This document shows positions 1-24,000 of a stretch of DNA of 24,000 nucleotides, one piece after another. This stretch comes from an uncultured Methylococcaceae bacterium. Lineage in GTDB: Bacteria > Pseudomonadota > Gammaproteobacteria > Methylococcales > Methylococcaceae. The position numbers were made by a program, and so were the translations under genes. The notes under the pieces are model-generated. The model worked only from the letters and a program-made list of their open reading frames with translations. It searched no databases and had not been told where the DNA came from. Position 1 is the first letter of the stretch. Every line of letters starts with the position of its first letter. The stretch lies in contig CAZOTR010000003.1 of the NCBI GenBank assembly GCA_964582755.1, positions 1 through 24,000 of the forward strand, read 5' to 3'.

Positions 1-2
1 AA

Positions 3-128
3 GGGCTTCTGGCCTACGAAAGCTTCATGAGCATCGAGCCGGACGCGGCCAACGCGGTGGTACTGAGCCAGGAGGCGTTTGCCCAGGCGGATGATATTCG
101 GCGGCAGATGATGCGGGGATTGCATTGA
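3..128 (+). CDS. 3' end of an unidentified CDS entering from the left edge
   Basis: Frame is open from the window edge: ...GLLAYESFMSIEPDAANAVVLSQEAFAQADDIRRQMMRGLH*, stop TGA at 126-128. High-GC, coding-like composition. No family recognised. Confidence 0.35.
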   Translation, partial: GLLAYESFMSIEPDAANAVVLSQEAFAQADDIRRQMMRGLH

Positions 129-544
129 GATGTTTGGAAGCTGCGATGGCATTCCCCTCGCTGTTTGAGAGCGTTTGCGGCCAAAACCCGCCTTTAGAAG
201 CCCGTCCAAATTTAATCGGCGAACGTCAGGTATGGCCTAGCGGAGCAGTCCTTAGCCTTGGTTGGTTCTGATGCGTTAGTTCGGCAATACCTGTCATTTG
301 CTCTTGCTCGTCAATTGGCTCGAATGTTGGTTTTATGGAAGCAAGCTTGAACATCGTTGTCAGTACATAGCCGACATTTGCCTCTTCATGCAAAATCGCC
401 TTCCTCTTCGACGTAGTGTGGCGGTGCTTGAAGTTGGTTTTGATGAGGTGTTAAAGCTCACGGCTTTCAAGGGGCATAATAGATTTGGCTTATTATAGGG
501 ATGGGCTCTGGCATTGTCGGCGGCCAGGTGGGTCAACACCCAAT

Positions 545-748
545 CTATCCCAAATCAAGCAATACCGCGTCGACCAAGCTTTGGCGCATATAAATGCCGT
601 TGTTGCGCAGTTGTTCGACCAAGGGACGAACCTGCTCTATAAGCCCCGCCTTTTTCGCCCGGCGCAGGATGCCCAAAGTTAGACCTACAGCGATACGGTT
701 CGGTGGTTCAATCCTAAACGGACAGCGAGGACTAAGCTTGATTATTCC
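545..748 (-). pseudogene. 5'-truncated remnant of a DUF3368-type (PIN-like, toxin-like) gene
   Basis: A minus-strand frame without a start codon, closed upstream by an in-frame TGA (749-751), reads ...NRIAVGLTLGILRRAKKAGLIEQVRPLVEQLRNNGIYMRQSLVDAVLLDLG*. The G-T/L-x-G-I-L-x-R-A-K-x-x-G-L-I ... V-x-P-L ... L pattern matches what I recall of the C-terminal half of DUF3368 proteins. The N-terminal half and the usual upstream antitoxin are absent. It is not in the ORF track because it has no start codon. Confidence 0.45.
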
Positions 749-804
749 TCAAGCGATCCCCAATATGTTCTCTGAATTTTAATTGATGCGATGATGGAGT
801 ATTT

Positions 805-1923
805 ATGATGTCAATAGAACCTTTCCGCGTTCTCTGCCTCGACGGCGGAGGCATGCGCGGTATGTATCAAGCCACCTATCTAAAAACCTTTGCAGAGCGT
901 ATTCGCAATACGAGTGGTCGTGAGATTGATCCTGGGCTTGCTTTTGATCTTTTGGTTGGAACAAGCACGGGGGGAATTGTCGCTTGCGCACTCGCTGCTG
1001 GTATTTCACTGAATAACGTTCTGGCACTTTACCAAGAGAGTGGAGCGAAAATTTTTCCACGTCAATATCTTCGGTCTACCCCCGTGCTAGGCACATTAAC
1101 CCGCGCTTTGTTCTCTGGTCTAAAGTCTGGCAACGATGCATTGCATGCCGTATTGTCAACAACTTTCCAGAAGCTAACAATGAAGGAGATTTATGAACAT
1201 CGGGGTATAGGTTTAGCTATCACTGCTGTTGACCTCAATCGCCACGCATCCATCGTCTTTAAGACACCACACATGGAGAGACTTAACGGACGGGATAATA
1301 ACCGATTATTGATAGACGTGTGCATGGCCACTAGCGCAGCCCCAATTCTACGTTCGATTGCGAGGTTGGTAGAGCCGGATAGTAATGGAACGACGGTTGA
1401 TTATGTGGATGGGGGGCTTTGGGCAAACAACCCTGCGGCAGTTGGAATGGTGGAGGCATACGAAATTATAAAACAGCGCGGTGAGGAGAATCGTCCAATT
1501 CATCTCTTTATGCTTGGTACGCTACCGGCCCAAGGTGGTGAAGAAATTGGAAAGAAAAACTTGCATCGTGGTGCTTGGGGTTGGGTAGGAGGAATTAAGG
1601 CCATTAGCACAAGTATGGATGCTCAGGCGCTAGCAAATGACTATATCGCCAATAAAATCGCGCAATTGCGAGAAAACGGAAGCTTCGCTTACCGTTTACC
1701 AGCGCAATGCCCTTCGAACGAATTGCAACGATATTTGGAAAATATGGATGATGCGCGTCCTAAATTTCTAAACGCTCTTGCTAGACAAGCCATATCTGAC
1801 GTTGATTTTGCATGGGCGAATATTAATATCAATAACAAAATAAAAGAGTTTTATGATGCACTTGCTGGTACATCCAATAAAAGTCTCCAACAATCCGAGG
1901 TACAAAAAGATGTCCAGCATTGA
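805..1923 (+). CDS. capV: Patatin-like phospholipase, CBASS effector (CapV-like)
   Basis: 372 aa. Motifs: DGGGMRG oxyanion motif, GTSTGG (GxSxG nucleophile), DGGLWANNP (catalytic Asp). GGAG sits 7 nt upstream of the ATG. First gene of a four-gene overlapping operon in the same order as V. cholerae capV-dncV-cap2-cap3. Confidence 0.9.
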
Positions 1924-2971
1924 TTGCAACAAAGAGATGGGGGGGTATCATTCTAATGAGGTGAACCTGCCCAAGACCGCACAGGACGAGATGCGCAAGC
2001 GGCGTGATAACGGTAGGACTCGCTTGAAAAACGGGCTGCTCGGTGGCGGGCATCCGCTTCCAAAGGAATCCAGTTCACAAGGCTCCTATGCGATGCGTAC
2101 GATGGTTCAGGATGACCAGTGCGACTATGACATCGATGATGGCATCTATTTCGAAAAAGATGACCTGATGGTTGCCGACGGGCGCTACCTATCAGCGAAG
2201 GGCGCTCGCAGTCGAGTTCGTAACGCGCTGAAGGATGAGCGCCTAGCCTATGATGCACAGGTTAAGACCAATTGTGTACGGCAAAAGTATCCGGCTGGTT
2301 ACCACATCGACATTCCGGTATACCGCATTATCCGTTCTACTGATTTTTTTGGAAACAAGGTAGTTGAATACGAACTCGCAAGCGGTGAGGAGTGGATTAA
2401 ATCAGACGCTCGTGCGGTGACTAAATGGTACAACAATGCCATCGGGCAAGAGCTAAAGACAGGCGAGACCGACTACAGCCAGACACGGCGGGTAACCAAG
2501 CTGACAAAGAAGTTTGCTCGCAGCCGCGCCGTCTGGAAAGGGCAAACCACCAGCGGCATCTGTATCTCCAAACTCGTCGTTGAATACATCGTGACAGTTG
2601 CTGAACGCGACGATGATGCCCTAAGAAACACCTGGAAAGCGATAAAAGCTAGGCTGGATTTTACGCTCCAGATTACCCACCCAGTCCTCCAGGGAAAGAA
2701 TTTGGCGGAGAGCGACGATGAGGGCGTCCGCTTCTTCCGTGACCGCCTAGCTGAAGCTCTAAAGAAACTTGAAGTTCTTGATGAACCAGGATGCACACGC
2801 GAAAAAGCTCTGAAGGCTTGGGACAGCGTCTTCAATACAAGCTATTTCAGCGACCGGCTGGGCACGAATCAGGCAGCGGCGAAGTCTTTGCTTCAACCTG
2901 CGGTAGCGGCGATGGGCCTGACTTTCCCCAGCAAGCCAATTGTGCCGAATAAGTCATCGGGCTTTGCCTGA
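1910..2971 (+). CDS. CD-NTase (cGAS/DncV-like nucleotidyltransferase), CBASS signal synthase
   Basis: Start chosen at the internal ATG 1910 ([10 protein letters not shown]...), which overlaps the capV stop by 14 nt. Motifs: QGSYAMRT (G-S), DYDIDDG (DxD), YHIDIPVY (third Asp), the Pol-beta NTase triad in CD-NTase spacing. The C-terminus is ...KSSGFA. Confidence 0.85.
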
Positions 2972-4716
2972 TGAGGTGGGCATTGAGCGATCCGGTGCGA
3001 TTTCTTAATGAACGCGCCGAACTTGACCGCCTTGAAGACGAAGTTGATTGGTTGGTTACCGCTTGGCGAATAGACGCGGACGGAATGATCGAAGTCGATT
3101 TCGACCTGATTGTTCATGGCCGTACCTACGCGGGCCGAATGACCTATCCCGATGTGTTTCCTAATTCACCGCCTTATATTCGTCCTCGAAATACCTCTGA
3201 GCGATGGACAGTACATCAGTATGGGGCGGGAGGGACGCTGTGCCTGCAATGGCGTGCGGACAATTGGCAAACCCATGTCACTGGGGCAGATATTGTCCGA
3301 AGCACTTTCGACTTGCTGAATACCGAACAACACCCAGAGCGGCCAGATGTTGTTCCGTCTGCTCATCGTTTGACAGAAGGCCAGGAGATGAGGAGCGAGG
3401 AGTATCGTTTCGTTGCTACCAATGGGTTTATTCAAGCTCTTATTGTTCTTCCTCTGCAATCCAGATCGACGCTAAAAACGAATACGGTTCTCAACTTAAC
3501 AGCGACAGTTACGTTTGTATCCGAGATTTCGATAGCCGACAGCGCGATGCAGGCGATCCCCGACTTACCATCCGGCATTTCCAAATACCTCCCTTTATTT
3601 GCATGGAAAGGTGAGGGGTGGTTATTCAGGATTGAGTTTGTCGCCCCTGAAGAGAGCATTTTGTCGATAGATTACTTGCTGCGTCTGCTCTCGAACTCTG
3701 GTTTTCGCACAGACGATATTCTGGTAAAGGAAGAGGGTACCAACAAGTACAAGGAAAAGGTGGTAATACTGCTGGGGTCAGAGTTAACCTCGCTCCGTGT
3801 TTTCTTGATCGTGTCCAGCGAACAACTGGTGTTGCGCGAATACAGGGTAATCATGCCTTCGGATTTAGATGCTCGGCTACCCAAAGAATGTGAGCAGCTT
3901 TCCAGAGTTCGAGTCGGCATCGTTGGACTCGGCTCTATAGGCAGCAAAGTCGCTGTCTCACTGGCAAGATCAGGTGTGCGGCGATTCTTATTGGTGGATG
4001 ATGACTATCTGGTACCGGGCAATCTGGTTCGCCACGAGCTTTCTTGGGCTTTCGTCGGCGTACACAAGGTAAATGCTGTCCGCGATGCATTGAGATTGGT
4101 GGCAGCCGGGGTGGATGTCGATGCAAGAAGTCATCGGATAGCCGGTCAGGAGTCTGCGTTAAACTCTGCCGCTACATTGAAGGATCTCTCGAATTGTGAT
4201 TTGTTGATTGATGCAACCGCTAACCCAGAAGTTTTCCTACGCATGGCAGCCATCGCAAAGGCAAACAAAAAACCCCTGTTCTGGGGCGAGTTGTTTGCCA
4301 GCGGGTATGGCGGATTGATTGCGCGCGCACGACCCGATCTCGACCCCAATCCGCTCGCCGTTCGATCCGCCATTCATGCCCACCTAGCTACTTTACCGTC
4401 GGCACCTTTTCAACAGGCTGGTGGATATGATGTTGAGCAGGAGCGGTCGTTAATAGCGTACGACAGTGAGGTAGGCAATATTGCAGCATCATTGACACGT
4501 TTTGCCATTGATGCTGCTTTACAACGGAATCCGAGCCAGTTTCCTTATCCTGTATACCTCATTGGGTTGCGTCAAGAATGGATATTTTCCCAACCTTTTG
4601 ATACACAGCCCTTAGATGCACAGGGAGACGGCTGGGATGAGGTAGCCTACCCCGTAGCGAACGAGGATCGGGATGCTGTAGTAAAAGTACTATTGGATTT
4701 ATATGAGCAGAGGTAG
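2971..4716 (+). CDS. cap2: Cap2: E2-like / E1-like (ThiF/MoeB Rossmann) fusion, type II CBASS accessory
   Basis: 581 aa. TGATG start/stop overlap with the CD-NTase gene. N-terminal E2-like region contains GGTLCLQW. Central VGIVGLGSIGSKVAVSLARSGVRRFLLVDDDYLVPGNLVRH is a nucleotide-binding E1 adenylation fold. Confidence 0.85.
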   Translation: MRWALSDPVRFLNERAELDRLEDEVDWLVTAWRIDADGMIEVDFDLIVHGRTYAGRMTYPDVFPNSPPYIRPRNTSERWTVHQYGAGGTLCLQWRADNWQTHVTGADIVRSTFDLLNTEQHPERPDVVPSAHRLTEGQEMRSEEYRFVATNGFIQALIVLPLQSRSTLKTNTVLNLTATVTFVSEISIADSAMQAIPDLPSGISKYLPLFAWKGEGWLFRIEFVAPEESILSIDYLLRLLSNSGFRTDDILVKEEGTNKYKEKVVILLGSELTSLRVFLIVSSEQLVLREYRVIMPSDLDARLPKECEQLSRVRVGIVGLGSIGSKVAVSLARSGVRRFLLVDDDYLVPGNLVRHELSWAFVGVHKVNAVRDALRLVAAGVDVDARSHRIAGQESALNSAATLKDLSNCDLLIDATANPEVFLRMAAIAKANKKPLFWGELFASGYGGLIARARPDLDPNPLAVRSAIHAHLATLPSAPFQQAGGYDVEQERSLIAYDSEVGNIAASLTRFAIDAALQRNPSQFPYPVYLIGLRQEWIFSQPFDTQPLDAQGDGWDEVAYPVANEDRDAVVKVLLDLYEQR

Positions 4717-5182
4717 AGTGTTGAATTTAATTCTGCCTCCTGATGTAGTTAATACTCTTTCAGTCGCGCTCCAAAAAGCAGGGCGGAATGAAATTGGTGG
4801 TATCTTGATGGCCCAGCATGTTGGCCTGAATGAGTTCAAAGTCACGGAGATCACGGTGCATCGGCGTGGTGGGATTTCTTCATTTCTACGGCGTATAGAA
4901 GATGCCATTGGAAATCTACGTCTATTTTTTCACCGAACAGATCACGACTACCAGAGATTCAATTACTTGGGCGAATGGCACTCGCATCCGTTGTTCGATC
5001 CCACTCCTAGTACAATGGATGATATGTCTATGCGAGAGATTGTTCAGGATACATCGGTCGGCGCTAACTTTGCGGTACTGCTTATTGTAAAGCTGAATGC
5101 TAGTGGGCAATTGATTGGTACCGCTCACACCTACCTTCCTGATGGGAAGAGAGCGGGTTCGGCAATCATCTTCGGTGGTTAA
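4703..5182 (+). CDS. cap3: Cap3: JAB/JAMM (MPN+) isopeptidase, type II CBASS accessory
   Basis: 159 aa. Overlaps the cap2 end by 14 nt. Motifs: EIGGIL (Glu) and GEWHSHPLFDPTPSTMD (HxH-x7-S-xx-D JAMM motif). Confidence 0.85.
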   Translation: MSRGRVLNLILPPDVVNTLSVALQKAGRNEIGGILMAQHVGLNEFKVTEITVHRRGGISSFLRRIEDAIGNLRLFFHRTDHDYQRFNYLGEWHSHPLFDPTPSTMDDMSMREIVQDTSVGANFAVLLIVKLNASGQLIGTAHTYLPDGKRAGSAIIFGG

Positions 5183-5324
5183 AAGTAGCATTAAATGAGG
5201 TTGAGGTTGAGGTTGAGCTGCTTTCCAATATCCGAGCCTGTTCTCAACGGAATTCAGAAAATGAAACCGAACCACTCCGAAAAACGTAGACCCGCTTTGA
5301 GATTCTAAGCGCTTCCCGCACTTT

Positions 5325-5597
5325 TTACTCCACCAGCAACACGGCCAAATTGGAGTCGGTGTCCAATTTGTGGATACATTCCATAATCAATTGCGCCCGC
5401 ATCAGATTCATCCCCACCGCCTTCCGGTCTTCTGGGTCTAGCGCTTTGAGCCAATCCCGAACCGGTTTAGCCCCGGACGATGTGCGGTAGAACACCGGTG
5501 GGATTTTTCGTTTTCCTCCATGCTGCGCCTTTTCCGCCGTAGTGTACGTTAAAAAGTTCACGCCGCTCAAAGCTGTTTTCCCTTTCAGAGTAGCCAA
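5325..5597 (-). pseudogene. Truncated RelE/ParE-superfamily (phage Gp49/HigB-like) toxin remnant
   Basis: The core ...IPPVFYRTSSGAKPVRDWLKALDPEDRKAVGMNLMRAQL resembles the N-terminal ~45 aa of Gp49-like toxins (xFYxxxxGxxPVxxFLxxLdxxxrakv). Family resemblance is lost after about aa 70 (about 5388), and the ORF ends 20 codons later. GGAGGA sits 8 nt upstream of an ATC codon (5502-5504) where an ATG would be expected. No partner antitoxin ORF lies downstream. Confidence 0.45.
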
Positions 5598-5718
5598 TTC
5601 CCTGCCGCAATGCCGTCATTGCCGGCAAAAATCCTGCCGAAGCCAGACGCGCCCCCTGTCACTGCCGTGCAGTGACAGGGGGCGGCTGCGGCAACCTGCG
5701 CGGCTTCCGGGGCAAAAT

Positions 5719-5747
5719 TTGACATGACGGCCAGATGATGGCAGGAT
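5719..5747 (+). promoter_or_regulatory. Possible sigma70-type promoter upstream of orphan repeat copy A
   Basis: TTGACA (5719-5724), a 17-nt spacer ending in TGg, then CAGGAT (5742-5747; weak -10, 3/6 match). This would start transcription a few nt before the element at 5763. Sequence-only guess. Confidence 0.25.
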
Positions 5748-5762
5748 TTTGACCGCTCAACC

Positions 5763-5965
5763 GTGGCGGCTGCGTCCTCAGCCGCACCCTTTGCCGCCGT
5801 GTGCCTACACTTCCGGCGGCGGGCCTTCTGGCCCCGTAGGCGTTCCCCAGGCTCCGGCCTGTTCACTTCGGGATCGACGATCCCTCTGGTTCTATCCTAG
5901 CCAGCAGTCCCCTTTCCAAGGGAAGGTTTCCGGCACACCCACGTTGCGGTTTTCCCGCAACGCAC
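5763..5965 (+). repeat. Structured ICE leader element, copy A (orphan; 5' two-thirds conserved, 3' part diverged)
   Basis: gtggcggctgcgtcctcagccgcaccctttgccgccgtgtgcctacacttccggcggcgg ... cacttcgggatcgacgatccctct aligns with copies B, D, E and F. No T-tract, no conserved RBS and no adjacent gene. Confidence 0.75.
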
Positions 5966-6417
5966 CCATCCAGTTGGTTCCTGCCAACGTCCTTCCAGTG
6001 GCTGAAGCGGCGCGTCTTTGTTTGCCCGCGAAAGCGACTTCTCCCTCGCCCTGATGGCACGGCTTGCCGTGTCCTTAATGGCCGCTTCCAACTTGCCAGC
6101 GTGGTATCGCAATCCGCCACCAAGGCTCCCTCTAAATCGCTTGATACTGCGGCAACGCGGTTTTAGGCACCACGCACAGCCAGCCAAGCCGTCGGGCTTG
6201 CTGTGAGGAATAATACCTACGACGCTTCGACGATTGTTTGCAACAGCAGAACACGCCGAACCGCATATGCGGGCCTGTTTTATCGGATTGACAGCACGCC
6301 TTTTCCCTTCGGGGGTCTCGATTCCATCGAGTCGGCATTAACACTTACCCTGCGACAAATCCGCGAACAAATTACTGGATTATCCTGAATTATTATTCCT
6401 GATGTTTATGAGGCCGT

Positions 6418-7296
6418 ATGGACGATCTGCAATGGGAATTGAAAAAACTGACTAACCAACACCGTGAGGATTCCATCGGAACACAGGTGGCGCGTCACCA
6501 AGTGCTGGATCTGATGGCCCGCCAATTGAAGGAAATGGGCTATCGAAACATGAAGGCTATTTCCCTGAAGCCTAAGCATGTCGAAGCCTTGGTGAAGCGC
6601 TGGCAAGCAGAGGAATTATCCACAGGAACCTTGAAGAACCGCCTTTCACATTTGCGATGGTGGGCGGAAAAGATCGGCAGGCCATCCCTTATCCCCAATG
6701 ACAATGGGAAACTGGGCATTGAGAACCGGGTTTATGTGAAACCAGAGGGAAAACAAATCAGCCTAGACCCGGAGAAACTGGCGCAAATCAAAGATGCCCA
6801 TTTGCGCTTGAGTTTGGAGATGCAGGCACAGTTCGGATTGCGCCGTGAGGAGGCGATGAAATTCCAACCGGCGTATGCGGTTCGTGACAACCATATCCAT
6901 TTGAAGCCGTCTTGGACGAAAGGCGGAAGGCCACGCGATATACCTATTCGTAATGAAGCCCAGCGCGAATTGCTAGGGCGAGTCCGCCAGCTTGCGGAAA
7001 ATGGTTCGTTGATTCCGGCGGGGCGTTCTTATGTCTTCCAGAAGAACCTCTATGAGCGGGAAACCAAGAAAGCCGGTATCGCCGAAGGCGACCGGAAAGC
7101 CCACGGTCTGCGACACGGGTATGCCCAAGAACGGTATTTGGAATTGACCGGATGGAAATCGCCCCATGCCGGAGGCCCAAGGCGCGGGGAACTGACGCCC
7201 GAACAGCGGGAAGCCGACCTTGCCGCCAGGCTTATTATCAGCCAGGAAATGGGCCACAACCGCGAAGAAGTCACGGCGGTTTATCTGGGGCGCTAG
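6418..7296 (+). CDS. Tyrosine recombinase / phage-integrase-family protein (small ICE-associated type)
   Basis: 292 aa. Catalytic-type residues are in order: LRREEAMKF (Arg), HGLRHGYAQ (HxxR), GHNREEVTAVYLGR (His ... Tyr nucleophile). It resembles what I recall as the Phage_int_SAM_2 + Integrase_1 architecture. Confidence 0.75.
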   Translation: MDDLQWELKKLTNQHREDSIGTQVARHQVLDLMARQLKEMGYRNMKAISLKPKHVEALVKRWQAEELSTGTLKNRLSHLRWWAEKIGRPSLIPNDNGKLGIENRVYVKPEGKQISLDPEKLAQIKDAHLRLSLEMQAQFGLRREEAMKFQPAYAVRDNHIHLKPSWTKGGRPRDIPIRNEAQRELLGRVRQLAENGSLIPAGRSYVFQKNLYERETKKAGIAEGDRKAHGLRHGYAQERYLELTGWKSPHAGGPRRGELTPEQREADLAARLIISQEMGHNREEVTAVYLGR

Positions 7297-7432
7297 AAAT
7301 GCTTAACCAACAAAACTAATTCGATGGGTAGCGAAAACCCTTGCAAAAGGCTGACAAGGTTTTCGCTGGATAGCGTATCCCTGCGGCAGGATAATCCAGC
7401 CTGCCATTTGATTTGACCACAAGGCGAACGAC

Positions 7433-8776
7433 ATGCGTGTCCTGCTGGGTTCCAACGCTTACCTGAAGCGCACCGAGAACCGGGATGTCCCGGTCGTCTG
7501 GGACAGCCGCACGGCGATCAATCCGCACGTGTTGGTGATGGGCGCGTCCGGGGCTGGCAAGACCTGGAATCTGCGGCGGATGATCCAGGCTATGGCGAAA
7601 ACTGCCGATGGCCCGGTGCGCATCTATGTGTTGGATGTCCACGGCGACATTGATTTGGCCGGTGCGTCCACCGTGAAGTTTTCCGAAGCCACGGCCTATG
7701 GCCATAATCCATTGGCAGTCAGTCCAGACCGTGATGGCGGTGGCGTCCGCCGACAGATTCAGTCCTTCATTGCGGCGCTGAACCGGACTTCCCGGCAATT
7801 GGGAACTCGGCAAGAGGCGGTATTACGCGCGCTGCTGACCGACCTCTACGCCGCCAATGGATTCTACGAGGACAAGCCGGATAGCTGGCGGCTGGATGAC
7901 GGGATAGCGCGGAAATACCCGAAGAAATATCCGACTCTGCTGGATGCCGCCCGCTTCTCGGCGGCCAAGCTCAGGGCGCTATATCTTGGGGCCGACGCCA
8001 AAGCGGTGGCCGCATTGGAGCAAGTCAACGCGAAGGCGAGGTCGATATACGCCAGGAACAAGGCGATGGGGCAGATACGGCAGACCTTGGGGAACGCCCA
8101 GGCCGATAAGCCTCCCGCCGATCCCGAATTGGACAAACTGAAAGAAGCGGCGATAGCGGCCTATAGCGCTGCAATCCAAGGCATAGCCACCGGGCGCGAG
8201 TTGGACGACCTGATCCGCTACGACTCCAAGGACGTGCTGCGTAGTGTGGTGGAGCGATTGGAAAGCCTGAATGCCATCGGCATCTTCCGGCCGGACGAAC
8301 CGCCGTTCGACCCCAAGATCCCGGTGTGGCGTTATGACATCCGCTCCCTCGCCTCGGACGAGAAAAAGCTGTTCGTCTATTTCCGGCTCGAACAGATATT
8401 CCGGCAGGCTGCCCTGCGCGGGGTTCAGGGTCGGGTATCGGAAGTGGTCGTATTGGACGAGGCGCATTTGTTTTTCACCGACGAGGCGGAGAACCCGTTG
8501 AATGTCGTCGCCAAGGAAGCGAGGAAGTTTGGCTTGGGGCTGGTCTGCGCCAGCCAATCCCCCACGCATTTCAGCGAGGATTTCCTCGGCAACGTCGCCA
8601 CCAAGATGCTGCTGGGCATCGACGAGATGTATTGGGACGGCGCGGTGCGCAAGCTCAAGATCGACCCGAAGATCCTCCACTACGTCACCCCTAGGCGCAG
8701 CCTGGCCGTGCAGATCAAAACCGGAACAGAGAACCGGGCGCGGTTCGTCGGTGTCGATTTGTCCTCTGCGCGATGA
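7433..8776 (+). CDS. HerA/FtsK-like (DUF87-type) P-loop ATPase
   Basis: 447 aa. Walker A: VLVMGASGAGKTWN. Walker B: VVVLDEAHLFF. Followed by AKEARKFGLGLVCASQSP, typical of HerA/VirB4/FtsK-type ATPases. Confidence 0.7.
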   Translation: MRVLLGSNAYLKRTENRDVPVVWDSRTAINPHVLVMGASGAGKTWNLRRMIQAMAKTADGPVRIYVLDVHGDIDLAGASTVKFSEATAYGHNPLAVSPDRDGGGVRRQIQSFIAALNRTSRQLGTRQEAVLRALLTDLYAANGFYEDKPDSWRLDDGIARKYPKKYPTLLDAARFSAAKLRALYLGADAKAVAALEQVNAKARSIYARNKAMGQIRQTLGNAQADKPPADPELDKLKEAAIAAYSAAIQGIATGRELDDLIRYDSKDVLRSVVERLESLNAIGIFRPDEPPFDPKIPVWRYDIRSLASDEKKLFVYFRLEQIFRQAALRGVQGRVSEVVVLDEAHLFFTDEAENPLNVVAKEARKFGLGLVCASQSPTHFSEDFLGNVATKMLLGIDEMYWDGAVRKLKIDPKILHYVTPRRSLAVQIKTGTENRARFVGVDLSSAR

Positions 8777-8859
8777 AATTCAGAAAGAGGGCAGGGGAGG
8801 GAACACGTTTTGTCCCGAACCCATTGCACAATCATCAAACCTGACCGAAAGGTATTCAC

Positions 8860-9510
8860 ATGTTCAAACGATTTTCCTTACTGCAGCCATTGGCCCTGTT
8901 TGCCTTCTTGTCCGGCTTGGCATTTATTCCTGTCCAGGCTGGGGCGGATGAACTCATGCAAAGCAATCTGGGAACGTCGCCGGCATGGAAGTCATGGGAT
9001 CGGATGACCGTCACCGCGCCCCGATCACTGTCCAAGACCAAAACCCTCCAGCTTCCCGATTTCCTGCTGAAGATATGGGCGAATGAAATTGCCGCGAATG
9101 ACGATAAATACTTGAAGGACGGCAACGGACAACTCATTAAAAATGGACATGCGCCTGCCGAAGCGCTGTATTCGGTGTACCACGATGGCGATCTGACGGT
9201 AATCGTCAGCCTGTTGAACACCGCCAAGTATTGCCAGGACGGCCCAAATGATTCCGCCAGCACCCAGATTCACTCCACCTGCCCCGTCCGCGTGACCGTG
9301 ACGCGGGGCGGTGAGTCCAAGAGCCTTAATTATCCCGAGGCGTGTTTCCTGGATATTAGCTACGGCAATCCGCCCGGTGGCCCAGACCCTCTCACCAACG
9401 CATCGCTGACCCGGTATGACCGGCAGGCAGGCGTGGTCGAGCTGGTGGCGATCCGCGACAACCGGTCCCTGCCCGAGTGCGCAAAACAGTTGAAGGTTCC
9501 GCCCCTGTGA
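8860..9510 (+). CDS. Secreted protein of unknown function
   Basis: 216 aa. N-terminal signal peptide MFKRFSLLQPLALFAFLSGLAFIPVQA|GA. No family recognised. Confidence 0.6.
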   Translation: MFKRFSLLQPLALFAFLSGLAFIPVQAGADELMQSNLGTSPAWKSWDRMTVTAPRSLSKTKTLQLPDFLLKIWANEIAANDDKYLKDGNGQLIKNGHAPAEALYSVYHDGDLTVIVSLLNTAKYCQDGPNDSASTQIHSTCPVRVTVTRGGESKSLNYPEACFLDISYGNPPGGPDPLTNASLTRYDRQAGVVELVAIRDNRSLPECAKQLKVPPL

Positions 9511-10379
9511 TTGGACTGTTCCGTTCCCTACTGCTGATGCTGGCGCTGTTTTCAGCGGCACCGGCTTCGGCCCAACAGTTGGGGCCGAAAGTGGTAGTGA
9601 CTGCCGCACAGGTTGCCGCCGCCATCAGTAATTCCCCGTTGAGTCCCAGCCTCCAGGCTTATGCCGCCGATATTGGCAAGCTGGCGATCAACGTCGAATC
9701 GGGCGGCAATCTGGGTGTTTATAACGGAACCTGCTGCACAGGCGTGTTGCAGGTGAACAAAGGCGGCTTGGCGAAGTATTGCGATTGTACCTCGGAGGAA
9801 TACGCCAACATGTCCCTCCAACAGCAGGTCGATGTGTGGGCAAAACTCACTAACGCCAATGCCAATAACTCGACCGTTCAGGGTTTGATGGGAATGGGTA
9901 GTTTTGGCGAGAAGCCGGTGACCGGGGCGATGGTGCTGTCGTGCATCCAGATCGGGCCGGGTAATTGCGCCAAGACGATTAAGGCGGGGACTTGCGCGAC
10001 CAGCGCCGGATCGGACGGCAACGGCAACAACTTCTGCGACTTCGCGGCCAAGATCAATGGCGCGAGCGGTTCCAGTCCCGTGGCCATAACCGATATCAAC
10101 ACGCCGTCGGGCGCGGCCCCGCCTTTGCTGCCGAGCGCGAATTACCAGTATCCTTCCACCGAGGACGCTTTTCTTACCGGGGCTGGGGTGGATATGTCCC
10201 AGTCGAAAGACCTGGTGTTGTCGGCGTTGTCGGTGGCGATGTTCCTGTGGACTGCCTGGGTGGCGCTGGCCCAGTACGGCTCGTGGCGGCAAGGCCGCAT
10301 CGACTGGATGACCCTGCAAACCAATATCATCGGCTCGACCGTCTTGACGCTGTTGGTTCTCGGCCTGACGCTCGCCTGA
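9507..10379 (+). CDS. Exported, C-terminally membrane-anchored protein, possibly lysozyme/SLT-like
   Basis: Start moved to GTG 9507, which forms a GTGA overlap with the upstream stop. This gives the signal peptide VIGLFRSLLLMLALFSAAPASA|QQ. The segment INVESGGNLGVYNGTCCTGVLQV is reminiscent of the ES...G..Q lytic-transglycosylase motif (weak). It is Cys-rich and has two C-terminal hydrophobic helices. Confidence 0.5.
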   Translation: MIGLFRSLLLMLALFSAAPASAQQLGPKVVVTAAQVAAAISNSPLSPSLQAYAADIGKLAINVESGGNLGVYNGTCCTGVLQVNKGGLAKYCDCTSEEYANMSLQQQVDVWAKLTNANANNSTVQGLMGMGSFGEKPVTGAMVLSCIQIGPGNCAKTIKAGTCATSAGSDGNGNNFCDFAAKINGASGSSPVAITDINTPSGAAPPLLPSANYQYPSTEDAFLTGAGVDMSQSKDLVLSALSVAMFLWTAWVALAQYGSWRQGRIDWMTLQTNIIGSTVLTLLVLGLTLA

Positions 10380-10388
10380 TTTCCAAGC

Positions 10389-10598
10389 GTGGCGGCTGCG
10401 TTTTCAGCCGTACCCTTTGCCGCCGTGTGCCTACGCTTCCGGCGGCGGATTCCCCAGGGAATCCTGTAGGCGTCACAGGCCGCAAGGCCTTTCCACTTCG
10501 GGATCGCCGATCCCTTCTTTTCACCACACCCGACGGGGAAACACAGCCCCGCCGGGGGCTGCGTTTCCCCGTTTTTTCATTCAAAGCGGAGAAACACC
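10389..10598 (+). repeat. Structured ICE leader element, copy B (full, short form)
   Basis: Six successive hairpins, including gccgccg/cggcggc, ggattcc/ggaatcc, aggcc-gcaa-ggcct and gggatc/gatccc. The last is the nested terminal hairpin cggggaaac...gtttccccg + T6, then GGAGAAACACC-ATG of the DUF3577 gene. Confidence 0.85.
10534..10577 (+). terminator. Intrinsic-terminator-like hairpin + T6 inside copy B, 21 nt upstream of the ATG
   Basis: cggggaaac-acagccccgccgggggctgc-gtttccccg followed by tttttt. GC-rich 9-bp outer stem with an inner 7-bp stem. Confidence 0.5.
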
Positions 10599-11051
10599 AT
10601 GAGCGACAACACAAATACCCCATCCAATTATTTTGACTTGCATGTGACCGGCCTGGGCTATCTGAACCGTGTCCGGGAGGTCAAGGTTCCGCGCGGCAAG
10701 CCATTTTTGGCCGCGAGCATCGCGGCCCTGCACGGCGCGTCGGACTCGGTTGAAAAGACTTGGTTCGACGTGCGCGTCTCCGGGCAGGAGGCGCAGAAGG
10801 TGGTCCGGGATCTGATGCCCGACGCCGAAGCCGGCAAATCGGTTTTGGTCGGCTTCAAACTGGGCGACCTGACTGCGGAAACCTTTGTTTACGAGAAAGG
10901 CCCGAAGGCCGGACAAACCGGCGTCAGCCTGAAAGCCCGGCTGCTACGCATCGCCTGGGCCAAGGTTGACGGCAAGACGGTCTACACGGCCCCGAAAGAC
11001 GCCCAGCCCGCCGACGACAGGCAAGGCAGCGCCTTGCCCGAAGCGGCCTGA
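10599..11051 (+). CDS. DUF3577-family SSB-like ICE protein (STY4534-type)
   Basis: 150 aa. YFDLHVTGLGYLNRVREVKVPRGKPFLAASIAALHG ... VSLKARLLRIAWAKVDG matches my memory of the DUF3577/STY4534 family conserved in SPI-7/PAPI-1/ICEclc-type elements. Confidence 0.75.
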   Translation: MSDNTNTPSNYFDLHVTGLGYLNRVREVKVPRGKPFLAASIAALHGASDSVEKTWFDVRVSGQEAQKVVRDLMPDAEAGKSVLVGFKLGDLTAETFVYEKGPKAGQTGVSLKARLLRIAWAKVDGKTVYTAPKDAQPADDRQGSALPEAA

Positions 11052-11180
11052 CCGTTGGCTCCATCTGCCGCCCGCCAGAAACCGCAAGGTTTTCTGGTAG
11101 GCGGCTCCTATAGCCAATTCAATCGCCCAATTCTTCAATCCAAATTTTCAAGCAAGTGTTGTAAACTTTGATCTTCACTC

Positions 11181-11245
11181 GTGGCGACTGCGACTCAGCC
11201 GCACCCTTTGCCTAGGCTTTCCAGGCGTGTCTGCGCTTCCCTGGA
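11181..11245 (+). repeat. Structured ICE leader element, copy C (partial: first two hairpins only)
   Basis: gtggcgactgcgactcagccgcaccctttgcc is near-identical to copies E and F. The second hairpin keeps the loop cgtgtctgcgcttc, but its stem is replaced by ccagg/cctgg. Confidence 0.6.
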
Positions 11246-11474
11246 CGCGATAATCTATCTTCCGTCGATCAACGTAATCTTCGGATGGTCGCGAGCAGAC
11301 GTCCCAAACCGCCCATTGACATGACAGCGGTTCTAACCAGCGTCGGTATGTGAAAAGCCCGCCGCGTTTTCCAATTCGTCCGGGGATTTAAGCGTCCCCG
11401 GACACCCCACAACCCTGACAGGGCACTTGCCCGGTCATGGGAAGTGCCTTGCGTTTTCAGCAAGAGGCAACCCC

Positions 11475-12077
11475 ATGATCAACTTATCAGGAAATCTTTA
11501 CATACGTTCGGTCCACGGCCGCAACGGCGATTTCTCGGTCGGCCGGCTGGTCACCGACATTGGCGAGTTCGTCCTGCGCGACGAGTTCCTTAGGCAGTAC
11601 GGCGAGGGCCATTACCAAGGCGAGTTCGGCATTGCCGAAATCTTCCCGGCCAGCTATGTGGCTGGAGGCCGCATGGTGATCGAAATCCGCGCCACTTTGG
11701 CTTCATTGGCCTTGGCGGCGATTGACGACCTGCCCGGCGGGCAAGCGGAATCCGCAGTATCGGCGGAATCTGCTCTGATTGGCCCGGAAGCCGGGGAAGC
11801 TACGCCCCCATCCAAAGCGACATCCAGGCGCAACAAGCCGGGTGTGGCGAAACCTCCAAACGATGGACAGCCTGCCCAAAACGAGATATTTCCCCCCACG
11901 GGAGATGCCTGCGACGACGGGGCCGACGCTCATTTGTTCGGTGCCTTGTGGCCGCTGGGCGACACCGTGAGGCTGGACACATCGGTCAGCCGGGCCTTGT
12001 TCCGCCAGCAAAAAGAGCGGATGAAGGCGCTGGGGTACACGTTCCAAGCGTCCGGCCAACTGTGGGTTCGGACGTGA
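11475..12077 (+). CDS. DUF3275-family ICE protein
   Basis: Start chosen at ATG 11475 (MINLSGNLYIRSVHGRNGDFSVGRLVTDIGEFVLRDE...YVAGGRMVIEIRA). This N-terminal pattern is what I recall for DUF3275. The upstream part of the track ORF (from 11427) has no RBS support. Confidence 0.65.
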   Translation: MINLSGNLYIRSVHGRNGDFSVGRLVTDIGEFVLRDEFLRQYGEGHYQGEFGIAEIFPASYVAGGRMVIEIRATLASLALAAIDDLPGGQAESAVSAESALIGPEAGEATPPSKATSRRNKPGVAKPPNDGQPAQNEIFPPTGDACDDGADAHLFGALWPLGDTVRLDTSVSRALFRQQKERMKALGYTFQASGQLWVRT

Positions 12078-12127
12078 AATTCCTGGCGCAAGGCTTTGCC
12101 TTGCGCCCGGCAACCGGATTTCCAAGC

Positions 12128-12341
12128 GTGGCGGCTGCGTTTCCAGCCGCACCCTTTGCCGCCGTGTGCCTACGCTGCCGGCGGCGGATTCCCCAAGGAA
12201 TCCTGTAGGCGTCTTAAGGCCTCAAGGCCTTTTTCACTTAGGGATCGCCGATCCCGTCTTTTCACCACACCCAGCGGGAGAACGCATCCCCGCGCCGGGT
12301 CTGCGTTTCTCCGTTTTTTTCATTCCATTCGGAGAAACGCC
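12128..12341 (+). repeat. Structured ICE leader element, copy D (full, short form)
   Basis: Collinear with copy B, including the shared 5' flank gatttccaagc. Terminal hairpin + T7, then GGAGAAACGCC-ATG. Confidence 0.85.
12275..12320 (+). terminator. Intrinsic-terminator-like hairpin + T7 inside copy D, 21 nt upstream of the ATG
   Basis: cgggagaacgca...tgcgtttctccg followed by ttttttt. Confidence 0.5.
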
Positions 12342-13253
12342 ATGAGCAACAAGCACGAAATCACTTATACCCTCGGCTACCTGCACCGGGTCACGGTGGG
12401 GGTTGAAGCCGACAACGGGGAGGCGGCGCTGCGCATCGCCCAACAAGCTTTTGATAACGGTTTGATCTGGGACGACACCCCGGCCATGCCGCTGTTGTAC
12501 GACGATTTTGAGGAGAACGGCGACGGTTTGGACTGGGAAGTCCAGGCGGTCGAGGCGTTTAGCCAGCAAGATCCTTCCGTCAAGGTTCTACAGGCCCAGC
12601 GGAAGGCGTTGGAAGCCTGCCGGGCACTGGTTGCCGCCTATGCAGCCGGCGAAGAGGGCGACGGTTCCGTGTCTTGGGAAGACCTGGACTCCGTGCATGG
12701 GCTTGCCCGGCAAGCCCTGGCTTTGCTGGACGATTCCGCGATGGCATCCGCCCGCGCCACCGGCCCCAAAGCTAGGAAGTTGGCGGAAGCGGATTCGGCG
12801 CGCCCAAGCGATGCGTCTTCACTGCCCACGGTGGCCGATGTCCCACTGCGCCGCATCGTCGAGAGACTGGCGCAGTTGAAGATGTGGGATTTCGACGAAC
12901 GCGACGCCGATGACGACGGAAGCCTGGCCGCCAAGGAAATCGACGACGAAACGGATTGGCTGGACAGCCACATTTTGCTGATGACTTTCATCCGCGATGC
13001 CAGGAGGGCATTGCAGTCCGCCAAGCCTCCGCGTCTGGCCGTTGTGCTGGAGGTCGGAATCGTCCATGCGGTGGTGTCGGACAACGCCGTTGATCTGGCG
13101 GTGGCCGTCATCGACTACGACATCGAAGGTGCCGATGACGATGAATTGTCTTCGGTTCCGCAGGGCGACGGCACCTGCGTGGATGCCGTGGTGGGTTGCT
13201 GGAATGCGACCCCGGCGGCCATCGACCTTGACGCGGTGTTTGCCGCTTCATGA
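12342..13253 (+). CDS. Acidic hypothetical ICE protein
   Basis: Start chosen at ATG 12342 (MSNKHEITYTLGYLHRV...), directly after the conserved GGAGAAACGCC. The 82 codons upstream in the track ORF lie in repeat copy D. Asp/Glu clearly outnumber Lys/Arg by eye. No family recognised. Confidence 0.6.
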   Translation: MSNKHEITYTLGYLHRVTVGVEADNGEAALRIAQQAFDNGLIWDDTPAMPLLYDDFEENGDGLDWEVQAVEAFSQQDPSVKVLQAQRKALEACRALVAAYAAGEEGDGSVSWEDLDSVHGLARQALALLDDSAMASARATGPKARKLAEADSARPSDASSLPTVADVPLRRIVERLAQLKMWDFDERDADDDGSLAAKEIDDETDWLDSHILLMTFIRDARRALQSAKPPRLAVVLEVGIVHAVVSDNAVDLAVAVIDYDIEGADDDELSSVPQGDGTCVDAVVGCWNATPAAIDLDAVFAAS

Positions 13254-13296
13254 AGACCCAGCGTTTGACTGAAACCCATGCCCGGAGGAGGAAACC

Positions 13297-14382
13297 ATGA
13301 ACGCCCGTAAACTCGAAGCAGGCCCAGTCCGCGAGGCGGTGCGGGGGCGCTGGGTGCCGGTGCTGCAAGCATTGGCACCCGAATTGGACGCGGCGCTGGC
13401 TAAACCCGGCAGGCATGTGGCTTGCCCGATGCATGGCGGTCGCGATGGGTTCCGCCTGTTCAAAGATGCGGAAACTTCCGGTGGCGGGATCTGCAACACC
13501 TGCGGCGCGTTTCCCGACGGCTTCAGCCTGTTGCAGTGGCTCAAGGGCTGGAATTTTCCGCAGGCGCTCGGGGCGGTGGATGCAGCCATCGGCGGCGTGG
13601 CTTTGACCCGCGTGGCTTTGTCAGAACCGGCGTTGCCGGCCAAGACTCAACCCCGCAAGACTGCCTCCGAAGACGGCCAAATCCGTCGGCGTCTGGCGGA
13701 GACCTGGGCGCAATCCGAGCATTGGCGGGATGCCCTGTCCCAACCGCTGCGGGACTACCTGGCCCATCGCGGTTTGGACACCGGCATTTTGCAAGGCGTG
13801 GAGGCCATCCGCTTCCATCCGGGCTTGCGCTACCACGACGAGGACGGCCACTACGGCGGCACGTTTCCGGTCATGCTGGCTCGGGTGTCCGACGCGCACG
13901 GCAAACCGGTGACACTCCACCGCACTTACCTGACCGAAGCGGGCAGGAAAGCGTCGGTGGAAAACCCGAAGCGAATGATGCCGGTGCCATCGGATCAACC
14001 GGTCTTGGGCGGCGCTATTCGCTTAGGCGTTGCCGAGCCGGTCATCGATTTGGCCGAAGGCATCGAAACCGCCTTGGCCGTGCGCCAGGCAACCGGGCTT
14101 CCGGTGTGGAGCGCGGTCAGCGCCACGCTGTTGGCGGGCTTCGATCCACCGCCCGGAACCCACAAGCTGCGGATCTGGTGCGACCGGGACCGCAAGGGCG
14201 TAGGCGAGGAGGCGGCGCAGAAACTGGCGGAGCGTCTCGCTGAGAGGGGCATTCCAACCGAGTTGCTGATTCCGCCCGAGGCGATGCTTCGGGATGGCAA
14301 AAGCGTTGACTGGTTGGATGTCCTCAACGAGTACGGTTCTGCGGTTTTCCCGCTGTCGCCAAATCGGTGGGCGGCGGCATAA
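13297..14382 (+). CDS. Primase-like protein: P4-alpha-type zinc ribbon + Toprim domain
   Basis: 361 aa. RBS GGAGGAGGA. Zn-binding pattern HVACPMHGG ... ICNTCG. Toprim Glu in IDLAEGIETALAV and an acidic cluster in WCDRDRKGVGEEAAQ. No helicase domain is attached. Confidence 0.75.
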   Translation: MNARKLEAGPVREAVRGRWVPVLQALAPELDAALAKPGRHVACPMHGGRDGFRLFKDAETSGGGICNTCGAFPDGFSLLQWLKGWNFPQALGAVDAAIGGVALTRVALSEPALPAKTQPRKTASEDGQIRRRLAETWAQSEHWRDALSQPLRDYLAHRGLDTGILQGVEAIRFHPGLRYHDEDGHYGGTFPVMLARVSDAHGKPVTLHRTYLTEAGRKASVENPKRMMPVPSDQPVLGGAIRLGVAEPVIDLAEGIETALAVRQATGLPVWSAVSATLLAGFDPPPGTHKLRIWCDRDRKGVGEEAAQKLAERLAERGIPTELLIPPEAMLRDGKSVDWLDVLNEYGSAVFPLSPNRWAAA

Positions 14383-14429
14383 GGGCAGGTTCTGACTTGG
14401 CCTGAGAGTGTTGTTTTGTTGTTCGACCC

Positions 14430-14488
14430 ATCCGGGGAAATTCCCCGGACTGGGGGGTTCTCCGGACTTTAACCTGAGGAGAAACCCC
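14430..14488 (+). repeat. Structured ICE leader element, copy H (terminal-hairpin module only, no T-tract)
   Basis: ccggggaaattccccggactggggggttctccgg aligns with the terminal module of copy F (ccggggaaacctttccccggcgggacaggtttctccgg). It is followed by GAGGAGAAACCCC-ATG. Confidence 0.55.
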
Positions 14489-15565
14489 ATGCAGATAGAG
14501 ATAGTAAAACTTTTCCGGGTGGCGGATGTGTTCGGCCTTTACGCCGACGCCTTCGTCCAAGACCGGCAGTCCGGCCAGTTGATCTTCGCCTCCTTCTGGG
14601 GGCGTGACACGACTATCCAGGAACTGCTGGCGCGGCTTACTTTGTCGTCATCGGAAGGCGGTCTGGCCTCGCTGGACTTCAACCCGTGCGACAACCCGGA
14701 CAACGGGCTGAACGTGTCCATCGGCGATCCGAACCGGCTCGACAAGTTGACTGGCAGGATGCCCGCCGACAATTTGTTCGGCGCGGTGGCGCAGTTGTGG
14801 CTCTATGACCGCAAGGCCGTGGAACCCGATCATGCCAGCCGTCGGGCTTTGTTGCTGACCGGCGAAGACGTGTCCGACGGGCAATGCGGCAGCGCACCTG
14901 AGGACGAAAAGGTCTGGGCGCTGTTCAAGACGGTATCCCATCTGCCATTGCTCGACCACTGGCGGCAGGTATTGATTTCGGTCGCATTGTCCTGTGGCTG
15001 GCTGCGGATACACCCAGGCTTCCAGGTCAACGCGATTGAGTTGGATCTGGGCGTGGAGGACTACGAAGCCACGGTCAGCGAGTTGATCCGGCAAGGGCGC
15101 TTGACCCTCGAAGCGGGTGAGCCTCAAGCCGCACGGGAAGCCGATCCATTGCCCACGGTAATGTCGGCGTCAACCGATGAGAATCCGGTAACCACAGGGC
15201 GTTTGTCGGCGGAGCAGCTTGAGGATGGCTTGGCGCAATTCTACGGAACCCAACAATGGTTTCCGCATTGGCTCGTCAAGAACATGCTCTACACGGAAGG
15301 CGTCCAGTTTTTCGCCGAACAAGGCGGGGAGCAGGGGGCTTTCTGGTTTTTGGATATTGTGGCGACGGAATATTTTCAACTGCAACGGCAGGAGCCGTTC
15401 ATGCTGATCAAGCTGACCTCCAAGGACAAAAAAGCCACCGTCCAGGTGGAAAACGGCAATGGCCGGGTGTTGAAGGAAAAGAAGATCGAATACACGGATC
15501 TTCAGCCCGGCGTCTGGAAGTTTTACCTGACGGATGATGTTTTGCTGTTGCCCGGCGAGTATTGA
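14489..15565 (+). CDS. Hypothetical ICE protein with a DUF6876-like C-terminal domain
   Basis: Start chosen at ATG 14489 (MQIEIVKLF...) after the RBS GAGGAGA. The C-terminal ...YTEGVQFFAEQGGEQGAFWFLDIVATEYF...GVWKFYLTDDVLLLPGEY resembles the DUF6876 family as I recall it. Confidence 0.6.
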   Translation: MQIEIVKLFRVADVFGLYADAFVQDRQSGQLIFASFWGRDTTIQELLARLTLSSSEGGLASLDFNPCDNPDNGLNVSIGDPNRLDKLTGRMPADNLFGAVAQLWLYDRKAVEPDHASRRALLLTGEDVSDGQCGSAPEDEKVWALFKTVSHLPLLDHWRQVLISVALSCGWLRIHPGFQVNAIELDLGVEDYEATVSELIRQGRLTLEAGEPQAAREADPLPTVMSASTDENPVTTGRLSAEQLEDGLAQFYGTQQWFPHWLVKNMLYTEGVQFFAEQGGEQGAFWFLDIVATEYFQLQRQEPFMLIKLTSKDKKATVQVENGNGRVLKEKKIEYTDLQPGVWKFYLTDDVLLLPGEY

Positions 15566-15583
15566 TATTCGCCCCAGGCGGCA

Positions 15584-15855
15584 CCCCCCAGTGATTGGGG
15601 GGCTTCTTTAAGCCACCCCGACCGGGGCGGCTTAAAGAAGTCTCCGAGCAACAACGTGGCGACTGCGTTCTCAGCCGCACCCTTAGCCGTCGTGTGCCTA
15701 CACGTCCGACGGCGGATGCCGTTGGTGTCCCGTAGGCGTCACAGGCGATTAGCCTCTTCACTTCGGAACCGACGGTTCCATTTTTCCATAACCCGACGGG
15801 GAAGCCTTTCCCCTAAGGGGCAAGCTTCGCCGTTTTTTCCAATCGGAGAAGCGCC
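15584..15855 (+). repeat. Structured ICE leader element, copy E (full, long form)
   Basis: An extra 5' module: C6-agtgatt-G6 hairpin plus a 12-bp perfect stem cttctttaagcc/ggcttaaagaag. Then the common core from gtggcgactgcg (15656). Then the terminal hairpin + T6 and GGAGAAGCGCC-ATG. Confidence 0.85.
15794..15838 (+). terminator. Intrinsic-terminator-like hairpin + T6 inside copy E, 17 nt upstream of the ATG
   Basis: cgacggggaagc...gcttcgccg followed by tttttt. Confidence 0.5.
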
Positions 15856-16269
15856 ATGAACCAACATCAACATCAGCCGACATCCGGCCTGATTTACCCC
15901 TGTGACCGCTGCGGCCAGGCCAACCAGATCGTCAACCAATGCGGCTGCGATCCGGCCAACCTGCCCACTTTTGTCCAAGCGGACGACCGTTTAGTCGAGT
16001 CACTGCTCGTATTGACTGAGTTCGTCAACAACGTTAAGAACTCCAAAGCCCGGGTGGTTGCCAGCATTCTGGTCGCGCTCTGGAATGAAGACCGCGTAGT
16101 CCCCCATCTGCAATGGGTGGCGATGCTGGATCCTGTCACTTTCGAGCACGTCCTCAATGTGCTGCGGCTGGTGGCTACCGGGATACCCCTCGAAAGATTC
16201 TTGCAAGGAGGATCGGACGTTTTTGAGGGGATCATTCGGAGATATAACTTCAAGCAGAGCATCCCGTGA
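15856..16269 (+). CDS. Hypothetical ICE protein
   Basis: 137 aa. Conserved leader/RBS context directly upstream. N-terminal CDRCG...NQCGC Cys pairs. No family recognised. Confidence 0.55.
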   Translation: MNQHQHQPTSGLIYPCDRCGQANQIVNQCGCDPANLPTFVQADDRLVESLLVLTEFVNNVKNSKARVVASILVALWNEDRVVPHLQWVAMLDPVTFEHVLNVLRLVATGIPLERFLQGGSDVFEGIIRRYNFKQSIP

Positions 16270-16372
16270 ATGCGTAGGCCCAGCCTGCGCGTCATGGGAG
16301 AAATCCGGCCAGCCGGTTCGTGACTGGCGGGCTGCTTCGCTGACTTAAGGATTGGCCTCCAATTCTGATAAA

Positions 16373-16508
16373 CCGCCGCGTGCCTGCGTTGTCGGCGGCC
16401 ACCCGACAAGGGTGGGGCAGGCGTCTTTTTACTTACCTTTCGGGGAAACCTTCCCCGGCAGGGCGTGGTTTCTCCGCGAGGATCATTCCAATCCGACAGG
16501 AGAACACC
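16373..16508 (+). repeat. Structured ICE leader element, copy G (degenerate: hairpin 2 + terminal module, no T-tract)
   Basis: ccgccg-cgtgcctgcgttgt-cggcgg corresponds to hairpin 2. cggggaaaccttccccggcagggcgtggtttctccg corresponds to the terminal module. Then AGGAGAACACC-ATG. Confidence 0.55.
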
Positions 16509-17345
16509 ATGCGCCAGAACCAATTGGTTTCAAAATTTAGACACTTGAGCGGGTTCGCCAAGGCCAACGCGCCGTTGACCGACGATGAAATCCGCCGTGC
16601 GGCCCCCTCGATCTTTGCGGCCAATCCGCACGGGTCGCGCTCGGAGCGCTATACCCTGATCCCGACCATCGACGTGCTGACGGCACTGCGCAAAGAAGGG
16701 TTTCAGCCCTTCATGGTCGTGCAGGCCGGGGTGCGCAATGAAGACCGCTTGGACTTCACCAAGCACATGATCCGGCTGCGCCACGAAAGCCGGATCAATG
16801 GCGCGGAGGCCAACGAGGTGATCCTCGTCAACTCCCACGACGGGTCGAGTTCCTACCAGATGCTCGGCGGCGTTTACCGCTTCGTCTGCCACAACGGGCT
16901 GATCTGCGGCGACACGGTTGAAGACCTGCGGGTCAAGCACCGTGGCGACGTGGTGGGCCAGGTCATCGAGGGGGCTTACACCATCTTGAAGGACTTCGAC
17001 CGGGTGGACGCTTCCAAGGGCGAGATGAAAGCTTTGGAACTTGACGATGGCGAGCAAAGAGCCTTCGCCCGTGCCGCTTTGGCGATGCGCTACGAGGAAG
17101 GCAAGGAAGTGCCGGTCACCGAAGACCAGGTGTTGCGACTGCATCGACGTGAGGACGACGCCGACAACCTCTGGACCACGCTGAATGTAGTCCAGGAGAA
17201 TCTGGTGCGGGGCGGACTGCGAGGCCGCAATGCCAAGGGCCGCAGGGTCACAACCCGGCCTGTCCAAGGCATCGACCAGAACGTGCAATTGAACCGGGGC
17301 CTTTGGGTGCTGGCCGAGGAGATGCGCAAGCTCAAGGCGGCTTGA
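16509..17345 (+). CDS. DUF932 (DUF945)-family protein
   Basis: Start chosen at ATG 16509. PLTDDEIRRAAPSIFAANPHGSRSERYTLIPTIDVLTALRKEGFQPFMVVQ is the characteristic N-terminal pattern of DUF932 proteins common on ICEs and plasmids. Confidence 0.8.
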   Translation: MRQNQLVSKFRHLSGFAKANAPLTDDEIRRAAPSIFAANPHGSRSERYTLIPTIDVLTALRKEGFQPFMVVQAGVRNEDRLDFTKHMIRLRHESRINGAEANEVILVNSHDGSSSYQMLGGVYRFVCHNGLICGDTVEDLRVKHRGDVVGQVIEGAYTILKDFDRVDASKGEMKALELDDGEQRAFARAALAMRYEEGKEVPVTEDQVLRLHRREDDADNLWTTLNVVQENLVRGGLRGRNAKGRRVTTRPVQGIDQNVQLNRGLWVLAEEMRKLKAA

Positions 17346-17438
17346 TACCCGAAAGGGAATGGCTCACTAACCCGCGAGGGGCATCAGCCCTCGCGGCGCC
17401 TGGATGCCCCTCGTTTTCCAATCACGAGGAGCATCACC

Positions 17439-18545
17439 ATGGCGTTAATGTTTCAACGGCTGGCGAGAAATTTCGCCGCGAACGGGTATTACCCTACCGA
17501 CGAGTCCACCATCGAACGGATATTGTCGATGCTGCGGCCCAGCCCACAGGGGACGATGAAACTCATCGACCCCTGCGCGGGCGAAGGGGTGGCGCTGGCT
17601 GAATGCAAGCACCATCTGGGCGCGGATCGCGCTGAGGCCTTCGGCGTGGAATTACATAAAGAGCGGGCCTGGAATGCGAAGGAAATCCTGGATCGTGTCA
17701 TCCACGGCGATTTCCAGGAGACCACGATCAGCTACCGCCGGTTCGGGTTGCTCTGGTTCAACCCGCCTTACGGCGATCTGGTCAGCGACCAGGGTTCCAC
17801 AGGCGACGACGGCGGCTCGGGGCGGCAACGCTTCGAAAAACTGTTTTACCACCGCGCCTACCGGCTGTTGCAGCCGGGCGGCGTCATGGTCTTGATAGTG
17901 CCGCATTATTCCCTAGACAAGGAGTATGCGGGCTGGATCGCGGGCTATTTTGAACGGGTCGAGGCGTTTCTGTCGCCCGGACAGCGTTTCAAGCAGGCCG
18001 TGGTGGTCGGGGTCAGGGCGAATGCCTGGCAATCCGGCGACGCGGCCAAGCGGGTGCGGGAACGGCTGCAAAGCCTGTCCCGTGGCGAAGCCGATACCCT
18101 GCCTGAAACCTGGGACGGCGAGCCTTACGAAATCCCCGAGGACAAGGGGCAGGCGGTCGAATTCACCGCCAAGCGTCTGGATCATGCCCAGCTTGCGGAG
18201 GAAATCCGCCGCCATCCCTGCCTGTGGCCGCAATTTGAATTGCACTTGGGCCGGGTGGGCAAGACCCAGCGTCGGCCCTTGCGGGCGCTCTCCCGCTGGC
18301 ATCTGGCCTTGTCGCTTGCGGCAGGCCAAGTTTCCGGGGTCGTCCGTTCCAATGACGGCAGCCGGGTGTACGTGGTCAAAGGCGACACCTTCAAGGGCAA
18401 GACCGTGAAGACCACGTTCGAGGAGGCCGAATCCGGGCATTTCGTCGAGATACGCACGGCGACGGATGTGTTCAAGCCGGTGATCCGGGCCTTGGACTTC
18501 ACACCGGGCAGCGAAACCTTCGGGCAGGCTTTGGTCATCCGATGA
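17439..18545 (+). CDS. SAM-dependent N6-adenine DNA methyltransferase-like protein (orphan)
   Basis: 368 aa. Motif I: LIDPCAGEGVAL. Motif IV: LLWFNPPYG (NPPY). No restriction-endonuclease gene is recognisable next to it. Confidence 0.75.
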   Translation: MALMFQRLARNFAANGYYPTDESTIERILSMLRPSPQGTMKLIDPCAGEGVALAECKHHLGADRAEAFGVELHKERAWNAKEILDRVIHGDFQETTISYRRFGLLWFNPPYGDLVSDQGSTGDDGGSGRQRFEKLFYHRAYRLLQPGGVMVLIVPHYSLDKEYAGWIAGYFERVEAFLSPGQRFKQAVVVGVRANAWQSGDAAKRVRERLQSLSRGEADTLPETWDGEPYEIPEDKGQAVEFTAKRLDHAQLAEEIRRHPCLWPQFELHLGRVGKTQRRPLRALSRWHLALSLAAGQVSGVVRSNDGSRVYVVKGDTFKGKTVKTTFEEAESGHFVEIRTATDVFKPVIRALDFTPGSETFGQALVIR

Positions 18546-18705
18546 CAGGGGCAGGCCGGAGGGATTGCGGAAAAGTTTGAGTTTCAACCCTCGCTGGCAT
18601 CGCCAGTGATTTTAACCACCGCCTTGCGGAGACGAACATGCTCTCCGCAAGGGGTAGCCGTGTTTCGTTTCCCAGGGCTTTTTTTTATCCTTGAGGAGAA
18701 CTGAT

Positions 18706-20490
18706 ATGGCTACAGAAACCACGTTGAAAGTGAACCAGGAGCGGCTGGTCAAAAATCTGCGCTTCAGCTTTACCGACGCCACCACGGTGTTGGGCGAGCT
18801 AATGCAGAACGCCCGCCGGGCCGGTGCGACGAAGGTCGTGATCGACTTTAACCCTGAGTCCAAGACCCTGGTGGTTTGCGATGACGGCTGCGGGATTGAC
18901 TGTTTTCAGACGCTGCTGACCGTGGCGGAATCGGGTTGGGACGCCGAGCTGGTCGAGCGTGAACATCCGTTTGGCATCGGCTTTTTGTCGGCGCTGTTCG
19001 CTTGCGAACACCTGACGGTGGAAAGCCGGGGCCAGCGGATCGCCATGCCGACGGCGGACATCCTGTCCTTCCAGCCGGTGGCGGTCACGCCGGTCATCCG
19101 CTGCCCGGTGGAACCCCGCTTCGAGGGCGACGCCTGCGGCTGCGGGTCGGACAATCTGACCGGCCCGGACGACGAAGGCGTTTACGATTGTTACGACTGC
19201 GGCTTGTTTTTCACCGCCGAAGCCATCGGCCAAGGCGAACGCTGGAACGGCGTGACGACCGTCAAGCTGGACGGCTTCAAGCCCGAACCCGGCAAGGTGG
19301 CAGGCCGCTTGGCGGCTTTGGCCGAGGGTTTTCCCATTCCGGTGGTGTTCAACGGCGAGGCACTCAAGCGGCCTTGGGCGCTGGACTCGGGACGCGAGTT
19401 CATCCAAACCGGGGTTGGCCAGGTTTACCTGAAAGGGTTTGGCGCCGGCGAGGCGTGGACGGCATCGGTGGAGGATCTGCATATCTACTTGCAAGGCTTG
19501 CCGGTTTACCAAACGCCGCGCAGTTGGCACCGGGGGGACAACAGCAATGTGATCCACCTGGATTCCTCGCTGTTCCACGCGAGGCTTCCCGACCGTGACA
19601 AACTGGTCGATGAAGACAAGGTGGTCAAGCAGGTGGCTGATGCCGTCAGGCAGGAGGTCATTCTGAGAATCCAGGCGTTGGCGGACAGCCTTGAACCCGA
19701 GGCGTTTGCCAAAGGCTATGACACACTTAGGAAATGGGATTGCCTTGAGTTGTTGAACGACATTCCGGTCATTCCCCGGCAAGTGCTGTCCTTCATCCAG
19801 AGCTATCCCATCAAGGAAGGTGCTTATCCGGTGAATCTCGACCAGGCGGAAACCGTCACCCGCGAGGATGTGGAGACTGGCAAGGTCTCCATCGCCCAAT
19901 TGGAATGTTTCAGTGAGGAGAACGCGCCGCACTGGATGTACGCTTGGCACAAGGGGATGCTGGTATATGACCATCCTTTGCACAGCGGCCATTGGCTGCA
20001 CCAGCATATGGTCGAGATGGACGGGCAGCCCGTCCAGGTGGAGATCGTCGGCGAGACCCACCGGGCCAATTTCGAAGGCCAGTGGGTGTGCGGCGACGCG
20101 GTGTTTTGCGAGAAGTACCGCCTGACCTTCGATGGCGATACGGTCGATATCGAAGGCGATTCGATCTATCTGGAGGACGATGGGCTGTTCGTGGTGCCGA
20201 AGTGTGACGCCTCCGGCTCTGTGGTGAACCAAGCCTGTTCGTACTTTGACGAGAACGACAGCTACAACCAGTCGGTCAAGGACGAGGACGACTGGGCGTT
20301 TGAGAAGTTCGTCGTGGCCAACACCTCGGCGAATCCGGCGAAAGCCCTGGAACGCCTGCTGCCATCTTTTGCGGGCTGCCCCAAGGTATTCGGCAGGCGC
20401 TTCACGCTGGAACTGGATTCGTCCGGGAAAGTCGTGTCGGTGGAGGAATCGTTGGACGGCAAGCTTGCAGGGCAAGGGATGGAGGGATAA
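18706..20490 (+). CDS. GHKL-superfamily (MutL/MORC/Hsp90-like Bergerat fold) ATPase with a Cys-rich insert
   Basis: Start chosen at ATG 18706 after the RBS GAGGAGA. N box: LGELMQNARRAGA. G1 box: VCDDGCGID. G2-like: HPFGIGFLSALF. The insert ...DACGCGSDNL...VYDCYDCGLFF (CxC ... CxxC) is zinc-ribbon-like. The large C-terminal region is not recognised. Confidence 0.7.
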   Translation: MATETTLKVNQERLVKNLRFSFTDATTVLGELMQNARRAGATKVVIDFNPESKTLVVCDDGCGIDCFQTLLTVAESGWDAELVEREHPFGIGFLSALFACEHLTVESRGQRIAMPTADILSFQPVAVTPVIRCPVEPRFEGDACGCGSDNLTGPDDEGVYDCYDCGLFFTAEAIGQGERWNGVTTVKLDGFKPEPGKVAGRLAALAEGFPIPVVFNGEALKRPWALDSGREFIQTGVGQVYLKGFGAGEAWTASVEDLHIYLQGLPVYQTPRSWHRGDNSNVIHLDSSLFHARLPDRDKLVDEDKVVKQVADAVRQEVILRIQALADSLEPEAFAKGYDTLRKWDCLELLNDIPVIPRQVLSFIQSYPIKEGAYPVNLDQAETVTREDVETGKVSIAQLECFSEENAPHWMYAWHKGMLVYDHPLHSGHWLHQHMVEMDGQPVQVEIVGETHRANFEGQWVCGDAVFCEKYRLTFDGDTVDIEGDSIYLEDDGLFVVPKCDASGSVVNQACSYFDENDSYNQSVKDEDDWAFEKFVVANTSANPAKALERLLPSFAGCPKVFGRRFTLELDSSGKVVSVEESLDGKLAGQGMEG

Positions 20491-20493
20491 GCC

Positions 20494-21000
20494 ATGTACC
20501 TGCATGACTTTGACGTGGCGTTTTGTGTGAAGTCCAACGTGGCGGAATGGGAGGATCTGCCGCCCTCTGTCGTGCTGTCCGTCTTGAGAAGACGGGTGGC
20601 GGAATTGACCGAGGACGAGGTTCTCGATGCGGTTGGATTCCTAAACACAATCCCGCTGGATGCCCCTGAAACCGGGGACGGAATGCCGGATGCCCATCGG
20701 GGCGGGCCGGGTGACAATCCGCCCCAGCCCAGATACCTGGCGGGAACCCGGATCTTGTCGATCTTCGGCGAATCCGGCGATACCGACGAGGAAATCGACG
20801 CGCAGACCGGCCCCCATGCCGTGGGAACCATCAGCCAAGTCCTCCCGGAGCAGGAAAACTGCTACGTGGTAGAGTTCCTTGGCGGGATATTCGCCTTCCT
20901 CAGCGATGAGGAGCTTGCGGATAGCCATTACTACCAGGTTTTGGACGGTGCTTCCGACGCGGTTGCCGTCCCCGAAACCGAGGAAGGAGAAGCGCCATGA
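20494..21000 (+). CDS. Very acidic hypothetical protein
   Basis: 168 aa. Starts 4 nt after the GHKL stop. Asp/Glu-rich with few basic residues. No family recognised. Confidence 0.5.
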   Translation: MYLHDFDVAFCVKSNVAEWEDLPPSVVLSVLRRRVAELTEDEVLDAVGFLNTIPLDAPETGDGMPDAHRGGPGDNPPQPRYLAGTRILSIFGESGDTDEEIDAQTGPHAVGTISQVLPEQENCYVVEFLGGIFAFLSDEELADSHYYQVLDGASDAVAVPETEEGEAP

Positions 21001-21248
21001 TCCGCGACGTGTTTGTGGTGATCTACGAGCATCGGCACGGCATGGACGTGGCGGCCCATGCCTCACACGGGCAGGCCTACGCCGCCGTGGCTGAAATTGC
21101 GCGAACCTGGTGGCAGGAACGCGCCGACCGGGCGGCACCGGAGGATTGTGCCGCGCTGTCCGACGAGGAAGTGGTCAATGCTTATTTCGACGGGCACGAA
21201 AGCGAGTTCTACAGCATTGAGAACTCAAAAGTCGATTTTCCCGATTGA
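20997..21248 (+). CDS. Small hypothetical protein
   Basis: 83 aa. ATGA overlap with the upstream ORF, suggesting translational coupling. No family recognised. Confidence 0.45.
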   Translation: MIRDVFVVIYEHRHGMDVAAHASHGQAYAAVAEIARTWWQERADRAAPEDCAALSDEEVVNAYFDGHESEFYSIENSKVDFPD

Positions 21249-21284
21249 ACGAGGCATCCACCCTCATCCAAAACTAGCTTTACG

Positions 21285-21553
21285 CCCCCCTTGCGGGGGG
21301 CTTCTTTAAGCGCCCCGGCGCGGGGTGCTTAAAGAAGCCTCAGAAAAAAACCGTGGCGACTGCGTTCTCAGCCGCACCCTTTGCTGCCGTGTGCCTACAC
21401 TGCCGGCGGCGGATACCTTGGTATCCCGTAGGCGTCATAGGCTGGAAGCCTTTCCATTTCGGGATCGACGATCCCTCTTTTTACCACCCGACCGGGGAAA
21501 CCTTTCCCCGGCGGGACAGGTTTCTCCGGTTTTTTTTGCATTGGAGAAACACC
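21285..21553 (+). repeat. Structured ICE leader element, copy F (full, long form)
   Basis: C6-ttgc-G6 hairpin and cttctttaagc/gcttaaagaag stem. Common core from gtggcgactgcg (21353). Terminal hairpin + T8. GGAGAAACACC-ATG. Confidence 0.85.
21493..21538 (+). terminator. Intrinsic-terminator-like hairpin + T8 inside copy F, 15 nt upstream of the ATG
   Basis: ccggggaaacct...aggtttctccgg (one G-U pair) followed by tttttttt. Confidence 0.5.
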
Positions 21554-21961
21554 ATGAACCCGCAACACCTTCAACTTTACCGGGAACTGCGCCAACAAGG
21601 GCTTGCCTCGCGCTACGCGCTGGCTTGCTCACGGGCGCGGATGGCCCTCGAATCCAAATGCGCGGCGACAGGCTTTGAATGGCGGGAAGACCGCCATGGC
21701 CTGCTGTACGCCTGCTGGCAAGAGGAGGGCTTTGACTTGATGGCCGCCGTCGTCATCGACGAGGACGGCTGGTGCGTAAGCGGCGTGGATTTCATCGGCC
21801 GGTTTACCAGCCGCTGGGAATCCGGCGCGATCCGCCACCACCAAGGCGACCGGAATGCCCACAAGTGGTTTATTCCGGCGAACCTGGGCGACCCCAAGGA
21901 GGAATACCGCCGCGCCTGTGCCTTCGGGCGCGACTGGTGGGTGCGACGTGAAGTCGTGTAA
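21554..21961 (+). CDS. Hypothetical ICE ORF, apparently interrupted at 21940/21941 by a group II intron
   Basis: Start chosen at ATG 21554 after the conserved leader. The reading frame runs 7 codons into the inferred intron (…GRDWW|VRREVV*), so the annotated C-terminus is probably not native. The 3' exon would lie beyond the window. Confidence 0.5.
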   Translation: MNPQHLQLYRELRQQGLASRYALACSRARMALESKCAATGFEWREDRHGLLYACWQEEGFDLMAAVVIDEDGWCVSGVDFIGRFTSRWESGAIRHHQGDRNAHKWFIPANLGDPKEEYRRACAFGRDWWVRREVV

Positions 21962-24000
21962 GTAATTGTTTCAGCTATGACAATAGCAGCGGAACCCGCT
22001 TTCCCTGGGCGGTAGCCTACCGGCACGGGCGGGACCAGCAATGGTCCGGTTCGAAGCTGCCGGGACAATGTAACCCATCCCGAAAGGGTAAGCCAGAAAC
22101 CGCGAGGGAGTAAGGCGTATCTGCCAGCGCAAGGCGGAAGGGGGCTAGGCTGGATGGCAAGGCTAACAAATGTGAACTGTCGATAAACTCCGTCACGTGC
22201 AACAAGCCAAATGCGCTGTCAGGCTTGAACCAAAAAGGTAAGGTGGTTGGCTAACCCAGATCCACCATCTGGGTTGCAGGGGCAAAGAAACCACCGGAGG
22301 AAAGACAGAGCCTAAACCATTCCCGTTACTTACACGGAACACGGAAACCCCGTTCCTCCGCCTGTGACCGGCAAGGAAAACCCCGTTCGGCGGGTATAGG
22401 TCGAAACATCTGAAGGGACGAAAGCCACAGGCAGGCCGCCCGTGAGGAAGGCTGAGGGAGGGCGGGAATAGGATGGCGGAAAAAGCGAATGCCGTCCTGT
22501 AATGGGGCGGATAGGGGTTGAAGCCGCAAGGCGACATCACCCTGGCCGGTAACGGCGCAGACGTCCGCCGAGTCTCTCTTTACGAGATAACTTTTAGAAC
22601 CTTCACAAGAGGGGATGCAAATGACTACGCAAGCACTTTGTTGCGCGGGTGCGCCCTCTGGCGAACCGTGGCACTGGCACAAAACAAAATGGGCTAAGTG
22701 TCACCGGGAAGTTAGGAGGCTGCAAGCGCGTATCGTAAAGGCAACGCAGGAAGGCCGCTGGGGCAAGGTGAAAGCTTTGCAATGGTTGCTGACCCACTCG
22801 CATAGCGGCAAGGCAATCGCCGTGAAGCGGGTGACCGAAAACACTGGCAAGAAGACCCCCGGAGTCGATGGGCAGACATGGCCCACGCCGGAGGCCAAAT
22901 CTCTAGCCGTGTTGTCACTCAAAAGGCGCGGTTACAGACCGCTCCCGCTGAGAAGGGTGTACATCCCCAAAAGCAACGGCAAGGAACGTCCGCTGGGCAT
23001 ACCGACGATGAAAGACAGGGCGATGCAGGCGCTAAACCTGTTGGCCTTGGAACCCATCTCGGAAAATACGGCGGACAGGAACTCATACGGGTTCAGGCCG
23101 GAAAGATCCACGGCAGACGCAAGGGAACAGTGCTTTAACACACTATCAAAACCTTGGTCCGCTCAATGGATTTTAGAAGGCGATATAAAAGGCTGCTTCG
23201 ACAACATAAGCCACCAATGGATGCTCGAACACATACCGACGGACAGGGTTGTGCTAGAGAAATGGCTGAAGGCAGGATACGTCTACAAAAACGGACTCTT
23301 CCCGAACGAGGCGGGGACGCCGCAGGGCGGGATCATTTCGCCAACCCTGGCGAATATGACGCTTGACGGGCTGGAATCGAAACTTGAAGAAACATTCGGC
23401 AAGAGAGAATCGAGGAAAGCCAAAAGCAACCAAGTCAACTTGGTTCGATATGCGGACGACTTCATCATTACCGCTAGGACGAAAGAACTGCTGGAGGATG
23501 AAGTCAAACCTCTAGTTATTGAATTTCTCAAGGAACGGGGCCTAACCCTCTCGGAAGAAAAGACTAGGGTAACGCACGTCAGCAAGGGGTTCGATTTTCT
23601 CGGATGGAATTGTAGGAAATACGACGGCAAGTTGTTAATCAAGCCGTCCAAGAAGAACTCGAAAGTGTTCCTCGACGGAATCCGGGATGTGATGAAGGGC
23701 AACAAACAGGCTAGACAGGAAAACCTTATTGGACTGCTCAACCCAAAAATTCGAGGATGGGCAAACTACCATAAAGGCGCAGTCGCCAAGGAAACCTTCA
23801 GCAAAGTTGACAAAGAGATTTGGAAAACACTGTGGCAATGGGCCGAACGCCGACACCCAAACAAAGGAAAACGATGGATCAAAGTTAGATATTTCAGGAC
23901 GGAGAGGAATCGAAACTGGGTATTTGCGGCAAGCGTCAAAACAGCGGAAGGGGAAACACGGACGGTGAGGCTGGTCAAGGCCAGCGACACCAAAATCCAG
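21941..24000 (+). mobile_element. Group II intron, 5' portion (domains I-III and domain IV with ORF); 3' end outside the window
   Basis: Begins GTGCGAC (5' GUGYG consensus). About 670 nt of ORF-free, hairpin-rich sequence follow, then an RT/maturase ORF. The hairpin aacccaga-TCCACCA-tctgggtt (22253-22275) has a loop CCACCA complementary to the exon TGGTGG immediately 5' of the junction (EBS1/IBS1). Confidence 0.85.
22615..24000 (+). CDS. Group II intron-encoded reverse transcriptase/maturase (partial, open to the window end)
   Basis: Translated by hand; absent from the ORF track because no stop codon falls in the window. M(Q)MTTQ...RRVYIPKSNGKERPLGIPTMKDRAMQ, SYGFRPERS, ILEGDIKGCFDNISH, GTPQGGIISPTLANM, VRYADDFII (YADD), GFDFLGW, LLNPKIRGWANYH (X/maturase domain). 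AGAGGGG RBS-like sequence upstream of ATG 22615; a second in-frame ATG at 22621. Confidence 0.9.
   Translation, partial: MQMTTQALCCAGAPSGEPWHWHKTKWAKCHREVRRLQARIVKATQEGRWGKVKALQWLLTHSHSGKAIAVKRVTENTGKKTPGVDGQTWPTPEAKSLAVLSLKRRGYRPLPLRRVYIPKSNGKERPLGIPTMKDRAMQALNLLALEPISENTADRNSYGFRPERSTADAREQCFNTLSKPWSAQWILEGDIKGCFDNISHQWMLEHIPTDRVVLEKWLKAGYVYKNGLFPNEAGTPQGGIISPTLANMTLDGLESKLEETFGKRESRKAKSNQVNLVRYADDFIITARTKELLEDEVKPLVIEFLKERGLTLSEEKTRVTHVSKGFDFLGWNCRKYDGKLLIKPSKKNSKVFLDGIRDVMKGNKQARQENLIGLLNPKIRGWANYHKGAVAKETFSKVDKEIWKTLWQWAERRHPNKGKRWIKVRYFRTERNRNWVFAASVKTAEGETRTVRLVKASDTKIQ

Follow-up and report, generated by a model that had tools for sequence, protein, structure and literature searches.

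Systems described to date

Type II CBASS operons with the architecture capV-dncV-cap2-cap3 have been described in V. cholerae and E. coli TW11681, and the corresponding four genes lie in an identical order at positions 805-5182 of the window, the 24,000-nucleotide stretch of DNA analysed here. Common to all are a patatin effector, a CD-NTase with the GS/DxD/D residues, an E2-E1 Cap2, a JAMM Cap3 and a small residue ending the cyclase tail. In contrast to these systems, the cyclase here is not a DncV equivalog, being nearer clade B than clade A, and ends in Ala rather than Gly; Cap3 scores 27.6 against the VC0181 family cut-off of 127.6, and Cap2 is devoid of the E1 crossover-loop cysteine. The E. 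cloacae CdnD02-Cap2-Cap3-Cap4 system (7TO3, 7TQD, 7TSQ) provides the best full-length structural match of Cap2 (Foldseek, 7TQD/7TO3, about 590 aligned columns) and shares the ...FA cyclase end and a homodimeric ThiF-type E1 with fused E2, but its effector is Cap4, its cyclase belongs to clade D, and the two Cap2 proteins are 13-14% identical, with sequence similarity undetectable past the Rossmann half. E. cloacae Cap2 carries C548 in the motif GIGCWHP within a loop without tyrosine, whereas Cap2 here has Y486 and no cysteine in that loop.

The second-best fold match of Cap2 is BubCD. The Bub E1s (Citrobacter BubCD and E. coli BubBD; PMC11601596) resemble Cap2 here in having a cysteine-less crossover loop with Tyr as its sole invariant residue, and BubBD is likewise an E2-E1 fusion. 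The Bub E2, however, uses a serine, whereas the E2 cysteine is invariant here; the Bub substrate is the beta-grasp Ubl BubA and its peptidase BubE, as opposed to a cyclase and a JAB protein, and no Ubl gene is present.

For the cyclase, the nearest solved CD-NTases are B. fragilis CdnB (clade B04, 7LJO), the best PDB match, and Deinococcus DwCdnB (8YSN), with E-values of 1e-13 by sequence and 2e-7 by fold at 24% identity. This relationship is distant. CdnB02 enzymes, for which 2',3'-cGAMP synthesis has been described, belong to type I operons that also contain Cap14, which precludes transferring either the product or the partners. Uncharacterised cassettes of the same clade, identical in gene content and order, occur in chromosomal islands of Enterobacter, Brenneria and Xanthomonadales and on Klebsiella conjugative plasmids (92 plasmid records). 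Proteins from the islands are 56-71% identical to those here, and the plasmid-borne Cap2 of Klebsiella 54%. These cassettes share the GFA-type tail and the Tyr-type Cap2 and differ in hosts and carriers, which include plasmids, a P4-like island, a serine-recombinase island and an IS-flanked site.

Features of the window discussed in the text
Feature	Position	Strand	Size and evidence
Variable cargo slot (CBASS operon and toxin-gene remnant)	about 198-5389		5.2 kb; backbone homology breaks
DUF3368 (PIN-like) gene, 3' remnant	545-676	-	43 aa; Pfam PF11848 on called gene
ORF 1, capV, patatin-like phospholipase effector	805-1923	+	372 aa; Pfam Patatin 2.5e-24; PADLOC PDLC00758 5.6e-94
ORF 2, CD-NTase (cGAS/DncV-like cyclase), clade-B-like	1910-2971	+	353 aa; Pfam DncV-like_NTFase 2.3e-19; PADLOC PDLC00783 7.1e-138
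ORF 3, cap2, E2-linker-E1 (ThiF-type adenylation) fusion	2971-4716	+	581 aa; PADLOC E1-E2 PDLC00855 4.1e-184 (residues 1-575); Pfam ThiF 6.5e-22, UQ_con 5e-4
ORF 4, cap3	4703-5182	+	159 aa; alternative start TTG 4721; Pfam Prok-JAB 5.7e-9; PADLOC JAB PDLC00893 2.6e-58
Integrase-like protein, first conserved backbone gene past slot	6418-7296	+	Pfam Phage_int_SAM_2 and Integrase_1
ICE-like backbone block	7433-21000	+	Pfam, NCBIfam
ICE replication protein, STY4534 family	10599-11051		NF040584 STY4534_fam, 164 bits, cut-off 160

Identity and integrity of the operon

We consider it highly probable (about 0.88) that 805-5182 encodes an intact anti-phage system of CBASS type II, with a phospholipase as its effector, and that a mobile element carries it as exchangeable cargo. 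The operon is ordinary among CBASS, apart from a Cap2 without the E1-step cysteine of characterised Cap2 proteins. A preliminary description had reported a complete type II system of four co-directional frames overlapping by 14, 1 and 14 nt; re-reading the coordinates returned the same start/stop overlaps (the 1-nt overlap as TGATG), and every motif that it listed was located in the translations. The profile search that it had called for gave very strong matches to the patatin, CD-NTase, E1/E2 and JAB families: the PADLOC scores of CapV, CD-NTase, Cap2 and Cap3 were 313, 457, 612 and 194 bits, with E-values of 5.6e-94 to 4.1e-184 among the best, well beyond chance, and Pfam, PADLOC and NCBIfam agreed on all four families, as did the fold search for Cap2 and CD-NTase, on structure models of only moderate quality (pLDDT 71 and 66). 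The NCBIfam equivalog cut-offs were missed by the cyclase (cGAS NF041078, 107.6 against 150), Cap3 (28.5 against 200) and, narrowly, CapV (CBASS_lipase, 199.8 against 200), and the three proteins are diverged members of their families. Neither a convincing promoter nor a convincing terminator was recognised around the operon. The gene order of the preliminary description holds but its label dncV does not: a DncV orthologue was rejected on the NF041078 score and because the nearest solved structures are of clade B.

CapV retains the oxyanion motif DGGGMRG (13-19), GTSTG (52-56) with the nucleophile Ser54, and DGG (202-204) with Asp202, and its best PDB matches are the cGAMP-activated CapV structures 9WN1, 9KH6 and 8ZR9. 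In the CD-NTase, the catalytic residues are G58-S59, D74 and D76 of DID (74-76) and D134 of HID (132-134), whereas Cap3 displays the canonical JAB/JAMM metalloprotease pattern HxHx7Sx2D, with E30, HSH at 93-95 (H93, H95) and S103..D106. The cyclase tail (319-353) is predicted to be disordered and closes on a 15-residue stretch with the C-terminus ...SSGFA; catalytic residues and tail are invariant or nearly so in 37 homologues down to 66% identity. The conserved feature of Cap2 substrates is a terminal Gly or Ala, with Ala natural in E. cloacae (PMC10097602), and the tail, judged by its sequence, fits a putative Cap2 substrate, as previously proposed, with ...GFA conserved across the homologues.

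Two observations support 1910 over the earliest ATG (1853) as the cyclase start: 36 homologues, 350-358 aa long, open with MSxIDCNKEM, and a GAGG lies 8 nt 5' of 1910. For Cap3 the start is ambiguous between two codons. ATG 4703 gives the 14-nt overlap but its ribosome-binding site is weak, while TTG 4721 is preceded 7 nt 5' by AGAGG and is picked by metagenome gene callers (153 aa); since Cap2/Cap3 overlaps in homologous operons are mostly 20-26 nt and Cap3 homologues align from residue 1 in tblastn, we favour the overlapping ATG as the probable start.

All four proteins are 100% identical across at least four independent metagenome assemblies, which rules out an assembly artefact. A decayed or silent relic, intact in sequence with its defence function gone, would accord with the foreign GC of the operon, the adjoining toxin-gene remnant and the failure to find a clear promoter, but we regard it as very improbable given four full-length reading frames with every catalytic residue kept, protein identity between independent samples and the preserved overlapping starts. 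The GC contrast itself, earlier said to set the operon below its flanks, holds downstream, where the ICE-like region 6418-21990 has 59.9% GC against 49.5% for the operon (GC3 61-78% against 40-59%), but is limited to that side because the 804 nt upstream are also low (51%).

The E1 step of Cap2

By homology to the V. cholerae, E. coli and E. cloacae systems, from which we infer all of the biochemical steps, infection would lead the CD-NTase (G58-S59, D74/D76/D134) to make a cyclic di- or oligonucleotide, which would activate CapV (Ser54/Asp202), damage the membrane and halt phage production. Cap2 would adenylate the C-terminal Ala353 of the cyclase, at the end of its disordered, family-invariant tail; the cyclase would then pass to the E2 cysteine C91 and be ligated to target amines, which would prime it, and Cap3 would take off the conjugates. 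A 2026 preprint reports that a P. aeruginosa CapV-type CBASS limits phage without the cell being killed, and the term abortive infection may therefore misdescribe the outcome here.

The E1 step must depart from the published scheme. Of the residues used in canonical conjugation, the E2 cysteine is present but the E1 crossover-loop cysteine of characterised Cap2 enzymes is not. Cap2 has the cysteines C91, C307 and C409 only, in addition to a P-loop (GLGSIG, 319-324) and the adenylation site R354, K366 and D414. With no cysteine past residue 409, the crossover loop offers none for an E1 thioester, and the textbook step cannot run as described. Among 142 representatives (Cap2 here and 141 diverse relatives at 31-59% identity), C91 is present in every protein and G319, G321, G324, N351, R354 and K366 are invariant. 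The crossover loop (about 474-497) is cysteine-free in 139 of them and otherwise variable, with the single exception of Y486, which is found in 142/142 and never replaced by Phe or Trp.

Either the E2 cysteine may attack the acyl-adenylate directly or Y486 may carry the intermediate. We are evenly divided on direct attack by Cys91 on cyclase-AMP, with no covalent E1 intermediate and Y486 only shaping or gating the loop. The C548A mutant of E. cloacae Cap2 remains able to conjugate in vitro, its E2 cysteine substituting (Ledvina et al. preprint), E2 is fused to E1 and the known structure holds both side by side, which together with the missing cysteine argues for such a transfer. However, E1-cysteine mutants of V. 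cholerae lose defence in vivo, so an E2 bypass is not generally sufficient, and the strict invariance of the tyrosine, with no Phe, suggests that its hydroxyl matters. In a canonical Cap2/Bub hybrid, Tyr486 would instead replace the E1 cysteine and hand the cyclase from a Tyr oxyester to Cys91, a tentative proposal that we think somewhat doubtful. It draws on the invariance of Y486 in a loop where only 3/142 Cap2s have any cysteine, on the predicted flexibility of residues 478-499 between helices 461-473 and 498-516, and on the Tyr being kept, at 31-38% identity, where plasmid CBASS operons have other effectors. In the cysteine-less Bub E1s the invariant crossover-loop Tyr is required for conjugation (PMC11601596), and the Cap2 tyrosine recalls, as a hypothesis by analogy, the tyrosine oxyester of that pathway, BubCD being second only to Cap2 among the fold matches. 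Residue counts that start where the Rossmann alignment ends put E. cloacae C548 no more than a few residues from Y486, but this equivalence is approximate, as the alignment to Cys-type Cap2 fails past the Rossmann half. A related non-CBASS E1 has Phe at the aligned position and a cysteine about 10 residues upstream; the aromatic side chain may thus have a structural role, which favours direct attack by Cys91, and a Tyr-to-Cys relay is without precedent.

The cargo slot and its mobile element

Two related elements, L006 and L005, share the backbone over window positions 3-195 and again from 5390 (L006) or 5597 (L005). In these relatives the slot holds arsenic-resistance or mixed genes in place of CBASS, and the DUF3368 remnant looks like the scar of an earlier cargo. 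The downstream block encodes a HerA/FtsK-like ATPase, a DUF3262/TIGR03758-like protein, the STY4534-family replication protein, DUF3275, a primase, DUF6876, DUF7673, DUF932, a DUF6094 methyltransferase and a HATPase_c_3 protein. We take TIGR037xx and STY45xx to be marker families of PFGI-1/SPI-7/pKLC102-type ICEs. The element here resembles these in combining, in one co-directional block, the STY4534-family, DUF3262/TIGR03758-like, DUF3275 and DUF932 proteins with a primase, RadC and an SNF2 helicase, but unlike them it displays no conjugation genes, relaxase or att sites in the DNA examined. Of the previous assignment of the operon as ICE cargo, the variable slot with other cargo in relatives is borne out, whereas the ICE identity comes from marker families only.

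The operon might instead sit just beyond the mobile element, at its very edge, or in a genomic island that is not conjugative, with the left flank being a chromosomal gene by the integration site. Neither T4SS, relaxase, coupling protein, att repeat or site nor tRNA was seen in the window or within 31 kb, the left-flank ORF matches no family, the TIGR03758 match is under its cut-off, and reading leftwards stops about 30-90 nt before the window begins, where every metagenome contig that reaches the left flank breaks. We nevertheless judge this unlikely, as the left flank and right-hand backbone are conserved together in two MAG lineages, the ICE replication protein exceeds its curated cut-off, and DUF3275, DUF932, primase, RadC and SNF2 helicase together make up an accessory block of the kind typical of ICEs. 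The integrase-like protein has 174 relatives in genome contigs, the closest (94% and 82% identity) in Gammaproteobacteria/Methylococcales MAGs.

Layout and family assignment of the CBASS operon

The preliminary description had read the window as carrying a complete type II CBASS operon, and profile searches confirmed all four protein families (table), thus supporting this reading at the level of sequence. The four ORFs are placed as it claimed, with overlaps of 14, 1 and 14 nt, and every motif it named was found in the proteins. Its observation is therefore confirmed and its interpretation supported, with corrections to the identity of the cyclase, the ICE status and the E1 step of Cap2. A mechanical ORF list places the start of the second gene at 1853; as the N-terminus MSxIDCNKEM is present in all 36 CD-NTase homologues compared (350-358 aa), we set this start at 1910, which is preceded by GAGG 8 nt upstream. 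The start of Cap3 is ambiguous between TTG 4721, which was picked by metagenome gene callers and has AGAGG 7 nt upstream, and ATG 4703. We favour the latter as the probable start, because Cap2/Cap3 overlaps in related operons are mostly 20-26 nt and homologues match Cap3 from residue 1.

CapV contains DGGGMRG (oxyanion), GTSTG (S54) and DGG (D202), with the Ser-Asp dyad of a patatin effector, and matched cGAMP-activated CapV structures in the PDB at 1e-27 in a sequence search. Encoded beside a CD-NTase gene, it is a candidate nucleotide-activated effector. Its score against NCBIfam CBASS_lipase (NF041079) was 199.8 bits, 0.2 under the curated cut-off of 200. Cap3 has the motif E ... HxHx7Sx2D (E30, H93, H95, S103, D106; HSHP...S..D), gave no match among solved structures by sequence and scored 28.5 bits with its NCBIfam model against a cut-off of 200. 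Together with the cyclase score given below, these NCBIfam results mark the proteins as diverged members of their families.

The operon had also been described as lower in GC than its flanks. This holds downstream (49.5% versus 59.9% at 6418-21990), where the contrast in GC3 is sharper still, but not upstream, as the first 804 nt are also at ~51%. The four proteins are 100% identical across several independent assemblies, and megablast returned no near-identical DNA to 700-5400 in plasmids or E. coli genomes. In a promoter/terminator scan the counts did not exceed the shuffled expectation, and no pair bracketed the operon.

Features of the window and of compared loci
Feature	Position	Strand	Remarks
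capV	805-1923	+	Pfam Patatin, 2.5e-24; PADLOC phospholipase effector, 313 bits, 5.6e-94
CD-NTase gene	1910-2971	+	Pfam DncV-like_NTFase (PF21654), 2.3e-19; PADLOC cyclase, 457 bits, 7.1e-138
cap2	2971-4716	+	Pfam ThiF, 6.5e-22, and weak UQ_con; PADLOC E1-E2 PDLC00855, 612 bits, residues 1-575
cap3	4703-5182	+	Pfam Prok-JAB (PF14464), 5.7e-9; PADLOC JAB, 194 bits, 2.6e-58
Cargo of window	198-5389		CBASS operon
Cargo of L006	750-8972		ars operon: arsA, arsC, ACR3, TauE and HMA genes
Cargo of L005	969-9177		dehydrogenase, transporter, GST, antitoxin-like and DinB-type genes
DUF3368 (PIN-like toxin) remnant	545-676	-	43 C-terminal codons
ORF at right breakpoint	5325-5597	-	90 aa; no family match
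Stem-loop	5650-5684		perfect 16-bp stem, 3-nt loop
Integrase-like gene	6418-7296		backbone, downstream of operon
HerA-like ATPase, DUF6094 methyltransferase and HATPase_c_3 genes	7433-8776, 17439-20490		weak partial PADLOC matches
Structured repeat (~140-230 nt)	5749-5887, 10375-10610, 12114-12352, 15642-15866, 21339-21564	+	five copies
Group II intron	21995-22145		Rfam RF02012, 118 bits
Intron RT/maturase/HNH ORF	from ~22591, past window end		568 aa in parent contig
ThiF-family E1 locus L091 (Sinorhizobium plasmid pSS05631a)	3073-4849		391-aa E1 with crossover-loop cysteine; small upstream ORF

A tyrosine in the Cap2 crossover loop

Cap2 combines an E2 (N-terminal) and an E1 adenylation domain (C-terminal) in one polypeptide. 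In the published Cap2 route, adenylation is followed by a thioester on a Cys of the E1 crossover loop (E. cloacae C548; E. coli C513 or C493/C496), then by a thioester on the E2 Cys and transfer to the target. This crossover-loop cysteine of the characterised Cap2 proteins (E. cloacae, V. cholerae, E. coli) is absent from the window Cap2, which has three cysteines (C91, C307 and C409) and none past residue 409. A full-library HMMER search at E < 1e-30 gave 441 Cap2 clusters (50% identity), and 142 full-length representatives, 31-59% identical to the window Cap2, were aligned. The catalytic E2 cysteine, which characterised Cap2 proteins carry on a hairpin loop, is C91 in GGTLCL and is present in 142/142 (motif GGxLCL). 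The adenylation site (P-loop GLGSIG, Arg/Lys and Mg-binding Asp) is intact: G319, G321, G324, N351, R354 and K366 are invariant, and conservation reaches at least 90% at D343, D345 and D414. Cysteine occurs in at most 34% of the sequences at every alignment column past residue 410, and 139 of the 142 representatives have none at 474-497. Two candidates for a displaced E1 cysteine were rejected: C307 is not conserved, and C409, although 83% conserved, is in a Rossmann strand. The E1 step of this Cap2 is thus predicted to be non-canonical. The sole invariant residue of the loop is Y486, found in every representative, while adjoining positions vary freely.

In the structural model of Cap2 (pLDDT 71), residues 478-499 form a low-confidence loop with helices 461-473 and 498-516 on either side, and this loop is predicted to sit where ThiF-type E1s have the crossover loop. 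The first Foldseek match of the model was full-length E. cloacae Cap2 (E 2.5e-18, 13-14% identity) and the second Citrobacter BubCD. By sequence, the match to E. cloacae Cap2 is confined to the Rossmann core: with hhalign, phmmer and two profile searches the alignment extends no further than the Rossmann half, and MAFFT, when forced, anchored just the helix after the crossover loop. For comparison we used an E. cloacae-type gene fragment, P0412 (residues 425-600, including C548), found with a 125-aa query from a PDB alignment that returned gene fragments only. In P0412, C548 lies within GIGCWHPVFPARADDV and tyrosine is absent from that loop; aligned via the following helix alone, C548 and Y486 share one loop and are separated by a few residues.

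The combination of an E2 Cys and a loop Tyr with no loop Cys is kept in three distant plasmid operons, from Acinetobacter (nuclease effector), Mesorhizobium (SAVED effector) and Gloeocapsa (CapV), and the Tyr-type Cap2 clade spans the window operon, systems on Klebsiella plasmids and others whose effector is a nuclease or a SAVED protein. According to the Bub paper (PMC11601596), all known E1s have a crossover-loop cysteine except Bub E1s, in which the sole invariant loop residue is a Tyr carrying a Ubl~Tyr oxyester. The Tyr-type E1 loop is the only feature common to the Bub pathway and the window operon: the Bub E2 has a catalytic Ser where the window E2 has an invariant Cys, and the beta-grasp substrate BubA and the peptidase BubE of the Bub pathway contrast with a window operon that has no Ubl or DUF6527 gene. 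Our literature search found no paper linking Cap2 with a crossover-loop tyrosine.

A possible reading, to which we give a probability of roughly 0.3, is that a large Cap2 clade (441 clusters) has lost the E1 Cys and that a relay from a Tyr oxyester to a Cys thioester via the loop Tyr activates the cyclase. Passage of the intermediate via Y486 would accord with the invariance of this residue, yet it is weakened by a related non-CBASS E1, in which the aligned residue is Phe and a cysteine lies ~10 residues upstream. Direct attack of the E2 cysteine on the adenylate, to which we give about an even chance, is rendered plausible by the C548A result in vitro (Ledvina et al. preprint), but is weakened by the fact that none of the 142 sequences has Phe at Y486. 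If true, the Tyr-Cys relay would stand mechanistically between the cysteine-free Bub pathway and E1s of the canonical Cap2/ATG7 type. The literature calls all non-Bub E1s cysteine enzymes, whereas the whole Tyr-type Cap2 clade is without that cysteine; should the tyrosine prove catalytic, bacterial ubiquitin-like conjugation would use oxyester chemistry much more widely than known, with cGAS-like immunity included. The Cap2 tyrosine is the point of specialist interest here and the sole lead meriting experiment.

A weak plasmid match, H28, was rejected as a CBASS relative and is a non-CBASS ThiF-family protein that provides a Cys-bearing comparison. The ThiF-family E1 of the Sinorhizobium plasmid adjoins a RES/Xre toxin-antitoxin pair, and its locus may be another ubiquitin-like conjugation module.

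Cyclase clade and C-terminal tail

The CD-NTase active site GS ... [DE]xD ... D (G58-S59, D74-I-D76, D134) is invariant in 37 homologues; the motifs had been read as GS, DID(D) and HID, with a C-terminus ...SSGFA. Of the proposed capV-dncV-cap2-cap3 architecture the gene families stand, but not the dncV label, as the cyclase scored 107.6 bits against a cut-off of 150 with the NCBIfam cGAS equivalog NF041078 (DncV/clade A cGAMP synthase). Its best PDB match by sequence was 7LJO (1e-13), the B. fragilis CdnB of clade B04, which was also the best fold match of the AlphaFold model (pLDDT 66; E 2e-7, 24% identity). DncV came only second by sequence (E 1.7e-4) and fifth by fold, and a further clade-B structure, DwCdnB (8YSN), was strong in both searches, ranking fourth by fold. 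Since 7LJO ranks best by sequence and by fold, we tentatively call the cyclase clade-B-like and not DncV, a placement by best matches rather than by a reference tree. Accession numbers and paper supplements yielded no clade labels for members of the cyclase cluster, and no literature on CdnB together with Cap2 was found. Clade B is heterogeneous, with CdnB02 enzymes making 2',3'-cGAMP in type I systems, so the nucleotide product cannot be inferred from the clade.

Residues 319-353 have pLDDT <50 in the AlphaFold model and form a disordered C-terminal tail, the end of which, ...NKSSGFA, is near-invariant in the 37 homologues (down to 66% identity); in distant plasmid-borne clade members the cyclase ends in ...KPGGFA or ...KPRGFA. 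In full Cap2+Cap3 operons the cyclase terminus is a conserved Gly or Ala, being naturally Ala in E. cloacae (Jenson et al., PMC10097602), where the tail reads ...KTGRFA (Ledvina et al. preprint). This conservation and the natural Ala terminus support the earlier suggestion that ...SSGFA is probably a Cap2 substrate tail. Two CD-NTase homologues, P0025 and P0108, have one residue beyond the conserved terminal Ala (...GFAG and ...GFAS). If real, these tails would need trimming to expose Ala before use by Cap2, which would resemble pro-ubiquitin processing.

The cargo slot and its mobile element

Backbone DNA of the related mobile elements L005 and L006 matches the window at 3-195, and homology resumes at 5390 (L006) or 5597 (L005). 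As the same flanks enclose different genes in these elements, the intervening stretch is a defined variable slot, and a clean example of one, whose occupants replace one another: a defence cassette here, arsenic-resistance genes or a mixed set elsewhere. Neither direct or inverted repeats at the slot borders nor a tRNA in the window were found, and the left-flank gene gave no family match. The DUF3368 remnant, also within the slot and just upstream of capV, may be a trace of earlier cargo there. The 90-aa ORF holds the right breakpoint with L006 (~5390), and its 3' end varies between elements; the stem-loop in the backbone to the right of the slot is 91% conserved in L005 and L006. Metagenome contigs carrying the operon (L001, L002, L003 and L004) all end ~30-90 nt to the left of window position 1, which suggests that assemblies break there at a repeat or at sequence that varies between strains.

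The further claim that the operon is ICE cargo was upheld in part. The variable slot and ICE marker proteins argue for it, namely an STY4534-family ICE replication protein (NF040584, 164 bits, cut-off 160) and a DUF3262/TIGR03758-like protein (35 bits, under the TIGR03758 cut-off of 42.7), accompanied by DUF3275, DUF932 and a primase. Against it, no T4SS genes, relaxase, coupling protein, terminal integrase or att sites were found in the window and the next 7 kb (31 kb), so that ICE identity (PFGI-1/SPI-7 type) is partly shown. The backbone downstream of the operon also encodes a HerA/FtsK-like ATPase, DUF6876, DUF7673, a DUF6094 methyltransferase and a HATPase_c_3 protein; beyond the window, the 86-kb contig carries a group II intron reverse transcriptase, RadC and a SNF2 helicase. 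When genomes were scanned with the integrase-like protein as query, 174 relatives were returned; the nearest two, which belong to the elements compared at the slot, lie in MAGs of an uncultured gammaproteobacterium (94%) and of Ca. Methylumidiphilus (82%).

The same four-gene cassette adjoins a P4-type integrase in Enterobacter and, in a Xanthomonadales MAG, a serine recombinase; it occupies an IS-flanked site in Brenneria and is found in 92 Klebsiella plasmid records. CBASS cassettes on mobile elements are common, and the window operon, with close relatives on Klebsiella plasmids, itself adds little. An association of the Brenneria CBASS with its integrase-like gene was rejected, as the two are 2.8 Mb apart.

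The backbone genes were rejected as a defence system, as PADLOC and NCBIfam gave just weak partial MADS-like matches. These were to MADS components (mad8, 61 bits; mad2, 67 bits), alongside a weak match to a restriction-enzyme model, and the HerA-like, DUF6094 and HATPase_c_3 genes might represent an orphan methylase, act in anti-restriction or form a diverged defence module. The dispersed structured repeat has no Rfam match, and one copy is kept in L005 and L006. Its consensus folds into several hairpins with compensatory changes in 6 of 37 pairs, and each of the last four copies terminates with a ribosome-binding site, GGAGAA, and the start ATG of the backbone gene that comes next. Candidate roles for the repeat are a regulatory leader present in several copies or, in the transfer-proximal region, a promoter-like element of the single-strand kind.

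Follow-up and report, generated by a model that had tools for sequence, protein, structure and literature searches.

The 24,000-nt stretch of an uncultured Methylococcaceae genome analyzed here (the window) contains a repeat family, and its sequence features make it fairly likely that each repeat encodes a structured 5'-leader RNA that acts in cis. The family would be a divergent subtype of the radC RNA motif, with a putative role in controlling read-through of a terminator within the leader. The ICEs that carry the repeats are characterized by DUF3577/STY4534 and TIGR03758 genes, a type that we infer to be the MPF_G ICEclc/PAPI-1/SPI-7 type.

A repeat family with a covarying pseudoknot

A direct-repeat scan of the window recovered the family at 5749, 10375, 12114, 15642 and 21339, with 64-95% identity over 100 nt. 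A covariance model (R1) built from the five window copies scored them at 124-148 bits and added 16343-16459 (37 bits) and 11179-11282 (24 bits), and with the same model the minus strand of the window gave no match above 14 bits. The window set, which is confirmed as a real repeat family, comprises five full cores, two degenerate ones and a copy reduced to its expression module, all on the plus strand, as the first-pass annotation had stated, and each leading into a gene.

The leader has a conserved CCGUGG on its 5' side, after which hairpin H1 and the linker ACCCUU lead to an H-type pseudoknot that encloses a further hairpin. Lineage-specific hairpins may come next, and then the AACCC box and a long, GC-rich hairpin with a U-tract behind it; the start codon, with a conserved ribosome-binding site, follows after 14-25 nt. 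The conserved core within it is made up of H1, the C-rich linker, H2, H3 and the pseudoknot, which pairs the H2 loop with the six bases after H3. In copy B, pair counts place H1 at 10392-10398/10405-10411, H2 at 10419-10425/10440-10446 and H3 at 10447-10453/10458-10464, all on the plus strand, and the pseudoknot joins GCCTAC in the H2 loop (10429-10434) to GTAGGC immediately after H3 (10466-10471). The compensatory changes previously noted for hairpins 2, 3 and 5 are indeed there; hairpins 4 and 5 are peculiar to the ICE lineage of the window and lie outside the core, and the covarying pseudoknot had been missed.

Across 28 cores from the window and genome loci, 96.0% of helix cells are paired, versus 27-53% when the partners are slid, and 23 of the 27 pairs show double changes. 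An independent metagenome set of 49 distinct cores, selected on H1 only, is 96.5% paired, with the pseudoknot at 98.2% and four of its six pairs covarying; over both core sets 98-99% of the pseudoknot helix is paired, with covariation at 3-4 of the 6 pairs. H1 of copies E and F contains an A-C mismatch. The unpaired nucleotides CCGUG, CUGCG and ACCCUU are conserved, and folding of leader B gives z = -6.6. The earlier description of a structured, non-coding and strand-specific family upstream of ICE genes, with genuine covariation, is thus borne out.

In the helices G-U outnumbers A-C by 38:10 in the window and genome-loci cores and by 72:15 in the metagenome cores, counts in which G-U is slightly favored by the fitting of the alignments with a covariance model. 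The radC copies show the same bias (30:3), with one G-U pair kept in 11 of 16 copies. This excess implies that the coding strand is the one that folds, and it fits RNA and coding-strand ssDNA equally. A minimum free energy comparison of the two strands gave no distinction.

Individual copies and their expression signals

The 3' ends of the full copies B, D, E and F lie, as first described, at the ATGs of non-homologous genes (10599, 12342, 15856 and 21554, respectively). Copy B (core 10387-10475; 95 bits with covariance model R2) is the leader of the DUF3577/STY4534 gene (10599-11051; assigned by Pfam and NCBIfam), and copy D (core 12126-12214; 94.5 bits), which is 95% identical to it, that of a gene for a 303-aa acidic protein (12342-13253). 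Copy E (core 15654-15741; 81 bits) precedes a DUF7673 gene (15856-16269), and copy F (core 21351-21437; 88 bits) an ORF at 21554 that runs into a group II intron (RF02012 match at 21995-22145). The window also encodes the Toprim primase of the ICE (13297-14382). In the extents previously given to E (15584-15855) and F (21285-21553) the 5'-most ~70 nt lie outside the conserved core and hold flanks common to both, each a pair of hairpins that forms the terminator-like end of the upstream gene: CCCCCC/GGGGGG followed by CTTCTTTAAG/CTTAAAGAAG at 15584-15653 (plus strand) and a homologous pair at 21285-21350 (plus strand; direct-repeat family D2).

Copy A (core 5761-5845; R2 84 bits) had been considered an orphan; it proves to be the leader of an integrase-like gene at 6418 via a conserved UTR of ~570 nt, and the same gene also lies downstream of the A-type copies in contigs L100, L104, L110 and L120. 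A sigma-70-like promoter on the plus strand (5719-5747: TTGACA, 17 nt, CAGGAT; 9/12 matches, at a background of 0.9% for at least 9) precedes this core by 13 nt, and in four other contigs (L100, L104 as GTGACA, L119 and L120) the TTGACA box recurs at the same spacing before the A-type copies. Among the previously listed partial copies two are degenerate cores. Copy C (11179-11282; R1 24 bits, R2 35 bits), upstream of a DUF3275 gene, has H1 and an H2-like stem, and is devoid of H3 and of the 3' arm of the pseudoknot; copy G (16343-16426; R2 49 bits), the leader of a DUF932 gene (16509-17345), has a degenerate H1, intact H2, pseudoknot and H3, and no T-run. The third, at 14430-14488, is the 3' hairpin with the ribosome-binding module alone; this expression module without a core (14419-14488, plus strand) leads a DUF6876 gene and is formed by a GGGGAAA...CCCC...TTCTCCGG hairpin followed by GGAGAAACCCC-ATG.

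Of 22 leaders, 19 have a hairpin (-19 to -34 kcal/mol) with a directly adjoining T4-T9 located 14-25 nt before the ATG, and under a stricter T5 test the feature is found in 39 of 69 distinct copies versus 17 of 600 control positions. In leader B this intrinsic-terminator-like element spans 10534-10577 (hairpin 10534-10571, -33.9 kcal/mol; T6 10572-10577; 21 nt to the ATG), and its plus-strand equivalents are located at 12277-12320 in leader D (T7 12314-12320), 15797-15838 in leader E (T6 15833-15838) and 21492-21537 in leader F (T8 21530-21537). The translation-initiation region that follows, GGAGAA(A/G)C(A/G)CC-ATG, is conserved: the string GGAGAAACACCATG of leader B (10588-10601, plus strand) recurs before the starts at 12342, 14489, 15856, 16509, 20997 and 21554. 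We found no conserved antiterminator pairing between core and terminator, and complementarity of the terminator 3' arm to the ribosome-binding site, long in some leaders, was not significant overall. A sigma-70-like promoter with at least 9/12 matches precedes 5 of 38 copies (background 0.9%). Copy A and the DUF3577-proximal copies of other ICEs carry a promoter of this kind; most internal copies are without a recognizable promoter, and no -35/-10 hexamer pair was found within the elements on either strand.

Relationship to the radC RNA motif and distribution

In a search of the window with Rfam no model matched any copy, and RF01754, the radC motif (Weinberg et al. 2010, PMC2864571), was silent even at E up to 10; reciprocally, the covariance model of the window subtype does not detect radC copies. 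RF01754 does, however, occupy the equivalent slot in homologous ICEs, 100-270 nt upstream of DUF3577 in seven loci (L014, L042, L046, L062, L065, L079 and L080). There it likewise precedes DUF3577 and neighboring genes in several copies per ICE and a single orientation, and it shares with the window elements the H1 hairpin, the C-rich linker, H2 with an adjoining H3, a covarying pseudoknot that joins the H2 loop to the bases behind H3, the downstream module of AACCC box, GC-rich hairpin and GGAGA...ATG, the G-U strand bias and the classes of downstream gene, radC itself included. The two differ in the sequence of linker, loop and pseudoknot arms (GCCUGC/GCAGGC in the window subtype versus GAUC/GAUC in radC), in the 3' domain of radC (model positions ~100-149), which the window subtype lacks, and in the U-tract after the leader hairpin, which is mostly missing from the radC-type leaders of Pseudomonas and Betaproteobacteria, the radC hosts. 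The closest known family is one that the first-pass annotation did not name, and the best reading of these comparisons is that the window family represents a previously unrecognized subtype of it. Among the Rfam matches to the window and to the 15 DUF3577 loci that were scanned, none belongs to a family called the "DUF3577 RNA motif", a name which that annotation put forward.

As suggested at the outset, a covariance model recovers the five copies and finds relatives in genomes and metagenomes whose helices covary: 7 genome loci contributed 23 further cores, and metagenome contigs 59, of which 49 are distinct. The strong matches (E below 1e-5) are all in gene orientation, with a single orientation per contig; three weak opposite-strand matches (E 0.005-0.009) were set aside as noise. 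The dozens of diverged elements that carry the motif range in GC content from 43% to 73%, their hosts are Methylococcales-like and other environmental Gammaproteobacteria, and the downstream gene classes include RadC, ArdC, DUF932, DUF3275 and DUF3577.

STAXI RNA (RF01728; Weinberg et al. 2010), which gave no match in the window, is likewise a pseudoknotted motif of the same type of ICE, located close to ssb, topoisomerase, anti-restriction and integrase genes, but it has two or three tandem pseudoknot units and occurs in Enterobacteriales, whereas the window family has one pseudoknot domain plus H1. The processive antitermination RNAs put of HK022 and EAR of Bacillus, and the conAn system, which controls establishment genes of the conjugative plasmid pLS20 (PMC6294495), are comparable in that they are structured leader RNAs of long co-directional operons on mobile elements and lie before intrinsic terminators. 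They have no sequence or Rfam similarity to the window family and occur once or twice per operon, whereas it precedes each gene, and antitermination in the window is only putative.

Functional implications and alternative explanations

A folded form of the transferred DNA strand is an unlikely alternative to a leader RNA. As an Frpo-like promoter it would fire the downstream gene upon entry into the recipient, and as a priming or loading signal (ssi) it would support complementary-strand synthesis, perhaps by the ICE Toprim primase. Like the folded single strands that precede establishment genes in F-like and IncI plasmids, the elements are numerous and in one orientation; they head genes reminiscent of a leading region (anti-restriction ArdC, RadC, DUF932, methyltransferase, primase, DUF3577), which in plasmids are driven by ssDNA promoters (PMC11541004), and most internal copies lack a dsDNA promoter. 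Further, according to Weinberg et al., comparative analysis by itself cannot separate ssDNA from RNA motifs (PMC5737381, PMC2864571). Frpo, however, folds as a single long, imperfect hairpin and thereby reconstitutes -35 and -10 boxes on the template strand, whereas the elements have short hairpins and a pseudoknot and are without such hexamers, and the strand that folds is the coding one, which cannot serve as template for the downstream genes. Hence the promoter form, which was part of the alternative offered by the earlier annotation, is disfavored; coding-strand folding is compatible with a priming signal, but a U-tract behind the hairpin, a conserved ribosome-binding site and a constant spacing to the ATG belong to the RNA level.

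Among explanations at the RNA level, a riboswitch, in which the pseudoknot domain binds a small molecule and controls the leader terminator, appears improbable. Several riboswitch classes, e.g. preQ1-II, use an H-type pseudoknot with an embedded hairpin, and this fold is here accompanied by conserved unpaired nucleotides and a downstream terminator. The radC entry of Weinberg et al. 2010 (PMC2864571) carries a "?" under switch. Against this, the leaders show no alternative antiterminator pairing, the radC-type relatives are without a U-tract, the DNA-processing and anti-restriction genes suggest no obvious metabolite, and the junction sequence varies more between radC and the window type than is typical of aptamers. 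Slightly less probable still is a ~190-nt RNA that ends at the leader terminator and acts in trans as a decoy, sponge or regulator: the strong terminator straight after a structured domain that would stabilize the RNA, and the several near-identical copies per ICE, would suit it, but nearly every copy has a ribosome-binding site and start codon attached, relatives without a U-tract would yield no short RNA, and there is no known target complementarity. The similarity of B and D and the shared flanks of E and F might suggest a selfish or recently duplicated repeat without a function of its own. This is refuted by the compensatory changes in all four helices and by the distribution in dozens of diverged elements, in gene orientation before start codons; the relatives in genome loci and metagenome contigs also rule out confinement to a recent duplication in a single genome.

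A cis-acting leader RNA is hence the best reading, and it probably governs read-through of its own terminator. We propose that the pseudoknotted domain would be recognized by a factor, whether a protein of the ICE or of the host, RNA polymerase itself or a small ligand, and that this recognition would decide whether transcription passes the leader terminator and enters the gene; mRNA stability or translation may be affected as well. Internal copies without a promoter would be reached by read-through. As the U-tract is mostly missing in radC-type leaders, terminator control cannot be a function common to the whole superfamily. The abundance of structured RNAs in such ICEs is already known: radC and STAXI together are reported to account for 80% of the RNAs in MPF_G ICEs (Cury et al. 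2017, PMC5587801). Given that one domain heads many genes, a single signal would turn on the DNA-processing and anti-restriction set jointly.

A repeated element at gene starts in the window

A direct-repeat scan of the window recovered a 100-nt unit in five copies on the + strand, beginning at 5749, 10375, 12114, 15642 and 21339; further repeat families cover the 3' parts of these copies, and all five can be aligned over about 220 nt. From their cores (copies A, 5761-5845; B, 10387-10475; D, 12126-12214; E, 15654-15741; and F, 21351-21437) we built a covariance model, R1, and searched the window with its filters off. R1 scored the five full cores, all on the + strand, at 124-148 bits, as against 37 bits for 16343-16459 (degenerate copy G, in the leader of a DUF932 gene), 24 bits for 11179-11282 (degenerate copy C, upstream of DUF3275) and 14 bits for the best minus-strand match. 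Thus, the repeat family described in the first-pass annotation is real. The fold of leader B has a z-score of -6.6.

As had also been proposed, copies B, D, E and F each end at the ATG of a gene: that of DUF3577/STY4534 for B, of a 303-aa acidic protein for D, of a DUF7673 protein for E, and of an ORF running into a group II intron for F. A partial copy claimed at 14430-14488 stands only as a 3' hairpin and ribosome-binding module (14419-14488, in the leader of a DUF6876 gene), with nothing else of the element present. ORFs traverse some copies (e.g. 12096-13253), but a coding role on that account is opposed by the indels between copies and by the conserved ribosome-binding site and ATG, which speak against translation and bear out the earlier view of the elements as non-coding. 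Copy A had been regarded as an orphan; however, A-type copies precede the same integrase-like gene in four of the compared loci, some 570 nt away in L100 and L120 and considerably closer in L104 and L110. The corresponding stretch of the window, 5846-6417, which spans the roughly 570 nt from copy A to the integrase-like gene, shows conservation in diverged ICEs (L100, L120) and contains further hairpins, such as GTTGCGG-TTTT-CCGCAAC at about 5943-5960; its appearance is that of an extended, structured 5' UTR.

A covarying pseudoknotted core

To place the element in a wider context we used 80 genomic loci around DUF3577 homologues, with one genome per species, and a second covariance model, R2, spanning the core hairpins H1, H2 and H3. 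With R1 and R2 together, 28 strong cores were found in the window and in 7 of the 80 loci, all oriented as DUF3577; three weak opposite-strand matches (E 0.005-0.009) were treated as noise. The conserved core consists of a 5' CCGUGG, H1, an ACCCUU linker, H2, a pseudoknot and H3. The pseudoknot, which also covaries, had been overlooked in the initial list of helices: its 5' arm, in the H2 loop, reads GCCUAC, GCCUGC, GUCUGC, AUCUGC or GCCCAC, and its 3' arm, the six bases right after H3, reads GUAGGC, GCAGGC, GCAGAC, GCAGAU or GUGGGC. Standard pairs occupy 96.0% of the helix cells in the alignment of window and genome loci, versus 27-53% after a shift of the 3' partners by 1-3 columns, and two-sided changes occur at 23 of the 27 pairs of the 28-core alignment.

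An independent set came from metagenome contigs, scanned by a pattern restricting only H1 and its flanks and then by R2. It comprises 59 full cores (49 distinct) in 56 contigs, with GC contents from 43% to 73% and a single orientation within each contig; 96.5% of the cells are paired, rising to 98.2% for the pseudoknot, in which 4 of the 6 pairs covary. Covariation of the helices is therefore upheld in both the genome-locus and the metagenome sets, and the presence of cores in 7 other genome loci and 56 metagenome contigs takes the element beyond a single recent duplication. H1, H2 and H3 belong to this conserved core, whereas hairpins 4 and 5 of the first-pass annotation (H4 and H5) are confined to the ICE lineage of the window; the relatives in loci L003 and L005 (Methylotuvimicrobium sp. 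KM1) and L033 lack them after the pseudoknot. On inspection we discarded an alternative pairing of GGCGGC, before H1, with GCCGCC in the H2 5' arm, for which the changes in E and F are non-compensating, and a sigma-54 reading of TGGC...TGC in H1, which has the wrong spacing.

A third variant is seen in L004 (2401-2508, 5818-5927), L007 (3069-3214), L008 (9774-9892, 12768-12899) and L009 (14333-14452, 17740-17859). It shares H1 and ACCCUU with the window type but has one additional hairpin, and its pseudoknot, GGACCG/CGGUCC, encloses a GAUCG hairpin; its copies are preceded by clear terminators plus TTTTA.

Relationship to the radC motif and other RNA families

Rfam, at gathering threshold and with E up to 10, offers no family for the window repeats; weak miRNA-type matches at 21299 and 21491 are plain hairpins. 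The radC motif (RF01754) is listed as a likely cis-regulatory RNA of unknown function (Weinberg et al., 2010; PMC2864571) that, together with STAXI (RF01728), makes up 80% of the RNAs in MPF_G ICEs (Cury et al.; PMC5587801). RF01754 has no match in the window at its gathering threshold of 40 bits, nor with E up to 10 over 5500-22000, and none in L003 or L033, both of which carry window-type copies. An Rfam scan of 15 DUF3577 loci did find radC, in two to four copies per ICE, and in L014, L042, L046, L062, L065, L079 and L080 one copy lies just upstream of DUF3577, the slot occupied by copy B. The radC end is 100-120 nt from the DUF3577 start in these loci, except for about 80 nt in L046; the end of the copy B core is 123 nt from it.

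A comparison of radC with the window type showed that: 1) both have, in their 5' part, a hairpin and a C-rich (CCC) linker, and then two further hairpins that directly abut, with covarying helices in each. 2) radC too has a pseudoknot between the second-hairpin loop and bases that follow the third hairpin; it covaries (AU 11/GC 4 and UA 12/CG 3) in the re-examined copies and is unmarked in the RF01754 consensus structure line as printed by cmscan. 3) Both have an AACCC box, a GGGG...CCCC...CUCC hairpin and a GGAGA...ATG module, radC mostly without a U-tract. 4) Both occupy a presumed 5' UTR position ahead of DNA-related genes, which for radC are radC, integrase, methyltransferase and anti-restriction genes of Proteobacteria, and share classes of downstream gene, RadC-JAB, ArdC, DUF932, DUF3275 and DUF3577 being found after window-type copies; the window type also precedes an integrase-like gene. 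5) The window type has no counterpart of the radC 3' domain, whose helices occupy model positions about 100-149; after the pseudoknot the window copies themselves have the unrelated H4 and H5. Hence, the window elements are a variant of radC that falls outside RF01754 proper: given the absence of this 3' domain and the failure of the radC and window-type models to detect each other's copies, they are not members of RF01754 itself.

In Pseudomonas ICEs a conserved TTGACA box is seen (L014, 8640-8670 and 9716-9750; L046, 5611-5645; L080, 8652-8685). The Rfam radC model starts about 24 nt downstream of this box, which has a 17-nt spacing to a weak -10; the opening positions of RF01754 are therefore likely to represent promoter DNA, not RNA.

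RF01728 matches nothing in the window, and STAXI consists of two or three tandem pseudoknot units, whereas the window type has one pseudoknot domain per leader. The layout is compatible with that of put/EAR-like processive antitermination RNAs, transcribed structures ahead of intrinsic terminators that render RNA polymerase resistant to termination; the window elements have no similarity to any Rfam family. Copy B is unmatched among PLSDB plasmids, neither the PesA sRNA of PAPI-1 nor the TprA paper showed a connection with radC-type leaders, and a 'DUF3577 RNA motif' is absent from the main text of Weinberg 2017.

The folding strand and alternative readings

G-U pairs on one strand would be C-A mismatches on the other, and in coding-strand coordinates G-U exceeds A-C in the window and genome loci (38:10), in the metagenome set (72:15, at 24 versus 8 distinct site-types) and in the radC copies (30:3), 11 of 16 of which keep one particular G-U pair. 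On these pair counts we conclude that the folding strand is the coding strand, in accord with the sense-strand-specific fold suggested at the outset. Minimum free energies, with both RNA and DNA parameters, do not differ between sense and antisense, and are hence uninformative about the strand.

This asymmetry bears directly on a second possibility raised in the first-pass annotation, that of a single-stranded DNA promoter like Frpo (as defined in PMC11541004). In such a promoter the folding strand should be the transferred strand and also the template for the downstream gene, which is at odds with a coding-strand fold. Further, it requires a long imperfect hairpin that rebuilds -35 and -10 hexamers, whereas the fold conserved here is made of 6-7-bp helices plus a pseudoknot; -35/-10 hexamers are absent from the elements, and a promoter scan of 5500-22000 gave two sites, neither inside the repeats. 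We accordingly disfavour this reading. A priming signal on the coding strand would agree with the strand assignment and may still apply, as oriT, like the relaxase, lies outside the window. A functionless repeat is excluded by the covariation. The element is real and widespread, and a cis-acting structured leader RNA is its best reading; a small-molecule riboswitch and a trans-acting short RNA are possible sub-cases.

Leader architecture around the core

Of 22 window-type leaders, 19 have a hairpin (-19 to -34 kcal/mol) with T4-T9 directly behind it, 14-25 nt before the start codon. When, more strictly, at least T5 and a hairpin of -12 kcal/mol or better are required, 39 of 69 distinct copies qualify, versus 17 of 600 control positions. 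The initiation region, GGAGAA(A/G)C(A/G)CC-ATG, is nearly invariant before seven non-homologous window genes (10588-10601, 12331-12344, 14478-14491, 15845-15858, 16499-16511, 20986-20999 and 21543-21556) and recurs in distant ICEs. In D, F and the copy at L003:10001, the ribosome-binding site has a complement of 9-12 nt in the 3' arm of the hairpin, a hint of anti-ribosome-binding-site pairing; across leaders such pairing is not significant. Of the mutually exclusive terminator and antiterminator that a riboswitch would couple to its aptamer, the terminator-like hairpin and U-tract are present, and no conserved antiterminator pairing was found.

Sigma-70-like promoters are enriched yet rare, scoring at least 9/12 in 5 of 38 copies versus 0.9% of background windows, and the copies that bear them are the DUF3577-proximal ones and copy A. 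A conserved TTGACA box (GTGACA in L104) lies upstream of the A-type copies in L100, L104, L119 and L120. The notion that every core is preceded by a terminator was dropped: one lies directly upstream in 0 of 69 cases by a first, strict criterion and in 6 of 72 by a looser one. A recurrent upstream arrangement is nevertheless present at window 15584-15653 and 21285-21350, L089:5840-5909, L102, L129, L090 and L005:18253-18322, where a short GC hairpin precedes a long one. The long hairpin has a 5' arm rich in T, GCTTTTTCCAAG, and a 3' arm rich in A, CTTGGAAAAAGC, and its end is 10-15 nt upstream of CCGTGG. This arrangement may represent a terminator in which the U-tract becomes sequestered later on.

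Genes associated with the elements

The co-directional ICE gene set of the window encodes an integrase-like protein, a HerA/FtsK-type ATPase, a TIGR03758/DUF3262 ICE protein, the STY4534 ICE replication protein, DUF3275, a Toprim primase, DUF6876, DUF7673, DUF932, a DUF6094 methyltransferase and a GHKL ATPase. Such genes serve DNA processing and establishment in an ICE, which from these families is taken to be of MPF_G type. Upstream of this set, at 805-5182, is a type II CBASS operon (patatin phospholipase, DncV-like nucleotidyltransferase, E1/E2 fusion and JAB), cargo that lies immediately before copy A with its promoter. The gene behind copy D (12342-13253) encodes a 303-aa protein with no match in Pfam; this protein is rich in Asp and Glu, as judged by eye from the translation, and could be a candidate for anti-restriction by DNA mimicry. 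Copy F leads an ORF that starts at 21554 and stops at 21961, and is followed at 21995-22145 by a group II intron D1-D4 domain (RF02012, 118 bits), so that this gene appears to be interrupted by the intron. An ICE closely related to that of the window occurs on the metagenome contigs of L100/L101 (Ga0265316_10000368) and L106 (Ga0265327_10002564), with the same copy complement, similar model scores and copies differing at a few positions.

Functional implications

The leaders combine a conserved coding-strand fold, a fixed place at the gene 5' end, a canonical hairpin with U-tract that separates the fold from the ribosome-binding site, and promoters on some copies. We propose that the leader would be transcribed and its pseudoknotted domain read by a factor, which could be a protein, RNA polymerase or a ligand; this factor would set read-through of the leader terminator, and perhaps mRNA stability or translation too, with the outcome that DNA-processing and anti-restriction genes of the ICE would be co-regulated. 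Leader-RNA antitermination of establishment genes in pLS20 provides a precedent (PMC6294495). Two points weaken the proposal: no antiterminator pairing was found, and radC-type relatives mostly lack the U-tract. In a more specific form, put-like or riboswitch-like, the domain would act, by itself or with the help of a factor, as an antitermination signal that lets RNA polymerase pass the terminators of the establishment cluster; this version is speculative and in our estimation rather unlikely.

The window element is thus a real, widespread, structured leader, and a variant of a known RNA family without assigned function. No non-coding elements are commoner in MPF_G ICEs than radC and STAXI (PMC5587801), and ICEs of this type spread resistance, virulence and catabolic genes. 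The present subtype is invisible to the Rfam model, and hence currently missed in the annotation of environmental ICEs. Its recognition extends radC to environmental Gammaproteobacteria and adds a covarying pseudoknot and a strand assignment, which speaks against the elements being the ICE counterpart of plasmid single-stranded DNA promoters. The coupling of the domain to a canonical hairpin and U-tract near the start codon turns the label 'cis-regulatory?' into a testable hypothesis of leader-terminator read-through. If the antitermination reading were true, it would provide the first mechanism for the radC motif since its description, and radC-type RNAs would be the master on-switch of an anti-restriction and DNA-processing programme in a widespread ICE family.

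Follow-up and report, generated by a model that had tools for sequence, protein, structure and literature searches.

Repeated leader RNAs related to the radC motif as a candidate lock on transcription and translation before mobile-element genes of a Methylococcaceae bacterium

The window analysed here, 24,000 nt of a contig from an uncultured Methylococcaceae bacterium, raises the question of why hairpins that look like intrinsic terminators should stand directly before start codons. Four GC-rich hairpins (-22 to -36 kcal/mol) are each followed by T6-T8 and lie 16-21 nt 5' of an ATG, and between each of the four T-tracts and the ATG there is a conserved SD region, GGAGAA(A/G)C(A/G)CC. A sequence-only reading had described this arrangement in copies B, D, E and F and had called it, as RNA, a canonical intrinsic terminator that separates the coding sequence of each gene from any promoter further upstream. 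Folding energies and motif counts bear out the description, and the GC-rich stems with T6-T8 directly 3' have the form of intrinsic terminators. The plus strand of the window (57% G+C) holds seven runs of T6 or longer, four of which belong to copies B, D, E and F, and the window contains six instances of GGAGAA[AG]C[AGC]CCATG. A generic terminator scan of the window gave no overall excess, with 26 predictions where 21.9 were expected; as it allows loops of at most 8 nt, it picked up copy B by its inner stem alone.

Each hairpin forms the 3' end of a sense-strand leader of about 220 nt that recurs in the window (Table 1). The five full repeat copies have a mean column identity of 74%, and copy B folds better than its shuffles (z = -6.3). 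Matches were scored with R1, a covariance model of the window 5' domain, and R2, a model of the 3' module. Copy E carries compensatory changes in the small-hairpin region (GGAACC/GGTTCC), and copy A is conserved in a MAG contig. The two partial copies said to keep the hairpin without the T-tract do so. The name of short, translation-only modules before internal genes suits them better than that of constitutive-readthrough variants. The earlier reading had overlooked a T-less module (17370-17441), a T8 variant (18622-18708) and degenerate 5' domains (11174-11304 and 16339-16426), together with the S3-SD complementarity, the mimicry of the SD by the 5' arm, the competing Alt-1 hairpin and the radC kinship that are described below.

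Table 1. Leader copies, modules and their parts in the 24-kb window
Feature	Position	Strand	Details
Copy A	5756-5885	+	R1 93.2 bits; 5' domain and P5 only, different 3' continuation
Copy B, 5' domain	10382-10475	+	R1 108 bits; covariation counts
Copy B, P1	10392-10398/10405-10411	+	
Copy B, P2	10419-10425/10440-10446	+	
Copy B, P3	10447-10453/10458-10464	+	
Copy B, pseudoknot	10429-10434/10466-10471	+	GCCTAC with GTAGGC
Copy B, small hairpins	10477-10514	+	P4 10477-10481/10486-10490; P5 10500-10505/10509-10514; folds
Copy B, 3' module	10528-10601	+	R2 69.5 bits; ATG 10599 (DUF3577/STY4534 ICE replication protein)
Copy B, 'a' (ACCC)	10528-10531	+	
Copy B, S1	10534-10550	+	
Copy B, S2	10547-10556	+	
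Copy B, S3	10555-10571	+	
Copy B, terminator stem	10534-10571	+	-36.5 kcal/mol; T6 10572-10577
Copy B, SD region	10587-10598	+	CGGAGAAACACC; ATG 10599; T-tract to ATG 21 nt
Degenerate 5' domain	11174-11304	+	32.3 bits, E = 2e-5; 3' of DUF3577 gene, 5' of DUF3275 gene
Copy D, full leader	12121-12344	+	R1 107.5 bits; R2 72.8 bits
Copy D, 5' domain	12121-12214	+	
Copy D, Alt-1	12270-12299	+	
Copy D, terminator stem	12274-12313	+	Arms 12274-12286/12302-12313; -22.2 kcal/mol; T7 12314-12320
Copy D, SD region	12330-12341	+	ATG 12342; T-tract to ATG 21 nt
Short 3' module	14426-14491	+	R2 55.9 bits; no 5' domain, no T-tract; -23.7 kcal/mol; Alt-1, S3 GGGGTTCTCCGG, SD GGAGAAACCCC; ATG 14489 (DUF6876 protein)
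Copy E, full leader	15649-15858	+	R1 94.4 bits; R2 63.2 bits; ATG 15856 (DUF7673 protein)
Copy E, 5' domain	15649-15741	+	
Copy E, terminator stem	15797-15832	+	Arms 15797-15805/15823-15832; -22.3 kcal/mol; T6 15833-15838
Copy E, SD region	15844-15855	+	ATG 15856; T-tract to ATG 17 nt
Degenerate 5' domain	16339-16426	+	R1 31.2 bits
T-less 3' module	16435-16511	+	R2 36.9 bits; -21.4 kcal/mol; ATG 16509 (DUF932 protein)
Short 3' module	17370-17441	+	R2 33.1 bits; S1 CGAGGGGCATC, S3 GATGCCCCTCG, SD region CGAGGAGCATC; only TTTT after stem; ATG 17439 (DUF6094 methyltransferase)
Variant module	18622-18708	+	Inspection only; hairpin CCTTGCGGAGA 18622-18632/TCTCCGCAAGG 18642-18652; 3' arm complements SD region CCTTGAGGAGA; T8 18679-18686; ATG 18706 (HATPase protein)
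Copy F, full leader	21346-21556	+	R1 98.5 bits; R2 70 bits
Copy F, 5' domain	21346-21437	+	
Copy F, Alt-1	21487-21515	+	
Copy F, terminator stem	21492-21529	+	Arms 21492-21502/21518-21529; -30.1 kcal/mol; T8 21530-21537
Copy F, SD region	21542-21553	+	ATG 21554; T-tract to ATG 16 nt

The 3' platform of the leader holds three competing pairings: Alt-1 (S1:S2), the terminator stem (S1:S3) and a sequestrator (S3:SD). In the terminator stem the 3' arm is S3, whose bases also complement the SD region (11 of 11 in copy D), and the 5' arm mimics the SD region. RNAalifold run on the copies picked the S1:S3 stem, with compensatory changes. We compared the energy of each segment with its own partner and with partners from other lineages, and obtained p by permutation. 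For S1:S3 the energies were -17.3 (own) and -12.2 kcal/mol (cross; p <5e-5), in a first test that is biased in that S3 had been chosen as the best match to its own SD. Alt-1 gave -19.8 and -15.1 kcal/mol (p <5e-5). When the test was repeated without choosing S3 by its match to the SD, pairing of the upstream region with the SD gave -15.4 against -12.2 kcal/mol (p <5e-5), and -6.25 against -5.09 kcal/mol (p 2.5e-4) with only the bases after GGAG, while the control with a reversed SD was not significant (-8.19 against -7.93 kcal/mol, p 0.22). Lineage-specific S1/S3/SD triplets are GGGGACACGT/ACGTGTCTCC/GGAGATGCGT, GGGGAATACCAT/ATGGTATTTTTC/GGAGAAATACCAT and CGAGGGGCATC/GATGCCCCTCG/CGAGGAGCATC.

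Counted by alignment column, S3:SD pairing was no better than in shuffles in a MAFFT alignment (65.1% against 64.2%) and weak in a model-fitted alignment in which register errors are evident (66.5% against 63.0%); the low counts are due to register shifts in the alignments. Part of the S3:SD complementarity is a mere consequence of CUCC/GGAG and of U/A-rich flanks. The SD-paired fold is predicted to be the more stable one in all 43 leaders, and at the U-tract S1:S3 is predicted to be more stable than Alt-1 in 4/4 window copies. Both predicted default states are OFF.

The 5' domain is likewise conserved as a structure. Pairing across P1, P2, P3 and the pseudoknot amounts to 89.6% (76.6% in shuffles, of which 0/500 attain the observed value), and both sides have changed in 21 of the 27 pairs; the pseudoknot is 99% paired and has three compensated pairs. 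The ratio of G.U pairs to A.C mismatches is 59:5 in S1:S3, 36:4 in S3:SD and 27:18 in the 5' domain. Folding of copy B as minus-strand DNA is likewise favourable (z = -5.4). Copies of the 5' domain within one element are alike, and models from different element lineages do not cross-detect. Because this domain diverges so fast between lineages, a co-evolving partner encoded by the element would fit the sequences better than a universal metabolite sensed by a riboswitch.

The 3' module (R2) has 174 matches in 59 related loci, all on the gene (+) strand. A T-run of 5 or more is found in 24/40 long-leader modules but in only 16/84 short-gap modules (Fisher p = 1e-5), and the same split is seen inside the window, where the T-tract goes with long leaders and the short modules of internal genes are without it. 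Close relatives keep the T-tract as T6-T9; it is absent in 14 of the 43 distinct leaders and in bona fide radC leaders, so termination is not the core function of the family. The genes that follow the leaders include those for DUF3577/STY4534, DUF932, DUF6094 methyltransferase and integrase-like proteins, and the primase operon. An exact-pattern scan with one genome per species returned 12 stretches, two of them real and both on one Gammaproteobacteria MAG contig, and blastn with copy B as the query returned nothing from plasmids or E. coli genomes.

The radC RNA motif is an orphan cis-regulatory motif (Rfam RF01754; Weinberg et al., 2010, PMC2864571), found in the 5' UTRs of proteobacterial mobile-element DNA genes (radC, integrases, methyltransferases and anti-restriction genes) according to the RF01754 family description. 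Leaders of pKLC102 that are syntenic with those of the window match RF01754 at 82-97 bits, and the DUF3577 homologue of pKLC102 has a radC motif before it at the position that is syntenic with the window. These pKLC102 radC leaders carry a homologous 3' module with no T-tract. The window leader profile (nhmmer) matches this module at positions 5923-6003 and 4815-4902 of the pKLC102 locus (E about 1e-6), in both cases directly 3' of the radC match and ending at the ATG.

The two kinds of leader are alike in lying upstream of mobile-element DNA genes and in their parts: a P1 hairpin with CUG/CAG and a GUU-containing loop, a CCC linker, a large-loop P2, an adjacent 7-bp P3, a pseudoknot joining the P2 loop to the linker that follows P3, and then the Alt-1/anti-SD/SD module, which falls outside the Rfam radC model. 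The two architectures are equated by inspection and not by a model. They differ in the pairing letters (GAUC/GAUC and AGACC/GGUCU in radC, GCCUAC/GUAGGC in the window), and where radC has a long terminal hairpin (model positions about 118-149) the window has the two short hairpins P4 and P5. The radC leaders that we inspected have no T-tract, unlike copies B, D, E and F. Searched with the Rfam model, the window yielded nothing that reached the gathering threshold (40 bits), nothing at E<=10 over 5500-22000 and nothing at E<=10 with lax filters in 10370-10605; 20 further loci gave no radC match, and with filters off the model of the window 5' domain likewise missed the radC copies of pKLC102. 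The window copies score below the radC model and are therefore a divergent variant; judged by shared architecture and synteny, the window unit is a relative of the radC motif, on a divergent branch beyond the reach of current Rfam models. In the literature searched we found no functional follow-up of the motif, which is mentioned only in the 2010 description and in one paper on structure prediction. The PesA sRNA of PAPI-1 was considered as a lead and rejected, being a different RNA that lies 3' of pilM2, and a paper on TprA of PAPI-1 has nothing on these leaders.

Promoters and regulators were also sought. A sigma70-like promoter lies just 5' of P1 in copy A (TTGACA 5719-5724, 17 nt, CAGGAT 5742-5747) and others lie just 5' of P1 in pKLC102; copies B, D, E and F have no convincing promoter before them. 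Promoters of the sigma54 or sigma70 type within the leaders were rejected, as no consistent hexamers were found. Neither an ON state nor an activator was identified, and no regulator gene was recognised in the window: the scan of 30 ORFs gave no AlpA, Q or N-like antiterminator, and the remaining small window ORFs have no Pfam domains. For the DUF3577 protein, a single-sequence AlphaFold model was unusable (pLDDT 37.5) and a PDB sequence search gave no match.

Taken together, the data suggest, with a probability of roughly 0.55, that the unit is a cis-acting attenuator which locks both transcription and translation of the DNA-handling genes of the element and is probably opened by an element-encoded factor. 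S3 complements the RBS as well as S1, and the unit would therefore probably gate both steps. It would act as a 5' leader RNA of the radC-motif kind, read from the gene strand, in which a pseudoknotted 5' domain (P1-P3, then P4 and P5) precedes the platform of S1, S2, S3 and SD region. S1 (CGGGGAAAC...) can pair with S2 as the Alt-1 hairpin, extended by ACCC:GGG, or alternatively with S3 (...GTTTCYCCG), which with U6-U8 on its 3' side would form an intrinsic terminator. Formation of Alt-1 would free S3, the reverse complement of the SD region (CGGAGAAAC...), to sequester the RBS. The transcript would thus either stop at the U-tract or be read through with its RBS masked. Expression would require an additional input, which either takes RNA polymerase past S1:S3 or refolds the full-length leader to S1:S3 so that the SD is freed. 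The analysis shows the structures with their alternative pairings, the strand, the distribution and the radC kinship; termination and RBS masking in vivo, and an input in the form of an element-encoded factor matched to its own leaders, are what we infer. Long T-tract leaders would stand at the heads of operons and short T-less modules would set the translation of internal genes, and the two together may keep the DUF3577, primase-like, DUF932, methyltransferase and other genes tightly off until needed.

Other readings account for part of these data. The hairpins may simply be insulating terminators, passed by processive antitermination when an AlpA, Q or N-like factor or a put-like RNA, loaded upstream, has made RNA polymerase terminator-resistant; the 5' domain and the S3:SD complementarity would then be incidental. 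The canonical form (-22 to -36 kcal/mol with T6-T8), the greater stability of S1:S3 over Alt-1 at the U-tract and the use of terminators and antitermination by the conjugative elements pLS20 and Tn916 all favour this. However, it leaves unexplained the covarying Alt-1, the lineage-specific S3:SD match and the same architecture in T-less modules and radC leaders, and with no antiterminator gene found in the window we consider it unlikely as a full account. The dependence on antitermination that had been suggested earlier stays plausible as an ON route of the lock, though no AlpA, Q or N-like gene was found in the window. Conversely, the switch may act on translation only, with S1:S3 as an anti-sequestrator and the U-tract as a loop, a spacer or a U-rich enhancer for ribosomal protein S1 instead of a working terminator. 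Consistent with this, pKLC102 and three window modules have the core architecture but no T-tract, 43/43 leaders are predicted to be more stable with the SD paired, and the U-tract falls within the loop of the S3:SD hairpin. We doubt this reading, however: like that of a true terminator, the T-tract directly adjoins a strong stem on its 3' side, close relatives retain it as T6-T9, and it is enriched where long-leader modules open an operon and avoided before internal genes, a pattern which fits avoidance of polarity.

A trans-acting role has also to be weighed. A stand-alone sRNA of about 200 nt, consisting of the 5' domain and the terminator hairpin and possibly bound by an Hfq, FinO or ProQ-type protein, would agree with the 190-200 nt from a likely start at P1 to the T-tract, with the 3' hairpin and U-tail that are the usual site for such chaperones, and with the near-identical cores of the copies. 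It is improbable, given that an RBS and ATG follow on the same strand in 174/174 matches, that S3 would be locked in the stem of the terminated RNA and that no chaperone gene was found in the window. The earlier suggestion of such an sRNA could apply only to the T-tract branch and not to a conserved function, as the pKLC102 members of the radC family have no T-tract and so no terminator. Finally, the structures could act as single-stranded DNA during transfer, as an Frpo-like promoter or an entry site for a primase or primosome. The downstream genes are typical of a leading region or of establishment, the element encodes a primase-like protein and, as noted, the minus strand of copy B folds well, but -35 and -10 hexamers are absent from the stems, the excess of G.U over A.C is seen on the sense strand, which is not the template, and a complement to the SD and the start codon would be meaningful only in mRNA. 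We give this reading very little weight.

The attenuator that we favour gives the radC motif, an orphan since 2010, a concrete hypothesis that is open to mutagenesis. The motif as described would be only the front half of a larger unit, whose back half is the three-way switch of Alt-1, terminator stem and anti-SD. This bears on how elements of the PAGI-2/pKLC102/SPI-7 kind silence their DNA-handling and establishment genes and switch them on jointly, and the 3' module model (174 sites in 59 loci) could serve to annotate such leaders together with the correct start codons.

The Bacillus subtilis trp leader, in which a hairpin blocks the trpE SD, and dual-acting riboswitch platforms both combine termination with masking of the RBS. 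By analogy, mutually exclusive hairpins in one leader would decide both termination and access to the SD in the window. In contrast with the trp leader, the same strand, S3, serves here as terminator 3' arm and as anti-SD, which makes the two OFF structures incompatible with one another; the trp leader also has an effector, TRAP, whereas no such effector or ligand is known for the window leaders. The conAn system of pLS20 and Tn916 share with the window intrinsic terminators before or inside transfer or establishment operons, but they are Gram-positive, have dedicated antiterminator genes or RNAs, and show no sequence or structural similarity to the window leaders. Frpo/ssi single-stranded DNA promoters resemble the window in being repeated structured elements before early or establishment genes (ssb-like, anti-restriction and methyltransferase genes). 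Frpo, however, works as DNA on the template strand with -35/-10 boxes in a long stem, whereas the window leaders have no such boxes, favour the sense strand and pair with the SD. A speculative extension, rather unlikely on present data, is that radC-type leaders are the RNA-level counterpart of plasmid Frpo, a two-level default-OFF lock before every establishment operon that is opened transiently. Opening would then occur after transfer or during replication of the element and would be set by an element-encoded nucleic-acid-binding factor, for example the DUF3577 'ICE replication protein', which might be titrated by single-stranded DNA in the manner of phage T4 gene 32 autoregulation, and the T-tract branch would add an attenuator to an otherwise translational switch.

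The sequence-only reading had placed GC-rich hairpins followed by T-tracts ahead of four start codons, and all four are present (see table). The stems are of -22 to -36 kcal/mol with T6-T8 directly after, and the 16-21 nt from T-tract to ATG contain GGAGAA(A/G)C(A/G)CC. There are seven runs of at least T6 on the + strand in 24 kb and four of these are the hairpins' T-tracts. Each of the four hairpins forms the 3' end of a ~220-nt repeat, which has five full copies.

The 'terminator' stem is one of three competing pairings within the 3' module of this leader. In the Alt-1 hairpin, segment S1 (CGGGGAAAC...), which lies 3' of a conserved ACCC, pairs with S2 (...UUCCCCG) and is closed by CCC:GGG. 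S1 can alternatively pair with S3 (...GUUUCYCCG) to give the stem noticed earlier. S3 has a second potential partner in the SD region, whose reverse complement it is (GCGUUUCUCCG against CGGAGAAACGC in copy D, 11/11). S1 is therefore a near-copy of the SD region, with GGGG replacing GGAG; the U of CUCC faces A in the SD (a standard pair) and G in S1 (a wobble). The S1/S3/SD triplets differ among copies and lineages, yet match within each. The sequence-only reading was right that the hairpin has the form of a terminator, and its proposal that expression depends on antitermination is plausible, but the anti-SD arm, the rival Alt-1 hairpin and the link with radC RNA escaped it.

Features of the window and of related loci (coordinates of the window unless a locus is named)
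Feature	Position	Details
CBASS type II operon	805-5182	Complete; patatin-like effector, DncV-like cyclase, Cap2 E1/E2 protein, Cap3 JAB protein
Copy A region, from promoter to integrase-like gene	5719-6417	Promoter TTGACA-17-CAGGAT, right before P1
Integrase-like gene	from 6418	
Hairpin and T-tract, copy B	10534-10577	
Hairpin and T-tract, copy D	12275-12320	
Hairpin and T-tract, copy E	15794-15838	
Hairpin and T-tract, copy F	21493-21538	
U-tract:GGAGAAA pairing	10572-10598, 15833-15855, 21530-21553	U-A and U.G, 4-6-nt loop
GC hairpin, TTCTTT and palindrome, upstream of copy E	15584-15640	
GC hairpin, TTCTTT and palindrome, upstream of copy F	21284-21339	
S1/S3/SD triplet	17370-17441	CGAGGGGCAUC / GAUGCCCCUCG / CGAGGAGCAUC
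S1/S3/SD triplet		GGGGACACGU / ACGUGUCUCC / GGAGAUGCGU
S1/S3/SD triplet		GGGGAAUACCAU / AUGGUAUUUUUC / GGAGAAAUACCAU
Variant module before HATPase gene	18622-18708	Hairpin CCTTGCGGAGA / TCTCCGCAAGG; T8 at 18679-18686
RBS motif	20986-20999	GGAGAAGCGCCATG, within final codons of ORF 20494-21000
Overlapping ORF	20997-21248	
ORF behind copy F	21554-21961	
Group II intron domains D1-D4	21995-22145	RF02012, 118 bits
'Type 2' module, marine loci	~4040-4135	L031, L036, L063, L069, others
Region that includes PesA, pKLC102 (L093)	3980-4330	
radC-type leaders, pKLC102 (L093)	4669-4902, 5746-6003	

The energy of pairing with the own partner was compared with that of pairing with partners from other lineages in 22-26 cluster representatives. 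Own pairing was stronger for S1:S3 (-17.3 versus -12.2 kcal/mol) and Alt-1 (-19.8 versus -15.1 kcal/mol; permutation p <5e-5 for both). In an unbiased version, a 38-nt upstream region gave -15.4 versus -12.2 kcal/mol against SD to ATG (p <5e-5) and -6.25 versus -5.09 kcal/mol against the bases after GGAG only (p 2.5e-4); the reversed-SD control gave -8.19 versus -7.93 kcal/mol (p 0.22). Column-wise pair counts are far weaker: on the MAFFT alignment the S3:SD helix is not above shuffles and S1:S3 is marginal, and in a model-fitted alignment of 128 distinct sequences S3:SD cells are paired in 66.5% versus 63.0% in shuffles. Register shifts are visible in the latter (the marine-group SD, for example, is off by one column). 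We therefore take the anti-SD pairing to have support that falls short of proof. For the window copies, RNAalifold chooses the S1:S3 stem, with compensatory changes in it.

G.U pairs are far more numerous than A.C mismatches on the + strand (59:5 for S1:S3, 36:4 for S3:SD and 27:18 for the 5' domain) and the gene strand holds 174/174 matches of the 3' module model and 53/54 of the 5' domain model. Combined with the pairing that involves the SD and start codon, these results indicate sense RNA and speak against both template-strand DNA and an antisense transcript.

The T-tract is not family-wide: the pKLC102 leaders and the radC sequences inspected lack it, and among 43 distinct leaders of window and marine types, 29 carry it (5 or more T in 8). 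In the window, T6-T8 follows all four modules with a strong 5' domain upstream and none of the three short modules before internal genes. Across 124 distinct modules, which are phylogenetically non-independent, a T-run of at least 5 occurs in 24/40 whose non-coding leader is 120 nt or longer versus 16/84 with short gaps (odds ratio 6.4, p = 1e-5). A genuine terminator would be expected to give this distribution, since stopping transcription ahead of an internal gene would have polar effects. The U-tract can also pair with the SD purines, which may be a weak additional means of SD masking. The hairpin of the variant module before the HATPase gene has an SD-like 5' arm and a 3' arm that complements the SD region, CCTTGAGGAGA.

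Computed energies favour S1:S3 over Alt-1 in all four window copies with the polymerase at the U-tract (-35.5 versus -18.2, -21.8 versus -14.9, -21.3 versus -14.2 and -27.5 versus -22.9 kcal/mol), and the SD-paired fold is more stable in 43/43 full leaders. This suggests that termination and RBS masking would be alternative OFF outcomes, both using strand S3. The sole form with an open SD would be the S1:S3 stem in a transcript already beyond the U-tract, and expression would require factor-dependent readthrough or refolding after transcription. Leader copies are alike inside one element and lineages diverge fast, which suggests a matched element-encoded partner rather than a universal metabolite.

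The 5' domain consists of P1 (GCGGCUG, 6-nt loop, CAGCCGY), a CCCUUU linker, P2 (7 bp, 14-nt loop) and, directly adjoining it, P3 (7 bp, tetraloop), with two small hairpins, P4 and P5, 3' of P3. A pseudoknot links the P2 loop, through its invariant GCCUAC, with the complementary and likewise invariant GUAGGC one base 3' of P3. The fold of copy B is much more stable than that of shuffled sequence (z = -6.3). Among 16 leaders from the window and metagenome relatives, P1-P3 and the pseudoknot are paired in 89.6% versus 76.6% in shuffles (0/500 as high), with both-side changes in 21/27 pairs. Pairing in the pseudoknot reaches 99%, and its variants GUCUGC/GCAGAC and GCCUGC/GCAGGC are compensated.

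The window (57% G+C) belongs to a PAGI-2/pKLC102/SPI-7-type integrative conjugative element. Downstream of the CBASS operon, which is element cargo at the start of the window and immediately upstream of copy A, every gene is on the + strand: an integrase-like gene, a HerA-like ATPase, a TIGR03758/DUF3262 protein, DUF3577 ('STY4534 family ICE replication protein'), DUF3275, a Zn-ribbon/Toprim primase-like protein, DUF6876, DUF7673, DUF932, a DUF6094 methyltransferase and a HATPase protein. The intron domains lie directly 3' of the ORF behind copy F. The recurrence of the RBS motif before the overlapping ORF suggests translational coupling.

In front of copy A, as of pKLC102 leaders (TTGACA-17-GATGAT, TTGACA-17-CATTCT), a sigma70-like promoter lies 5-9 nt 5' of the leader; that of copy A is a good one. 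Copy B has one weak candidate, within the end of the preceding gene, and none was found upstream of copies D, E and F. In place of the usual 3' module, copy A is joined to the integrase-like gene by a different structured sequence of about 530 nt, an arrangement repeated in MAG contig CAVWEM010000024.1. The GC hairpin and TTCTTT before copies E and F are likely the terminator of the preceding gene; a long palindrome (GGCTTCTTTAAGC...GCTTAAAGAAGCC) follows, about 10 nt 5' of P1, and could be an operator or bidirectional terminator.

We fetched 80 metagenome loci, each encoding a DUF3577 relative (53-94% identity). The 3' module precedes the DUF3577 gene and several neighbour genes in nearly all of them, and the window-type 5' domain occurs in closer relatives only, plus weak matches in a marine group. 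One MAG contig (Gammaproteobacteria) carries a near-identical element. Marine relatives have, after a radC (JAB) gene, a 'type 2' module that lacks a T-tract; its perfect 12-14-bp Alt-1 hairpin is followed by AAGGAGGUG, which is a decoy SD. The conserved ATG is preceded, 9 codons upstream, by an in-frame GUG, which leaves the true start uncertain.

Three pKLC102 leaders score 82-97 bits against Rfam RF01754 (radC RNA), one of them directly upstream of the DUF3577 homologue. The window leader profile matches immediately 3' of two of these and extends to the ATG (E ~1e-6), and therefore the expression platform is homologous. The published PAPI-1 sRNA PesA, which maps downstream of pilM2, is unrelated to the radC-type leaders of pKLC102. 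radC is consistently found in 5' UTRs of genes for proteins operating on DNA and is classed as a cis-regulatory RNA of uncertain riboswitch status ('? complex') (Weinberg et al., PMC2864571); we found no functional follow-up in the literature searched. By inspection the two 5' domains share the plan P1/CCC/P2/P3/pseudoknot, but each branch's model fails to detect the other and radC's last hairpin is replaced in the window copies. The copies are not radC members under the Rfam criterion and are filed as a divergent variant of the same kind. The leader element is a variant of a known orphan RNA class, to which a concrete, testable switch model is now attached.

Follow-up and report, generated by a model that had tools for sequence, protein, structure and literature searches.

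Leading regions of conjugative plasmids show uniform gene orientation and are enriched in methyltransferases, SSB-type proteins and small uncharacterised proteins (PMC11541004). In the gonococcal genetic island (GGI), the DUF3577 gene yef is located in an ssbB/topB/parAB cluster (PMC3334931), and an arrangement of one structured element per cassette has been discussed, for the DUF1874 motif, as a possible unusual attC (Weinberg et al. 2017, PMC5737381). The window analysed here, a stretch of 24,000 nucleotides from an uncultured Methylococcaceae bacterium, carries a block of co-oriented genes that a sequence-only reading had taken for a conjugative leading or establishment region expressed from hairpin promoters in single-stranded DNA. 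We identify the block as an accessory module conserved among integrative conjugative elements (ICEs) of the pKLC102/ICEclc type (MOBH/MPF_G). Its repeated structured element resembles an mRNA leader in which the ribosome-binding site is masked, and not a single-stranded-DNA promoter, and the reading as a leading region is thus only partly supported.

Gene content of the block and its relatives

From position 6418 to the window end, the + strand carries every long ORF and every called gene, in agreement with the sequence-only reading. As the CBASS genes at 805-5182 are on the + strand as well, one-directionality is not peculiar to the stretch 10599-21248. Within the window the accessory block extends over 10599-21961 and encodes DUF3577, DUF3275, Zn-ribbon/Toprim primase, DUF6876, DUF7673 and DUF932 proteins, a DUF6094 methyltransferase, a GHKL ATPase and five acidic proteins (Table 1). 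Pfam matches confirmed the DUF3275, primase, DUF932 and methyltransferase genes, and the acidic character of several products was borne out by computed pI values of 4.05-4.6. Pfam assigned no family to unk303, to either ORF of the coupled acidic pair or to the final 135-aa ORF. Neither psiB, ardA nor a Pfam SSB was found in the window, and neither a relaxase nor an oriT is present within it. The DUF3577 protein, named 'STY4534 family ICE replication protein' in NCBIfam, had been described as SSB-like, a description that found no confirmation in Pfam, where an SSB match was absent, or in a comparison of the DUF3577 profile with the PDB, which also returned no SSB. The methyltransferase had been called an orphan, which is true of its family because the relatives have no partner gene; in the window, it is followed by the GHKL gene, whose product has an N-terminus with weak resemblance to HgiDII/BbrUII-type restriction enzymes. 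Furthermore, several ORFs had been put forward as anti-defence candidates, but the two uncharacterised ORFs that were modelled matched no known anti-defence fold, and the predicted structure of unk303 had no match among known folds.

Table 1. Positions of genes and copies of the repeated element in the window, with the supporting evidence or a remark.
Feature	Position	Strand	Evidence or remark
Orphan 5' (pseudoknot) half	5759-5928	+	nhmmer; CM R1 86.9 bits over 5759-5846
Tyrosine-recombinase-like protein (Phage_int_SAM_2 + Integrase_1)	6418-7296	+	Pfam, synteny
HerA/FtsK-like ATPase	7433-8776	+	Pfam, NCBIfam, gene calls
Secreted protein, 216 aa	8860-9510	+	Pfam, NCBIfam, gene calls
DUF3262/TIGR03758-like membrane protein	9507-10379	+	Pfam, NCBIfam, gene calls
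Full leader copy 1	10385-10598	+	precedes DUF3577; 6 nt past stop of upstream ORF
DUF3577 / STY4534-family ICE replication protein	10599-11051	+	Pfam 168 bits; NCBIfam 164 bits (cutoff 160)
Weak, interrupted 5' domain copy	11177-11305	+	upstream of DUF3275; CM R1 34.7 bits, E = 6e-5
DUF3275 protein	11472-12077	+	Pfam 176 bits
Full leader copy 2	12124-12341	+	precedes unk303
unk303, acidic, 303 aa	12342-13253	+	pI 4.2; member of a small hypothetical-protein family
Stand-alone primase-like protein (Zn_Ribbon_Prim, DUF7146, Toprim_3)	13297-14382	+	Pfam
3' module only (hairpin A + anti-SD:SD pairing), no U-run	14416-14488	+	nhmmer, folding
Acidic protein, C-terminal part DUF6876	14489-15565	+	Pfam; pI 4.6
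Nested hairpin module, then full leader copy 3	15584-15640, 15652-15855	+	
DUF7673 protein	15856-16269	+	Pfam
Degenerate full copy: weak 5' domain (16341-16427) + 3' module	16341-16502	+	CM R1 29.7 bits; nhmmer
DUF932 protein	16503-17345	+	Pfam 181 bits; phrog_12094
DUF6094-family SAM-dependent methyltransferase	17439-18545	+	Pfam; PADLOC mad2-like domain
GHKL (HATPase_c_3) ATPase, acidic, 594 aa	18706-20490	+	Pfam; pI 4.6
Two acidic ORFs, translationally coupled: unk168 (168 aa) and unk83 (83 aa)	20494-21248 (20494-21000, 20997-21248)	+	pI 4.05 and 4.6
Nested hairpin module, then full leader copy 4	21284-21340, 21349-21553	+	
135-aa ORF	21554-21961	+	no Pfam family; final gene ahead of group II intron

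The genes for DUF3577, DUF3275, DUF6876, DUF6094, RadC, SNF2 and Integrase_1 recur in shuffled synteny on a single strand in 50 gammaproteobacterial loci, and the gene set of the block is also found in plasmid pKLC102. In the source contig, RadC and SNF2 helicase genes lie shortly 3' of the block. Cassettes of the relatives additionally include ArdC and DUF6573, and their flanks carry parB-like, DUF2857, AcaB, SSB and TopB genes upstream and TraD downstream. The Integrase_1-type recombinase gene, homologues of which reside on many small plasmids, is invariably close to the block in the relatives. In pKLC102, the only complete annotated relative, the order DUF3577, small ORFs, DUF6094 and DEAD helicase has the pil cluster on one side and the T4SS on the other, with approximately 44-49 kb separating it from the MobH relaxase gene. 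This distance, together with one-directionality being a trait of the whole ICE backbone, argues against a true leading region adjoining oriT, in which the elements would act as Frpo-like promoters on the incoming T strand and anti-defence and establishment genes would be transcribed ahead of complementary-strand synthesis. We consider such an arrangement very unlikely, even though the content of the block overlaps with the families enriched in leading regions (methyltransferases, SSB-type and small unknown proteins), the orientation is uniform (PMC11541004) and in one relative (L005) an ArdC gene stands behind the same type of leader. What can be retained of the earlier proposal is a mobile-element module of overlapping content, with a methyltransferase, a primase, the nearby RadC and, in a relative, ArdC.

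Conservation and position of the repeated element

The structured element noted earlier ahead of many genes is about 215 nt long and was located in the window as four full copies, one weak, one degenerate, one 3'-half-only and one 5'-half-only copy. Full copies have an extra 5' domain of three hairpins joined by a pseudoknot; in copy 1 the order is P1, P2, P3, pseudoknot, P4, P5, switch hairpin with U-run, and Shine-Dalgarno sequence (SD). Copies 1 and 2 start 6-47 nt after the preceding stop codon and are 95% identical over 100 nt, yet the genes behind them are unrelated. The primase gene has no leader and begins 43 nt past the preceding stop, and the orphan 5' half is located inside 1.2 kb of non-coding sequence that precedes the Integrase_1-type gene, with no abutting gene. 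In addition, folding indicated a diverged, SD-sequestering 3' module as leader of the methyltransferase gene, and in the predicted fold of the GHKL gene leader both SD and AUG are paired.

All 127 element copies detected with nhmmer lie on the gene strand and terminate at a start codon, and none was detected in the ~9.5 kb upstream of DUF3577 among the loci containing that flank. A full copy precedes 42 DUF3577 genes, its placement directly before the start codon being kept across species with proteins only 50-65% identical. At paired positions 94.3% of the cells are paired, compared with 30-52% when the partners are slid, and 25 of the 29 pairs show change on both sides; the observed values were reached by none of 500 shuffles. 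Compensatory changes maintain four helices, among them the 6-bp pseudoknot, which is conserved with 13 and 5 compensatory cells. The element matched no Rfam family, even at E <= 10. There is hardly any probability left for selfish or neutral repeats (REP/MITE-like) that lie beside ordinary terminators and ribosome-binding sites and share no regulatory role: the multiplicity of copies within a locus, including truncated or orphaned ones (as the half in the window and the 5' halves located after SNF2 in L003, L004 and L048), and the near-identical pairs inside one genome would suit such repeats, but the strict strand and position, the conserved site before DUF3577 and the compensatory changes speak against them, and neither terminal inverted repeats nor target duplications were seen.

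Competing helices at the ribosome-binding site

The 3' module contains alternative pairings. Helix A joins the 5' arm to a nearby partner, helix B joins the anti-SD arm to the SD/AUG region, and helix C joins the 5' arm shared with helix A to the anti-SD arm in a long hairpin; the 3' arm of this last hairpin has as its partner either the 5' arm or SD/AUG. In full copies, the helix C hairpin is followed by a U-run and resembles an intrinsic terminator, a combination present in all four full copies of the window and in 43 of the 62 full copies overall, the U-run being absent from about 30%. The anti-SD arm of copy 2, GCGUUUCUCCG, is perfectly complementary to CGGAGAAACGC. The mean energy of the anti-SD:SD duplex was -14.0 kcal/mol for cognate, -10.0 for non-cognate and -6.9 for shuffled pairs, and that of the rival 5'arm:3'arm duplex -15.0 kcal/mol. 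In most leaders, folding gave an SD pairing probability of 0.75-1.0, and the predicted ground state varies, being helix C in copy 1 and A + B, by 10.6 kcal/mol, in copy 2. Covariation links the 3' arm to the SD/AUG region, a feature at the RNA level.

The covarying pairs include 79 G.U against 20 A.C, a bias in favour of the sense strand, although this count comes from a CM-fitted alignment that may lean towards G.U and from sequences that are related, not independent. Symmetric scoring of G.U against A.C gave 58 vs 30 for helix B and 74 vs 29 for helix C, and no bias for helix A (24 vs 26). Minimum free energy of the whole element does not discriminate between sense and antisense, since of 43 comparisons only 22 gave the sense strand the greater stability, and the - strand folds strongly as DNA (z = -5.3). 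These two results would be compatible with Frpo-like promoters, but -35/-10 hexamers are absent from every copy on both strands, several short hairpins with a pseudoknot stand in place of one long promoter-mimicking hairpin, the wobble pairs point to the sense strand while Frpo folds on the template strand, and the covariation with SD/AUG belongs to RNA. The earlier assignment of single-stranded-DNA promoters is therefore not supported.

Sense-strand wobble suits + strand DNA and RNA equally, and the elements might act as folded + strand single-stranded DNA, either as ssi signals for complementary-strand priming, possibly by the block's own primase, or as attC-like sites on which the neighbouring tyrosine recombinase acts, the block then being an integron-like cassette array. 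The presence of one element per cassette in successive intergenic regions, the near-identity of copies 1 and 2 before unrelated genes, the primase gene in the block, the shuffling of cassette order between ICEs and the recombinase gene always near the array are in line with one or the other version. Both nevertheless appear unlikely, since the element terminates at SD/AUG, with which its 3' arm covaries, and the sense strand has a U-run behind the hairpin. Moreover, the recombinase is co-oriented with the block and of the PF12834/PF12835 type of small plasmids, not IntI, and a lone imperfect hairpin bearing R/L boxes is absent. The pKLC102 leader retains the SD-proximal 3' module alone, which is awkward for a priming or recombination site.

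On these comparisons, the most likely role of the repeated element is that of an intercistronic mRNA switch and not of an Frpo-type promoter. We regard it as probable that the block is an ICE accessory, DNA-processing and establishment-type module whose cassettes are gated jointly by structured intercistronic mRNA leaders. The host element would be of the kind of pKLC102, PAPI-1, ICEclc and SPI-7 (MOBH relaxase, MPF_G secretion system), and the module would be composed of exchangeable gene cassettes, most with their own leader copy. The leader presumably regulates expression, with something being sensed and one conformer being 'on': the 5' pseudoknot domain is a putative sensor of a factor that would tip the choice among helices A, B and C. 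The cassettes might thereby be gated together after initiation, through attenuation and/or a ribosome-binding site that opens and closes, and their products would be made in one state of the element only, e.g. in a donor competent for transfer or in a newly formed transconjugant. The gene content suggests that the block proteins may aid establishment or anti-defence.

Comparison with known systems

With the leading regions of F and ColIb-P9, the locus shares uniform orientation, a methyltransferase, a primase, and SSB-type and small acidic proteins, and individual genes have a structured element ahead of them, as with the Frpo/ssi promoters (PMC11541004). It differs from them in lacking psiB, ardA and a Pfam SSB, in elements that carry no -35/-10/UP sequences and are pseudoknotted and multi-hairpin with sense-strand wobble and SD pairing, and in that the equivalent block of pKLC102 is not adjacent to oriT. 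Like attC arrays and the DUF1874 motif, it has one structured element per promoterless, co-oriented cassette, a shuffled order and a tyrosine recombinase nearby; unlike in attC arrays, the element sits at the 5' end of the ORF, includes the SD and folds on the sense strand, the recombinase is co-oriented and not IntI-like, and an attC hairpin is much simpler than the structure seen here.

The MOBH/MPF_G ICEs (pKLC102, PAPI-1, ICEclc, SPI-7) share with the window STY4534/DUF3577, small ORFs, the DUF6094 methyltransferase and a DEAD/SNF2 helicase, as well as a block orientation that equals that of the backbone. In the window, however, the block follows the Integrase_1, HerA-like ATPase and DUF3262 genes and not topB or the pil cluster, CBASS cargo lies ahead of these genes, and primase, DUF932, DUF7673, GHKL and unassigned ORFs are added; furthermore, the leaders are full-length and pseudoknotted, whereas pKLC102 has the 3' module only. 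The gonococcal genetic island resembles the ICE accessory module in part. In comparison with riboswitch and attenuator leaders, the element of the window matches no Rfam family and is repeated before many unrelated genes in one mobile-element module, but it shares with them a sense-strand position directly 5' of the start codon and a conserved 5' pseudoknot domain followed by mutually exclusive terminator-like and SD helices. A pseudoknot upstream of an SSB gene is also known from the leader of T4 gene 32.

Gene content and identity of the block

To define the one-directional gene block at about 10599-21961, we compared its products with protein families and its gene order with that of related elements. 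The long ORFs among the called genes are all on the + strand, from a CBASS-like operon through the window end; the sequence-only reading had described this from 6418 onward. Pfam agreed with the gene content listed in that reading, with no family assigned to four block ORFs. Five block products are strongly acidic (pI 4.05-4.6). The "SSB-like" label of the DUF3577 protein found no support in Pfam, NCBIfam or a PDB profile search; its NCBIfam match, above the cutoff, is to the "STY4534 family ICE replication protein" (NF040584). PHROGs and PADLOC protein searches returned generic domain matches only, and PDB sequence searches gave nothing useful for DUF3577 (single sequence and profile), DUF932 or the GHKL protein. 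Near-identical DNA was not found among E. coli genomes, and among plasmids it was limited to short DUF932 and intron pieces.

Positions of leader copies and block genes. Coordinates are those of the window unless a related locus (L003, L004, L048; L058, pKLC102) is named; CM, covariance model.
Feature	Position	Strand	Support
Full leader copies 1-4, ~215 nt	10385-10598, 12124-12341, 15652-15855, 21349-21553	+	repeat finding, nhmmer, CM
Degenerate/partial leader copies	11177-11305, 14416-14488, 16341-16502	+	repeat finding, nhmmer, CM
Orphan leader 5' half	5759-5928	+	repeat finding, nhmmer, CM
Orphan leader 5' halves past SNF2	L003 17800-17899, L004 18321-18418, L048 17934-17991		nhmmer/CM
pKLC102 3' modules	L058 18821-18902, 19294-19364, 19924-20003, 20779-20852		
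DUF3577	10599-11051	+	Pfam, 168 bits; NCBIfam NF040584, 164 bits (cutoff 160)
DUF3275	11472-12077	+	Pfam
Primase-like protein, Zn_Ribbon_Prim/DUF7146/Toprim_3	13297-14382	+	Pfam
DUF6876	14489-15565	+	Pfam
DUF7673	15856-16269	+	Pfam
DUF932	16503-17345	+	Pfam
DUF6094 methyltransferase	17439-18545	+	Pfam
GHKL ATPase	18706-20490	+	Pfam

A DUF3577 protein scan with one genome per species yielded 50 loci, mostly of Gammaproteobacteria, including Methylococcales, Sedimenticola and symbiont lineages, and Woeseiaceae. Across these loci DUF3577, DUF3275, DUF6876, DUF6094, RadC, SNF2 and an Integrase_1-type recombinase recur on one strand in varying order, flanked upstream by a parB-like gene, DUF2857, an AcaB-family regulator, SSB and topoisomerase III and downstream by the TraD coupling protein, flanks typical of the pKLC102/ICEclc-type ICE family. 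The window covers the opening 24 kb of a metagenome contig of 86 kb, on which the block is followed by a group II intron, small ORFs, RadC and an SNF2 helicase of 845 aa (15876-18413 of the downstream locus L051), all on the + strand, and then by cargo genes on the - strand. On this contig the DUF6094 methyltransferase and the SNF2 helicase lie 3' of DUF3577 on the same strand, an order identical to that of P. aeruginosa pKLC102 (MOBH, MPF_G), which reads topA, pil cluster, DUF3577, small ORFs, DUF6094, DEAD helicase, cargo, T4SS, cargo, mobH, int. For MPF_G genes, only a TIGR03758/DUF3262-like domain was matched in the window, at 35 bits, below the 42.7 cutoff. In the gonococcal island, the DUF3577 gene lies within an ssbB/topB/parAB cluster (PMC3334931). 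Because of the shared gene set, the family-type flanks, the pKLC102 order and the STY4534 family match, the block is counted as a new member of a conserved ICE module that is already known (pKLC102/PAPI-1/ICEclc/SPI-7-type; MOBH, MPF_G). The pKLC102 backbone is entirely on one strand, and one-directionality is a property of the whole ICE backbone.

The description of the methyltransferase as an orphan holds for the relatives, where no GHKL partner gene stands beside it, and is weaker in the window, where the GHKL gene comes next. The acidic, 594-aa GHKL ATPase is weakly similar at its N-terminus to HgiDII/BbrUII-type restriction enzymes and MutL, and the pair (17439-20490) may have been inserted as a defence or R-M-like cassette.

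Several features surround the block. A complete type II CBASS-like operon (805-5182, +), encoding a patatin phospholipase, a DncV-like CD-NTase, an E1/E2 (ThiF + UQ_con) protein and a JAB deubiquitinase-like protein, is probably ICE cargo. Between it and the Integrase_1-type gene lies a 1.2-kb stretch (5183-6417) with no convincing gene and negative GC skew. The stretch contains the orphan leader half together with a 16-bp perfect inverted repeat (5650-5684), and it may represent a junction, an att site or an oriT-type region. The Phage_int_SAM_2/Integrase_1 recombinase itself (6418-7296) is always close to the block in relatives. This gene was also considered as an MpsA-like atypical relaxase (PMC6414798). 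Homologues of about 50% identity occur on many 5-15 kb plasmids, mostly typed non-mobilizable, which makes a resolvase-type function no less likely than a relaxase and suggests such a function rather than that of the ICE integrase. The group II intron (21995-24000, extending past the window; Rfam RF02012, 118 bits over 21995-22145) starts 34 nt past the stop of ORF 21554-21961. Its RVT_N/RVT_1/GIIM/HNH protein starts near 22621 and also extends past the window end, and a 70-80-nt piece of the intron resembles ltrA-type introns on Salmonella plasmids.

A structured element precedes most cassettes

Repeat finding, nhmmer and a covariance model located the structured element that had been proposed before many block genes. 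Iterated nhmmer recovered 127 leader copies in the window and related loci, every one on the gene strand (127/127), and none across about 9.5 kb upstream of DUF3577 in the related loci with that flank. Full copies terminate at the ATG, directly upstream of an ORF and on its sense strand; a full copy ending at the start codon was found for 42 DUF3577 genes, and further copies precede RadC, SNF2, methyltransferase, DUF6876, DUF6573, an ArdC gene and unknown ORFs. In pKLC102 the SD-proximal 3' module stands alone before four genes, DUF3577 and three small neighbouring ORFs, and the 5' pseudoknot domain is absent.

Copies 1 and 2 share 95% identity over 100 nt (10375-10474 and 12114-12213) with unrelated genes downstream, whereas the remaining copies are 64-66% identical to them, which suggests that these leaders were recently duplicated or homogenised by gene conversion. 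Upstream of two of the leaders stands an additional nested hairpin module (15584-15640 and 21284-21340; 79% identical), composed of a GC hairpin, a T-rich tail and then the inverted repeat CTTCTTTAAG ... CTTAAAGAAG around a second GC hairpin. In Methylococcales ICEs an orphan leader 5' half lies just past the SNF2 helicase at the far block end, mirroring the half at 5759 in the window.

Three hairpins, P1 (whose CUGCG loop is nearly invariant), P2 and P3, make up the 5' domain of the leader together with a 6-bp pseudoknot in which the P2 loop pairs with a stretch 3' of P3. Among 37 distinct sequences, 94.3% of cells at paired positions were paired, against 30-52% in slid-partner controls; changes on both sides occurred at 25 of the 29 pairs, and the observed values were reached by none of 500 shuffles. 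That the elements are neutral repeats is therefore unlikely, given their strict position and compensatory changes. Searches of Rfam 15 found only the group II intron at gathering score over the whole window, no match at E <= 1 over 5000-22000, and only chance hairpin matches at E <= 10 with single leader copies. The repeated leader appears to be an undescribed structured RNA.

RNA leader or single-stranded DNA

The sequence-only reading had taken the elements for hairpin-forming ssDNA promoters. Frpo, the single-stranded-DNA hairpin promoter of F-type plasmid leading regions, is one long hairpin, formed by the transferred (template) strand and bearing -35, -10 and UP elements (PMC11541004). 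The window elements do not bear out this likeness: no promoter-like hexamer pair was present in any copy on either strand, and the leader folds as a pseudoknotted multi-hairpin structure (P1, P2, P3, pseudoknot and further hairpins). Furthermore, the covarying pairs hold 79 sense-strand G.U cells vs 20 A.C, and since an A.C on the + strand is a G.U on the template strand, this excess argues against template-strand folding. When both mismatch types were scored alike, two 3'-module helices gave G.U:A.C of 58:30 and 74:29, and the third was neutral (24:26). Plain folding was not decisive on the strand, since copy 1 far exceeds shuffles in stability both as + RNA (z = -6.6) and as - DNA (z = -5.3); sense vs antisense whole-element MFE, which is confounded by composition, likewise gave no discrimination (22/43).

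The predicted pairings of the 3' module are the strongest argument for RNA. Its anti-SD arm, which forms the 3' side of the last hairpin, has two complementary partners, the 5' arm and the Shine-Dalgarno/AUG of the following gene. The mean anti-SD:SD duplex energy was -14.0 kcal/mol for cognate, -10.0 for non-cognate and -6.9 for shuffled pairs, and that of the rival arm-arm duplex was -15.0 kcal/mol. Alternatively, the elements could be + strand ssDNA signals, serving either the primase of the block, as priming sites, or the recombinase close by, as attC-like sites. Such signals would fit a layout with a single element for each cassette, cassettes in shuffled order and two copies (1 and 2) that are 95% identical although the genes after them are unrelated, and the DUF1874 motif is a precedent for them (PMC5737381); however, they leave the SD covariation and the U-runs behind the leader hairpin unexplained and give no account of why pKLC102 keeps the SD-proximal module only. 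An ssDNA promoter should not be called on the sole ground that the genes in a one-directional conjugative block each have a structured element before them; the strand of the wobble pairs and any pairing with the ribosome-binding site can distinguish promoter from leader.

A putative three-helix switch

Besides the anti-SD arm, the 5' arm has a local third partner, so that three helices compete: A (5' arm with its nearby partner), B (anti-SD arm with SD/AUG) and C (5' arm with anti-SD arm). The predicted ground state is A + B in most copies, with an SD pairing probability of 0.75-1.0, and the long hairpin C in copy 1. In each of the four full window copies hairpin C is followed by six to eight U; over the whole set of full copies, a U-run stands there in 43 of 62. 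The methyltransferase and GHKL leaders are diverged versions in whose predicted folds the SD is likewise buried. Computationally, the leader is thus predicted to have the mutually exclusive helices and the terminator and/or SD sequestration of an expression platform. On these models, we judge it reasonably probable that the element acts in the mRNA as an intercistronic leader, which would govern termination and/or the access of ribosomes, the pseudoknot domain being the likely sensor.

A wider reading, in which the element is at once a new cis-regulatory RNA class, a common gate on all cassettes and homology for shuffling, is offered only tentatively. A pseudoknotted sensor domain would be joined to a three-way switch (anti-anti-SD, anti-SD/terminator, SD), forming a single gate over each horizontally exchangeable cassette in the accessory module of ICEs of the pKLC102/ICEclc type. 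A factor encoded by the element or the host would signal competence for transfer or entry into a new host, and the leader repeats would provide the homology for cassette shuffling between elements. ICEs of the pKLC102/PAPI-1/ICEclc/SPI-7 family disseminate virulence, catabolic and resistance genes, and to our knowledge the control of their accessory genes is poorly known. A shared RNA switch would give a handle on the timing of the ICE SSB-like protein, primase, methyltransferase, ArdC and RadC-type genes. Moreover, the leader would then be a sequence tag, by which the ORFs behind leaders become candidates for establishment or anti-defence functions.

Relation to conjugative leading regions

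Samuel et al. found leading regions enriched in methyltransferases and SSB-type proteins, together with numerous small proteins of unknown function (PMC11541004). The proposal that the block is such a region finds partial support in its gene content, and loses ground in that the elements are not Frpo-like and the orientation is backbone-wide. The window holds a methyltransferase and a primase, with RadC downstream of it; Pfam SSB, PsiB, ArdA and KlcA were not found in the window. In a Methylococcales relative (L005, 11735 onward), a leader copy lies directly 5' of an ArdC-type anti-restriction gene (ArdcN + zincin-like peptidase). Because the content resembles leading regions and ArdC follows a leader in this relative, we infer that an establishment or anti-defence role is plausible for some cassettes.

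Other findings besides the leaders speak against a leading region in the strict sense. Neither a relaxase nor an oriT was found in the window or the next 10 kb downstream. In pKLC102 the equivalent block lies at 42-51 kb and mobH at 99.9 kb, 49 kb apart one way and about 44 kb the other way, via int and the record ends. Two ORFs from the stretches named as anti-defence candidates, 12342-13253 and 20494-21000, also lacked a match among solved or viral predicted structures: at E <= 0.001, no ArdA-, Ocr- or PsiB-like fold was found for either. The model of the former (pLDDT 72.7) had no PDB or BFVD match at that threshold, and that of the latter (pLDDT 60) showed only a generic SH3-like C-terminal barrel.

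Comparison with known systems

In integron cassette arrays the IntI-type integrase is divergent, and the attC sites are single hairpins at cassette 3' ends that fold on the bottom strand. The window differs from such an array in its co-oriented PF12834/PF12835 recombinase and in an element that lies 5' of the ORFs, is pseudoknotted and carries sense-strand wobble pairs. Compared with riboswitch and attenuator leaders, the window leader has no Rfam 15 family match, but it shares with them a covarying structure, a sense-strand position upstream of the ORF and, by prediction, mutually exclusive helices.

Follow-up and report, generated by a model that had tools for sequence, protein, structure and literature searches.

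Protective methylation is an established role of orphan methylases on conjugative elements (PMC11541004); these enzymes, and those of the genes ydg and ydhA of the gonococcal genetic island (GGI; PMC3334931), are of stand-alone N6-adenine type, with no nuclease. GHKL proteins have been tied to restriction-modification operons by Iyer et al. 2008 (PMC2292703): the MORC/paraMORC proteins carry an S5 domain after an N-terminal GHKL domain that has all the ATP-binding motifs, end in a family-specific C-extension, and are encoded in a conserved neighbourhood of SF2 helicase and endonuclease genes, sometimes beside methylases. Other described systems that bear on the present locus are MADS, the methylation-associated defence system, an eight-gene mad operon (bioRxiv 10.1101/2023.03.30.534895), and the leading-region anti-defence islands, which are among the first genes behind oriT on the transferred strand and have a Frpo-type ssDNA promoter upstream (Samuel et al. 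2024).

A first-pass annotation of a 24,000-nt stretch of DNA from an uncultured Methylococcaceae bacterium (the window) had proposed that an orphan methylase, a GHKL ATPase and two small ORFs at 17439-21248 form a defence or anti-defence module. Our analysis indicates instead that the methylase and the ATPase are accessory genes of a conjugative element which sit side by side but appear to be shuffled independently, rather than parts of a dedicated module for defence. The reading we favour, with a probability of about 0.7 for the whole of it, is that the host element is an MPF_G-type ICE, GGI/SPI-7-like and from a Methylococcales-like host, and that two separately expressed units of its accessory (DNA-processing/establishment) array make up the interval, one for a protective methylase and the other for the ATPase and two small proteins.

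The accessory array and its DUF6094 methylase

The interval belongs to a long run of accessory genes, all co-directional, of an MPF_G-type ICE; this array also includes, all in the same direction, genes for an ICE replication protein of the STY4534 family, TIGR03758, DUF3275, a Toprim primase, DUF6876 and DUF932 and, further downstream, RadC and an SNF2 helicase. No oriT or relaxase was found in the window or in a 20.5-kb stretch of the source contig (locus L168); the label "early" or "establishment" for the array comes from gene content alone. The four ORFs, together with the motifs and spacings first read in them, were confirmed in coordinates and motif positions. Comparison with two relatives gave dN/dS values of 0.07-0.18 for the methylase, 0.16-0.19 for the ATPase, 0.26-0.38 for orf3 and 0.11-0.33 for orf4: all four are thus real coding genes, under purifying selection.

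The methylase gene (17439..18545, + strand) encodes a 368-aa protein whose Pfam match and motifs mark it as a DUF6094-family DNA methyltransferase of the gamma class of N6-adenine enzymes. The Pfam match (6.7e-22) scores 78.1 bits against a gathering cut-off of 22.8, and the SAM-binding motif I, DPCAGEG (residues 44-50; 17568-17588), lies N-terminal to the catalytic motif IV, NPPYG (residues 108-112; 17760-17774), which is the gamma-class order. Neither motif varies among 28 homologues; full-length homologues number 952. DNA is the predicted substrate: the nearest solved relatives, matched only at E ~1e-3, are the DNA methylases M.BseCI and M.TaqI.

Pfam, NCBIfam and PADLOC profile searches revealed no recognisable endonuclease beside the methylase, as the first reading had it, and the protein appears to be an ordinary orphan N6-adenine enzyme of a conjugative element, lacking a nuclease partner. 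It resembles those already described in being co-directional with many small genes and in its expected role, protection from recipient restriction; from family and context, this role would most likely be self-protection, the enzyme methylating the element's own DNA so that restriction enzymes of the recipient do not cut. It differs from them in its family, DUF6094, and in having a conserved companion, DUF6876, whose gene lies in the window at 14489..15565 (+; Pfam 1e-28). Of 41 methylase loci that have flanks, 39 contain DUF6876, which is directly upstream in 16. The methylase domain is homologous to that of MADS mad2 (PADLOC mad2 2.8e-19, residues 15-189); identity with mad2 was considered and rejected, the NCBIfam MAD2 score being 24 bits against a cut-off of 720, with no mad matches among the neighbours, no eight-gene mad operon, and an ATPase that matches no mad protein.

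The GHKL ATPase and two small acidic proteins

After a gap of 160 nt (18546-18705) comes the ATPase gene (18706-20490, +), of 594 codons from its ATG; the longest ORF begins at a TTG (18691), the ATG being favoured by the homologue alignment and by a GGAG at 18693-18696. The N-terminal domain (18706..19578) is a Bergerat-fold ATPase (HATPase_c_3, 1e-7, Pfam), as the first-pass annotation recognised. Its motifs ELMQNARRAG (residues 31-40), DDGCGI (59-64) and FGIGF (89-93) are invariant or nearly so in 35 homologues, and E31, N35, D59xGxG63, G90xG92 and T116 are invariant in the alignment. All four GHKL nucleotide-binding motifs (ExxxN, DxGxG, GxG and T116) being present, the ATP-binding and hydrolysis site is predicted to be intact. 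Inserted in this domain is the CxC...CxxC element noted earlier, a Cys4 zinc-ribbon-like stretch (19096..19239, +; C144xC146...C162xxC165) predicted with a pLDDT of 58-76 and present, besides the window protein, in 7 of 34 aligned homologues, all close relatives; it is a clade-specific insert.

The best PDB sequence matches are the N-domains of MutL and Hsp90, with weak ones to Hsp83 and HtpG and none past residue 151; Foldseek with the full model gave TRAP1, Hsp90 and HtpG (E 3e-11), at TM-scores of 0.33-0.45. The likeness to Hsp90, TRAP1 and HtpG is confined to the N-domain, the C-terminal ~300 aa alone finding no Hsp90 middle-domain match. An Hsp90/HtpG chaperone, which would add middle and C-terminal dimerisation domains to the N-domain, was rejected as an identity, with 18.3 bits for NCBIfam HtpG against a cut-off of 371.

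The remainder of the protein is a family-specific C-terminal domain of ~300 aa (19579..20490, +). Modelled separately, the C-terminal 303 aa gave a pLDDT of 88.7 and a pTM of 0.83, and structure searches found no relative in the PDB (best E 1.5) or in BFVD (best E 0.15); in particular, Foldseek gave no match to the transducer domains of MutL, GyrB, Hsp90 or MORC. Sequence and structure searches placed it in no housekeeping family, and the earlier description of it as unassignable holds. Family searches returned 448 and 412 matches, in which the two-domain architecture is constant; at 50% identity the family comprises at least 412 clusters. In near-full-length homologues (about 530-570 aa, among the 412 clusters) the C-domain follows the GHKL domain at about residues 235-545, with conserved motifs HLDxxxFxxRLPDRD, LLND, GHWL, THRA and FCxxYR. 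Shorter matches among these clusters look like fragments. The family is carried by ICEs and megaplasmids (97 plasmids), one of them an MPF_G Enterobacter plasmid with DUF6094 ~9 kb from the ATPase.

Two small genes follow. orf3 (20494..21000, +) starts 3 nt past the ATPase stop and encodes the very acidic 168-aa protein reported earlier (pI 4.05; 34 D/E against 7 K/R). It has 19 homologues only, its residues 71-153 recur within longer proteins of other ICE arrays, and it matches nothing in Pfam, NCBIfam, PADLOC or PHROGs. The confirmed ATGA overlap joins it to orf4 (20997..21248, +), whose acidic 83-aa product has no Pfam match; orf4 is present in loci L086, L091/L006 and L168, and in L001/L002 its domain is the C-terminal half of a longer protein (173 aa) overlapping the ATPase stop, fused in L001 to a different N-terminus. 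Both genes are lineage-specific, confined to the closest relatives. The ATPase would be translationally coupled to these two proteins; like other GHKL proteins it would most likely dimerise through its N-domains upon ATP binding, its C-domain probably holding or remodelling some partner, DNA or protein, while the element transfers, replicates or becomes established.

Structured leaders along the array

Many cistrons of these arrays are headed by a structured leader RNA of ~220 nt, whose last helix sequesters the SD and AUG. Our model of it, R1, has 355 matches, every one on the gene strand; 90.9% of cells in the alignment are paired (shuffles, 72.2%; slid controls, 44-50%), compensatory changes occur in 49 of the 51 pairs, G.U is seen 672 times and A.C 99 times, and the start codon is fixed in position in 124 of 150 copies. 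The radC RNA motif is located in the 5' UTRs of DNA-handling genes. STAXI, too, is associated with DNA-handling genes of mobile elements (PMC2864571). Like these motifs and Frpo, the leader is repeated, structured, strand-specific and found beside such genes. It differs from radC and STAXI in matching no Rfam family: Rfam covariance models, radC (RF01754) and STAXI (RF01728) included, gave no match at E <= 1 in the window between 5000 and 22000, and seven leader-rich loci searched at gathering score yielded group II introns only. It differs from Frpo in that its structure belongs to the sense strand and its last helix masks SD and AUG; no sigma-70-like hexamer pairs were found in 15400-21700, nor was a Frpo-type ssDNA promoter detected, and the missing hexamers together with the G.U bias, a mark of sense-strand structure, argue against a Frpo-type element of the kind found upstream of the leading-region islands.

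Full copies flank the interval, upstream of the DUF7673 gene (15647..15861, +; R1 217 bits, alignment A5 and consensus structure) and, directly after the interval, upstream of orf5 (21344..21559, +; R1 228 bits). The first of these bounds the transcription block that holds the interval; terminator-like GC hairpins found by a terminator scan (21284..21340, +) close the unit, and their palindrome is also present at 15598-15645. Within the interval the leaders are degenerate. That of the methylase (17323..17438, +; fold z = -3.5) is reduced to two hairpins, the second pairing with SD and AUG, and matches R1 marginally (8.2 bits, E 0.014 in an 8-kb search); the 5' region of the ATPase (18591..18705, +; -46.9 kcal/mol, z = -6.5) is a similar two-hairpin structure with SD and AUG sequestered, not significant against R1 (E 0.77). 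Significant copies stand directly before the methylase start in at least 20 other ICE loci, and before the ATPase start in ~20, from which the array looks like a series of leader-plus-gene cassettes. Each of the two units would thus begin with a reduced leader copy whose final helix hides the ribosome-binding site; the full form on many other genes of the array suggests common post-transcriptional control, and variable gene order suggests that the cassettes are reshuffled between elements.

Gene association and competing explanations

Had the four genes formed a module, they would be expected to travel together, and for the most part they do not. The window shares all four, side by side and conserved, with L086, L091/L006 and L168/L169, its closest relatives, and the pairing of DUF6094 methylase and ATPase is limited to these; cassette reshuffling would explain this restriction. 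Of 80 DUF6094-methylase loci, 6 contain the ATPase, as do 3 of the 48 with at least 2.5 kb downstream, and 8 of the 85 ATPase loci have DUF6094 no more than 10 kb away. In the 51 ATPase loci with full 5-kb flanks on both sides, 30 (~59%) have no methylase-like gene within 5 kb and 41% have one; 39% of ATPase genes have a methylase-like gene, from one or other of two families, no more than 10 kb away. No neighbour is conserved across the 85 loci: according to lineage, the adjoining gene encodes a DUF4942 methylase, YqaJ, a primase, DUF6876, DUF932, a beta-clamp or TopB. A methylase-like gene directly adjoins the ATPase in 10 of the 51 loci, against ~8% expected from the local gene pool, and this excess means that some functional link may exist; at least eight of the ten belong to one Methylomonas ICE lineage. 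In ~16 Methylomonas-type ICEs the gene just upstream of the ATPase encodes a DUF4942-type methylase (NPPF); in Noviherbaspirillum such a methylase is separated from the ATPase by one gene, and in L080 it follows the ATPase immediately. Once ancestry is allowed for, this proximity cannot be distinguished from common membership of a methylase-rich array.

That the four genes nevertheless constitute a dedicated MORC/paraMORC-like system of methylation-based defence or anti-defence, the methylase marking self and the ATPase acting on unmarked or marked DNA, is in our judgement quite unlikely. Their adjacency in the closest relatives, the DUF4942-type methylases beside the ATPase in other ICEs, a methylase-helicase fusion that follows the ATPase in L084, and the ties of GHKL proteins to R-M operons speak for it. 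The ATPase shares with the MORC/paraMORC proteins an N-terminal GHKL domain, a family-specific C-extension and, at times, a place beside methylases; but the counts above tell against co-conservation, orf3 and orf4 stay with close relatives, the methylase and the ATPase each have their own leader and head their own cistrons in other ICEs, PADLOC matches of the ATPase are weak and N-terminal, and no S5 or transducer domain, helicase or nuclease partner was found, the family being restricted to ICE and plasmid arrays. The orphan methylase and the unmatched C-domain of the module first proposed therefore stand, while its co-conservation and its MORC-type partnership are not supported. A restriction endonuclease of a type II pair, akin to the GHKL enzymes BbrUII and HgiDII, with the DUF6094 protein as cognate methylase, is highly improbable: the two genes adjoin, and there are matches to NCBIfam BbrUII/HgiDII (8.3e-5) and PADLOC REase_II (5.5e-6) within the first ~65 residues, yet the former scores 21.3 bits against a cut-off of 550 over residues 23-65, Bergerat motif I only, no nuclease fold is seen in the C-domain, and a restriction enzyme could not persist without its methylase, which most members of the family do not have near them.

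Unlikely too, though not negligible, is a replication or DNA-processing factor working with the Toprim primase, in the GHKL-plus-Toprim manner of topoisomerases, rather than a conflict protein. In 22 of the 85 ATPase loci the window's primase has a homologue no more than 10 kb from the ATPase: it is immediately upstream in L007 and L039 and directly downstream in L053, L059, L061, L068 and, by tblastn position, L054, with a 4-nt overlap of ATPase and primase in L054, L059 and L061; a DNA polymerase III beta-clamp homologue and TopB are among other immediate neighbours, and the STY4534 replication protein is in the same array. Against this, the window's primase is 4.3 kb off with four genes between, most ATPase loci have no primase near, the association is no stronger than that with methylases, and the ATPase has no recognisable transducer or Toprim-interacting domain.

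The two-unit reading remains our preferred one. It has a bolder extension, to which we give rather less than even odds: the methylase and ATPase would be cassettes of an undescribed ICE organisation in which dozens of genes each carry the same leader masking the ribosome-binding site. With one leader on so many genes, the entire array could respond to one signal, from the element or the host, and be turned on once transfer has taken place, and recombination at leaders could shuffle the cassettes from element to element, in a loosely integron-like way; the GHKL protein would found a new family of conjugative-element ATPases, with a new C-terminal fold, acting in establishment or anti-defence.

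A "methylase plus MORC-like ATPase" system is unsupported and drops from the list of candidates, and the search for a partner of the DUF6094 methylase is best begun at DUF6876, its travelling companion, not at the ATPase. A high-copy, strongly covarying, SD-sequestering leader could account for the co-regulation of many unrelated accessory genes, and its punctuation of the arrays could also explain why gene order differs between elements. The ATPases, widespread on conjugative elements and combining a catalytic site predicted to be intact with a C-domain of no known structural relative, offer a clean target for structural and functional work, relevant to how ICEs and megaplasmids establish themselves.

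Four genes in an ICE accessory array

The first-pass annotation placed four ORFs in the interval 17439-21248 and proposed that they form a methylase plus ATPase module of defence or anti-defence. All four ORFs were confirmed at the positions it gave: a 368-aa methylase (17439-18545), with the motifs DPCAGEG (residues 44-50) and NPPYG (108-112); 160 nt further on, a 594-aa GHKL ATPase (18706-20490), with ELMQNARRAG (residues 31-40), DDGCGI (59-64) and FGIGF (89-93); orf3 (20494-21000; pI 4.05), which starts 3 nt past the ATPase stop; and orf4 (20997-21248), joined to orf3 by an ATGA overlap. Ratios of computed dN to dS against two relatives range from 0.07 to 0.38 across the four, showing all to be real genes. 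Megablast of the 3.8-kb interval gave no match in PLSDB plasmids or complete E. coli genomes, and a PHROGs search brought up no phage proteins related to the ATPase, orf3 or orf4.

A type II CBASS operon is located upstream, at 805-5182, and encodes a patatin effector, a DncV-like CD-NTase, E1/E2 (Cap2-like) and JAB (Cap3-like) proteins; its G+C content, 0.46-0.53, is below the 0.58-0.64 of the ICE backbone, and it is thus probably the element's defence cargo. The backbone, of MPF_G type, follows the operon: an integrase-like gene, a HerA/FtsK-like ATPase, TIGR03758, an STY4534-family ICE replication protein, DUF3275, a Toprim primase, DUF6876, DUF7673 and DUF932. At the junction of cargo and backbone, the gene of a recombinase-like 292-aa protein (6418-7296) matches Phage_int_SAM_2 and Integrase_1, and a partial leader copy (5754-5936; see below) lies ~480 nt upstream of it. 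On the source contig, which is 86 kb long and from a JGI metagenome, the array goes on, on the same strand throughout, to a group II intron followed by RadC, small ORFs and an SNF2 helicase. The intron, which matches Rfam D1-D4-7 at 118 bits and has an RT/maturase/HNH ORF starting at 22615, sits 34 nt 3' of orf5, the gene after the leader copy at 21344-21559, and runs from 21995 past the window end at 24000 (11502-13917 in the source-contig stretch L168). A related array, L001, has a similar intron at another site (4660-6999), indicating repeated invasion of these arrays. The closest genome locus is that of a Candidatus Methylumidiphilus MAG.

Gene neighbourhoods

We sampled 80 genome loci around ATPase homologues (locus numbers up to L085 below refer to ATPase loci) and 80 metagenome loci around methylase homologues. 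The ATPase was found in six of the 80 methylase loci, in which either the methylase is at least 64% identical to that of the window or the ATPase is a mere fragment upstream; it was present in 3 of the 48 methylase loci having at least 2.5 kb downstream. A DUF6094 gene, the Pfam family of our methylase, lies within 10 kb of the ATPase in 8 of 85 loci. The genes are thus not co-conserved, so that the four-gene module fails the test proposed in the first-pass annotation itself, and the modular interpretation is largely refuted; the observations that accompanied it were accurate.

Methylase-like genes of any kind were scored among 221 distinct neighbours with a motif IV regular expression, [DNS]PP[YFW], whose counts are lower bounds, the methylases of L080 and L084 having been missed. 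Among the 51 ATPase loci flanked completely, at least 21 encode such a protein within 5 kb of the ATPase and at least 10 right beside it, most of these adjacencies belonging to one Methylomonas ICE lineage. The gene immediately upstream of the ATPase varies: it can be a DUF4942-type methylase, YqaJ, the primase, DUF6876, DUF932, TopB, a homologue of the beta-clamp or an unknown gene. We rate the probability of a dedicated methylase-ATPase-orf3-orf4 module as low. Nor do we find it probable that the ATPase is a primase-linked replication factor. Primase homologues occur within 10 kb of it in 22 loci, about as frequently as methylase-like genes, and in three Burkholderiales elements (L054, L059, L061) the primase gene and the ATPase stop share 4 nt. 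A GHKL restriction enzyme is likewise an improbable identity for the ATPase. PADLOC returned only a partial methylase match (mad2) and weak matches to the GHKL N-terminus, hence no known defence system.

GHKL-Toprim juxtaposition recurs among ATPase loci, the Toprim primase homologue lying directly 3' of the ATPase in Burkholderiales-type elements (L053, L054, L059, L061, L068) and directly 5' in some Methylococcaceae relatives (L007, L039). DUF4942 proteins are encoded directly upstream of the ATPase in L003-L004, L011-L018, L031-L032, L044, L047-L048 and L050, and occur also in L057, L058, L062 and L064; they have the motif NPPF and, by profile, are related to a cluster matching N6_Mtase/MTS, so that DUF4942 is in all likelihood a family of N6-adenine methylases that is typical of ICE arrays. 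Of 41 flanked methylase loci, 39 have DUF6876, which lies directly upstream of the methylase in 16, and the two may be a functional pair. In the window, DUF6876 (14489-15565) and the methylase are separated by DUF7673 and DUF932.

The encoded proteins

The Bergerat fold occupies the N-terminal ~290 residues of the ATPase, which matches the MutL and Hsp90 N-domains in sequence and whose catalytic motifs are all invariant in 35 sequences; a Cys4 insert (residues ~131-178) is shared by the window ATPase and 7 of 34 aligned homologues, all close relatives. For the AlphaFold model of the whole protein (pLDDT 84), the closest structures are TRAP1, Hsp90 and HtpG (E 3e-11, TM 0.33-0.45). The C-terminal 303 residues, modelled alone (pLDDT 88.7, pTM 0.83), find no match in either the PDB (lowest E-value 1.5) or BFVD (0.15), and neither an S5/transducer nor an Hsp90 middle domain is detectable. 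A full-length Hsp90-like ATPase was rejected because the C-terminal half, modelled separately, is without any match; rIIA, among the BFVD matches at E ~1-2, was set aside as insignificant. Exhaustive HMMER searching found the C-terminal domain in 412 representative clusters. Proteins close to full length (~530-570 aa) have it at ~residues 235-545, C-terminal to the GHKL domain, so that the architecture is fixed; shorter matches look like fragments. The family is present on 97 plasmids, mostly megaplasmids, in Methylomonas, Paraburkholderia, Ralstonia, sphingomonads and others; on an MPF_G Enterobacter plasmid a DUF6094 gene is ~9 kb off, not adjacent. Literature searches that combined GHKL with conjugation turned up no description of this family, which is uncharacterised and carries a new domain. 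ATP-driven dimerisation and clamping is a general GHKL property (PMC2292703); the ATPase would dimerise and clamp in this manner, acting on some partner by way of the new domain.

The methylase (DUF6094, 6.7e-22) is ordinary for its setting. It belongs to a large family (952 matches, conserved over full length), with DPCAGEG and NPPYG unchanged across 28 homologues. The order of motif I before motif IV, the NPPY and the nearest solved relatives, M.BseCI and M.TaqI, indicate a gamma-class N6-adenine DNA methylase. MADS, an operon of eight genes (bioRxiv 10.1101/2023.03.30.534895), was rejected as its identity since the PADLOC mad2 match (2.8e-19) is restricted to the catalytic domain and NCBIfam MAD2 gives 24 bits where 720 are required. 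Titles and abstracts on DUF6094 and DUF4942 contained nothing addressing the function of either family. Orphan methylases of leading regions (PMC11541004) and the methylases that the related gonococcal island carries (PMC3334931) serve as analogues for the prediction that this orphan methylates protectively.

The small acidic proteins are modular. For orf3, 19 homologues were found among 5.8 billion proteins, and its residues 71-153 recur within proteins of 305-419 aa encoded at other places in ICE arrays; the orf4 domain, in L001, is joined to an unrelated 90-aa N-terminus. Such orf3/orf4 pieces are located in L001 (11791-12312), L021 (7185-8222), L024 (7366-8625), L037 and L045. Acidic small ORFs that follow the ATPase gene in other loci (clusters c15, c29) were rejected as remote homologues of orf3 and orf4 (hhalign probabilities ≤5%).

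A structured leader RNA

The most novel item came up incidentally. A ~260-nt repeat noticed at 15598-15855 and 21295-21553 proved to be a high-copy family of leaders, structured RNAs of ~220 nt that head many ICE cistrons. Blastn and Infernal placed copies in the window at 5754-5936 (partial), 10380-10604, 12119-12347, 15647-15861 and 21344-21559, and weaker ones at 11172-11480, 14357-14494, 16336-16514 and 17323-17444. Rfam has no family for the leader at 5000-22000 of the window or in seven leader-rich loci. A covariance model built from 12 copies matched 142 times among the ATPase loci and 213 times among the methylase loci (L001-L165 together), and each of the 355 matches is on the gene strand. 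An alignment of 150 copies, drawn from 52 loci, has 90.9% of its cells paired, where shuffles give 72.2% and slid partners 44-50%, and 49 of 51 pairs show compensatory changes, all these figures being somewhat inflated by fitting of the alignment to its model. G.U cells outnumber A.C cells 672 to 99, placing the structure on the sense strand, that is, in mRNA. No sigma-70-like promoter was found in 15400-21700, where terminator-like hairpins lie at 15584-15602 and 21284-21301; absence of sigma-70 hexamers and the sense-strand G.U bias led us to reject an Frpo-type ssDNA promoter for the intergenic repeats.

An ORF starts at one fixed model position in 124 of the 150 copies. The last helix, in which GUUUCYCCG pairs with the SD, CGGAGAAAC, sequesters SD and AUG; an upstream arm, CGGGGAAAC, mimics the SD, so that an alternative, terminator-like fold is possible. 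The window's methylase and ATPase genes have reduced, two-hairpin leaders in which SD and AUG are sequestered (z = -3.5 and -6.5) and which the model recognises marginally (E 0.014) or not significantly (E 0.77). Among other ICEs, about 20 loci have a significant copy directly 5' of the ATPase start, and at least 20 have one directly 5' of the methylase start. The mechanical ORF 12096-13253 has a TTG start, at 12096, that overlaps the full copy at 12119-12347; its true start is most likely ATG 12342, the one chosen on the source contig, which gives 303 aa. Among the leader-headed ORFs are STY4534, a 303-aa protein, DUF932, DUF6876, the methylase, the ATPase and 75 others. Shared leaders of this kind would place the genes of the array under common translational control, and may contribute to the shuffling of its cassettes.
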